Assembly: GCA_030264375.1 (NCBI GenBank) | Contig: JASCQW010000119.1 | Coordinates: 11,007,896 to 11,071,895 of the forward strand | Direction: 5' to 3' | DNA: 64,000 nt | Origin: Carcharhinus longimanus | Lineage: Eukaryota | In this document: piece by piece, positions 1-64,000 of the stretch | Layout: every line of letters begins with the position of its first letter | How positions within the stretch are numbered: position 1 is the first letter of the stretch | Program-made: the position numbers and the translations under genes | The notes under the pieces: model-generated | Seen by the model: only the letters and a program-made list of their open reading frames with translations | What the model was told of the DNA's origin: nothing | Databases searched by the model: none

Positions 1-2078
1 ATGTATCAGCCGTTTCATTTCAGAAGGTTGTTTACATTGATTGCTCTTTGACTTGTGATATTTTACACAACACATTTTGGTTCGACGAGAAAACCACGAT
101 TTCCAGTTTTAAGTAATACCATCGGATAGGGGAGATGAAAACGCTGCCTTGAAAAGTACAGTGCATAGAACCACGGACAATGTGCGGAATGAAAGACAAA
201 TTATGATATACGGTTATTACATTATAGTTCGGTTTCTTAATAAGTGTTCACGTTTCAGTTTTAAAACGTTTTAAAAATAGTTCAGATGGTGTGAAAAGAC
301 GACAACGTAACAAAACTATATATTACTGCATATCCAACGCCACCAGGTCATTCGCCCCCTATTCTGGCCCCACGTTGCAGAATTCTGGAACCGTTTTCAA
401 TTCATCACAACAGGAAGCTCATCTCAGTTCATTCCCCCTCTAGTAGTTACGAAATAGACTTCAGGTTAAGTAATCATTGTCCTCGTGACTTTGTGACGAT
501 ACTGTGCATTTGAGAAATATACTTTCTTTACGATTATTGTAGACGATCTGTTTTAGTCGTTTATATTTCGTCATAATCAGAATCATGCATTGTTAATGCA
601 GCTGTATAATTGCATCTAATTGCTAGAGGGATTTTTTTTTAGATCTGGACCAACTTGTTACTTTCTTATTTCTTGTTCCCCTGGAGATTTGCTGCAAAGG
701 ACTTGATTAGATTGAATAATATCTAAGGTAACATGATCGGCTAGAGCGAGGCTTACGCAGAATCTTCGGGTCAATTGTTCATATAGTGGTTGATTTGCGT
801 TGAGAGAGTACTGTGTTCTTTTCCCTTGTCTGATGTTGGGAACTGAAATCTGCCTGGAAGTATTTTTTTTCTCTGAAATTATGTTCAATGGAAGTGGATC
901 TTTCTCTGAATGTTGCTGCTTGGAAGCAGCAGAAAGGCAGATATCCCTTTCTGTATCTGAAGGCTGGACTGGACGTTGTCAGAAATTAGGCTTCAACTCT
1001 GATGTTCTACTGATTGCCACACAGGTACCCTTTATTTAGAGTTAGTACGCCGCTTCTGACAAGAATACTGAAATATGTCTTCTCATTCCCTTTCAGCACA
1101 ATTACGCTCCATTCTTCTGCGTATTCCATGACGTCACCCACCTGGTTCAGGCTAAACTAACCTTTGAGATTTCGAGGTTCAGGTATCCACTCAGCTGGCA
1201 AACTGGAACGCCAGTTGACCGGTGGGATGCAGGGGATGCATTTTAAGTATTTCTTTGCGCGGACAGCTCGGTCAGCTAAAACGTTATTTCAAAAATTGAA
1301 CATTCAGCGTTTCGACTCTGTTATGACTCTGTTACAGCTGATCTGCTATGGCCAAAACTCCACATTCACGATTACCCTGGAAATCATGGAACTTTTTCTG
1401 GCTCAAATAACTATACATCTCCTCCTGAATACAACTGGATAATCCGCCCCTTAGTTTCTTTCGATCAAGAGAATTCTAAGGAATCCTGACTGTCTGAGAA
1501 AAACGTATTGTGGTCTTTGCTGTTCTAAATGGGAGATGTGTTGTTTTTAACCTGTTTTCCAGAGCTCAGATCCTTCCCACGACGGCAAACATTCTTTCCG
1601 AATCCACCCTCCCAATTCTGCGCAGTACAGTGTCTGGGCACGGAGGGTTTTGAAAACAAAAAGTGATTTGTAAAACGTAGGTATTGCTGAATCGGAAAGT
1701 GGTAAATGCCAAATAGCGTCAGAGCATTTAACGAACGATTTTCCACCCATGTTGGTATAGGGAGAAATCCACAGATCGAGACGTGGATAAGCCTAGATGA
1801 TGTGTTCTTGGAGCGAGCTCATGGGGCTGCAATATAATTGCATGTATGATTTGGGCGGTATTCGACTTGTTTTAGATGCTGTATTGTCTACTTGATTGAA
1901 TGTAATATTATTAACATGAATATATTTCTGCAGGTGGAAACGCAAATGAAGATTAGCTAGGGTGCATTTCCACTTTTTGTTATTGTGCTGTGGATTTTGA
2001 TTGGCGTAATATAGGAACAAAAAAACATACGGAAAATAAAATTTAATAAGATTTTTTTTCTGATTTTGTATTTTATAG

Positions 2079-2114
2079 GTAACAGCCATGGTGACAATAG
2101 CCAGACCGTAACGA
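2079..2114 (+). CDS. 36-nt microexon, (G)NSHGDNSQTVT; non-coil segment before the coiled coil
   Basis: ttttttttctgattttgtattttatag|GTAACAGC...GTAACGA|gtatgt; long pyrimidine tract, open in phase 1. Confidence 0.65.
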
Positions 2115-2961
2115 GTATGTAAATAATCGTTGATATTTATTCATCAATGTCTACTTTTCTCCTTTCCAACTGGGGATTGGAATCCATGTTGACATTTATT
2201 TTCTCATTTCATTGGCGCTGCATTTACCCATACTGCCTGTTTATGCGCATGAATGATATATGCAAACGATCCCTGGAGTAGCTTACGTTTAATTGCCAGC
2301 AACGTTGTTTAGAATTTGAAATCCATGGACAACAAGGTTTGTACGAATGACAAGATTGTGCACATAAATAATGTTCCTTCTTGATTTTTTTTCTATTTGT
2401 TATTGACCGAAATATGTGATTGACATTTACAAAAATGTCAGTTTGTATTCGAGATTGTTTAAAGTGCAACCTGTTGCCAAATTGTTTTCGTGGGATTTCA
2501 CTATTGGACATAGTTGGAAACATAACATGGAGAGTTTCCTATTTCCCAGGACCACATTCTGAGTCTTACTAATATCCTGCTGCAGCAGAGAATCAATGTT
2601 CATCCAAGAAGATTCTGTACCACAAATTTGACAAAACATCTACAACGTCCATATGTCCTCACTTCATGTCTGTGTATGCTGTATAAAAAAAAATGCAACC
2701 ACATTTCCATGATTTTGTAACTACGCCGTCATGTGTCTATTTTCTGGCTGGTTGCTAAAAATTAATAAGTGTTTCTTCTTCTGATAATCCATGGATTTCA
2801 AATACTAAAAACGTTATTGCAATTAATTGTGTTTATGAGCTGATGTTTTCAATTGAGCATCAATCTCCAATATCTATATTATTGTTATCCACCTGGAAGT
2901 AATATATCTGCAGTTGAAGTCTAAAAATTGAAAAATAATTTTAAAAAACCGGCTATTTCGG

Positions 2962-2988
2962 AGGAACAGCTGAAGAAGAAAGATAAAG
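2962..2988 (+). pseudogene. 27-nt exon copy (K)EQLKKKDK with non-canonical splice sites
   Basis: tatttcgg|AGGAACAGCTGAAGAAGAAAGATAAAG|ggggca; 20/27 nt identical to exon 6350; GG at both acceptor and donor. Confidence 0.65.
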
Positions 2989-3101
2989 GGGGCACGTTAA
3001 AATGCACATTTCGTTTTATTCCTCCCATATTCCATATTGCACAAAATTGCTTCATTCGTGGCTTGGAAAGTTGCACACACATTTAGAAGAAAGAATTCCT
3101 C

Positions 3102-3148
3102 CACACACGCACACACACAGACACACACACACACACTCACAGCACACA
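3102..3148. repeat. (CA)n microsatellite
   Basis: cacacacgcacacacacagacacacacacac... Confidence 0.9.
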
Positions 3149-3239
3149 CTGCCACCCAGCTTAGTATCGTCTGAAAACTGGAGATATTGCATTCAATTCC
3201 TTAATACAAATTATTAATGTATATTACGGACAGTTGGGG

Positions 3240-3818
3240 TTACAGCACTGAACCCTGCTGTACCCTCGAGTCACTGCTTGTCACTCTGAAAAGGATCCAT
3301 TTATTCCCACTCTCTGCTTCAGTTTGAGCATAATCTCCCTCCTCTTATATACCAGGCTTGGGCCAAATGTCTTTCTGACCACCTGATTAAGAAACTTATC
3401 AGCCTTGATTGAATGGCAGAGCAGACTCAATGGACTGAATGGCCTAATTCTGCTCCTACATCTGATGGTCTTATGATCTACCTGTCCAGCCTCTTTCACG
3501 GATGTCTGGATGTTGACTCTAGGTTCTCTCTGATCCTCTATAATTCTCAGCATCATTCCCTTGACTGTTCATTCTCTTGTCTTGTCCAATGTCCCAAATT
3601 CATTCTCTCTCACTGCTCCAGATCAAATTCCATAAGCCATTTTTCTGCCCAAGCCCACTGATATCTTCCTGCAGTCCACGGCTTTCTTCTGGATTGTTAA
3701 ACACAAACACAATTGTTGTACCATCTGCAAACTGAATCATAACCCTTACATTTAAGTCTAAGTCATTGATATATACCACAAAACTGTGGAACCTCACTGG
3801 TAACCAGACACTATTCAG
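3240..3818. mobile_element. CR1-like LINE fragments
   Basis: Minus-strand translation YINDLDLNVRVMIQFADGT resembles the RT motif region; a CR1-type 3' tail (gaatggcctaattctgctcct) lies on + near 3410-3480. Confidence 0.65.
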
Positions 3819-4746
3819 NNNNNNNNNNNNNNNNNNNNNNNNNNNNNNNNNNNNNNNNNNNNNNNNNNNNNNNNNNNNNNNNNNNNNNNNNNNNNNNNNN
3901 NNNNNNNNNNNNNNNNNNCAACATGACTGCGCTCTCATGCAAATAGCGTAGAATTTCACTCCACCATTAGAAGCAATGACTTCACCTTACCATAGCCGTT
4001 ATAGCATGTTCCTTTTAATTTTTGAATTTGAGATTTTCCATAAATCCTAAAGTTCTGAATAATCAGAAGTCATCTTTCACAGTTGTTATTTTTTATTATT
4101 AGTTATTTGTGCCCCTTGACACACAATAGGATAATTAAAATTGATAGCCCGATGATGCTTTGCTCTGAATCTTGTAAATTTTACATCGTGATGTGTACAG
4201 TGCATTTGGAGAGATGGCTCGTGCGATCACTTAAGGTATTCTTTGGCCAAAGTGATTACATTGTTTAGCCTAGAAATAATATGGAAATCTAGAATATTAT
4301 AACGTGTAATTCATGCCTTTGCATTTAAGAGATTATATGGAATTCAGACCGGATGGGTAGGGAAAAAACTGGAAGTGTCTGCAAAGCATTCGCATTTATG
4401 ATTTGGATTCAACATTATTGATGGCAATTAAACATTGTAACCACCAAGAGATTAAAATCTGATGCGTCCAATATGTATTACCAAGCAATATCGCCAAATT
4501 GATTTTTTAACTCATCCCATTTTGTCAAAACTTTATTAGTTTCCGAAATCACCTTGCTGTCGAATAAAGAACCCATTCTTCAGTCTCATTGACTTCAATG
4601 GAACTTAATGTTAGGCGTGATGCAAATTGTGTGGCGAATCCCGTTGTACCATGTCAGCTCAAGTTTCCAATCGTGTCAACATTGTACTTTCCATCCCGTT
4701 GCACTCGAATTCTGGAATATCGTTCGTCTTGTTTTTTTTTTCTTAG

Positions 4747-4782
4747 GAATAAAAGAGCTCCAAGAAAATCTATCATTTGCAG
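4747..4782 (+). CDS. 36-nt microexon, (G/R)IKELQENLSFA
   Basis: tttttttttcttag|GAATAAAA...TTTGCAG|gtgaga. Confidence 0.85.
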
Positions 4783-6349
4783 GTGAGAAGGGAGATCAAA
4801 CCGTGGGATTATGCTCTTGAATCGATGCAGGATTCAACACGAATGAGGATAGGAAATCATTTCTAAAGACAATTCTAATTTCCAAACATTGGAAAACCTT
4901 CGATTGGGTATGGCAGGAGATGCAATTCCATGTGTAATGGGTGCATTCATGCACAATTTTATCACTAAAAAGGTACAGCACAGAACATATGAGTATAATT
5001 ATCGCGCTCAGAATTGATTGTTGACAGGATCATAGATTACGACGGCAGTACCCCCTCCTGACCTGAATAACTACGCAACTACCACATGATCATGCTCTCG
5101 AGAAGAGTGGAGTACCAACATTCCAGCTATTTTCGGAAGCAAACCAAGCAATACCCTTCCAAATATGATATGCACCCAAGCAGTTTACGTGAGACAAAAT
5201 CTGAGTCAGCCAGACCACCAGCCTCATTCCATTAATACCACTGAATTATCGCGAGTATGTGCCCTAAATCCAAGAAGCCCCAAATCCCAACTTCCTCCTG
5301 ATAGCTCCAAAGCCGATATGGAATGCTTGGCTGCCTTCTGAAAGAGGACTGAAGTTTCTGACCACAAATCAACTTATCCTCCAACTATACACTGACCCAA
5401 CTGCACATCAAACAATTTCATCCACATCAACTTCCTCCTCAATAACCTGTCCATTCTCACACCATTATATCTGAAGCAATCTACCCAACTATCCAAAATT
5501 CCTGTACCCACTTAAGCATTTCACGGACTTACCTATACACAAAACCCATGTATCTGCGAAGAACAAATTACTGTCCAGGCACCTACCTTGCCACAGAGCT
5601 GACGACAAGCATCACTGAAATACACATGTCCCTACGTAATTCGTTTGTGCAGACATTTACACAATTCAGCCATTCACCCACTCACCCAATAATCCTTCCA
5701 CTCATCTACCGGTAACCCAAGTACAAACTTCATCCATTTACTCAACAACAAAATTAATCCATTTCATCCAACTTCACAAAAACTTAGCCACCTCACCTGC
5801 TCACGCGCTGACTCAGCTTATGTATTTACCCACTTTAGCAGCTTACGCGTCCATCTAATGATCCATCTATTCCATTCAAACATGAATTAATTCATACAAT
5901 CATTCTGTCATTTTTTCAATAAATGGTCCAATGAACATTCACTCGCCCATTCATGAATCTACCCTCAATTACTGGATCTTTAAGATTAAGTTCTTGTCCA
6001 TTTCTAATTTCCATTGAACGTTAGTGGAAAGGGACTGCCTTCGCACCATCGCACTCCATGCCATGTGGTACATTCAAAATGTATCGTAGAGGGGAACAAA
6101 ATTAAACCACACCATCGGAGTGAATGAAGAAGAATCTCGTTTGAAGTTCCAATGCTGTGTGACTGGGAAAAGGTTAGTCAGTGTTCACTTCGAACGTTGT
6201 TCAACTTGTGAAACGGATTATGGATGTTTTATTTCTATCTCATTGGCTGTGCATGCTATTCGGCCTATTGTTTTCAACATAATTTGCTCCAGTTCTCAAT
6301 GTAAATATTTTCTCCCGCTAATATTGCCGTTCTGGCTTGTTTGTCATAG

Positions 6350-6376
6350 AAAAACAACTGGAGAAGAAAACAAAAG
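6350..6376 (+). CDS. 27-nt microexon, (E)KQLEKKTK
   Basis: cttgtttgtcatag|AAAAACAA...CAAAAG|gtaagg. Confidence 0.88.
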
Positions 6377-6962
6377 GTAAGGGTGTCAAATGCGGAAATG
6401 CATGTTTTAACTGTCGATAAGCCGAAAAGAAAACATGCATTTCTTATGCCCGTCGTATAATTTCACGTTCATTTTTTTTAAAACTGGTTAACATTCGAGT
6501 GTTTCCATTCTATTTATATATGTTTGAGTGCAGCTTTTCAATATTAATTTCACATTAACACATTCTACTAGCATGTCTTTATAATACCATAAGCCTTTTT
6601 TTTCTCCTCGATGTCATTACTGACACACCCTTTGTCTTAGAACCAGGGCGATTTGGTCACTCTTGCCTTTGCTCCGACCAATCTATGACTGACTATTCTG
6701 TCCCACTGTCTCCAGCACCTCTCCAATTACAATTCTTCCCCTATTTAATTTCCAAAGATGAGTCCCATGAACAGGAAATGTTCAATCGTGTTCCATTTCC
6801 ACAGATTCTGCATTAAAAATAGGCCATCTAAACTCAAAATAACCTATTAAACCAGCAACATACCGTCATGTCCAGCAAGTACCCGCACCCACACGATCAT
6901 TTTTTGTCAATTAGCAAGACAATGGGTGCTTTCGATGAAGATATCCCAGGAGGTAGAAGAAA

Positions 6963-7306
6963 GGGCGGCACGGTAGCACAGTGGTTAGCACTGCTGCTTC
7001 ACAGCTCCAGGGTTCTGGGTTCGATTCCCTGCTTGGCCACTGTCTGTGCGGCGTTTGCACATTCTCCTCGTGTCTGCGTGGGTTTCCTCCGGGTGCTCGG
7101 GTTTCCTCCCACAGTCCAAAGATGTGCAAGTTAGGTTGATTGGCCATGCTAAGGAATTGTTCCTTAGTGTCCAGGGATACGAAGGTTAGAGGGATTAGTG
7201 GGTAAGTATGTAGGGATTTGTGGGTAGGGCCTGGGTGGAATTGTGTTCGGTGCAGACTCGATGGGCCGAAGGGCCTCTTTCTGCACTGTAAAGTTCTAAG
7301 TTCTAA
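6963..7306 (+). mobile_element. HE1-type elasmobranch SINE, near full length
   Basis: tRNA-like head with A box (tagcacagtggt) and B box (ggttcgattcc), body gtctgcgtgggtttcctccggg, LINE-derived tail ending in gttctaa repeats. Confidence 0.9.
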
Positions 7307-8865
7307 TATATTGCCTCCTTTGAAATGAGTCACAGTGTTAAGCTCGCCAAATAAATCGCCCCTGAAACTTCGCTATATTGTGCTGTGACGTGTGACACAG
7401 TATATCACCAAGTCAAATGAGGAGTACCTTAATTTGTGCTCCGAACCTAAGTGGCTCCTCCATAGCCCCCTGTAACTTCTTGGGCTTTGCTATCTATTTC
7501 TAGATGCGATCCTTCAGCCGGGAGCGTGGTCTTTTTTTATATTTGATATAAAATCGGTGAGGCTGCCAGCATATCAATTTTATGAAATTTTTCAATTCCC
7601 TCAATCAATAGCGAAATGAGATGTTTTATATTCATTGAAAAATAGGAAGTTGCAGTAGAAAATAATGCAAATTATCCAGTCCCACCTCTGCAGACTTTTC
7701 CAAAATTCAGGTGTGCTTAATTTTTTCAGCCATAAATGCAGAACCCCTCATGCACGGCTGCTAGCATATGTCTTGTCCACAACCCACTAAGTACATTACA
7801 GTGAAATATGCTTAGAACTTTCAACTGTCATACAGAGTCGAATGATGTCCTCAAGGTAATTTGTGAATGATTTTCAATCCGTGGTCATTAGGATTTGGTC
7901 TTCGATACCTTCTCACCTTGAATTCAAGTGCTTGATGTCATGTAACCTTGTTAATTCCAAGGATTGAAATTCCATGGTTTCACAATTCTTCGTCTTGACT
8001 TTATTCCTTATTCATGCTAATATACTCATAGACATTCTCATAATTGCGCCTTAGATATTTAAAGTCCCGGGACGTTGGCGCCTCTGCCTGAGTGTGCCAG
8101 CCATTATCCAGCAACCGTTATTCTCGAAACACGTTTCGAAATGGAGTACCTTCTTTCAATAACTTTGTATTTGCACACCAATTTCTGTCTGTTCGTTCAC
8201 AATTTTCGACGCCATGCCCTGTATAGCAGATTGTCGTCCATAATAATTCACCAAAATTTCACAGGATCACATAATGTATGTCAGAAGGAGTTGTGGGCCA
8301 GCCAGCTTTAATTATCAAGTGGTCACACGGTGAAGCCTTCCATTGTTTGCTGGAGCAGACGAGTGAAGGAGCAGAGNNNNNNNNNNNNNNNNNNNNNNNN
8401 NNNNNNNNNNNNNNNNNNNNNNNNNNNNNNNNNNNNNNNNNNNNNNNNNNNNNNNNNNNNNNNNNNNNNNNNNNNNTGAGCAGCCATGATGGCGATGAAT
8501 GGCGGAGCAGGCTGTAAGGGCCGAATGGCCTCCGATCTTCGTTACCCATCGAGTAACGATGGGTCATTGAGTCCACGACCTGACCTGCGGGAAGCTTCGC
8601 CAGGGAATTTTTGACAGCTGTGTTGCCAATCCTTGCCCGCAGGGGGTGCCACAGTTGCCACTCCATCCTCCACCACTTATCGAACCTCAGTTAGGCCGCA
8701 CTTGGAATTTAGTGTTCAATTCTGCTTGCCACAACGCCAGGAGGATGTGGAGAGGGTACAGAGACGATTTACCAGGATGTTGCCCTGGTACGGCGAGCAT
8801 TAGCTAGGAGGAGAGGCTGGAGAAACTCGGTTTGTTCTCACTGGAGGTTGAGAGGGCGAAATCTA

Positions 8866-9285
8866 GATCATAGATCATAGAATCCCTACAGTGCAGGAAG
8901 AGGCCCAACGGGTCCGCACCGAACACAATCCCACCCAGGCCTATACACCCATATGGGGTGGCACGGTAGCACAGTGGGTTCGCACTGCTGCTTCACAGCT
9001 CCAGGGTCCCGGGTTCGATTCCCGGCTTGGGTCCCTGCCTGTGTGGAGTCTGCACATTCTCCTCGTGTCTGCGTGGGTTTCCTCCCAGAGTCCAAAGATG
9101 TGCGGGTGAGGTTGATTGGTCATGCTAAAATTTTCCTTTAGTGTCCTGAGATGCATAGATTAGAGGGATTCGTGGGTAAAATATGTAGGGACATGGGGGT
9201 AAGGCCTGAGTGGAATTGTGATCGGTAAAGACTGGATGGCCTAAATGGCCTTTTCTTCTCTGTAGGCATTCTGTGATTCTATGAT
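8866..9285. mobile_element. HE1-type SINE (+, about 8955-9285) preceded by an inverted 3' fragment (-, about 8866-8950)
   Basis: Close similarity to the 6963 copy; atcatagaatccctacagtgcag is the reverse complement of the SINE tail. Confidence 0.85.
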
Positions 9286-9724
9286 ACGTCTAATGCCACA
9301 GCTTTTAGAAAACAATATTGTTACCGACACACAGTGAAGCTACTGAGACTGCTCAGTTTCCAAACGTCTCAAAAGCCCATCGTTTTATTTGCTACATAGT
9401 CCATTTATTATTCTTATCGTAATTCTACGTTTTAGTCTGTTAATTTCTTCTCCATATGCCTTTGGCATTGTTTTCGAAGGTCATCAGGAAGTGAACGTTT
9501 GAAGTATCTGGCTCATATTATTTTTCTGATTTATTATCAAATGATTCAATCAATTTCAGAGACGTTATTTGCGTTTACAAATCTGTGTACATGCTGATAG
9601 ACTCACAATTCGTTCTTCCAGCAATTGGACTTCCTTCCGTTTAACATGCTGTAAGGCATCAGTTATTTGCACTCTGTCACAAGATGGACTATCCGCACCT
9701 AGTAAAACCCAAATGCCGTTGTAG

Positions 9725-9760
9725 AACTTGAAGAGAAGACAGAAGCTCTTGGAGAAACAG
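9725..9760 (+). CDS. 36-nt microexon, (E)LEEKTEALGET
   Basis: gccgttgtag|AACTTGAA...GAAACAG|gtgagg; 23/36 nt identical to exon 17431. Confidence 0.85.
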
Positions 9761-10179
9761 GTGAGGGACATAATGCAAATTGTGAAAAAAAAATCGCCAT
9801 CTGCAAATTGGATTTCCTGTATTTGGGAGATGTGATCATTCATTGTATACTGCTTCCATCGAAAATAAAAATGGTCAAGGTGTACAATTTGAGAGAAGAC
9901 GTAACAATATTGGCAGATAAAACCAAATGAAAGCCAAAGATGTTTTACCGGTACGTTAAAAGCAGTACAAAGTAGGCACTACTAAGGGAGAGGTAGGGAC
10001 TACCAGCGATATGCATGCAAAATCAGGAATTGATTCAGAAACTGTGAGCAGGATTTTCAACCATGAGGGTTCTCGATATCGAGGGTAGTCAGACTGGAAG
10101 GAGAGGGAAGATTCAGGCATCCCAGTGACAGACTGGTAATCTGAAAAAATATGGACAAAATGCACAGTGAGAGAGGAAG

Positions 10180-11050
10180 TACAGGAAGCTAGCTTCCTTG
10201 AAGGTGTACAAATTACGAAGGTCAGATGCATTTTCTGTTGTCAGATTACACCAAGGAAGAGATCGAGAATGCCCTGAACATGATGTCCTTATTCTGAATA
10301 TTTCCAGGTACTTTACCAGAGTATTCACAACGTGCAAATTTGTAACACTATTTCAACACAGAGGAAATGATAGGACAGGAAACCGTAGATCTGTCATGTT
10401 GATTTCAGTGATGGAAGTTTACTGAAGACAATTCTGACAGACAGGTTGAATTGTCACTTTGAAAGGTGCAGATTGATCAGGAATAGACAGCATGGTTCGT
10501 TTGGGGATGATCATGTCTTACGGACCTAATAGAGATTTTTGAGGAAGTAACACCAAATATTGATCAGGGTAATGCAGAGTGCATTATCTACTCCGATTTT
10601 AGCAAGAGATCTGACAAGGTTTCACATAGCCAAACGGCCAAATGGTGAGATATAGGGGAAGGTGGCAGTTTGGGTTCAAAATTGGTGTATCTAAAGGGAA
10701 GAATCTAAGCGGGACTTTACATGCCCGACCCGAAAAAGGAAAATCCCGCTCCAAGGCAATGGCTCATCCATTGTAAGCCTCTTGCCCGTTCCGATTCTAC
10801 AGTGGGTGGGGCAGTTGAATTCTGGCGAAAGTGTCCGCTGATGTTTTTGCAAATATAAAACAGCTGGGATCTATGTTAATTGTTGTGTAAATTAATGAGT
10901 TAGATTGAACTGAGGAACTTGTGCATGATACAAAATAATCACTACACCGTCGATAGGGAAGAAGATAGTTTTCGATTCTTGAATTGTTTCAATGGTTTAA
11001 TCAATGGAATTTAACCCAAAAAAAACTGAGGCAAATCAACGAAATGATAC
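10180..11050 (+). mobile_element. Decayed CR1 LINE ORF2 with a nested MITE-like insert (about 10705-10830)
   Basis: Remnants matching GNYRPVSL, QHGF, SCLTNL and DFSKAFDKV; many stops and frameshifts. Confidence 0.7.
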
Positions 11051-13091
11051 AGAGTGCTTTCGAAGCTTCGATTGCACATACATAATTCTAATAAAAAATT
11101 TGTGTACATTCATTTTTGAAACATAAAGTGCAAGCAATCTGCAACATGGAACCGTCAAAAGCCATTGAACACCTAATAAATATTTCAGCATTCGATTAGT
11201 TCATTAGAGATCGCAAACATAACTCAAATTATTTGCTTCCACACAATATTATACCAACATGAAACAAAATGCTTAGTTCTACTTCTCCGAAGCACAATTT
11301 ATACCTTATTCCAAGGTTCTTGCGGTAGAAAGTGTAGAACCGTTCGGAGTTCTGCTCTCATTCGTGTCAGGAAGTTATTTCCTCTGTCTTCCTGAACTGT
11401 CGACTGGTTGTTCAAGGTAACAGTCCCCGTTATTGTTTCCTCCTACGGAAATGTTTGAATATCTCGATGATATCACTCACGAGTCCTTCACAATTAGTGG
11501 ATTGGAAAGGATTTTTTTTCTGCAAGATGTTTTACTACCTTCAGCAAAACATTGTCGATATTATCCGTGAGCTCAGATGGAGATGATCAATTCCTCATTC
11601 AAGGTAAACTTGACCAAACAAAACAGAAACAAAAATTGTGTACCCCCATAACTACGGAGAGCTTTAATTCTGCCTAGTCCACAACCTTCCCTTTCACGTT
11701 CGATTAGATAAATTATGAAACATTGCCACCGTGTTCTGGAATATAGACCTTTCCAGAGAACATCAGGATAGAATTTATTTTTCGGTAGCATTGACAATGT
11801 ATCTCTGTATTGCTGCGGAAGATATAATCAGTTCAGTGAATGTGTGAATTGAACATTCAATATGCTGAATAAAGATGAACGTGGATGGTTCACATGTCGG
11901 TTTCAAGGTCCTGATGAAAGCAACATTTGCTTCTGTTTCATTATTCAGTCATGGCAAATGGGCGTTGCTGGTTCGGCCAAATTTAATGTGCATCACTAAT
12001 TGTCCTTCTGAAGATTGTGGTGAGCTCCATTCTTAAATAGTTACAATCCGTATAGTGTTGGAAGACATAGAGTGCTACTACATATGAAGCATAGAACGTG
12101 CTTTCCTAGACTGCAAAACGATAACCGTGTTACTCCAATTTCTGCCGAAATGATGGAGGAAATATTTCTCATCACAATTAAATTGTGCTGCAGAAATATG
12201 TAAAACATCTGAGAATCAAATAGCACAATTCTATGTGTTTCACAAGAATTTAGCAACAAACAGAAAACAATAAAGTAAGGCCTATGATTTCGAAATGAGG
12301 GAGAGATATCTAATAAACTGCCTTGCATTACACGCTGATTCTCAATTTCGTCACGCATTCAATACCATTGACTTCAACTGTTTGAATGCAGGTCCTTGAT
12401 GAGGCACGTCAGTAAGTTGTCCATCCTGCTTTGTACACGCATGCAAAAGCTAACATGCAAACCTCTTGTATGGGCAGTTTACTAACGAGAATCACAATGC
12501 AAGTATGTACGAGAAAGAACGAGCATGCAGAACAGCAGGTTTCCTTGTATTTCTACCACATTCTCCCTCAAACACTATGATTTCGCCATTTCCTCACAGT
12601 CTAAAAGCACTCCTGAATCTTGCGCCCAACGAAGACAAGCCAGGCGACTAGTTTGGTATCACATCCACCAACAATGCATCCTGTCACCACTTTTCACAGA
12701 ATGCAGTGCAGGAAAGCACCACAGTTCCTTAGGCAGTATTATCCAAACCCATGGTCCTGTACAACGATGGAGCATTGACTGGAATTTATGCTCCAAAACA
12801 TTCAACATCCTGATTTGCAAATATATTCCTTCACAATTTGTTGAGTCAAAATCCTGAAACTCTCCCCCAAACAACTTGGCGGAAGTACCTACACTACTTG
12901 GAATGCAGATCGTCACTACATTCTCAAAGGAAATTAGGGATGGACAATAAATGTTGACCAAACCACCAAGGCACAAACACTTTGAATGAATACAAGCAAT
13001 ATTGAAAAGGGCGTGTGCATTTTCCTTTAGAATACTGTACTCAATGTCTCTTTCTTAAGCCATATCTTACATTCGCCATTTACACCTGCAG

Positions 13092-13118
13092 CACAAAACC
13101 TACTCAAGAAAGACAAAG
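13092..13118 (+). CDS. 27-nt microexon, (A)QNLLKKDK
   Basis: catttacacctgcag|CACAAAAC...GACAAAG|gtaaca. Confidence 0.85.
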
Positions 13119-13289
13119 GTAACATCATTATGTTATTAAAAAATGTATCTCCAAAAACATTCAGATTTGATAGAAGCATTTCCCGTTGCTGCTGCTCAAG
13201 AAAGTGCCCATCATTAATTTTAAATAATGCCCTGCCTCGGTTTTAGCAAAGGATTGAGGCATTATTCAGTTAGAAGTTCGTTTCTGTCT

Positions 13290-13520
13290 ACGGAAGGAAT
13301 TCTCCCAAACCGCTATTCCCGTCACCCTGCACATTTCACATGATAGGTTTACCTAATTATTACACATCTTTGGACATTAAGGGCTATCCATCATGGTCAA
13401 TCCACCAAACAATTTGGAGCGCATGAAACCGATGGAACCCCTCTCAGACAAGGTGCAAATTCTGCACTAACAGCCAGCAGAATCGAACTGGGGTCTTGGT
13501 ATTGACAGGCAGTCTTATAA
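13290..13520 (-). mobile_element. Degenerate HE1-type SINE
   Basis: Reverse-strand similarity to the other copies (acatctttggac, gaatcgaac, gacaggcagt). Confidence 0.55.
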
Positions 13521-14879
13521 CTACAGTGCTAGTATTCCTCCGATAGAATTGTCCCAATCACATGGAGGAACTGCATAAATATACATTCATTTTCACTCAG
13601 CAGGCAATATTTTGCCTTCAACTGATTATGTTGCATTCATTGTTCACTGTGCGCTCACCTCCCGATTGGAAGGATGAAATTAAAAGTTGGTGACAGTTTT
13701 GCTGACAACTTAATCCAATCTTCAGGTGCCTTTATCTTTGGTGAGCTGTTATGTGAAAGGTCCAGTCCCTTTTAATCTGACCTGTCCGTTCTCGTTCCGT
13801 TGAGGATTCTAATGAATCTCAACAAAGGCTTCCGAAAGTAAGCAACACGATTACACTAACAATGGAAACCACGTTGTTATCTCACATTCAATCAACGACT
13901 TCAGATTTTCCCTCTTTTTTGGCAAGGCGCCATTGGCATTGTTTTTTTCAGATAATGTTATGTCATCTGTTGCCTCATTGCAGTTCCGTTTTGCTGTGGA
14001 GTAACAGATTTCGATGACCTATGCGTCAGATCTGCCATAGACGATACCTGTTGTTCTCCCCGCTCCCCTTCCTTAATTTCACAGCTTTCAAAACACGCGG
14101 AATTGCATCTGAAAAATAAGGAATAAATTGACTACTTAGCATCAACAATCTACTCGACCACTCATTCTTTAATCAAGCATCCATCGTTTTCTCTAATGCA
14201 AATCGATTGATGTAAGCATCTTCTCAGTGGTCTAATGGATGCCTCTATCTTACAGTTGCTTGCAATAATATTGCCTGTTTCCACAAAACTTGCAGTTGCG
14301 AGTTATGCATTACCACCATTCATTCAGCAAAAAGATTGATCTCGAATTTCAACTTGATTTTTTAGGAGAACCTTACAGTCACTGATCCTCAGCTTTAGTA
14401 AACATTTTCAATATAGCCAATAAATCAATTTTTTTGAAAACTTTAAATGTATACTTGAAGTCATTACTTGAAGTTATTTTAGAGGAGAGGAAAACACCTC
14501 ACATTTTCATTTCTCGTTTGAGGAGCACAACAAACCTCCACTACTGAAGTCATCACTTTGTGGCCCTTGCAGAACTCGATTACCATAGAAATACTATCGC
14601 TGCAACAGCAGGACGGAGGCCAGAATCATGTCCTGACTGGATCGTCTCTCCTCTACTAAAGGCCTGTCCACGAAATAGTAGGCACAGTTTAGGATTGTTT
14701 CTCCCTTAACCTAGGTGAATGCTGCTCCAAAAATACTCAGAAGAAAGAAGATCACAAACATTCATTCACTGGACTACTGACACACAGTCGCAGCAATAGG
14801 TTCATACTCTGCAAGATATTCTGCAGAAATGCAAAAAGGCACGATAGACATCACTTTCCAAAATCAAAAGACTGACCCG

Positions 14880-16160
14880 GCCATCCCTTATTTCCTTTGA
14901 CTCAATTCAGCTCAACAACATCTACCCCCTTCTCGAAAATGTCAAATGCTTTTGCCTCAACTGCTTTCCATGGTAACGAATTCCACAGTTTCACCATTCC
15001 CTGGATGAAGGAAGTTCTCCCCAACTGAAACGTAAAATGTTTAACTCATATACTAAAAAACAATCTTTGGTTATGGAAGCCTCTACACCAAGTACAGCCT
15101 TCCTGCTTCTAGCCCTGTCTAGTCCTGGTGCGTTGTAAGTTTTCTACGAAGTCCCGCCTAATTCATCTGAATTTAATTTAATATAATCAAAACTGACATC
15201 AACTCCCCACATCAGCTGCTTCCGCTGTCACAGGACCCAGTTTGGTAAAACTATCTTAAATTACAAGAACATTCTCCTTTAGGTAAAGGACACAACGACT
15301 ACACACAGTATTGCAGGGGTTGCCTTAACAAGGCTCTGTATAATTGCAGCAAGATATCCCTGCCACTCTACTCGAAACCTCTTGCTATAAATGCCAAAAT
15401 ACCATTGACTTAATTACTGCAAGCTGAACCTGCATACTTACCTCTATCGACTAGTGTACGAGGAGAGACAGGTCTGGCTGCACATTCTCTATGTTAATTT
15501 ATAGTGATTCAATTAACAATCTGTCTTACTTTAATTCCTAATCAGATTGGATAATCTCAAATTTATCTGCATTGTACTGCATCTGCATGTATTTTTCCAG
15601 TCACTCAGCTCGTCCAAATCAAACTGAAGCATCTCGCCACCTTCCTAACAGCTCAACCTCCCACACGCCATCCCCTGCCACCCTCTTAAAAGTACCTAGT
15701 TGTGTTTCATCTGCCAATTTAGAGATATTACATTTAGTTCCTGATCTAAATCATTGATATACATTGTGAATAGCAGGGATCAAAACACAGTTGCCAGTGG
15801 CACTGCACTAGCCTCTGCTTGTAATAGGAAAAGGACCAGTTTATCCCTACTGTTTGCTTCCATTCTGCCAAAAAGTTTTCTAACCATCTTACTTCAGCGT
15901 CCCAATCCTATGCCATTTAACTTTACAGTCTAATCTCTTTTGTAGAACTTACTAAAAAGCCTGCTGGAAATCCAGATGAATCATATCCATTGCAAGGTCT
16001 GCCCTCAACCCCAACCTTCAGCTCGACTAGTTACATCCTCGAAGAATTCCAGTAGCTTTATGAATCATGATATCCCTTTCATAAAACCGCACGGACTCTC
16101 TCCCATTCGAACATTGTTTACAATCTGTGACAATGAACTTTAATTTTTTTCCCACTACTT
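14880..16160 (-). mobile_element. Decayed CR1 LINE, 3' half
   Basis: Reverse complement shows CR1 RT/C-terminal remnants (gtttcatctgccaattt = KLADET; gaattccacag = LWNS). Confidence 0.7.
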
Positions 16161-16177
16161 ATATCGGACAAGAAGTT

Positions 16178-16430
16178 GGGGCGACATGGTGGCACAGTGG
16201 TTAGCACTTCTGCCTCACTGCGCCAGGGATGGCTGACTGTGTGGAGTTTCTCCATTCTCTAAGTTTCCGTATAGGTCTCGTGCTGGAACTCCGGTTACCT
16301 GCCACAGTCCAAAAATGCGCAGGTTAACTGACTTGATCATGGTAAATGCCACTGAGTCGAGCAAAATGCGCATGATTACGAGAAGACACCCTGGGTCAGA
16401 TACTCTGCCAAGTAGTCGGTTTCTATGACT
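16178..16430 (+). mobile_element. HE1-related SINE, internally deleted
   Basis: gggcgacatggtggcacagtggttagcacttctgcctcac head. Confidence 0.7.
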
Positions 16431-17430
16431 GGTCACACTTCATTCCCTTTTCGATGAAGGTCAATTAAACAACTTCTCAAGCATATACCTAACAATGTAT
16501 AACGGGACATCAAGAGAAGTACGACCATTGAAAAAAAATGGATGTTGTGGGTAGCTTAAAAGCAATGAATTGTGAATATTCTCAGAGCATGAGAAAGGTG
16601 TAGAAGGCACGCTAGATCAGAATGGGAAATGACAAGAATAACAGTAAGCTTCATATTCCCTGTCCATGACAAAAACGTTTTTGTAAATTACGGATCGGCT
16701 CATGGGAACATATTACTAATATCATGTCATTTGCCTTTATAACCTAATCGCCATGTAAAGTATTGCGCCTGCTATTGTCAAAGTGTAAAGGATAACGAAG
16801 GTCATATTATTTTGTAACTATGCATTTTCAATCTCAATCTTGAACATTTCAGATAACCAATGCTGATAGCGGAATTCCTGTAGCGAGTTGCAATATTCAG
16901 TGAATCTATCTAAAAATAACGTGTCGGGTGACCACATCTAAGATGCTGGCAATAAATGTTAGCTTACCTATATGTTATAATCACTCGCAACAAACAAATA
17001 TTTTCTCAGTATATCCACAAGACTTTGATAATCTAGCACCAGAGTTTGTTCAGGCCTTAACCCATTATGTTGAGTGAATTTTAACTGTAGTCTTAAAGCC
17101 TTGGCCTCATAATCCATCCCGTTTATATTGATGCTAATATGGTGCATCATATGTTTGAGCCCTCAAATCGAAAAAAATTCTGACGAATGTGGCCACAGTT
17201 GTCCGATTATTCCATTTCTGATCTACCAGCAATGACGCTGTTACATCCTTGTCTTTTTTGTTCCACAGTCCCGACTCAAACTGAGTTAAGAACCACATGG
17301 CTTGTGTTGCTTGCTGGACATCCTGTTGCCCTGCGTCAGATTAATGTCTCTTTGGATTAAACTTGAGATTGTGAGAAACATGTACAAGACATACATCTGG
17401 TAAGTTATGTGCAACGTTCGTTTTGTCCAG

Positions 17431-17466
17431 AACTGCAAGAAACAAACAAAAGTCTAGATGAAACAG
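17431..17466 (+). CDS. 36-nt microexon, (E)LQETNKSLDET
   Basis: ttcgttttgtccag|AACTGCAA...GAAACAG|gtacct. Confidence 0.85.
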
Positions 17467-18019
17467 GTACCTAAATGAAAAAAAATAGTTAACGGTGAAG
17501 ACTTTCTTTGTCTTTACATACACTTAGGCTTTATATCAGATGGTCATTTTGTTTTTGAAATAGACGTCATAGGTGGATAAATTGCTGTGTCTGCTCTCTC
17601 TTTATTCTTTGGGAAGTGTGTACATTTTGTACTAGACCTACGTTCTTGCGGGATAATCAATCATGATCTATAAGCAAATATTCCAACTTCCTGTGAAAGT
17701 TAGTTTTAATGTGTGAGGAATGACAATTTCAGATGTTAATTTAACGATTCAACGCACACCCTTGCTTTGAAGTAAATCCTCAACCGTCCTTTGAATATTT
17801 CAAATGGTCTGTCCCCATGTTATCTACCTCTGACAATCGCCAATGTGGAAGCAGTGCCTCATTTTCTACTTCCTCAAAAATATTTCGTTATTTTGCCACT
17901 GAAAGAAATATTTTAAGCTAACCTTTTCTTTACAATATGGACTGTGATTCCTTTCGTACAAGGGGTTTGAAAGCAGCAGAGTTCGTCCACTGTGTCCAAG
18001 AGAGTACTTATTGAGTCAA

Positions 18020-20170
18020 TATGCAGATATTCCAACACGGTAAGGGGTTATCTTAAGAACCTGTTTTGGGGAATGTGGGAGCATTTTTGGACGAGTAATC
18101 ACAATTCTGTGAGATTCAAAATACTTATAGAAAAGGATAGAAGTATTCCCAGACTGAAAGTAGTAAACAGGGAGAAAGCAAACTGTAACAGTATTAGGAA
18201 AGAACTAAAGAATCGAGACTGGAGGCTGCTGCTTGAGGGTAAATCCACCTTCAATAGGTTGGAGTCTTTTGGAAGGCATATGGTAACAATTCAGAACAAG
18301 TATGGCCCTGTAAAAAAAAGGATAAAGATGGCACAATTTAGGAACTGTAGATGACAAGACGGATTGTGAGCTTTATGAAAAAGAAAAAGGGAGGCATACA
18401 TGAATGTAAGGAAATTGAAAACGGAAAACCCTCTTGAAGAATGTAAAGTTGGCAGGAAACAGTCTAACTATGGGCGTAAGAGGGCTAAAGTCAGTGATGA
18501 AATGTCGTTGGCAGGCAGAGATAAGGAGGATTCCAAGGCTTTTCATTTGTGTTTAAGAAAGAAGAGGGTAACTAATGAAAAGATGGTTCAACTCAAGGAC
18601 AGTGGAGGGAATCTGAGTGTGGAGCCAGGTGAGGTGGGTTAGATCATTAATGATTACTTCGCATCAGTATTCAGAAAGGAGAAGGATGTAGTGGATGGTG
18701 AGTGTAGGAAGGAAGATGTTGATGTTCTAGGACATAGTGGAATTAAATGGGTACTGGAGGTTTTGAAAAACATTAAGGTGGCCCCTAGGGCCAGATAGGG
18801 TCTATCACAGAAAACTGAGAGAGTTGAGGACGAAATTGTTGAGGCCTTGGTCAACGTGTTCACATCCTCTTTAGCAACGGGCGAGATACCAGAAGACTGG
18901 AAACTGGCAAATAGTGTTCCTCTATTTAGGAATGGCAGAAGAGACAATCCGGAAAATTACAGTCCCGAGACCCTTATATCAGTGATGGGGATTTGTTTTT
19001 TTGGAGAGTTTTTAGGGGAATGATGTTCTCACATCTGAAAGAAAGTAGTCATATTAGCAATAGGCAGGGTGGTTTTGTGATTGGGAAGCTGTGCCTCACA
19101 AACCTGACTGAGTTATTTTAGAAAGTGACAAAAAAATGACCAGCGTAGGGCAGTGGATTGTGTATACATGGACTTCAGTAAAGCCTTCGATAAGGTTCCT
19201 CATAGCAGGCTGATACAGCAGGTGAAGTCATATGGGATCAGAGGTAATCAGCTAAAAGGGACACAAAACTGGTAGCAGAGAGTGACAGTAGAAATGTACT
19301 TTTCTAACTGGAGGTCGGATTAGTAGATATGCAGATGACACAAAAATTCGTGGAGTAGTGGATAGTGAGAATATAATCGGCTGTAGACCTGGGCCAAAAG
19401 ACGGCAGATTGAACTTAACCTGGACAAATGCGGGATGATGTAATTTGGAAGGTTGACTGCAGAAGGAAGGCATACAGTAATTCATAGAGGCCTCGGAAAT
19501 ATTAGCATACAGAGAGATCTAGGCGTAAAGTTCCTTNNNNNNNNNNAAGGTGACAACTCAGATGGACGAGGTGTTCAAGGTTAATAACATGCTGGCATTC
19601 ACCAGCCGGGGCACTGAGTATATGATTTGGAAAATCTTGTTAGAGTTGAATAAGACTTTGGTTCGGCCACATTTGGACTATTGTGTGCAATCCTTGTCGT
19701 CATACTATCAAAAGAATTCCAATGCATTGGAAAAGGTGCAGAAGAGATATATGAGGAAGTTACCTAGTTTGGAAGATATGGTCTCTGATGAAAAGTTGAA
19801 CAAACATTTATTGTTTCATTTGATTGACGGAGGGAGGGAGTCCAGATACAGGTTTACAACATTATGACAGCCTTGGATAGAGTGGATAGTCAGAGTCTAT
19901 TTCCGGGCATCTAAGGTTCAGTAATTCGGGGGTATACATTGAAAGTGAAAGGGGGAAAGCTTGAAAGTGATGTAAGGGGTAAGTTTTTTTCAGACAGAAT
20001 GTGGGGAATTCCTGGAATGCATTTTCGAAGGAGATTCTATAAAACCGATCAAGAGGCATCTGGATAAATAAATGAATAGGCAGGGAATAGAGGGGTATGC
20101 ACCGCTGAGAGGTAAATAAGTATTAGATTAGAAAGGTATATGTGTGGGCACAGACTGTGCTGTTCTTAGT
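18020..20170 (+). mobile_element. Decayed CR1 LINE ORF2 (about 2.1 kb) with 3' end
   Basis: PEDWKLAN, YMDFSKAFDKVPH, YADDTK, KTLVRPHLDYCVQ and LEKVQKR motifs, broken by stops and frameshifts. Confidence 0.9.
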
Positions 20171-20389
20171 TCAGCTCATTGTTGGAAAGGCAGCGTAGAT
20201 TGCGTAGATATTATACATGACTGTACCTATCATTGAGGCGACTTCTGCAAATTAATGTTGCATCCTCTCCAACGAATAGTGCAAAGTGAAAACAAAATGA
20301 AATATTTGGAGACGTTTGATATACTGTTTGGCCCTGTATTTGTTCTTTTTCACGTTTTTGAATGTGCTCGAGGGGAGTCATTATGCTAA

Positions 20390-20605
20390 TAGTAAGTTAC
20401 TGCAGATGCAAGAATCTGAAACAAAAACAGAAAATGCTGTAAGATCTCAGCAGGCATCTCTTTTCGACAAGATCTCAGCTGGTCTGACAGTATCTTTTCA
20501 GAAAGAAGGCAGCTGACTTTCGAGCTTGGGTTACCCACTCAAAATGTTCTCTCGCCATAGATGCTGCCAGCCTTGTTGAGATTTCCCACCATTTTCCATT
20601 TTGCT
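20390..20605. repeat. Palindromic element of Penelope terminal-repeat type
   Basis: aaatgctgtaagatctcagcagg ... ccttgttgagatttcccaccattt inverted arms; same family as 25688 and 52664. Confidence 0.65.
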
Positions 20606-20904
20606 GTGTGTGCCTTTGTTCTATTGGTAGAATTGTCATTAACCAATTTCAAACTGTTTAGCACAAAAACTGTTAAGAAGACTTCAACAAAAACATCTGT
20701 GTTGTCCCTGAAGTAAGAGAAAATTATGCACTGCTGGAGATCAGCTTCTCATGAAAAATTATTCCAAATTCACACGCTAAGCTGGACATAAAACATCCAA
20801 TGTGACTTATGCAAAGAAGGATAAGGGATTTAGTTATACATGATATATTCAGAAAAGATATCTGTGAAGCAACGTGACAAAATGAAACAGATTATTTTAT
20901 CAAT

Positions 20905-21260
20905 ACCGGTTCCTTATTTTGAGCTGGCTGTTTGCCCAATTTTAAATGGAATTGCGCTCGTTTTCTAGCTCCAAAACATGGTAAAGTCGGGTGTGACATG
21001 AGTAAAGTGATTTGCGATCACCTCCGTGCCAGTTCCACCTTTACCAAGGCCTGCAAATGGCCACAATCTGGACCACGCCCAAAACGGTCGGGACTGATCT
21101 TTAGATGCGTTTTGATGCATTTCAATAGAACTAATGGCTGCACACCCAACTTTACTGGCACTTCCCCCTTTACCACCACGTTTGCCAATCCAGAATTGGC
21201 GCGATGTAGACATGCTCCATAAAAGTCCTTTTCAGGCGTCCCAACAGTAAGAGTCAATGG
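20905..21260. mobile_element. Probable non-autonomous DNA transposon fragment
   Basis: Abrupt GC/CpG-richer segment with no credible ORF; family not determined. Confidence 0.35.
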
Positions 21261-21669
21261 AGTAGTACGTGCCTGGCTTCCAAGGGCTCTCTGCTGCTCA
21301 TAGGGGTGCTTTCATCGTCGCCATTTTGTTTCTTGGGTCATGGGGCACTGCGGGTGTGTGTGTGAGGAGCTAGGGGGAGCAGCTGTTGCTCAGCAGGGTG
21401 ACCAATGTCCGATTTGCAGCTGGGCCCCCGTCTCAGCTCTGACGTCGGGTCTTGTGGATGCTTCTGGGTCCATGTGCATTCAGCACTCTTCCAACTGAAG
21501 GATGTTTACAAAACCCTTGCAAATTGGACTGCTACAGCCTTTGAACTTTCGAGAAGCTATGATTCTTTAGAGTATGTGGATAGGGGAATGGGGTGTCTGT
21601 CATTCTAGGGAACATGTCGGTGGGTTAATAAGGGAGTATAAGGTTCTGGGGAGCATATAGGTCGTGGAA

Positions 21670-22431
21670 TGTGGTGTGGTAATATAATCAGGGCCAAGGT
21701 TTAATGTTTATTAAATTGGATATCCTAAATTAAAGAATTGGGCATATTAAAATCAAACACTGTCAAACCTTGGGCAGGTCAATTGTAAAAATACACAAAC
21801 ATGTCTGGGTCTCGCCCATCAAAGATCATTGTACTCTAGTGAGACCCAACAGGAGATCATTGCACCTTATTGAAATGCATTGGCCCATTGTTAGAAGCCA
21901 GATCAGGCCAGACTTTCTGTCACCTAGAATTCCTGCAGTTACCTTATCTGATAACAGGTTACATGTAAGCAACAGAATAGAGTTGGACACCAGGGGTGTT
22001 GACATCAAGAAACCCATTGGGTATTGGAACCCCCTTCTGGGTCTTTAATGGCCGGAAGCCAGAGAAATTTCTGGAAAGGCAAGCCGGCAGGGGGATAAAG
22101 ATACACATTTCAGACACACCATCAGTGAAGACTCGACGAGGGAGGCGAATTTGACCATCTGGAAGATTGACCAGAGAAGAAAGGAAGGAGCTACCATCGA
22201 GACTCATCGTCGTGACGACGGATCTGAGGGACTCAGACAATTAGGCCTTAGGTTAATCGAACCATCTTTGTGGGTAGTATACTTGAATCTGGGTACCCCC
22301 TTGTTTTATGTGGGTAATTTGGGGTTAATAGTGTTATTATCAATAAACTTATTGAGCCTTTAATACTGTTTGTCCTTTGTCCATCTTGCAACTAAGAGCA
22401 CCAGAGTAAAACCTTGGAGTAAGCAAACTGG
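21670..22431 (+). mobile_element. Probable LTR (solo, or truncated by the gap)
   Basis: Begins TGT; TATA-like gggataaag near 22092; AATAAA near 22342; runs into the N gap. Confidence 0.5.
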
Positions 22432-22555
22432 NNNNNNNNNNNNNNNNNNNNNNNNNNNNNNNNNNNNNNNNNNNNNNNNNNNNNNNNNNNNNNNNNNNNN
22501 NNNNNNNNNNNNNNNNNNNNNNNNNNNNNNNAGTACATATTCAAATATAACGGTA

Positions 22556-22790
22556 GGGACACAGACAAATAGGCGGGGAGGGGGGGAGGTGGAGGCAGGT
22601 ACACAGACAGAAAGAGCGACATATAGGCAGGTAGGTAGTCAGGAAGACAGGAAGGCAGACAGACACAGATAGATAGGTAGATAAACAGACAGACGGACAG
22701 ATAGCTAGATAAATAGATAGATAAATGGATGGAACGATGGATACATAAGATGATTCATTATGATTGATTGAATGAATGCTTGAATGATCA
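22556..22790. repeat. Compound GACA/GATA/GGAT/GAAT microsatellite
   Basis: Degenerate tetranucleotide runs. Confidence 0.8.
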
Positions 22791-23978
22791 AAAAAATCCA
22801 TGATACTTGTTTCCTTATCAGTCACTCCTGACTTTCAATAACTTTTGATCAATTTTTTGCACGATATACAAACCAACAATAGTATGGTTATAGGTTTTAA
22901 GGTTCCCTTAAAGATTACTGTCTAATCAGACTAACTGATGACATCATGTGTGGGCCAGTTCATCTCTGCCAGATAGTGAATAAACCCTACTCAGGACATA
23001 TGCTAAGTGTGCAATATATTCCTTCCAACCGAAACTTTATTCATAAATATTTCATATTTCAAATGTTCAAATAATTTCCCGAAATGTGTCTTCATCCTTT
23101 TTTTTTACTGTGATTACGTAGCAATTAACTGTTTTTGGCCAAAGCGAATCCTTATAATCAATAATAATACTTTCTAAATATCAGTACATGCATCTTCCAA
23201 TCATAATCACTCGTTGGATGAAGTATTACATCTCATGTGCGTCAATTGCTTCTTGTAGGCTCATAAGCGCATTTTAAAATCATTTTACTGAATGTTGCCA
23301 GTTCTGTCAGTGCCGTAATTTCTAATGTTTTAAATTCTTAACACTCTTTTAGGGATTCTATTTACAACATCAGCATTTAAAAGACCACTTATTATGTATG
23401 TTTTGTTCAGCCATGCAACTTGAAATCTATAATCACTGAACCTCCCTCATTCTTCAAACAATCGCACGCTTTTTCCATTGTCCCTTCTCATAACTACCTA
23501 TTATTTTGGTCGTGAAAAGAACGAGGCATTTGCATCTCTAACTCTATCCATATCTGCAAAATGTCCATTTACATAAAAATATGGATTTCACCGTCAACTC
23601 ATTTTATCTGAGTTGCTGCAGATTGCCACTTCACATCAATCTGCTTGATTCTAGCAGACAGCGTGCAAACTCCCACATGTTTCATTCCGGGGCCGATTTC
23701 AAAGCTTAAGGAAATTTCAGTGATCACTGAAAACGAGCACCTGAGTGTTGGGTCCCAATGCAGGCAGTTTTCCTTCAAGAGAAATTAAGTTAAACATTTG
23801 TAACATTCTATCATTGAGTGCAAAATCACACCCCGGTGCCTTCTTGTGATTCACAGGTTTGCACATTGATGCAAGTCTTGGGTATAATTCTTTTGGATCC
23901 ACCCACAATTTTGGGATCTGTTGTAATTTCACCAACAATTTGAAAATTTATGAAGGATTCTATTTTCTTTCATTACAG

Positions 23979-24014
23979 AATGCTCTGCCTTGAAAGACGC
24001 ACTTACTGAAAAGA
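23979..24014 (+). CDS. 36-nt microexon, (E)CSALKDALTEK
   Basis: ttttctttcattacag|AATGCTCT...GAAAAGA|gtgagc. Confidence 0.85.
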
Positions 24015-24237
24015 GTGAGCACCCAGAGAATACCGTGTGAAAATGCATAACTATAATTGACATCAATTCAGTGCAAAATACTCTGCAGTAGTTGTATGCA
24101 ATTCCTTATCATAGAAATTTTAACACAATTAATTATTTAGACTACTGTTGATCAACTGAATAAAACCTTCGAATTTGACCAAAAATCAATCATTCAATTG
24201 CTATAATAATTGCTGTTGACCTTTCCTCCTCGGCCAG

Positions 24238-24264
24238 ATAATGCCTTGTCTCAAAAAGAAAAAG
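24238..24264 (+). CDS. 27-nt microexon, (N)NALSQKEK
   Basis: cctttcctcctcggccag|ATAATGCC...GAAAAAG|gtagga. Confidence 0.87.
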
Positions 24265-25654
24265 GTAGGAGTGGCACGACATATCAGCGATTGTTACTCT
24301 GTATCTACTGTTGTAGTTCTATTAATGATACGCTCTCTCTGTTTCTGTTATGTCATGTTTTATGATCCATGTAATAATTTCTTTATTATTGGCTTTCTTT
24401 ATGTTTGCTTCTGAACAATTGTTGCTGTACATATTTACAATTGTTTTATCTGCGCAAGCTTAATTTATTTTTGTCTTTCGCAGTTGTATCTGTTGTACCA
24501 TCAGTTGAATTCCCTGTGCTGTCCCTGAAATAATGAGCAACTCGGATGATTTTGCAACATCATTCACAAAATATTTCGTAGTGTGCTCTCTGAATAATTT
24601 GATAGTAAATTCTATCCAAGAGCCAACCAAGGAACAGTAGAAACTATGCAAGACTGGGTTATGCAGATCACAATATGATTGAATTTCAAATAGTTTGAAG
24701 TAAGGCATTGCCCATCAAAGTTTAGAATTTTAATTCTGAAAGAGGACACAGCTGAGGACAAGAACGTACGAGTAGCTACAGTGACTTATCAAACATTTTA
24801 AGGAATAGACAAGCAAAGATGCAACTGCAGACATTTTAAGATATACTACAGAAAACTGAAAGCAGGTATATCAGCATAAAATAAAATAATCAAAGCTGCA
24901 GAAGCGAGAATGCCGTGTGATATTAAAAATAGTGATCATAATGGTCGAACGTTTAAGGCACAGACAAGGGGATGCTGTTTTCTACGGCATGGAAGTTAAC
25001 CTTTAGGTCTCCTTCCTTCTAAGAAAGACAATTAAATTAGAGGACTTGAAGATTTTTAAGGCATGGTGAATAATTAGTTGGTGTTTTTGAAGGTTAAAGT
25101 CAGATTAGAAATAACCTAAGTGTCGCGACAGCCTCTAGCAGCTGGGTGAACTGCTGGTGATCCTAATTCGCATGTTCATATATGCGGAAGCACAAATAAG
25201 TAAATGCTTTAAACCGATTTGTGCTTATACAAAGGTACATTTGCATATACATATTCTAATAAGAGAATACACAGGGCCAAATCTGCACAGACAAACAGAT
25301 AGCTAAATTTCCCATTAGGACATATAGAGAATCATAAAACAATAGACAAAACCCCCTGATAAAGTTAGGTCGATGGGTGAATGGCTGGATGGGTAGACAG
25401 ACGGACGGATAAGTAGACCATCTATAGTGTCGATTATGTATAAATCTAGAGCTCCATAACAAGGTATTGAACAAATTAAAGAGTCCGTCTTGAACTGCGA
25501 ATTCTGAACTTAGTTTGACGTCCCGGTGATGGGAATATGACCAGGGTGAGCTGTCAGCATTCGTCCAATTTAATAAATGGTGTACACGCAAACTCACGTT
25601 CAATAGAGTATAAGATAAATATTCTTAACTATTGATTGAACACAATTATTTTAG

Positions 25655-25681
25655 AACTCAAGAGATGTGCTGAACAAGGCT
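25655..25681 (+). CDS. 27-nt microexon, (E)LKRCAEQG
   Basis: aattattttag|AACTCAAG...AAGGCT|gtaagt. Confidence 0.85.
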
Positions 25682-25687
25682 GTAAGT

Positions 25688-25945
25688 AATAAAGTATCAG
25701 TTTATTGTATCCTTGCTTTAACCAAAAGAAAAAAAATGCGGGAAAGTCTGAGCAGGCCTGACAGCATCTGTAAGGAGAGAAAACAGCTGACTTTTCGAGT
25801 CCAGATATCCCTTCAGCTTTGACGAATTGTCATCTGACTCAAACTTCAGCTATTTTCTCTTCTTACAGTGGGTGCCAGATCTGCTGAGATTTTCCATCAT
25901 TTTCTCGTTTGGTTTCAGATTCTAGCTGTAATTTGCTTTTATTAT
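25688..25945. repeat. About 250-bp palindromic element (two inverted Penelope-type terminal repeats)
   Basis: Left arm gcaggcctgacagcatctgtaaggagagaaaacagctga...gagtccagat versus right arm atctgactc...tcagctattttctcttcttacag...gccagatctgc. Confidence 0.8.
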
Positions 25946-28052
25946 ATGATTGCTATGCTTTACTTTGTTCGTCAGTAAGACGTTACTTGATACTGCATGT
26001 TCGTCAATATGATGCTATCTCGTTTAACTTTTTGGTAACTTAGTAGAGACCGACATTTGTTAATGCCACATGAAATGCGTCAGTACTGCTCGTTTCAATA
26101 ATTCAGTGGAGGTTTTGGTTTGGGAAGAGCGAGCTGCAATTTGGTATCTCTGGTATTTCTAGTAAAACCAGAAATAAATACCAAATACAAATACCAGTGT
26201 TTCTGGTATTTATTGTGATGCAGTCACTATTAGTCTCATTGTACTTGGACGAATTGTTTTCCTAATGACATCAGTCAAAATAAAACGTCATTTCCGTGCT
26301 CGTTCTGGAGAGGCCAATCCAACATATCCTCCATGTCAATGGGTAACATTACCTCCTGTAAATGGGACACTTCACTGCGAGAAATCGAATCCCACTCAAA
26401 TAATGTCTTGACCGTGGAAGAAAAAGGTAAAAGAAATTCAACTTACATTCACTCAGTAAGAATTGTGTTAAATTACAAATCCAAATATTAAATGGCAATT
26501 CGACATTTCAGTCCAGTGAATTAGAGAAGCAAAATGAATGATTCTGCTCGCTATGTCTCAATGAAACTTTAAACTTGAACCACGACGACCTTGTCAACTG
26601 ATCGGAAAGGATCGCAAAACTATTTTTGAAATGCAAAGATCATGTGACTGCCGAGTATCACCGGCAGCAGATATCCCTCAATAAAGTTATAAAGCGCTGA
26701 GATTTGTGGGAGGTTGCTTTTTTTTCATAAAGCGGTTAGCTTGTGTCCTAGTTTAATGGGGCTTCGGCAGAGGAAAAAATAATAATTCTGTCAGAAATGT
26801 CGAACTTCTCACAATGTATCAGCGGAAAGCTAAACTACGCAGAATTAGATGATCCAAACAACAAGCGCTAACCGTAAGGGACAGTGCTGAAACTTTCTGA
26901 TTCGAAGTCTGTTCAACTTACAAGAAATGACGGTTGTCGTAGTCTGGCAATTGCGGCACTTTATCTACCACATGTTTTACGCAGTGCCTGTCACTGCCTC
27001 TCATTAGCATCATTCTCGGAATTTAACCAGGAGANNNNNNNNNNNNNNNNNNNNNNNNNNNNNNNNNNNNNNNNNNNNNNNNNNNNNNNNNNNNNNNNNN
27101 NNNNNNNNNNNNNNNNNNNNNNNNNNNNNNNNNNATCATTTCGGAATTTAACCAGGAGAAAATTCATCTGTACCATGCACCAATATTGATTCCTCACCAG
27201 ATAATATTTGGTAATAAACTTGGTATTGAATGGCTGGTGTTTGAGCAATTGTGATGGGAGCATTTGCTGTCCGACCACAGCAGCGGCTGCGCAAAATATG
27301 CTACCGTGGCGAGCTCGAGACGTCATGAGATCCTGAGCGGCCCTCCGTCAATGTCGGCTTTCAAACAAAAATTCAGTGCTCTGTAAGTTTTCTGGACATT
27401 TTTTCAATCAGATGATTTATATTTATAAGATGGATACGAATTAATATAAAACTAAAGAGCTCAGGTTTTCTTCAAATCCTCAAGAAATGCGCAATCTAGA
27501 GAAATGGCATTATAATGTAATCAATTACAAAGACCAGTTTCAGTCAAGTATCAATTGTAACATGATAGCTAGAGTAGGATTTTTTTATATAGATTTTAAT
27601 CGATGTCTAAATATATAAATCGCATCATGAATAACGTAAATGATGCCCTTCTATCAGGCGTTATGCGATAATTTTAACGTCTATCCGAGGGACAGATGCA
27701 AGTCTTCATTAAAAAAATTCATAAGAAACAACGCACTTCGAAAGGGCAGCATTGCCTCCAGAAGTGACAAACTGCAGAGATAGCCTAGACGTGTCTGTTC
27801 AACGGAGTCACAACTGACTTACTAATTGAACAGCAGACACAGCCTCGGATGTAAATGTTAGGTGTGTGTTTCTTGCATTTCCTTTAAATTTATTTTTCAT
27901 TTTAATTTTTCATGTAATTCACAGGAGCTTTCCACGCATCTCAACTGCTCTTCTGGTCAAATTTCAAAAAAACAATGTGCAGCTGCCTCAGTATTTTTTT
28001 TTGCTTTTCTCAATGTTACTGAAAATCACCTAAACGTGTGTTTCGTCCACAG

Positions 28053-28079
28053 CATCCGAGCTGGAGGAAACGGAAAATG
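28053..28079 (+). CDS. 27-nt microexon, (S)SELEETEN
   Basis: gtgtttcgtccacag|CATCCGAG...GAAAATG|gtaaag. Confidence 0.87.
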
Positions 28080-29159
28080 GTAAAGACAAAACACATCGTG
28101 ATCAATTTACGTCTTCACCAACTTCCTGCAGTGTAAATAAATGTAAAATCTGCTTGGGCATAACTAAGCAAAGACAACATTGAATTCTAAATAATGCTGT
28201 TAAAATACAGTTAACCTTTCCTTCTGAAACAACAAACAAACCTTTAACACAGTTGTGTAGTATGGCATCCAACGCACTTCAAAGAATCGCCCAGAAACAC
28301 TATATTGACAGGGAAAAGACTCGGAGATAATTTGAAGCCTTGACAATAGACTGGTACTAATGGCTGTCTCAGACACGGAGAGAAATGTGGAGGAGCAGAG
28401 ACATGCATGGAAAGAATAAAATAATACTTATACCATACCAACATAATCATTCGGGGTTACTGTCACAACCCCAAATATATCCAATCCTTTTCTAAGTTAT
28501 ATTCACTTCGCATAAGGATACATCTTTTTGCACGTACTTTCTTTTTGATTATCACAAATTGCATCTGTGCCCCATTTTCACTCCCATTTATTTTCATTTG
28601 TATTTCACGTCCACGGATTTTAAAGTAAACAAACTTGCCCTGAAGACTCATTGTGTCTTGCTCGAAGTCACACATTTGCATTCACACAGTTGTTAGCAAC
28701 ATTCCAAGAAAACTACACTGTTGGTCAAAAGTATTTATGCACCAAGCAACAGCCAAAGCCTGGGAACTACTGATAAGAAATGTGTAACTGTGTATAATGT
28801 GTGCTTGAATTCTCGAAAGAAAGAATCATAAAACCAAAGCGTCCCTACAGTGCAAAAGAAGACTATTCGACCCATCTACTTTGCATTAAAACAATCCTAC
28901 CCAGGCCCTATCGCCGTCGTGTCCTATCCATGTACCATGATGACATTCAGGCCAATGCAGCCGGCATGAGTTGCACCCAATCCACCGGCTTATAATTTAC
29001 TTAAACCGGTATGGATGCACAAAGTCTATTGCATGATCATATGTTAGATTGACTGTTTTAACTTGCTAAGCCTCCTCTGCCAGCGATTCTGAAACCCATG
29101 AAATATTTCACGTGGGTACGCAAGAGCAAGAGCCTCCTACTGCACCAGCACAAACAGCT

Positions 29160-30580
29160 GGTGACTACAGCTCTGCCTTCAATGACATCATTACTACGAA
29201 ACTCATCTCCAAGCTCCATGGCCTCAGCATCTCCCACCGTGACTGGATCCTGAACTTCCTAATCCACAGACCACAATCAGTAAGGATAGGCAACAACACC
29301 TCCTCCATGATCATCCTCAACTCCTGTGCCCCACAAGGCGGTGTGCTCAGTCCCTGCTATACTTGTGTGACTCTGTGGCCAAATTCCCGTCCAACTCGAT
29401 TTTCAAGTTTGCTGATGACATCACCACAGTGGGTCGGATCTCAAAGAATGACAAACAGAGTACAGGGATGAGATAGATAATCCGGTGAACTGTTGCGACG
29501 AAAAAGATATCCGCCTCAATGTCAACAAAAGGAAAGAGATTGTCATCGACTTCAGGATGCGTAGTGGAGAACATGCCCCAGTCTGCATCAATGGGGATGA
29601 AGTAGGAATCCATAAAATCTATAGAACCCCTAAAGTGCAGAAGATGATCATTCGCCCCATCGAAATTGCACCGGCCACAATCCAACTCAGGCATTATTCC
29701 CATAACCCATATATTTACCCCACTCATATCCCTGATACTAGAGTCAATTCATCATGAGCAACGAACCTAACCAACATATCTTTGGACTCTGGGAGTAAAC
29801 CAGGGCACCCGGAGGACATCCACGCAGGCACGGGAAAATGTACAAACTCCAAACTGGCAGTGAACCGAGGTAAGAATTGAATCCGTGTCCCTAGTGCTGT
29901 GAGGCAGAGTGCTAACCACTGTGCTACCATGCCTCCCCATTATTTGAAATGATAGAGAGCTTCATGTTTTTAAGTGTCCTGTTCCCCCCAGTGGCGACAC
30001 TGTAATTAAGAACGCCCACCAACACCTCTACCTTCTCAAAAGGCTAAGGAAATTTGGCACATCAGCTACGCCTCTTACCAACTTTTACAAATGCACCATG
30101 GAAAGCTTTCTTTCTGGTTCTATCACAGCTTGGTATGGCTTCTGCTCTACCCAAGACTGCAAGAAGCTACAAAAGGTCGTGAATACAACCCAATCCGTTA
30201 TGCAACGCAGCCTTCCATCCACTGACAATGTCTACACTTGCTGCAACCTCAGAAAAGCAGCCAGCATAATTAAGGACCCCACACACTTTGGGCATACTTT
30301 CTTCCACGTCCTTCCATTGGGAGAAACATAGACATGTCTGAGGTCACGTAACAAGGGACTAAAGAACAGTTTATTTTCTGCTGCCATCAGACGTTTGGAT
30401 GGACGTACATTAAGTTGATCTTTACCTACACCCTAACAATTACTGTAGACAGCAAACTGCATTTTCTCATTTCCTTCTCCATGAATGCTATGTTTTTCCT
30501 GTATAGCACGCAAGAAACAATAATTTTCACTGTATTACTAATACCTGTGACAATAATAAATCAAATCTAATCAAATCAAC
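29160..30580 (+). mobile_element. Rex1/Babar-like LINE, 5'-truncated RT remnant, interrupted by a SINE
   Basis: DYSSAFN...WILNFLIHRPQSVRIG...APQGGVLSP, KFADD, KEIVIDFR and ITAWYG...KKLQKVV; tail aataaatcaaatctaatcaaatc. Confidence 0.85.
29607..29937 (-). mobile_element. HE1-type SINE nested in the Rex1-like LINE
   Basis: gctaaccactgtgctaccatgcc (reverse head); splits the LINE reading between NGDEV and EMIESF. Confidence 0.85.
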
Positions 30581-31261
30581 TCACCTGCCAATTCCTCTCC
30601 AACTCACGCACTGTTCTGACCGGAAGTGCCTACTACTCACTGGGTCAAAATTCTAGGGCCCCCCGTCTGGCAAAATTAGTTGTGTTCCTGAGTTGCGTGG
30701 AGTTCAGTAGTATTGGCAGGCAGCTCATCACTATCTGTTGAGTACAAATAGCAATTACGGATGCCCCAAATTTGTTTGCTTATCAAAGGATTTTCACAAT
30801 CCATGAATAACTTAAAAGTATCTGAACATTGTGGCTCTAATTATGCTCAATAGCATTTGCATATTAAACACATGGGAGATTCATCTCCCCAGCTGTTCCC
30901 CTGGGTACCTTCAAATCGGCGAATCGAATGTACGATCATTATTCTTGTGTTTAGGGGGTACAAACCAACTTCTAATATCTACTCATTGTACTTCGTAAGT
31001 GTGCCGTCTGCAATGTGGTAAATCTACCCAACTATTCAATGAAGTTCAGTCTTAAACTTTAACGTAACCTGCCCAGATAATCCAATAACCAGCACAGCTG
31101 GACAGGAATTGAACACGACTATTTAGCCTTCTCGGTAGAAATGTCAGAATGACTATATCGTGATTTAAATTGATCGGATAAAAATAATCTGAGCTCCCAA
31201 GTGCACAGCAAAGAATCTGAAATGAAAACAAGTCGTGAATTAACATACTATTTATTTTCAG

Positions 31262-31297
31262 AGGTGGTGAGGCTGAAGGAATTGTTGGAAGAATCAG
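31262..31297 (+). CDS. 36-nt microexon, (E)VVRLKELLEES
   Basis: ctatttattttcag|AGGTGGTG...GAATCAG|gtaatt. Confidence 0.88.
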
Positions 31298-32904
31298 GTA
31301 ATTATGTTCAACAAGTAACTACTTCCAATGTAGTCAATGAGCTCAAAATTTTAATAGCGAGTAACGTCTGCAACAGATAACACTCTAGAGCTCCAATTAG
31401 TTTGCGTCAAAAGTGTGTGAATGCCAGCCAATAATCGGGATACTCTTATGATCCTGACACTAGACAGGAAACAAACAAAAATCAAATGACTCAGGAACCG
31501 TATGCATGTCGACTTCCGCCCATATACGAAAAAATATGCAAAGGATATAGTTAAAACAAATGAAGGAAAATTCTACCAAGGTCAATATTTATCCGGTCAT
31601 CTGCAGACCAAACTAAGAACTTGGATGTTTAGCATAATATTATCAGTGTTTCACCAGCTTAGGGGGTCGCTGAAATTGTCTGTAACCAATGTCATGGCCG
31701 ATTGCCGTTGTGATATTTTTGATGCATCGTGTGATTCAACAGTGGAATCTGTGCATCGAAGGCACATAATCAGCAATGATTTACTGGCAGTTTCAGGAGT
31801 TAAAAGCAACTCTGACGAATATACAACGGAGATACTTTCAAGTGAGGATAGTGTAAGGCTTGGGACGAAACGTTGAGGTGCTTGTGTAACAAACAAATCG
31901 GCTATTATCACAGCTCGGTCATAGAGGTCGGAAATTTGAGATTAGTTCTCGAGTAAGCCTGTTATAGTCGCTGCCAAGCATCAGTTGAATTGAATTCGGC
32001 TCCAGAACTAGTGAGCCGCATTTGGAAGGAACCACAATCCAGTTTCTGTAAAAGGGGCAAAGCCAGGTTGCGGCATTGTCCTGTAGAGTGCTGAAAATTT
32101 GGATGTTATTTGAACTTCACAACTCCAGTATTTCGCAACACACTTTATGTCTGAGTTTGGCTCAAAACTATCTTCCTACAAAAGAAAACCAGGCGATGAG
32201 TCCCGAATGCTTATTTCGCTCCTATGAAGGAACAATTCAACTAAGCTCTTGCATTCTTAGGCAGGTATCCATTTTTTTTTGAGTATGTTGATTACGTTTG
32301 CCTCCACGATAGCCTCAGTTAGGGCATTCCAGGTGCTAATGATGTTCTGCTTAACTATTTTTTATTCACATCGCAATAACTTATTTTGACAAATAGCTTA
32401 AATCTGTGCTCTCCACTTGTCGATTGTTCTGCTAACGACTGACTTCCCTATAACTCTTATACAGGTTCTTCATAATTTGTAATTATGAATTCAATTTCGG
32501 CTCACCCATTCAGTCAAGATCCTCATGCCTCATGAACACTTCTCTCCATAATTTTTCACGGCCTCCAAATCTTTCATACTGTCTGGTGCACAAAATTTTG
32601 GGAAAAAATCACAGACAAATGTGTGTTTTGTCAGGTTGAACATAAATATTTTGCTCTGTACTCCATTGTCTCAATTCAATAAGCCACTTTGCAACAAAGC
32701 CTTCATGACTGCATTATCCTTCCACTTCTAGTAACTTATGTGCATATACACCACCAACTCCTGCCCCAACACCAATCATGCTCCCAACTGCTGCACCAAG
32801 ATTAACATCCATAATATACGTACTAAAGTACACAGAAATAAGGAGTAGGAGTAAGTTTTTTGCACTCACTACCACCTCCCCCCCTCCCCGCCCTTCATTG
32901 AATT

Positions 32905-34035
32905 ATAGAATCCTGCAGTGCAGAAGAAGGCCATTTGGTCCATCGAGTCTGCACTGACCACAATCCCACCATATCCACATAATCCCATGTGTTTACCCTA
33001 GATAGTCCCTTTAAGCAAAGGGACAATTTAGCATGGCCAGTCCACTAACCCACAAATCTTTGGACTATGAGAGGAAACAGAGCACCCGGAGGAAACTCAC
33101 GAAGATACGGGGAGAATGTGCAAACTCCAGGCAGACAGTTACCCAAAACGGGAATCAAACCCGGGTCCGCTGCACTGTGAGGCAACAGTGCTAACCTCTC
33201 TGCCAAAGTACCACTCCTGTTTCTCTTGCAATAATGTCATTACTGGTCAGATCGCAACTTCTGTTGCATGGATGGCATAGTAGCACAGTGCTTAGCACTG
33301 CTGCTTCACAGCTCCGGGGACCTGGGTTCGTTTCCCCTCTTGGGTCACTGTCTGTATGGAATTAGCACATTCTCCGCCTACCTGCATGGGTTCGCTCCGG
33401 TTTCCTCCCACAGTCCAATGATGTGCAGGTTAGGTTGATTGCCCATGCTAAAAATTGCCCCTTCGAGTCCTGAGATGCGTAAGTTAGAGGGATTAATGGG
33501 TAAATATGTCGGGCTATGGGGGTGGGGCCTAGGTGCGATGGTGGTCGGTGGAGGCTAGATGGGCCAAATGGCCTCTTTCTGCACCGTAGAGTTTCTACGA
33601 TTGCTATGATAAACATCTCATCATGTTGCCTATCAATTGTGCTGCTACATTAGAGATATTCAAAATATTTGCTCCCACCACTTTTGAATAATGGAGAGAT
33701 ACAAGGAATTTGAGCGGCACTGCGGCGCAATGTTTAGCACAGCTGCCTCACAGCTCCAGTGACCTGGGTTTGAATCCCCGTTTGGGTTTCTGTCTGTCTG
33801 TGTTTCCTTCGGGTGCTCCAGTTTCCTTACACACTCCAAAGAGGCGCGGGTTAGGTTGACTGGCCACGATAAGTTGCCCTTTACTGTCCGGGATTGGATA
33901 GTTTAGAGGGATTAGAGGGATAGATACGTGCGGTGATGGGTATAGGGCCTAGGTGGAATAGCTGTTGGTGAAGACTCGATAAGTCAAAGGCAGCCTTCTG
34001 CAAGGTAGCGATTCTATGATTATATGACTTATGAC
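32905..34035. mobile_element. Cluster of three HE1-type SINEs (- 32905-33215, + 33271-33612, + 33714-34035)
   Basis: Each aligns by eye with the 6963 copy. Confidence 0.85.
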
Positions 34036-34554
34036 CACCTGAAAACATATGCTTACCTTGGTCTTAAATGGCAGGTACTCAACTGTAAACAGTAGACCCT
34101 AGTTCCAGATTCTCCCACAGGGCGAACGAACCATCCATTCTAAACCGATTCCATTAAAACCCCTCACAACCTTGCATCTGTCAATCAAGTCTACTCTTAT
34201 TATTCCAAGCTGAAGAAGATTCAAGCCGAGCCTGTCCAAACCTTCCCTTCTGACTGTCCGCACATTGGAGACATTATAATACATTGCTAATATATTGTTT
34301 TCACTAAGATAAAGCTCCAGGAGTTCCATTATAAATATTCCTCCAGTCCTATCCATTCACCACAGTGCTGTGCATTCTATTACTCCGCCAACTTCATATC
34401 CACGATTGGATGTTCCCTTTCATTCCATTGCTATCAGATGTTGGTGAGTTGCTTTAGGAAATGCCTTTGAAAGAGCACTCAGAGCACTGCAACAGTATTT
34501 TATGTTTTGACATTTTCTTACACTTCATAAAAAAACTCTCGCAATTTTATTGAA

Positions 34555-35130
34555 TTTGTTTGATTTGCCTTCACTTGATTTGCTTTAATTTGATTTATTA
34601 TTGTCACAACTATCGGTATGCAGTGAAGGGTACTGTTCCGTGTGCATTAAACTTACAAAGCATATGGTTCATACCGTACATAGGAGAGAAGGGGAGGAGA
34701 GGATGCAGAGCGTATTGTTACATTCATAGCTAGTCCGTAGAGAAAAAATAACTGAATTTAATGTAGGTCAATTCAAAAGCATCAGGGAAGAAATTATTCT
34801 TGAGCCGGTTGCTACGTGGTCTCAGACTTTTGTAACTACTTTCCTGACACAAAAAGTGTAGAAGAGATTGAATCTAGGATGCGGGTTCAATAATTATGCT
34901 GGAAGCTTTTCCAAGGCAGCGGGAGGTGTATACGGAGTCAATGGATGGCGTGCAGTTTTGCGTGATGGAGTGGGATGCGTTCATAACCCTTTGTGGTTTA
35001 TTGCTGTCTTGGTGAGAGCAGCAGCCATACTAAGTTGCGATACATCCTGAAAACATGCTTTCAATGTTGCATTTGATAAAAAATATGATGAAACTTAGAG
35101 CAAACGTGCTGAATTTCCTCAGCTTCCTGT
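34555..35130 (-). mobile_element. Rex1/Babar-like LINE 3' fragment
   Basis: ttgatttattattgtcaca... is the reverse complement of the tail at about 30540-30580, and the similarity continues into the 30000-30500 segment. Confidence 0.75.
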
Positions 35131-37544
35131 TGTGATTTTCCCTTCCCCCTTTGTCAAACTGATTATTATCTTGATCCGTATATATCTTCTTCAAAAGCTT
35201 CGCCACCATTCTGGTAAACTTTGCTAGTCTGATAGCAGCATATTTCGACGTACTGTTGGAAGGATGTTATCATGTTTGCAAAACTTTTAGTCTCCTGGCA
35301 CTAAGCCCCAAAAAAAGAGAAAATAAAATCGATTCCTCCTGCAATCTCCTAATGTGCCCCGAACCTTCTATATGTGGCTGTGTTGTCAAGTCTCTTTTCT
35401 CCTCATCGATCACATAAACACGTTTTCGGAGTCGTCATTGCTTCATTCGACATTTAATGCACTCTGAATGTATATATTCCGTCTTTGCAATTCGTGGGGA
35501 TATACCTTGAAAGTGATCGAAAATACAATCATCTTTTTAACTGTTAGCTCGTCTTCTCAATCTCTGTTGTCAATTCATCTGAGCAGATCCATTCTATTCA
35601 CAATCTCCAAAAAGTTATGCTTCATCAGGATATTTGTTCTGAACATTTGAATTGTGAAGCTACAACTCATGAAATATGGATTGATATCCTGCTGTATGTG
35701 TCCCTCCCGACTATTAAACCACGTGGTCCTATTCCATTCTCAAGAACGACACCCAGACATGATTTCTTTCCCACATGGCTAAAAACATACTGTTAGAATT
35801 GAAACTACTCTATATGCCTTGCAATTCTTAATACTTTCCTTGGTAACTTGTTCCTCCACATTTTCTTCACTATTTGCTGGCACTGGAACTAGAATGAGCA
35901 CATTTTGCCCATCCTGTCCACATTCTTCGTCCTTACCCTTAATCAACATCCGCTCATTTAAATGTGCAGGGCACTTCCTCTCTTCTCTCAGCATCACTAC
36001 TACGTTCCCTTTAATCAATACTGTCGGCTCCCACTTTTGTTACTTGCCATCTTTCCTGAAAACCTACATAAGAGAAACATTTAATGCCTAGCACTTTGCT
36101 TCTTTGATTCACATTCTTTTAACACGACATAAATTTGTCACCTGGTTCGCTGCATGTATCACTGCCAAGCGCCCAAATCTTACCACTGCTCTTTCGTTAA
36201 CAACACCAAACACGCTGCAAAAAAATACACTCGCACACTACCCCAGTTCTATTGATGTTGCTTAAGAGTAATGATTTTAAATCGTATTGTCTTAAAAAAT
36301 ATTTTTACTGATTCCCCCACACCTTAAATTATCCCAAAATGTTGTAGATAGAGAGATAGATCCGCAATGCCCATCAGCCAATCAGCACAGGTCTTTTCTG
36401 TGAATGTTATAGTCTGATTTTCTTTGTGCTTCTGCTTTTCAGTGCTCCAGAATTGAATATCAAAAATCCAGCTTTGCTTCACCGTGATCCTTCTCTGCTT
36501 CACTCTGCTCATAACCTCCACTGTTGTGTTTCTACTAGGGCTATTTTCAGTCTTGACATGCTTCTCATCGATCCATATCCGCTTCAACAATAATCCTGCT
36601 GTGCGCTGCATGGGCCCTGCAAATCCTGACATTAACCCCAACATTTTGCGCATAGATTGTGGGTGATGCTATCATTGAGAATGGAAATGTTTCTGGAGCC
36701 TCCTTCTCCTACAGTAAATTCCTAATTTGCCTATCACATGACTGAATATAGTAAGAATTGGGAGTCTAATCACACCTGTTCATAAAAAGTTGTTTCGATT
36801 CTGATCCTTGCCATGCATAGCGTTATGTGTTGTGACTTCACAAGGTAAACAAGCCGGTGGTGGTATGCTGAATACCATTCTTGTTGTTCTATCTAGTAGA
36901 CATGTAGAAGTATTAATGAACGGATTAAATCTGACGACAGCCTGTGGGACATACAGGAGCTATGAGGTTACACCTTGTGTATAAACACAGTTGGTCTGTT
37001 AATGATGGCTCGAGGCATCTCAGGGATGGGCCGTTCGAAACGGTTGTGCCTGTTCAGAATCGAGCTCCATAATCTGCTGGTAATGTCACAAACAGGGCAG
37101 ATGCTGTCTTCAGAATGAAGAGTGGTCTTTGCTCCTTAAGCGCTAAAACTGAAACTTGTTACCGTTGTACCGTGCAAATATTTGCCTCAGAAATGTATTT
37201 TTAATGAACAATATGTAGTAGGCTTCAGCCTCGAGTTGGTACTCTCACCATCTGCTGCAACCCATTCTTTTGCTCTTCACGACTCGATCAGCACAGTAAT
37301 GGTTCGGCCGTGAACGACAATTGATGCACAGTGAAGTCTCCACTCAGAGATATTTTGTACTTTGAATATTTATTTCAACGTGGCTTTAAACATATTGGTA
37401 TGTGGATGCAGCAATGAAGGTAGACCGTTAAGTGGCCATCAGTAGCAGTTATATCAGTCGATGCTCTGCCGTTCCTTCATTACCTAGCCTGCAGAACACT
37501 ACGTTCCTACCTCTTAATGGGTTTTAGGAGTTTTGGTTGAAACT

Positions 37545-38946
37545 TTCTTTTTCAAAAGACTAAACAGCAGTGTTACCAAGGCAAGGGGCTTTCAGCCTTT
37601 CTGATATTTTTTTGTTTAGATAATCAATTTGAATTAGGCAGTTAGATGCCAAGAACATATTAAGTTTAAACCAATGGTTTTGACAACCTAGGACCAATCC
37701 TTTTGTGGGAAATATTGATATGGCATCACAGGCATAAAAGAAAGGGGCAGTGAGACAAAATGAGAGAGCAACTTCCACCGTCATAGCTGACAGCGCTTAA
37801 CTCAAAAACCCATCTAGACAGTAATGGTACCAAAGAAGAAAGTAGGACAGTTCTCTCAATTTTGTGCAATTGGCTACGTTTTAGTAAAGAAACCTTTCCA
37901 TGGTATACAAGTCGGTGTCCTATTTGCATCTACGAACCTAGTGCCTACACCGATCTTAATTATCCTTTCAAGTCATATAATGCATTATTGGTTAACTTAA
38001 CAGCTTTGAAAGATCTTAGTATCTCAAAAGGAATAGTTAAGACTGAACCACATTGCTTTGGCATGGCTCCACATATGCGGCCAAACCAACCGTGGTAGTA
38101 CATTTTCTTCCCAAGTGTGAAGTGTTCTTTACATCTTTCAATTTCTTTCATAGCCAATATTACAGGTGCTAGCCTTACCTTGTCAGCCCTAAATCATATT
38201 AATTCCATTTAATAGTCTTCATTTAAATTTGCTGAATTTCTGACTAATGTCAATAGGAATTTCCAGCCTCAGCAACACAGTATCGAAGACATTATGAAAC
38301 ATTTACCACCCTTTGGGTAACTATTCTGCTAAAGGTTTGAGCTAAATGTAACTGAGAGCTTGTGACAGTGACTCAGCACCAACACAATTGTTTCTAGGAG
38401 CATAGGATGTTAGAATTCCTACAGTGCTGAAGGGGGCACTTTGTCCATCTAGTCCGCAACAACTTGTTGAACATACGGTCTTGTGAAGCTGAGTAGAGAA
38501 ATTGTAGATTGAAAATTAGAATGCTAGAACTTGATGTTTGTAAAATTGTAAAATGCTAAGAGGAGAAAGCATTGCATTGTTCTGTTAAAGTGTTTCTCTG
38601 GGGTTAGAGTTTAAAAATTCAAGCGCACAGGCTGCCCAAAATGAAATTTTCTTTTTCAAAAGACTAAACAGCAGTGTTACCAAGGCAAGAAGCTTTCAGC
38701 TTTTTGATTTTTTTTTTGTTTAGATAATCAATTTGAATTAGGCAGTTAGATACCAAGAAAATATTAAATTTAAACGTCATGGTTTTGACAACCGAGGACC
38801 AATCCTTTTGTGGGAAATATTGATATGGCATCACAGGTATAAAAGAAGGGAGCAGTGAGACAAAATGAGAGAGCAACTATTATGTCATAGCTGACAGCGC
38901 TTAACTCAAAGCCCCATCTAGACAGTAATGGTACAAAAGAAGAAAG
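37545..38946 (+). repeat. About 300-bp direct repeat pair (37545-37842 and 38650-38946)
   Basis: Both copies run from ttttcaaaagactaaacagcagtgttaccaaggcaag to catctagacagtaatggtac(c/a)aaagaagaaag with scattered substitutions. Confidence 0.92.
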
Positions 38947-39559
38947 AAGAATCCACAGAGAAGGCCCAAAATACTCCAGAAAACGCAATTTAGAGAGTAG
39001 TTAAATTATTTATTTTTTGTTAATAAGTGCGAATTGTATTAACTGGAACAGCATGCCATTAGAACTTGTTCTGTTGAGTCTGTTAATAGTTCGGTGAATC
39101 TGCTTTCTCTTAGTTAGTTAAATAGATAAATGATTTTAGACTAAGTGTCAGGGATTTATTTTGTATTTAGAAACCAGTAGTTTCTGATGAGCAGGATACA
39201 CTATTTCACATACATGTTTTACAGATTATGGGGCGAGGTACTCCTCTTTGATGTTGTTGTTGTGATTCCTCAGAGATGAGACCTATTTCCGCCTTGCAAA
39301 AATGATCATTTTTCTGGTATTTCCAAACATTACAGCAGTGACTCCCTTTTCAGCAGTCAACCCACGGATAACTCACAGTTATCCACTTCTCCAGCTTCCA
39401 CCACAAGAATGTTAAATGTGCCACCACCTACAGACAAGCCCTGCATATACAGTGGACNNNNNNNNNNNNNNNNNNNNNNNNNNNNNNNNNNNNNNNNNNN
39501 NNNNNNNNNNNNNNNNNNNNNNNNNNNNNNNNNNNNNNNNNNNNNNNNNNNNNNNNNCA

Positions 39560-40835
39560 GTGGACCTGCTCGAACTAAGAGAAACGCGATGGACATCTTC
39601 AGACCTGAAGAACGTCCGCATAGGAGCGGGATACGATTTACAAACCATCCAGCGAATGTTCCAAAGTGCCTCTACGAAATACTATAACACCCTCCTCAGG
39701 AGACAGATGCAGGACAAGAACGGCAGTTTCCTCGTCATTGTTTAGCCCTTCTCCAGAGCAGAGAAGCTGCGCCTGTCTTTTTTGCAGTCTTCAACATGAC
39801 GTCAATTAGACAAACCTTTGCCAAGTGAATCCCTGTATCTTCGTTACTCACCTTCAAACAACCAACTCAAACAAACCATCGTTTGCAGCCTTCAGGAGAA
39901 CAGCGATTGTGACGCCACACAGTCCTGCTACGGTAACCACTGCAGGACATTCCAGATCATCGATCAAATATAACCATCACACGAGGAAACACCACCTAGC
40001 AAGTACACAGTAAGTACTCATGTCACTCGGCCAAAGTAGTCTACCATGTATGCTTCAGGAAAGGATGCCACAGGGCGTGGTATATCAGCGAAATCGTCTA
40101 GATACTATAGCGATGGGTGAAAGAAAACCACGCAGCAACCGCCAAGCAGGTGTACTCCCTCCCAGTTGGAGGACACTTCAGTGGTCAAGGACATTCAGTC
40201 TCCGATCTTGGAATAAGGCTTCTGCTAGGCAGTCCTCGAGGCGCATAACAATACAGGATCACCGAGCAGAAACAAATGGACAAGTTCCACATTCTTTAAG
40301 GCGGCCTTAACCGTAATCTTAAGTTCCGATCTCGGCTAAATGTAACCCCACCATTTTGTTTGATGGGGGAAGAATCTCACTGACTGTCCTGTTTTAACAC
40401 CATGCACACGTTGGTTATGGGTGACGATCACTCCATCTAATTTATGTTGCATTGCGTTTCACAACATCTCATTCTTTGATTGTTTATAATTTTCTCTCGG
40501 TCTTAATTTATAAGTTCTTAGGTCATTCCTGCACTTATTATTCAGCTGTTGAAACATTGCATATACTGATTACACAACTGTTTGCATTTGTCGATTAGCG
40601 CTCGTGATTACTTGTGAAGCCTTGTTATTCAGCCTGTCTGCACTGTCTGTACTTATCCTTTGGTACTCTGTCGCTACTCCACCAATGTAATCTGTGTCTG
40701 TGCATCTCGCTTCACTTCACCTAACGAAGGAGCAGTGCCCTGAAAGCTTGTGATTTCAAATGAGCACATTAGTCTGTAACCTTGTGCTGTGTGACCACTC
40801 ATATTGTCCACCCTAGTCCAACATCGGCATCTGCA
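39560..40835 (+). mobile_element. Decayed Penelope-like element: GIY-YIG end plus 3' terminal repeat
   Basis: Remnants PVGGHFSGQGHSVSDL and EQKQMDKF...GLNRNL; terminal sequence cacctaacgaaggagcagtgccctgaaagcttgtgatttcaaa. Confidence 0.75.
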
Positions 40836-41290
40836 CGGCATGCCATTTCAATGTTCGCAGAAGAAAACGGCCTGAAAAGAGTACAACAAAAACATTGATA
40901 TGCTTTAGACGTTGAATCAGAAATCGAACTCAGCTTCTGGCGCATAAGAGAGGGTTATCGCGTGGGCTGCTGGCCTAATGTTTCAATTCGTCTCTCCAAA
41001 TAAACAACGAGGGTGGTCAATAATGTTACTATCCACCTTGCATTACTAACCAACCCCAGCCTGTATTCCCTCATAGGCATATCATCTTCCAAAATCTATC
41101 ACTGGAAGCTGCTAGGAGACTGCAAGAAGTGATACAAGCATCACTGAGTTTGTGTTATGAAGCAAGAGGAAAGATAAAATAAGAGACAATTGCACATTCT
41201 AAATTGATTCAAAACAGTGGTTTAACGGAAACCTAATGAGCCAAGAACTACTTATTTGTGAAACTTTTGCATTATTTATCTTTCTCATAG

Positions 41291-41317
41291 AACAAAACCA
41301 AAAGCAGAAGGAGAAAG
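41291..41317 (+). CDS. 27-nt microexon, (E)QNQKQKEK
   Basis: tttatctttctcatag|AACAAAAC...GAGAAAG|gtaaga. Confidence 0.9.
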
Positions 41318-41794
41318 GTAAGAATATCCCAACAAAATAAAATGACCCTTATTTTGTTGACACTGTCCATGAAAGACCGTTGATCGCCCCTCAATAATGC
41401 TCCCAAAAGATTCGATCGATATGTGGGGAATTTTCGCCATGAGGCTTTAAAAAATATGCACGAAAAGTCCAACCAACTATTAAAATGGATTACTTGTTTG
41501 TAACCCGCTAAACAGAAACTACATGGAGAAAATCTCCATTGTTCTAATGTTCATTATAATAATTGGAAGATATTTCTCAACAGGTTGCCGTATTCCTGCC
41601 TCTATTTGTGTCATTATTCGTATGCAGGATTTTTAGAAGCCATTTCTATTTCTTAAATGCCAGTTTGACTATCAGTAGGCCTCATGTTATGCTAGAGAAA
41701 CATATTTCATCCTGACATCTGGTGTCTTCTTTTTAACCTGGGTTAATGCAATCTGGTTATTTGAGTGTGCGATCCTGGGGTTCATAAGAGTGGG

Positions 41795-42300
41795 GTGTGA
41801 TACATTAATTGACAGGAAGAGTCGTGTCACTGGGTGTGGCCAGGCTCACACAGACAACCAAGTTCAGTTGCTACTTGGGACCTCGAGGAACAAGTGGTTA
41901 TCTGTCTCTTTCAATTCTCTAGAGATTGGAGTCTGGAAAAGAACAGAAAATAAGATTATTTAACTAAAATTCTGCTATTCTAACGGCCATGCTGTGTTGC
42001 ATGGCCGTTGGAATACATACATGTTTGTATTTCTGTCCAGAAATGTTAGGCTGGAAGTTTAGCACCCACAAAATCCGAATGTTTTGTAGTAGCTGATGCT
42101 GAAGGGAGATTTAAAATGTGGATAACTGCTGGAAACAGTCCATTTTAAAGCAGTTTAAACAGTGACATTCGGAAGACGATACTTGATACATTAAGGATAG
42201 ATATTCACTGGGGAATGATTAAAGTTAAGTGGATTGGGTTTAGCTGAATATTCCTTTTTGTTAGATGTTACGGTTATGATCAACTAACTGGATTTCTTCT
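41795..42300 (+). mobile_element. Possible LTR-like repeat
   Basis: Starts tgtgata; ggtgtggcc motif; internal hairpin; no coding capacity. Confidence 0.35.
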
Positions 42301-43122
42301 TCATTGTGCTGGTACGGTGGAACAGTGGTATTGGCAGTGGACAAACGATCCAAAGATAATTCGCTGGGGATACACATTTGAATCCTACTTTGGAGATCTT
42401 TAATTTTGAATTCAAACATAAACGGTGATGTTAAATTTGTTGTTTACGGTGAGCCATTTTTGGTTCACTAATATGATCTGGAGAAGAAAACCTGACATAT
42501 TTAATTGGTCCATCCAACACTTAACTCCAAACTTACTGCAATGGGGTTAATTAAAAGCCCTCTCTATGAAAGGATCGAGCAAATCAGTCAGTTCAACTAT
42601 TTATAAGTGTGTGTGTGATTTTTCCAGATTCATTCCTCATTTTACACAATCCATGATAAAAATGTCCAATCTCTAATTCCAACTTGTTTCCCACAGTTAA
42701 CTGTTCCTTTTCTGATTTTATAAGCATGTCTTGATTCAAAGACTGGGTTGTGTGAAAAGTGTTTCCTCTACTGTCATGAAAATTCTCATAACAAGTTAAA
42801 TTTGTTTTATTTTATTTGACAAATCTTCTTCCATTTCGGAGATACAACAAATGATCGGATGATATTAAACATGAATGATTTCAAAAGAAAAATGTAATTC
42901 TGTACAATTTAATAATTGAACTGAAAACACACTAGTAACAAATTATTTTTGGTGTGTGTTTCANNNNNNNNNNGAACCCATTTTCTTCAACCTGCCAATT
43001 AATGTTTTTTTGTATCATCTGTGCATTTCAACAGTGGGACGTTTATCTGGATAACAATGTAAAGAGATTAGATGTTATTATCTAATTCAATACTATAAAT
43101 GCCAGTATTACCTCTTTTTTAG

Positions 43123-43149
43123 AATTCAAAATTCTTTTGCAAAACTGCA
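43123..43149 (+). CDS. 27-nt microexon, (E)FKILLQNC
   Basis: cctcttttttag|AATTCAAA...AACTGCA|gtaagt. Confidence 0.85.
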
Positions 43150-44959
43150 GTAAGTATAACAATCGCAATAATCATGACGCTGTCGGGACACTTTCTCCAA
43201 CATTTTGTATATTACCGATTTGTTGGTTGAATTGAAATGTATGCTGCGGCAAAAAAAATCGGTAAATGTGAACTTCTGGCAAAAGTGCTTTAGTAAGTTT
43301 TCAGCTGAGGTCATTATTAATGTGAGATAGATGGACAGAGCGACTGATGGGTTAAGGTGAAGAAAAGTAGGATGGACGTTATGTGCAGTATATAGTCCTG
43401 GAAAGATTATTTGCAAAGAATACACGATTGTTGTGTTATTGAATTTGTTTGAATCTATCGGAATCCACTGAAAGGATAGCATTACCATCCAACCTCGTTA
43501 TAAATACAAAACAAAGTTCGTGTACAGTGATGAAAGAATTGCACTCAGACCATGGATGGCGTTCAGGGAACGGGTAGGACATGAGGCACCGAACTTGCTA
43601 CCATAAAGATCTGATTGGGCCAAAGGTGTGGTGCACATTCGGCAAACGGATGTAATTGCACCGTAGTGAAATGAAGTGCAAGTCATGTTGTTACGGTTCG
43701 AGAAGACAAGAGAGAGCAATCCTATGCCGACCATAACCACTGCGATAGATCAGTTTGGAAAAGGAGCCACTACTTGCGCCAGAAATATTTTGCAATGCGT
43801 GAGATATAATGCGGATCAGTAAGGACAGAGAGCCCGCGTTCCCGACTAAGGCTATAAAGGATTAAGAAATAAAAAGTTGCATGTACTGGTTACTGTGGAA
43901 TACAGAAGATGCTGTCCGTATTTCATGGGTATTGAAATTCTAAGGTTGAAGGCAGCATACAAGTTTTTTACAGACATGGATGAGTAAAATGGAGGACTTC
44001 ATTAGAGGGTAAATGGCAGATGAAGGAAAGTGTAGTGATGTGGAAATAAGAAGACTGATTTCTAGTTTGAGTGAAGAAATATACACATAGGCTGTGACTG
44101 TTAGGAGGGCTATAATATGGACAACGTGCATTGTTACTAGTAAAAATGATAGGATGACCGTGGGTACAATTACGAGAATGCTGTTCTGGCTCAATGTCGC
44201 TCTTTAGCTATTTTGATGGCATTATTGTTGTTCAAATCCTGGAGAATGTACTCATTCAAAACAATGTCTCATTATAAAATGTTTCTCGGAATTCAGCAAG
44301 CTTCATTAGCAAATTATGTATGAAACATATAGCAAATTTTAATATTGTAGAATCATTGCATTGTGTCATTTCTTATTGACTTGTGAAAGGAAGGCGTATA
44401 GCTGGTATAATGCAGATGTTTAAGGCAAACTAAACAACTAATTGGGTAGTTCTAACAGGGGAGATAAGCTTTAATATTAGAGAAAGATCAAAACAAACGT
44501 TATGCAGCTCAATGAATTTCTACTCATAACAAACGCTGCCCCAATGTCAATTGGGCAAAGAGAAACTGAGATTACAGTCATATGTTAGTAACCAACAAAC
44601 GCATGCATGGGCAGTGCAATTTTCCTGTCAGAGTATCACGTCCCAGTGATATTTCCCATGAACATTACAAATACAATTTGGCTAAAAAAAACAACCGAGA
44701 TATATTAAAACATACAATTTATATTTCATACCTAACCGAAACACATCAGTTTTAAGAAGAAGATTAAAAGATGAGTGTGAGAATTTTAAGTGTTCTCTGA
44801 ATGTACAGTGCTGCCACCAGTTGATAATAATCTTCTTAAGATTGGGATGTGAAAATGAACGAAGGACGAGAATAAAGAAGCATTTAAAAAATAACAGCAT
44901 TTGGCCGAAGGAGCCTGATGGACCATTCATTATGATAAAATCAAATTACTGCGAATGCT

Positions 44960-45460
44960 GGAACATTTATCATGGCTGATTTTCTATCTCTATCTAAATC
45001 ATAAGAAGTTCTCGCCCCTACAATATTTCCTGTCCACAAGTCTATCAATTCATTTTTTAAAATACATTCAGTGATCTGAACTCCACAAAATGACTGACCG
45101 TACGACATAAGTGTATGGCCTCTTTCAGTAGCTGTGAAGTTGATCTGCACTGCGTGGAATTCAAGTTTATAACTTCTTAGATAAGGAGACAAAAACTGCA
45201 CACGGTACTTCAGGGCCCTGTAAAACTGCAGCAAGATTGCCTTCCTCCTGTATACAAAGAAACTTCCAATGAAGCCTAATAATCCATTTGTCTTCCTAAC
45301 TGCTTACTGTATCTGCCTGCTTCCTTTCGACTGGTGTACAGGGGGACCTATGTTCTTTTGTATATCAACAGTTCCCAATATATCACCATTTAAATAATGT
45401 TTGGCGATGCTCTTTTACCCTTACACCTATCCAATTTATGCAGCATCTGACATGCACTTT
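44960..45460 (-). mobile_element. Decayed CR1 LINE fragment
   Basis: Minus-strand ORF LQFYRALKYRVQFLSPYLR resembles the CR1 C-terminus. Confidence 0.65.
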
Positions 45461-46025
45461 CATGTGAAATGGACTCCGTCCCTAATTCCACTATGTGTGC
45501 ACCTATACCTCAGTGTCCGCAGCGGTTCGAGAAGGCATCTCACCACTACCTTCTAAGGGGTAACTAGTGATGGGCAATAAATGCTGGTAAATGAAATATA
45601 ACTTAATATTTCCTCTTAACGAGACTGGTCACCGGTGATTTCTGATGGAAACGAATCTGTTTATATTGTGTCATTCACAAAGGATTAATGTGTATTCATG
45701 CGTATTCAAGCTAAGTCGATGAGGCTGGGTACAGATTATTTGTACAAACATGTATTCAAATGTGGGAATTTTAAATGATTTGAAAGTTTTAATGATGGGG
45801 ATGTCGGCCTGCAGTTACATAATCATCAGCGCCTCCCCCACCCCCTGGCGGCAGCACCACTCATGGGGGAGAGAAAAAAATAAGCAGCGTTGAATGGCAA
45901 TAAAAACGATGTGGTCTGTCGAAAAAGTGAAAACTGGCATCTATTTTTCTGTTATAACGAAATCGATGAGAGAGGGACCAGCACAGCACATGGGGCTCAA
46001 GAGTTCTCTTTCCGTTGTTTCGCAG

Positions 46026-46052
46026 AGGAAGACATAGAGGAAAAAGAATCAG
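46026..46052 (+). CDS. 27-nt microexon, (K)EDIEEKES
   Basis: tttccgttgtttcgcag|AGGAAGAC...GAATCAG|gtaaat. Confidence 0.9.
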
Positions 46053-47337
46053 GTAAATGACAATAGCTAATTCCAATACTCCTCAACCGTTTGGAAGAAT
46101 GTGTGTGAAGTCCCATTAACGGAAAAGATTGAGAGGAATGAGCAAACCAATCTTTCAGATCTTCTCTCTATCCAGTAAGTTAGTCCAAGACCGTTAGTTA
46201 CTGTTTTAATAACCTGTTAGACTGTTGGCATTATTACTATTGTAATAATAATTGCTATGATTCTCATCATTACCATCATTCTTTTAGACTAATATTAGAA
46301 TATCATATTACTGAGTAAGGTTAAAATAGTTTACCGAGCAGAACTATTGTGATCTTTGTAAAAATCCTGAATTGTTCAGTAAAACAATATAACTGCTGAA
46401 CAGTAGGCCTATCCTATTTCTGTCCTGCAGGACAAAGACACAAAAAGTGGCTAACATCCCATTTGGAATTTTAGCCATCGACATGAATACTCGATATTTA
46501 CATATCGTGCCGTCAATTGAGATGTATATAACAGACATAGCGACCGGTTTGGTACACATTCGAAAATGCCCACATAGAAGTTCAGCCTTTAAGTGTTCTT
46601 GGTATCTCAACTAATTTTGCCAATAACATGAGGTTAGGACGCCCTCCTCGAATAAATTCCAAGCTACGATAACATTTTGTGTGGCGTGAATTTTGCGGCC
46701 AACAACTGCTCTCTTGTTTGCAATTCCTGCTGCACAATGTTGAGAGAGAAGCAAAATGGAAAGTTGATGCAACAACCTGTAAGCGAGGAAGTTGACATTG
46801 TTCCAAATGTCCTCACGGGTAATTGTTTCAGGATTCCAGTTAGAGGGGACAATAGGTATTTCCTTTCAAGACTCATCGCTGTGCTTGGAATAATAACAAT
46901 GCCATTTAGATAAATGCTTGATTCAGTAGTGAAGGAGCCGACATCTTGAAGATAGTCGTTACTTCAGTGCGCAGTATGCCCTTGAAACTTGCAGTATAGT
47001 TCCAGAGTGAAATTATTACACGCTAGAAAAAAAAACTCTAGAAACGGAAATATTCCACAGCGTCCGTCTCAGCATTATTGTCAGTAGTGCAATCTATTTT
47101 TAAAATAGCAGGTTAGTCGCTCGCCATCGCTGTACCTTCCTGTGAGTAATCCATTTGTTTCAGCAGAACACTTTATAAATACTTGAAGTGTTTTGCAATT
47201 CCTATGAACAGCCTTGATTGATAAATAAATTTGCAATGACAGAGAGTACAAAAGGTTGTCAATAAACTCGTTATTTTTAAGCATTGAAGATCAATGTTGT
47301 TGAATGCCAGATGTCCCTTATAATAGAGAAAGAAGGC

Positions 47338-47520
47338 CAAGATGTGCGGGCTAGGTTGATTGGCCATGCTAAATTTGTCCCTTAGTGTACTGAGATGCGT
47401 GGATTAGCACGTAAAATATGTAGGGATATTGAGATAGGGCCTGGGTAGGATTGTGGTCGGTGCAGATTGGATGGGCCAAATTGCCCCTTTCTGCACTGTA
47501 GGGTTGCTATGATTTCTGTG
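47338..47520 (+). mobile_element. 5'-truncated HE1-type SINE
   Basis: gatgtgcgggctaggttgattggccatgctaaa ... ctgcactgtagggttgctatgatt. Confidence 0.85.
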
Positions 47521-48539
47521 AAGGCTACACTGCATCGATAGGGTTACTTGGTAAAGCCGAATGTCTTCTCAAAAATCCATCAATTGATTACCTACTTTTT
47601 TTCTATATAATTTACTAACTAATAGCGATAGAGAAAGACTGTTATGTGCACTTGGGTCCAAGATTCAGGATTCAGAAATGTATAGGTCAAGAAGCATTGC
47701 AGCCTACCTAATAACAGGTTGGCTAGGTGTGCTGTTCGTTAGGCAGGAATTAACAATGCCAGTTGAAATGGATGTTTAGAAACGGAAAACAGATTGCAAG
47801 CCTTTTTTTATGTTAAATTCTATCGGCTTGACAGAAGCGGTGCAGACAGCATCTGATCAATGCATCATTACTCCTTGTGCTCCTCCAGAAAAATGCTAAT
47901 ACCCAACCAAGAAGTTCATTTGAAAGTGGGTTAAAGCATTAGTAAGTAATTTGTCGCCAAATATGGTTGTCAGCGTGTGGGACAGTAGAGTTTTAGGTAT
48001 TTGGCAGGCTTTGAATTTTCAAGCATACTTTTAGACTCCGCACCAGAGGGATTTTTTTGTCTTTTTGTATGAAATCTATTTTCCCTAATCAATCAGCAGC
48101 TAAAGTTCATATTTTATGTTTCTGTAAAGCGCAAACATACACTGTGTAGTTTTAAAACAAACAAAAAAAATGAGGTGAATTGCACATGAAGATTCAGTCC
48201 AATTGCAATAATATATTGCAGGACCTGTTGTCATTACAGAACAGAAAATGATTCTAAAACAGGAACCTGTAGAAATCCCAAATGACATGGCCATCAAGGC
48301 ATATGAGCGTCGCTTAAAACAACTGTGCAACAACTTAACTATATAAGCTTTTCATGCAATTTTCGGTTCTCCGGGCACAATTCCAGTATTTATTATAACT
48401 TTCCAGAGGTGAGATTATTGATTTGAGAAGAAGTTGTTACGCTGGAATAAACCAATCTTCCATGAAGGGCAGACATATAATTGTTTTGTTCAGGGCACAG
48501 CAGCAAAAGTAAAATGTGGTTGCACCTGACGCATGGTGA

Positions 48540-50200
48540 AAGATAGCATAAAATATCCATTGGAGAATTTCAGAAATCACAAGCAAATTAAATGTAAATA
48601 TTAATGGAATTTCGGTACCGTAACAATTTCTTGGAACGCCATCGTGGAGGAAAATTTAAATTATGCTGTAAAGAACTTTCTCGACTTGTGTCTTCTGAGT
48701 CCAGCCAGAAACGTGACATTGCTGGACCTGTGTTGAGCGATAAAGCAGGGCATATGGACTGAGTTAGTGCGTGTGAATGTTTGGTTAATTGCTATCATCG
48801 TATCATAAGCCTTTAATGCATGACAGAGAATAACAACGATAAAACTAAAGAAGAAATTTAAAACTATAAGAGCACTGTGTTCAGAGGGCTACAAGTGGAC
48901 CACACAAGAGTAAAGCAGAGGCAAATATGCGTCGGAAAATCTATTAACGAGGAACTGCCTTTGGAGATGAATTATTGTAGGGAGAATTTGGATAGATCCC
49001 TGCACGATCGCAAGTTTTGAAAAACAAATCCAGAATCAATAATTGGCGAGGGAGATAGAAATATAGAAACATAGAAAATAGGAGTTGGAGGAGACCATTA
49101 TCGAATCGTGCACATATGCAAAAAGTCCCTCTGTTCCATTAGCAATTTACCCTGTATGTTATATCTCTTCGCTGTGTTCTTCCCGTCACATTGAGTCGTT
49201 TCACACTTTGTTGCACTGAACCTCATTTACCAATACACCAAAATGACAATTTCAGTTCAAAAAAAAATCTGAGCTTTTCCCTCATAGTTCGCAATGCTGC
49301 CCTGATTCTCATTATCCGAAACTTGAAATTGTGTCCTGTGCGCCAAAGTCTAAGTAATGAACATATTTCACAAATATCATGTATCACCACACTCCGAGTG
49401 AAAGGCTTGCGAGAAAAAAAATCTGGTGGAAGAAACAACACGGTATGTAACTTTTAGAATTAATTAAGGAGAACGGGAACACGTTTGTAAAAATGAGTTG
49501 TTTCCTGCGAATCAAAGGGGATCATTGGATGAAGTCGTAGAAAATGTAAATAGACAGAAGTTGAACTTATATGATTTTAAGAAAAGCATTCAGCAAAATG
49601 AATTAAAACTGTGGTGTAAGAAAATTAAGGATCATGAATTTGGAAGGTCAATGTCAGCTTAAAACGAAAAACTAGCACTTAAAGACAGAATGCAAGGAAC
49701 CATAATGAATGGTTAGCTTGTTCACATATGAGGATTGTATATATGTATACATATATACATACATATATATTCATGTATCTATTCGTATGGTTGACAGTTT
49801 GTGTTTGATCGTGATTGAGTGTATGATTTCCATATTGGGATACAGATTTAAAAAGCTGCATCAGTGTCCCGAAAATACCAATCTACATGACATGATCAGT
49901 TGGCAGAACTGACGGCTGAAACATAGCATAGAACTTCAAATCAATCAATTTGACAGACTTGATTGAAAGGGCAATATACATGAACGGAAAAGTCCTAAAA
50001 TCTGTGCTTACAGAGACTAAGTTGATGATATATATTCAGAGATCTTTGAAGTGGCAGCTATTATTGTGAGGGCAGTCAGCAAATCATGTTGGCGATTTGG
50101 CTGCACAGAGGAATTGAATGCCAAAGCTAGAAATGTATGGTGAAATTTTCTGCACAGAATTAGCCCAGAATTAAACAACTGGATCCAGACTTGGTCACTC
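48540..50200 (+). mobile_element. Highly decayed CR1 LINE fragments
   Basis: Weak endonuclease/RT remnants (GEFQ, LDL, DFKKAF, RPELNNWIQTWS). Confidence 0.5.
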
Positions 50201-50709
50201 TGGAAATGCATGAATGTTCCTCTGAAGAGACTTTTAATATTTTCCTAACAAAATTTGCTGCATCATATTTATCAATGCTGAACTTCAGTAATCTTGCTCT
50301 GCCAAATCTGCGAGTTTATTTAACATCCCCCAGGAATTGTTTGCCACGTTACACAGATTGGCTATCCATGCATTTACATATAGTCTTTTCATTTGCAAAC
50401 TCCAAGCAGTTATTGAAAAGTGTCAACACCCGTATTTCAAGCACTAAACATAGTGGAGTACCTCTTCCCCATGTGGCCCTCTGAACAGCTAATCCCTGCC
50501 CCGTTCTGTCTGCCTTGAAGCCAATTAGCAAATTGCATTGCCTTTTTTTCTTGTAAACCTACGTGGTCAGAATTTCGACCACATAAATGAACGTTGTTTG
50601 AATATACTACTGCTTAAACTCTCGTCGTCAAAGGGGTTTTGGATAATATGGACCATCTTCCATTCATTGGGACCGCCAGAGGAAATTAACGAGGTGTCAA
50701 TAAATTATT

Positions 50710-51295
50710 GAGCCCCTTCAATGCAGAAGGAAGATGTATCCCATCGAGTCCACACTGTCTCTCCAACAGAACGTCCAACCAAGGTCCAATCCCGCCTTAT
50801 ACCAATTACCCAAGTATGTACCATACCAATCACTCTAATCTGTGCACCTTGGACACGAGGAGCGAATTTAGTATGACTGCTGGACCTAACCTGCACATCT
50901 TTGGACTTTGGGCAGAACTCAGGGCACCCAGAGGATATCCATGCAGGCATGGAGGGAAAGTGCAAACTCCAGACAGTCAGTCACCTAGGACGGAATTGAA
51001 CCGCCGTATGGAAGCAATTCCATCTGCTGTTTTGGTCGCCGTACTTACGCAAGGATATTTTGGCCTTGGAGGGAGTGCAGAGGAGGTTTACTCGGCTGAT
51101 ACCGGAGTTGAGGGGGTTGNNNNNNNNNNNNNNNNNNNNNNNNNNNNNNNNNNNNNNNNNNNNNNNNNNNNNNNNNNNNNNNNNNNNNNNNNNNNNNNNN
51201 NNNNNNNNNNNNNNNNNNNTTGAATGGCGGGGCAGGCTCGAAGGGCTGGATGGCCTACTCCTGCTCCTATTTCTTATGTTCTTATATTCTTATGT
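50710..51295. mobile_element. HE1-type SINE (-, about 50710-51003) joined to a CR1 3' end (+, about 51008-51295, spanning the gap)
   Basis: ctgcacatctttggact; ALEGVQRRFTRLIPELRGL; tail gatggcctactcctgctcctatttcttatg. Confidence 0.8.
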
Positions 51296-52663
51296 TACGA
51301 GTGTGAAGAACGTTGAAGATCAGGGCCTCAGACCCAGCAGATGGCTCCTGATCGACAGAGCAGTAGTGATGCATGCCTTTCTGTAGGACTCAGGTATATC
51401 TGCAAAGCACAGAAGGCACTCAAAACCCTGGAGAAGCAGTACCAGCACATTCTCCCCATGGTCAGGAATATCTATTCACAGAATAGGCGCGCTTATTCCG
51501 GTTTCTCACTCAGTCCAGCAACCCCAGCACTGCGGTATTGACAATGCTCAATCAGCTCTGCTAGACATGACAAATCGTCTGCATGCTTCACACAGAACTT
51601 TCACAGTTGGTACCTGTCTCAGAGATTTCGGAGGGCAAATGAGCTAAAAGAAGGTAGCAGAAAAACTTCAAGGACACATTCAACTCCCCTTGAAATAGTG
51701 CAACATCACAACAGACACCTGTGAATTCGAGTTCCAAGACCATCTATGCGGAAGGGAAAGCAATGAGAAAGAAACCGAGTACTTTATGTTTCATTGCCTA
51801 AAGCGCCTAAATGACAGGCGCGCCTGCGGGAATCCCATGTACCTTTTCCTCCGACTATCGGTTCTTCTGCGATCGAGATGATAGGCTCCGTGCTTGACTC
51901 TTCCTTCACCTGAGAATTCATTTTCATTGTGGAAAGTCATTCTCGACTTCAAGAGACTGTCCAAGAAAGGGAAAAAGAATCATAGCGGAGTGTCCCTGAA
52001 GCAGCATTCAATATGCATGTTTTATTATAATGTTCACATTGTTCATTCCAGCTGGAACATCTCTATTTTAATAGCTTACAATAACAGGAGGTTCCCGCAA
52101 TAATTTTTTTTCTTGCCCGCATTAGAGTTGTTTGGATACGTGCTACAAGGTTGTCCCCTTTCTCTAGGCAGTCTGTAACTGGCGTCATAGTCTTACACTA
52201 AGGTTCTAGCTATTGAATGCTGGAACATGGACAACGTTATTCGCCTGGTGAGTTATTGCCCCTTCGGAATTCTCCACACAACAGGATTTTGTACTATCTG
52301 ACTGTGAAAGAACGACAGATTTCTATGTGCTTAAACTATTTAAGTAAATTCGCGATTATGCCGAATTACGCCTAAAGATCACTCTTGGCCGTATTGAATG
52401 ATGGATCAGTAACGAAAAGTTGGTTGTTACGCTTTATTCCGTTGTTCATTTTTTTGCTTGTTTGTTTTTGTATTTGTTACCCTCTTATTTGCTTACGATA
52501 AACAATCGCGAGGATTATTGATTTTATTATTGAAACATGAGGTCATTCGATCCCATTGTCACAGTGCTGGTTTTCTGAATGAGACAATCATTTCAAACCA
52601 CTCCAATTTCTACTCACATTGGACGAAACCTCCTTCCTTTTCAGATATAAAGCCAATTGTCAC

Positions 52664-52805
52664 AGATAAAAGCAAAATACTACGGATGCTGGAATATGAG
52701 AGAAAAACAGCAAAATGGTGGAAAATCTCAGCAGGTCTGCCAGCATCTGTGGAGAGAGAGTAGAGCCAAGCTTTTGAGTCTAGAGATGACCCTTCGTCAC
52801 AGCTG
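52664..52805 (-). repeat. Single Penelope-type terminal repeat
   Basis: aaaagcaaaatactacggatgctgga...ctcagcaggtctgccagcatctgtggagagaga...gatgacccttcgtca. Confidence 0.7.
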
Positions 52806-53244
52806 AGAAGAAAGAGTCAGCCGAGCTTTATACAATGTGATTAGGGAGGGGTGTTGGAATTGCACAAAGTGAATATAAATGAGCATGTAGAATGCTGATA
52901 AGGTGTTGAAAGTTTCCATTAAGGGATCAGAGTGGGTTAATGGCAAAACAAAGTTGCAGCTTGATAAAGGACTGTCTACGTAGTGTGGTACTTAACCTGA
53001 AGAAGGGACGTAGGATGGAAAGAAGGAGGATGATAAAATGGAGAATGGGATCAAATGTAAAGTAATCCAATTACCATTTGAATAAATCGAGTGAACCAAA
53101 CTTCACCGCGACATTTTTGGAAGACATTTGACCTATTCAACCCTTCACTGCGTGGAAGTTTTTTTATTCACATGTCTGCATTGCTGATTTGGTAATTAAA
53201 TTACACCTGCACACCTTTGTTTTCGATTCTTCCACTGGTGGTAC

Positions 53245-53602
53245 AGGACAACACGGTCGAACAGTGTTGGCATTGTTGCTTCAGGGCGCCAGGGACCCGC
53301 GTTCAATCCTGCCTTCAGCAACTGTATGGATTTTGAATGTTGTTGCCCTGAGTCTCCTCCTGATGCTTCCGTTCTCACTGTAACTTTCCTCCGGATGCTC
53401 GTGTTTTCTATAGTCCAAAGGTGTACAAACTGGTTGGATTAGCCATGCTAAACTGCCTTTCAGCGTCCGAAAATTGTAGATTAGGGGATTTAGCTTTGGA
53501 TAAAACCTGAGTAGAGCTGTATTGAAGGGTCTGTGCAGATTCAAAGGACTAAATAGCCCCTCCTTTTATGTGTGTGTGTGTGTGTGTGTGTATTTATATA
53601 TA
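53245..53602 (+). mobile_element. Degenerate HE1-type SINE followed by (TG)n/(TA)n
   Basis: Head and tail similarity to the other copies; tgtgtg run at about 53568-53592. Confidence 0.65.
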
Positions 53603-53905
53603 CATATCCCCACGGCCTTCCCTCATTGATATTTTTGCACTTGCATCTTCTTTTTCTGATGAGACTGCTGTGAGGATATTTCATCACGTGCTATTATTTA
53701 ACTATTGGTTAAACGTTGACCAGTAGTGTAATAGCCCCAGTATGACCAGTTCGTTTAGGTCACAAATCAACTTGGCGCTGTCATCATGTTATCCGGAAGT
53801 TCGCTTTTCAATATGCATGGCTTGCTTACTTGAATTTCCTTACTTTGTCCGATTATGCTTTTTTTCCTGTATTTCAATGTGATGTCACCCATGTTTTGTT
53901 TTCAG

Positions 53906-53941
53906 AGCTGGAAGCTTTGCAGAAGAAAATTAATGAGTTAG
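53906..53941 (+). CDS. 36-nt microexon, (E)LEALQKKINEL
   Basis: gttttgttttcag|AGCTGGAA...GAGTTAG|gtgagt. Confidence 0.92.
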   Translation, partial: SWKLCRRKLMS

Positions 53942-55970
53942 GTGAGTTGCTGGATCTGTACACTATTGGAAATCATACCTTGCCGTTCAATCACCCACCA
54001 CGCAGACTTGGAAACATATCGGCCGTTCTTTCATTGCTCCTGGACCAATATCCTGCAACTTCCTTCATTGCAGCAATCTGTGTGCGCCTACATTTTAGGG
54101 ATTGCACTTCGCGAAGGCATCTCAGCACCAATTTCTCAAGGGTTTGTCAGGATGGACAAAAAATGCTTGTCAACCAGCGAGCCCCACATCCCATCAATTG
54201 CTGTTGCGTTTGGAATGACTACTGCACAGTATGCCGTTGTGGCATTGTGTTTTTGTCGGAAAAGAAGGCGACACTCAATTTGTTTTTCCTTCATGTTCCC
54301 AATACAGTGAGAAAGATCACATATTAGCTAAATAAAATACATTTTGAAACATGTGACAATGTATTTAACCCCATCTCCATGTCTCAATCATTCATCCCTT
54401 TATCGTTGAAATCTATAATGAAACCTCGAGGAATCTAACGTTAATGCTTCCCCTATATTATGTTGCCTGTTATTATTGCGATTTTTTGCATTCCTTTATT
54501 AGTGACCACACTTAAAAAAGAGCGGCCATTCATCCACCCTCACGTTAAGCCACTAGATCCGATCTGATTCGGCGATTGGTAGAACAACCGGATCAAATCT
54601 TTCTTTCGTGGCGCTCAGCGATTTTTAAAGTCATTTGCGAGGCACTTACTTGCGCATAGGCAGCGAATTCAACGCCATGTCCGCATTGAACATACGTCCT
54701 TATTTTACAAATTAACAGAACAAAAGCTAAAGGCTGGTGAGAACAGAATTGTAATTTCTTTCAGTCCAGCATACTTACTGTTTGTTTGTATATATTGTTG
54801 TTTTCCTTCTACTGCCTTTTTGCTCTCCTTTTTAGACCCTATCAAAAACACTACGTCGTTGTCAAAACTAAGGAAAACTTATTTAAAGTTTGATATATTG
54901 TTGGAAAGTTTTTTTTCAAAGGAGGACAGTGAAACATACATGTTTGAACAGATGGATNNNNNNNNNNNNNNNNNNNNNNNNNNNNNNNNNNNNNNNNNNN
55001 NNNNNNNNNNNNNNNNNNNNNNNNNNNNNNNNNNNNNNNNNNNNNNNNNNNNNNNNNATACATGTTTGAACAGATGGATGGGTTAAGAATGTTGTACTAA
55101 CGACATAATCCAGATATTCGCAGTGTTCACTCTGGAATTTCAAATCTAGATCCCTTCCTTACGCTCCCATGAAGTAACTTCCGCCATTTTGTCGACGTCT
55201 ACGAATGCAATTTTATAGAGGAACTCAAAGCGCAAAGACAAACAGACACTTGTACCGCTTAATTTGAGAAGTATTATTTGCTGGTTATTATGGTGTGCCG
55301 GGCTAACAATGTCTCAGATCAGAGTTGAATGTGATCACCCATCCACAGAGGTCGCGGTTAACATGCATCGATCTCCTTATTTGAAAATGGAAATTTACCA
55401 TGACTTTTAACCGCAAGCAACAAGGTCAAATCTGATCCAGAAATCTATGGTTTCGAATCACGCTCTGGCGACTTCGGGCAATAAGGCAGGTTGACTTTTC
55501 CAGTCCGATACTGCGAAAGGAGTGTTGTATTCTCGGAGATGTCTTCAATCGGATTTAGCATCGGATTTAGTTTCAGACTACGAATCATTGGGAGTACCCT
55601 CTGACTTTGATGTTCCTGGTAGCCTGCGCCGATATACAGCTGCAATTGAAACTGCACACTTAAACCAGCTGATTAAGATGCTGTGCTGTTTTCTGAATAC
55701 TGTGATAAGCCGATTGGCTACCTCTTTTTGGTACATGACACCTGCGTCTGCATTTAAAACAACGAATCCATTGACTGTTACGAGGAGATTAATGCCAATT
55801 TATAAAATAAGATTTATGTTAGTTCTTGCCTTCTCGACCATCAATTTATGCGGTCTTTGTTATTGATATTATTTTCTGACGATCTGCAACTTGCGCCCGC
55901 AGCAGTGTGATAATTAAAATGCCACAATCTGTGCTGTTTAAAAATATTCACGTTTGTATAATTTAAACAG

Positions 55971-55997
55971 ACGAAATAAGTCTTGAGAAAATGAGAG
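55971..55997 (+). CDS. 27-nt microexon, (D)EISLEKMR
   Basis: tttgtataatttaaacag|ACGAAATA...ATGAGAG|gtatgt; completes a 21-aa module with exon 53906. Confidence 0.78.
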
Positions 55998-56214
55998 GTA
56001 TGTGTTTCTTGTACATTTTTCATGTTTAAATTTCCAATGGAGAGCGAGAGTGATTGATTGTTTCAGAGCAGGAAGGCAGCAATGGAAATAAATGATCAAA
56101 ATGTGCAATTATTGCACGTACATCTGTTTCTTTTTTTTGTCGATAGTTAAATCCAGGACTGCGCTCCTGATCGATAGCAAAAAGCATTTCAATTAAGATA
56201 AGAACTTTGGAACT

Positions 56215-57880
56215 TCCCAGGGTGGGAATGTTAATTTCTACGGGACGTGCGATTAAGGTAAAAGGAGGAAAGTTTAAAGGAGTTGTGAGAGATTTTCTCT
56301 TTTGCGCAGAGTTTGTTAAGTACTTACAACGCAATGTCAGAGGAGATGGTACAAACAGATACAAATGCAATGTTTAAGAAGCATTTTTTTCCAGTACATG
56401 AATGAGGGAATAGTAGGAATCATATGGAGGCAAAATCTACTTAGTTCAGAGAGGCGTCACTTGCGGGCACAGGTTTGGTGGGCCGCAGGGACTAACCCTG
56501 TCCTCGTGCTCTGTTCTACTATCCATTCGACGGCAGGGCCTGGTGCGTATAGGAATAGGAAAAGCATCTTGACCGGGAAGATTGGGATGTGGGTCATGAA
56601 AAAAAAACTCCATCAGTTTCTCAAAAAATGTGGGTTGCACTCTCACTGTTTTATCCCCTTTCCCTTGGAAAAATCCTTTATATATTGTACAAAACTCCCT
56701 TTAGTAAAGTGATATCTGAAATATGTTGACATACTTTCAAACAAAAAGTTCCCTGTACACAACAAAGATAAAAATATGAATATCCCACCAAGAAACATTG
56801 CGAATTCGATTGTATTCTTCTGGCCATGTTGATGCGGAAAGCAACTTCCACACCCAGTCCATGAAGTTCCGTCTCGATTTGAATAGACATCGATTTTGAA
56901 AAATGACACACAAGTCTGTATAAAAAGAAACTGAGAATCCTGGGTAAGAACGGTTTATCCAAATCGACATTAAAACAAAACGGCATGACTGAAAACAGCG
57001 AATCGTGGCAAATGTTCATTCTGAAGCTTTATTCGAATGCTACCAAATTTGGAGGAGGGAAAGCAGTGAGAATTGTTCAATTCGTCTCTCATATAGTATA
57101 TAAACTAACAGACGGGTCGTCAAGCACCAGAAATATAGTCATATAGAAAAGTGCATTTGATCTGTCATGCATTTTGACAGAAGGGATATAGAAAGCAACA
57201 TAACTTTAATAGCAGAGTAGCATTGAGCATGCAAGAGCTGACAGAAACAAGCGAGCAGGGACATCGATCTGTGAAGATGGCAGACTAATTTGACAGTAAG
57301 TAGCAACGTTATGATCAGGGGCATTACGCATTAAACAAAGGAATTTATGGTGCACCATTCGAGAAATCTGGCCAGGCCCCAATTGGAGCATTGTGTCTAG
57401 TATCGAGCACCACATTGTGGAAGTATGTGAACGTCCTCGAGAGCGTGCAAAAGAATACCAGAGAGGTTCCAAGGCTGGAGCGCTTTGGTTCAGAGTTAGG
57501 TTATAAAAGACGGGATTGCATCTGTTTGCAGTAAAGAGTAATGACAGAAGATCCCGCAGAAATACAGGAGATTTTGACGGATGTTGATGAAATATGTTTC
57601 CGACTGAATGATATCACGTGGGCAAGCAGAAGCCGACCTAACAGTTCGGCGCGTAACGCAGGGAGATTCGAGGACATTTCTGCCTTCCTTAATCAATGAG
57701 TGGTAATGGGGGTGGTAGAAGAGGAGTGGTGAGCTGGTGATGGGCGACTTGTGAATGAAATGATCAGCCCTTACAGGAACGAACACTGCTGGCCTTTGAG
57801 AAGGTCAAAAGCACTGACCCGATTCATCTGTGGAGAGCCGACATTGACTCAATTGCCTAAATGTCGCCTTTCTCTTGCAA
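56215..57880 (+). mobile_element. Decayed CR1 3' fragments (about 56215-56520 and 57040-57880)
   Basis: aaggtaaaaggaggaaagtttaaagg; ggccccaattggagcattgtgt (RPQLEHCV); gagcgtgcaaaaga. Confidence 0.6.
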
Positions 57881-58657
57881 GAAATACTATATCATTTCGG
57901 TCAACTTAATTTTTAATCTTCTCTGTTTGAAAGAGTAGAATCCGAGTTTTTGTAAACTCTCGAGATGGTAGAAGTCTCTTGTCAAGTATTGGAAGTAATC
58001 TCGGACTCCCGTGTGTGTGTGAATTTTCTCTCCCAGATATACAGTTTTGTAGCTTGCCTTGTGCAACAGTGTGGAGTTTTGAAATCGGTTGATATATGTG
58101 ATCGCCAACGAATTGCCTGTTTGGATCCCGTCCGATTTTCTTTTCACGAGAATTTAACGGAAAACTATTTGGAATAATGATAATGAATGCATGAACATAC
58201 TGAAACACAGTGTAGACAGTGCAAAATTGTTTCTTCCCATTAGCCGGTAATGCATTGACAAATGGACGCAGATTTAAGGTTTTAAGAGATATAGGCGCGC
58301 ATATACACACATATTGAAAAATGACTTTACATTTAATGCATGCATTCTTAAAAAAAAGGTCATGGAGAACGTGTATGGCGGCTGCGTACTATATTCCAAT
58401 GTCCAATCGGACTGAAAAATCGGCACTGTCAATAAAAAAAACCATAATGTGCTATCTGAGATTCATTTCACCCCTTGAAAATGTATCGAAAGTTCAATAG
58501 TTATGACTGTGTGTGATACAACGGACTTTTTTCTTTACACTGGTGCTGCTGGTACACTTGTCACTTGTTAGATCACGATCCAGCAATTAATACGACGAAA
58601 GGTATACACAAGTGGTAAATTTTCGTAATCGAGTTTTTTTTTCTACTTATTTCACAG

Positions 58658-58693
58658 AGTTAGAGAAACTGAGGACGGACAGCCTAGCTTTAG
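58658..58693 (+). CDS. 36-nt microexon, (E)LEKLRTDSLAL
   Basis: ttttttctacttatttcacag|AGTTAGAG...GCTTTAG|gttagt. Confidence 0.88.
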
Positions 58694-61447
58694 GTTAGTA
58701 AACACTGTGGATCTTTGTTCGCGTTTGCAACTCCCACACCCACTCTCCTCCCCACTCCCACCTCCACTCGCTGCAACGTATTCACGTTTTTCCTGTCTTC
58801 TTGATATTGTTTTTATTTTGGTTTCGTTCAGCCGTAGAAGGGGGGCTTGTCTGCAACCTGCATTTAACTCATCGAAATCATCCTCGCGAAATCAACAGCG
58901 TTATGGTGATCACTAATCTTACCATTAATGTCACCATCACCAAAATATTTCAGGCTGCAGTGCCTTAATGGCACGCCTTCAGCTTGCTTCACTGTTTATT
59001 CCTTCGAAAACGATGTCGTTAGGCATGCATGTTGTGCATTACAAATGTGGACTTTTGATTGTAAAACCATTGCAGACATACTCATCAGGAACAGCATCAT
59101 AATTAACTGCAAATTATTCAGAACTTCTTGTTGCCAGTTTCTGAACATATTTATAGATTATAAACTAATTCTGGCTTTGTCAGAGACTCTCAGATACCAA
59201 CAATAAATTACAAAAGAAAGTGACGGAACAAAGTTTGAAATGTGTGTGCTCCAAGTGGAAATCTGTCACGCGAGCATGAATGGGCTTGAGGAACGGAAGA
59301 AAACTAGGTAAATGAAAATGTATGTTACATCTGCAATGTTTATACGTACAACGATGAGAGGCCAGTAAATTAATACAAACCACATAACTATATCTGCATT
59401 TCATTTCGCACGCGGCTGCACACGAGGACTCATCGGATAATTGCAATGCCTATATGGTTGACAACGGCGGGGCAAGCTGCTGGAAACACAAACTGATTAT
59501 TGGACTGTACAAACTACGAATTCTCCGATGTGAGCAAGACAGGAGAATTTAGCGCTCAATCAAATCTCCATTCATAGCAAAGTCCAAAGAATCACAGCCG
59601 CAGATAATGGTATGAAATGCTGGTCAAAATTAACTAGTCGAGAAAGGAAAGGATATACTGAATCTTCATTAAACATTCTACTGCCCAGTTGGCCGAATAT
59701 TGGTTTTGAAGTTCTGTTCTCCACAGGTTACATCTGGCTGCACCTTAAAAGAGGCGCTAAGCGTCACCAGAAACATTATCTCAGGCATTGCGCAGGAATA
59801 TCCTTGAAAGTTCAAACTTTGGTTGCTAATAATTTTGCACAGAAAGTTATGGATAATGTGATCTAAATTGGCGACTTCGATCCAATCACTTAGCAACAGA
59901 GTTAGGAAGTGTTACAATGCAGGGGTTGATCTCTGTTTGAGGCATAATGCTGAATCCTCCAAAGAGGAACTGGTCATCTCATAATCTTTTAAAAGTGTAC
60001 GGAAAGGTGAACTGTCCTTCAATACTTTTTATTGGTTAACGAATAGAAATACCTGACACTCACTTTAAAATGAACATTTAACTTCTTTAAGGGAACTTTA
60101 ACTAAACAAAGAACATATCGAATAAGATTCAAACATAATTATGTTCAAATAAATGCAATGCCCATTCATTAATATAAAAAATACAATAATAGAAATTAGT
60201 CACTCTGAAGAAAATATATACAACCAAGATTTATGTTTTTCGGAACTTCCTGGAGTACCATAGTTGATTTCACTGTGTCTACGTTCTTTCTGATTTGGTA
60301 CATTTCACTGGTTAGATGGCGTACTGTCTTAAGAGATATCTGAAGCTGGCAGAGTGGACAGCTGCTGTCTCCCTCTCCAGACTTGAGACGTGGAAGTTGC
60401 TATGTCTTGTTCCCCCCGCCCCTTACATTTTATTTTATACCTCTGCTGACATATCAATTTCTCTACAGTAGGATTGGCATGATTTTCTCAACATTATCAC
60501 ATTCAAATATTACAGGTTCGTGGTAGCTTTGTGCCTGCTTCAAACTGATTGGGCGATTAAAAAAAACAAGACAAATTGTCTTGCTATTGCTTGACTTTTG
60601 ATGCAAATGTTTCAGCTTGGATTCTGTATGCTTTGCATTTTAAGCCTCCAAGCTCTGAAACAAACACTAGTTTTTAAAGGGACCATGCAATGTTTTTCGT
60701 ATCTCTCCTCCAGCATGTTCCAATTCTTTACACTTTTTAATATCAAATTGCAACTTCACAAATTTAATTTAGCCACAGCAGGCAAATTCGGAAGTATTAA
60801 AACCCCTTATGAGTAATTATTTCGAAGCGACCACTGAACCAATACCATCTCCAAATATTAAGCCCCAGAATACGCCAATCCACAGAATGCGTTGTCAACA
60901 ATACCGCCAACTAACACGCAATCAGGCACCCGGACTACCCGCCCTATTACATGCAGGACAAACAACATACGCAGAGAACTCCTGATCCCAAAAATTACCC
61001 CAATGCCATAACAACATCTCACTACCTTTTAAAACACCTTCTTCCGAAAACTCTGCGCCCCGACTACCCTATAAATAACAGGCAACGCACCCAACATCGC
61101 CAGGACCCGACCTGGGCAAATTACCCTCCATCCACAGCTGCAATTAACTCGTATCTCCCTTCAACGCCAGACCTGATAGCACGCGTAAGATACAGTGGCT
61201 TCCGCACAATTTTCGCTCTACTGCACAAGGTAGATTTTGACATTTGCATTGTGGTAACTTCCGATTTGAATTTGAGGTTTGAACATAAATATTCTAAACT
61301 CGGGTATACCGAAATAATGTATGAACATCTGGTGAAGAGAAGTAAATAATTGCTTTAACGGAATCACAGGACCAGAAAAACAAAGCGCGGAAGGAGGCCG
61401 GATCTCCCAAATTTAAACGTGTTTGCTTTTTTTGAAATAGTACAAAG

Positions 61448-61572
61448 GGCAGAATTTTAACGGCACGTATGTCCACGTTTCGTACGATACCGCTCGAGGC
61501 CAATGGAGAATGCTGTTCTCCAAGCCCGGCCCGTCCACGGAATCAGACGGCGGTGACAGTACAATTCCAGCC
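61448..61572. mobile_element. Short MITE-like element
   Basis: Imperfect terminal inverted repeats ggcagaattt ... aattccagcc; resembles the insert at about 10705-10830. Confidence 0.55.
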
Positions 61573-62119
61573 AAGGTATTGGAGTTTGGCCTGAGACATG
61601 CAAGTCATTTATTCCAATGGGACATACCTAATAGCTTTGCACAATATTCAATCGCATCTGATGCCACGCACTGATGTTGCTAAATCTTTGTCTTCTTGCA
61701 TCAGTGTAATGAAATTATCATGCAACCATTTATCGCTTTCTTGCGGATCAAGCTACACTGTCATACTCATTGCTACGTATGTCAATCTACTCCGCAATCC
61801 CTCTCAACAATGTCCAACTTGTATCTTCCCGAAACGAAGCAATCAGCCTGCTGCACTTAAGAAGAGATTTTCGTACTTCATAATGACTTCATTATTTCAA
61901 TTGTTCATAACGATTTAGAAATCTGATGGTCCCAGATATTTCTTTCAAGCATCAATATCAATTTGCCCTAACGCCTTCAATGTATGAATTCCGTCACCAG
62001 TAGGTAACTGCTGCAAATATTTGCATTCAACCTATGATAACAGCGGATAAATTCAGAGGCACAACTGTTCATTCATTTTGAATAAATGTGCAATCATCGT
62101 TTAAATATTCTTTGAACAG

Positions 62120-62146
62120 AAGTGACGTTCAATCAGAAACTGAAGG
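62120..62146 (+). CDS. 27-nt microexon, (E)VTFNQKLK
   Basis: tattctttgaacag|AAGTGACG...CTGAAGG|gtgagt; similar acceptor context (aacag) and terminal K-hydrophobic-K/R to exon 55971. Confidence 0.8.
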
Positions 62147-64000
62147 GTGAGTGAAATAAATCATTTCGAAATCGGTTTTGTGTTTTTTTTGACTGCCCTT
62201 TGAAATATTGTAAAAACTGGTTAAGCAAAAACATTACTTTGTAAATGAAGGGCATTCAGAAAAATGCAGTGCATAACCGTGAAACAATCATATATAGGAG
62301 GACGATTAAGTAACGGCAGAAAGGCAGGATGAGTTTAGAAAACTGCCGGAAATGTGAAGATTATCACTTACGTTCCTGCAACTTTAATAGATGAAAATAT
62401 AATAACTTGAACACTGAACCGACTCCGGACAATATTCTAAAATAAAATAACAATACGAATAAACCAGCTTTGCGGTTGAAAATTAATTGTGTGTCACTTA
62501 TGGAGACAACGATGATTTCGGACATTCCTTTAAGCTTAACGAGGAATCAATTACTGCAGAATACTCACACTATCTTAACTGAGAGTAAGTATATTAGAGG
62601 AAGTTAACACTTTAAAATTGGGGCAATTGCCTACATCCAAGCTGTTCCTATTTATTATTTCAAATGCGTTTATCATAATCATGTATATTTTTCAAATTCG
62701 GCAATTTTTGAGCAGAGAATTGAATATAAATTTATGTTATTTTAGAAAACTTCGGCCAATCTAGCATCTCTTTTGAAAGATAAAAAGACTTAATCATTAA
62801 GTGTACGATAAATAAGTACTTGTGCAGTTTGAACTCTTAAGGGGGACAATAGGTACAAATAGAATGTCCAGAGTTAGCTTACGGTGAGAAATATGCAACT
62901 GGCCTGCTTCCGAAAAGGACTGCCGAAATACCTTTGATAAAGATGAATGTAAGAGATGAATATAGAAAGTCAAAAGTCATCAAATCTAAGACAAATCCTT
63001 GAAGAAGTAAGACGATTAATACCTTGTACAAAACATATTACAAAGTGAAATGTATAATGGTTCTACGACTTCGGCTGTGCTCAGTAGCAATTAACGGTTC
63101 AAAAAGCACAGTAAAGATTTACGTGTGCTGATAACACAAGTATTAATGCAGCAAAGGGAAAAGTTGGTAAATGAATAATATGATAAAATAGATAAATGGA
63201 GTAAGTGAGTAATCATAACTGTGAGAGTCAGCTTTCCAGGCAGGACAATGCTCAGTCATCCATATTGCATAATGATGACAGATGGGAGAAGTTCCAAATC
63301 GTAATATGCTCACACATTATCTTCGGGTGCCAAGAAAATTTGGAAATCGCTGGAAGGTTATTCTGAATGTTTAGAATATAAATGTGAAGGTAGATAGCTC
63401 TGTGTGTTGCTTCATTTCCCCCAATCAAGAAGTGATTTATTTCCCATTGGAAGATTGGACCATAGGTCACAATATGTTACCAGGCATTAAACGAACTGAG
63501 CGAGAGGAGATTTGCGTAGCCCGGCCATGCCTTATATGGAATACAAAATTTTAAGTGTAAATTCATTAGCTGTTTTGCTTGCAAAATAAGATTGATAGAG
63601 CGTATGTTTCTAAATTGTGACGAGTCACGAGAACAGTAAAAAAAATCCATAAAGTTATCATATTCAAAAAGCGAGTAGTAAAAACAAAACGTCTGCACTA
63701 ACAACTGACAGGAATGCGGAGTTGGGTCGCATTGCATGCTCAAATGGTCATTAATTAAGGTTAGGGGAGACTCCCCTGCTGGTAAATGCAAATTTCACTG
63801 ATGATGGCGAATTGACAAGTTCAGTTCAACATTCCAAAACATTCGATGCCGGTAAGCAACAACATGTGACCAAGATCAACACTTGATTTGATAAGTGGTA
63901 AAGGTGAACCCCGCCGCGCAAAATTCAGAAAAGACAATGTTGACAATAGTGAATCAAAACTGACATTCACATTCAGCAGCATTATCTTCGCTGACCCCCT

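Follow-up and report, generated by a model that had tools for sequence, protein, structure and literature searches.

The 64,000-nt stretch of Carcharhinus longimanus DNA analysed here (the window) raises the question of whether segments of 27 and 36 nt, each flanked by AG and GT, are exons and, if so, what gene they belong to. A preliminary description had proposed 18 such exons totalling 558 nt. Raw AG-(27|36)-GT matches number 440 on the plus strand and 406 on the minus strand of the window, numbers that would fit chance matches. Candidates were scored with a splice and peptide model that was seeded on splice score and E/K/Q content only, with 111 exons from beyond the window as the training set. 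At a score of at least 5, 14 window exons were recovered, compared to 0 of 2,913 minus-strand candidates in 814 kb. At a score of at least 2.5, a cut chosen after the results at 5 were known, 16 phase 1-1 exons of 27 or 36 nt were found on the plus strand and none on the minus strand. The shuffled-sequence control, proposed along with the minus-strand control in the preliminary description, gave a mean of 0.25 and a maximum of 2 at this cut (100 shuffles). Splice sites alone gave 12 plus-strand and 0 minus-strand exons, with a shuffle mean of 0.55 and maximum of 4. Among AG..GT lengths of 9-150 nt, the commonest with strong sites on the plus strand were 27 nt (n = 7) and 36 nt (n = 6), and the next reached n = 4; the most frequent length on the minus strand also reached n = 4. 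Tandem-repeat and ORF scans of the window revealed nothing that accounted for the microexons. Two candidates do sit in repeats, yet the count of 16 against 0, with a shuffle maximum of 2, makes chance AG..GT matches or repeat-derived segments a highly improbable explanation. The 27- and 36-nt segments appear to be genuine exons, belonging to the middle part of a shark gene.

Sixteen of the 18 proposed exons were thus reproduced (Table 1). The segment at 2079 is a plausible seventeenth, which brings the total to 531 nt, all with AG/GT borders and a joined frame without a stop; only poor 27-nt candidates were found for the eighteenth. The 2079 segment has a weak donor (0.8), is not coil-like and lies below the model cut. 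The exon preceding it, shortly before the window starts, is a coil exon, and other non-coil exons occupy such positions too. The Cys-ending class at 43123 recurs at four upstream positions. A 27-nt candidate at 7175 was rejected as part of a dispersed repeat (30 matches). Also rejected were 37794, whose donor is weak, and a copy of it near 38899, both being weak candidates within a 310-bp local duplication. An 18-nt exon candidate was noted at 54719.

Table 1 Predicted exons of the window and the terminal exon of the gene. Coordinates are window positions unless a contig is given.
Feature	Position	Strand	Remarks
Window, inside predicted gene continuing both ways	1..64000	+	chain extends on both sides
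Possible 36-nt hinge (non-coil) exon, uncertain	2079..2114	+	AG/GT, open in phase 1, single-copy
36-nt phase 1-1 coil exon	4747..4782	+	score 27.0
27-nt phase 1-1 coil exon	6350..6376	+	score 25.8
36-nt phase 1-1 coil exon	9725..9760	+	score 17.7
27-nt phase 1-1 coil exon	13092..13118	+	score 15.9
36-nt phase 1-1 coil exon	17431..17466	+	score 14.8
36-nt phase 1-1 coil exon	23979..24014	+	score 16.0
27-nt phase 1-1 coil exon	24238..24264	+	score 23.3
27-nt phase 1-1 exon, acidic and hinge-like, lowest score among the 16	28053..28079	+	score 2.7, single-copy
36-nt phase 1-1 coil exon	31262..31297	+	score 14.4
27-nt phase 1-1 coil exon	41291..41317	+	score 26.3
27-nt phase 1-1 exon, recurring Cys-ending class (final A, gtaagt donor)	43123..43149	+	score 8.1
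27-nt phase 1-1 exon	46026..46052	+	score 23.6
36-nt phase 1-1 coil exon	53906..53941	+	score 30.8
27-nt phase 1-1 exon	55971..55997	+	score 3.8, single-copy
36-nt phase 1-1 coil exon	58658..58693	+	score 18.2
27-nt phase 1-1 coil exon	62120..62146	+	score 7.5
Terminal B30.2 exon of gene B, outside window	C119:11288334-11288854 (locus L048:6439-6959)		phase-1 acceptor, 172-aa B30.2, stop

Because the chain runs on past either end of the window, the window represents no more than a middle part of the gene, which we designated gene B. The chain comprises 119 predicted exons (3,645 nt, 0 stops) and, measured from the window start, reaches ~274 kb upstream and 278 kb downstream; the gene is about nine times larger than the 60 kb first assigned to it. 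At least one of the predicted exons, 251904, falls within a repeat and is likely to be false. Alternation of 36 and 27 nt occurred 75 times against 57 +/- 5 expected, and none of 5,000 shuffles reached this number. The search of flanking DNA suggested in the preliminary description located a terminal B30.2 exon, preceded by a 27-nt phase-1 exon; beyond it the best plus-strand candidate scored only 3.0, so the chain ends there. The terminal exon matched Pfam SPRY (1.6e-15, above the cut-off), and its best PDB match was the BTN3A1 B30.2 domain (2.8e-24), with pyrin and TRIM21 also matched. Pfam PRY was matched by neither gene B nor any of seven relatives, compared to 7/7 controls; the PRY region of gene B aligns to BTN3A1 from residue 2, and its strands are present in the predicted model of an orthologue. 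The original lead to butyrophilins and BG was right insofar as the chain ends in B30.2. This same terminal exon gives no support to the companion lead to a CD23-like lectin stalk, for which long-exon scans, although not lectin-specific, showed no recognised C-type lectin exon; that reading is as improbable as chance matches. Scans of the 5' end for ATG/hydrophobic and other first exons revealed nothing convincing, nor did a noisy short-word tblastn with relatives among the matches listed. The first detected exon has an in-frame ATG, a lead only. No neighbour gene was identifiable downstream.

The 550-kb chain could instead represent two or more tandem genes, with the window exons belonging to a gene whose terminal exon is hidden in a gap or to a coil-only gene. 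Members of the family stand in tandem at this locus, with gene A ending 326 kb upstream, and 8 of the 22 N-gaps of at least 500 nt in the interval, any of which could conceal a terminal, Ig or TM exon, lie between the window and the B30.2 exon. Database orthologues are also short, being annotated as pieces of 172-289 aa. Only two B30.2 exons were found within 814 kb, each closing a microexon chain. Against a split into tandem genes, exon spacing stays similar along the continuing chain. Unplaced contigs held no further family-type B30.2 (best 104.7 bits, compared to 129-156 for paralogs), and relatives of 945 and 1,697 aa demonstrate that long versions exist. We consider separate tandem genes unlikely.

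The peptides encoded by gene B form a heptad pattern, which the preliminary description had placed at positions 2, 5, 9, 12 and 16 of every 21-aa module with an invariant K at 19. In six adjacent 36+27 modules of the window, read by eye, hydrophobic residues occupied position 2 in 6, 5 in 5, 9 in 5, 12 in 2 (plus one Ala) and 16 in 4, and in 37 modules gene-wide the numbers were 35, 29, 34, 14 (plus 11 Ala) and 31, counts that are partly circular because the exons were selected by a peptide model. The presence of the pattern in every module was therefore overstated. K at 19 occurred in 6/6 window modules but in 25/37 gene-wide, and so is not invariant. Likewise, the claim of only two exon lengths stands for the window, whereas exons of 21, 24, 30, 33 and 48 nt are present in paralogs. 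All 7,021 pairwise skip junctions of gene B were computed to be stop-free, but the suggestion that in-frame skipping could tune coil length needs correction. Skipping a single coil exon would break the heptad register, because neither 9 nor 12 residues make up a whole number of heptads, and only skipping of pairs (21 aa) or hinge exons would preserve it.

Some splice sites are weak and several expected partner exons are absent from the chain, as might be expected of a decaying or untranslated relic. The B30.2 exon, however, is intact and stop-free, with 71% and 52% identity to its catshark and ray orthologues, and exon flanks are mutually dissimilar while exon length, phase and pattern persist, which implies long selection. 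A relic is thus very unlikely.

Eight such B30.2 exons are present in the C. longimanus genome. Ahead of B30.2 in five other paralogs, examined over 10-40 kb each, lie phase-1 candidates of 27/36 nt and also of 21/33 nt. Catshark XP_038671249 was matched by 33 of 294 sense candidates from the C81:91.99 Mb paralog, compared to 1 of 212 antisense candidates; 15 were collinear with that protein, and nine neighbouring pairs abut at the exact exon length. In a B30.2 tree, unrooted and with rows labelled by motif only and family rows picked by similarity, the family (19 rows) formed a branch apart from the BTN-type (14 rows) and TRIM-type (22 rows) sequences (support 100/100). The family branch takes in shark, ray and chimaera database proteins, including XP_069797409 (Narcine) and GCB75680 (S. 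torazame), the orthologues of gene B (100/99), XP_038671249 (Scyliorhinus, 945 aa) and XP_042192744 (Callorhinchus, 'nuclear-pore anchor-like', 1,697 aa). RefSeq names of relatives, such as 'TRIM39-like', 'TRIM69-like' and 'zinc-binding protein A33-like', are automatic, and databases list this cartilaginous-fish gene type under generic names only. One 'zinc-binding protein A33-like' entry, A0A401NX33, a candidate member by its name, appears in the accessible part of a shark skin proteomics report (PMC10707392). No description of this coil-B30.2 family was found in the literature searched.

Parsing into 9/12-aa units gave z values of 12.6, 8.0, 4.9, 4.2, 2.9 and 1.5 for six family proteins, compared to 2.1 or less for a control set made up of 16 TRIM/BTN-type proteins, with no generic long coil such as myosin or tropomyosin among them. 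Such units were found in XP_042192744, XP_038671249 and XP_069797409. Between RefSeq isoforms of relatives, the difference is a single unit of 6 or 9 residues, hinge-like in 3/4 cases. No database protein covered the window exons; the joined chain matched only XP_038671249 (37 bits), a likeness by class only, since exon-order shuffles score 24-44 bits. A single gene B B30.2 query against targets of 302-2,000 aa returned 16 proteins, none in the family, and a profile search included two family members among 16 returned. The original proposal of a poorly annotated cartilaginous-fish gene whose symmetric microexons encode a modular coiled coil is supported.

Whether the coil is anchored in a membrane was assessed from both the locus and the relatives. 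In a membrane-anchored protein of butyrophilin or BG type, the coil would be a giant cytoplasmic tail behind a TM segment, with or without Ig, encoded by exons that fall in gaps or escaped detection. In the portion of the source available (PMC5938342), butyrophilin tails have this layout of heptad microexons and then B30.2, and the best PDB and Foldseek matches were BTN proteins, the top Foldseek match being BTN intracellular domains. The AlphaFold model of the ray orthologue comprises a 60-residue helix, a linker, a short helix and B30.2. Two paralogs share a contig with the MHC class I cluster, gaps lie near the 5' end of gene B, and Callorhinchus XP_042192744 and Leucoraja XP_055510696 have a marginally hydrophobic N-terminal stretch (1.59 and 1.48). 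In contrast, a hydrophobic segment was absent from 6/8 family proteins, scans of gene B revealed no convincing signal or TM exon, and, gaps excepted, no Ig exon was found between the two B30.2 exons by motif scans or by tblastn with 193 proteins, 17 of which carried an Ig-like motif. Ig Pfam matches were absent from all seven family proteins scanned, and the family branch stands apart from BTN-type rows. We regard membrane anchoring as rather unlikely. RING and B-box were likewise absent from the seven proteins, and the locus contained only one stop-interrupted RING/B-box match (E 0.001).

We favor the interpretation that the window represents the central part of a single very large gene, probably encoding a cytosolic protein in which a coiled-coil rod carries a B30.2 head. 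Gene B would extend over at least 550 kb and contain ~115-120 symmetric phase-1 microexons, in which lengths of 36 and 27 nt alternate for the most part. If all were joined into one mRNA, the product would comprise a heptad coil of ~1,200 residues, rich in E, K and L and broken up by short hinge exons, before the terminal B30.2 exon. It would be predicted to form a cytosolic parallel oligomer, probably a dimer, and at a coiled-coil rise of 0.15 nm per residue an unbroken rod could reach ~180 nm. The target of the B30.2 heads at one end may be a protein or a small molecule, and the rod would space or tether these heads, as would a butyrophilin/BG cytoplasmic tail or an enterophilin, but with no Ig part. 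The rod may owe flexibility to small residues at one core position and to Lys at another, and dropping 21-aa exon pairs or hinge exons could vary its length. More tentatively, the family could be a third, chondrichthyan arm of B30.2 proteins beside TRIMs and butyrophilins that pre-dates the shark-chimaera split. These would be RING-less, Ig-less rods from half-megabase genes with more than 100 interchangeable microexons, whose register-preserving pair and hinge splicing would yield many rod lengths and bends to place a recognition domain, with cytosolic immune sensing as a possible role; this is conceivable, but we hold it to be doubtful.

With ~0.7% coding over 550 kb and exons nearly all of 27 or 36 nt, gene B is an extreme of vertebrate gene architecture, and its layout accounts for a group of shark gene models that are fragmentary and misnamed. 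A multi-copy family conserved across chimaera, rays and sharks, two of whose copies lie on the MHC contig, bears on the origins of TRIM, butyrophilin and BG genes. Gene B is also a natural test of how coiled-coil register constrains microexon skipping (9 + 12 = 21).

Among known systems, CD23 and related stalks carry a C-terminal C-type lectin domain and devote one 63-nt exon to each 21-aa repeat, whereas gene B ends in B30.2 and splits the repeat over two exons. TRIM proteins with B30.2 (TRIM39/TRIM21/pyrin type) share with gene B a coil followed by B30.2 and a 27-nt phase-1 exon ahead of the terminal exon, which is the TRIM/BTN exon layout; the gene B family lacks RING and B-box, and its coil is far longer and built from microexons. 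Enterophilins, found in guinea-pig enterocytes, are cytosolic proteins with an extended leucine-zipper/heptad region and C-terminal B30.2, without Ig, TM or RING; they are mammalian and far shorter than the predicted gene B product. As far as gene B was traced, its architecture would match that of enterophilins. An enterophilin-1/SNX1 interaction is on record in the accessible part of a review (PMC13749957). The butyrophilins BTN3A1 and BTN2A1 share a heptad coil then C-terminal B30.2 and are the closest solved structures by sequence and fold, but they have IgV/IgC and TM segments and, in the available part of PMC5938342, only a few cytoplasmic heptads, compared to ~1,200 coil residues with no Ig or TM found in gene B. 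The gene B B30.2 is also divergent, fails Pfam PRY and lies on a separate branch. Chicken BG genes and zipper protein share with gene B a long coil tail of tiny symmetric exons. The same portion of PMC5938342 describes BG tails as strings of 27-38 exons, mainly 21 nt long with some of 18 or 24, with split first codons, true heptads that straddle exon borders and alternative splicing, behind IgV and TM, and contrasts them with B30.2-ending butyrophilins; 12 BG genes lie within 99 kb, according to the part available of PMC4046983. Gene B differs in its 36+27-nt units, its >115 exons over 550 kb and its B30.2 end. Gene B therefore resembles a butyrophilin/BG tail or an enterophilin, with identity to either being putative.

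The preliminary description had placed 18 exons of 27 or 36 nt on one strand of the window. A plain scan for AG-(27|36)-GT returned 440 matches on the plus strand and 406 on the minus strand, and since these counts are alike, raw matches are uninformative. With a rough splice-site score whose weights were taken from general knowledge, 27 nt (7) and 36 nt (6) were the top lengths of strong-site segments on the plus strand (next, 4), and this peak was absent from the minus strand. Under a model trained on 111 exons from outside the window, 14 window exons scored ≥5; on the minus strand, 2,913 candidates were scored over 814 kb and none reached that value. At a cut of 2.5, picked after inspection of the score list, 16 exons were found on the plus strand, none on the minus strand and at most 2 in any of 100 shuffles; splice sites alone gave 12, 0 and ≤4. 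Both controls, which the preliminary description had proposed, therefore favored the exons, and the series is almost certainly not the product of chance. Sixteen of the 18 exons were thus recovered, or 17 (531 nt, stop-free when joined) with a possible hinge exon, a non-coil microexon within the coil chain. No 18th was identifiable: the segment at 7175 sits inside a repeat, and that at 37794 is weak and within a local duplication.

The window occupies G000:C119:11007896-11071895, and flanking sequence carried the microexon chain past it on both sides. Downstream, the chain of this predicted gene, gene B, halts at a B30.2 exon ~216 kb beyond the window end that matches SPRY (1.6e-15). Between this exon and the B30.2 exon of gene A, a tandem upstream paralog, 119 exons were predicted (-274 kb to +278 kb), 71 of 27 nt and 48 of 36 nt, a tally that includes at least one repeat-derived false call and under-counts hinge exons that differ in composition or length. 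The predicted coding chain amounts to 3,645 nt over 550 kb, with a median intron of 3.6 kb, and it is quite unlikely that this span holds several tandem genes instead of one. Alternation of 36 and 27 nt occurred 75 times vs 57 +/- 5 in shuffles. The 119 joined exons contained no stop, nor did the skip junction of any of the 7,021 exon pairs. A relic is very improbable.

Features of gene B, its relatives and its surroundings (G000, C. longimanus assembly; C119 and C81, contigs; L048 and L062-L069, loci; P0099, protein handle)
Feature	Position	Remarks
Possible hinge exon	window 2079-2114	
~330-bp dispersed repeat	window 6963-7295, 8956-9286, 29620-29940, 32895-34021, 47334-47521	probably SINE-like; copies generate false microexon calls
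310-bp local duplication	window 37538-37845 / 38642-38949	92% identical; weak 27-nt AG/GT segment in both copies, doubtful exons
18-nt phase 1-1 candidate	window 54719-54736	single-copy; good donor; flanked by two accepted exons
Terminal B30.2 exon, gene B	G000:C119:11288334-11288854	intact, 172 aa, phase-1 entry
Acceptor of that exon	L048:6439-6446	second in-frame CAG 6 nt downstream
B30.2 exon, gene A	G000:C119:10681089-10681568	-326.8 kb; 38% identical to gene B's; ends own chain
36/27 chain, gene A	L062-L069	still running at edge of sequence covered
Internal duplication, gene A		recent; ~3 kb, 88-90% identical; bears one 36- and one 27-nt exon
Facing family B30.2 exons	G000:C119:9018204 (+) and 9085615 (-)	67 kb apart
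Eighth family B30.2 exon	C81:91.99 Mb	
MHC class I exons and dense B30.2 exon cluster	G000:C81:84.5-102 Mb	includes two family members
9-residue Pro/Thr/Gly-rich repeats	P0099 (XP_042192744, chimaera), residues ~897-1025	long run inside coil; suggests expanded hinge exons

Across 37 adjacent 36+27 pairs, each a 21-aa module, positions 2, 5, 9, 12 and 16 were hydrophobic in 35, 29, 34, 14 (+11 Ala) and 31, counts that are partly circular because the peptide model picked the exons; the model seed disregarded hydrophobicity. The strongest period was 3.5. These positions are a/d of three heptads, with one core site taken by small residues and another by Lys. The heptad pattern described earlier largely holds gene-wide at positions 2, 5, 9 and 16 but weakens at 12, and the Lys called invariant at position 19 occurs in 25/37 modules. 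Non-coil 27-nt exons recur in runs behind a Cys-ending exon class and are probably hinges. The suggested tuning of coil length by skipping stands in that a lone skip leaves the frame intact, but the heptad register shifts, since neither 9 nor 12 is divisible by 7. Database isoforms of relatives, which are predictions and not experiments, are set apart from one another by one unit of 6 or 9 residues; 3/4 of these units are hinge-like and one adjoins B30.2.

In the 80 kb that lie upstream of the paralog at C81:91.99 Mb, XP_038671249 was matched by 33/294 sense vs 1/212 antisense candidates; 15 were collinear with the protein, and in 9 pairs of neighbours one match follows the other at a spacing of exactly 9 or 12 residues, so that they abut. 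At the C81:94.27 Mb paralog the figures were 8/109 vs 3/89, with four abutting pairs. Microexon prediction of this kind thus finds conserved exons, placed in the same order by an independent annotation, which indirectly supports splicing. No protein of the set matched gene B in this way: its joined chain had a sole match there, no better than exon-order shuffles.

Genome scoring of B30.2 (79 matches among 150 scored) gave seven exons >125 bits, six on C119 and one on C81, where an MHC class I cluster is present. Similar microexon candidates lie upstream of B30.2 in five paralogs (10-40 kb each). Wherever a source is named, the nearest database proteins come from chondrichthyans; the protein names are automatic, and those built as coil plus family B30.2 include 1,697-aa Callorhinchus and 945-aa Scyliorhinus proteins. 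In a tree of 55 domains (unrooted, labelled by motif, rows selected by similarity, isoforms excluded), a division with 100/100 support set 19 family rows apart from 36 TRIM/BTN-type rows. Gene B clustered with S. torazame GCB75680 and Narcine XP_069797409. Atlas look-alikes included chordate clusters of 1,277-1,802-aa SPRY proteins (generic names, scores 0.76-0.93); cartilaginous fishes may thus not be alone in having this architecture.

The interval separating the gene A and gene B B30.2 exons, which includes 22 gaps of ≥500 N, yielded neither an Ig exon nor an intact exon for RING or B-box, and no candidate in it was convincing as a TM exon. A hydrophobic segment was lacking in 6/8 relatives and marginal and N-terminal in 2/8, and a membrane-anchored BTN/BG-like protein is unlikely, if still worth bearing in mind. 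In the AlphaFold model of a ray orthologue (pLDDT 75), a helix of 60 residues is followed by a linker of low confidence, a second, short helix and the B30.2 sandwich; the top fold match of the model was to butyrophilin intracellular domains. Most likely, the gene B product is a cytosolic coiled-coil rod bearing B30.2 heads. By analogy with BTN tails and the BG 'zipper protein' (PMC5938342), the rod would oligomerise, spacing or tethering the B30.2 binding heads.

We conclude that gene B is a real, unusual gene architecture. PMC12841164 reports butyrophilins from cartilaginous fishes, in several of which they lie near the MHC. A description of the present family was not found in the literature searched, whose coverage leaves out subscription papers. 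The gene B product would work similarly to a butyrophilin/BG tail or, presumably, to an enterophilin, yet the Ig test speaks against a butyrophilin, and the RING/B-box test against a TRIM.
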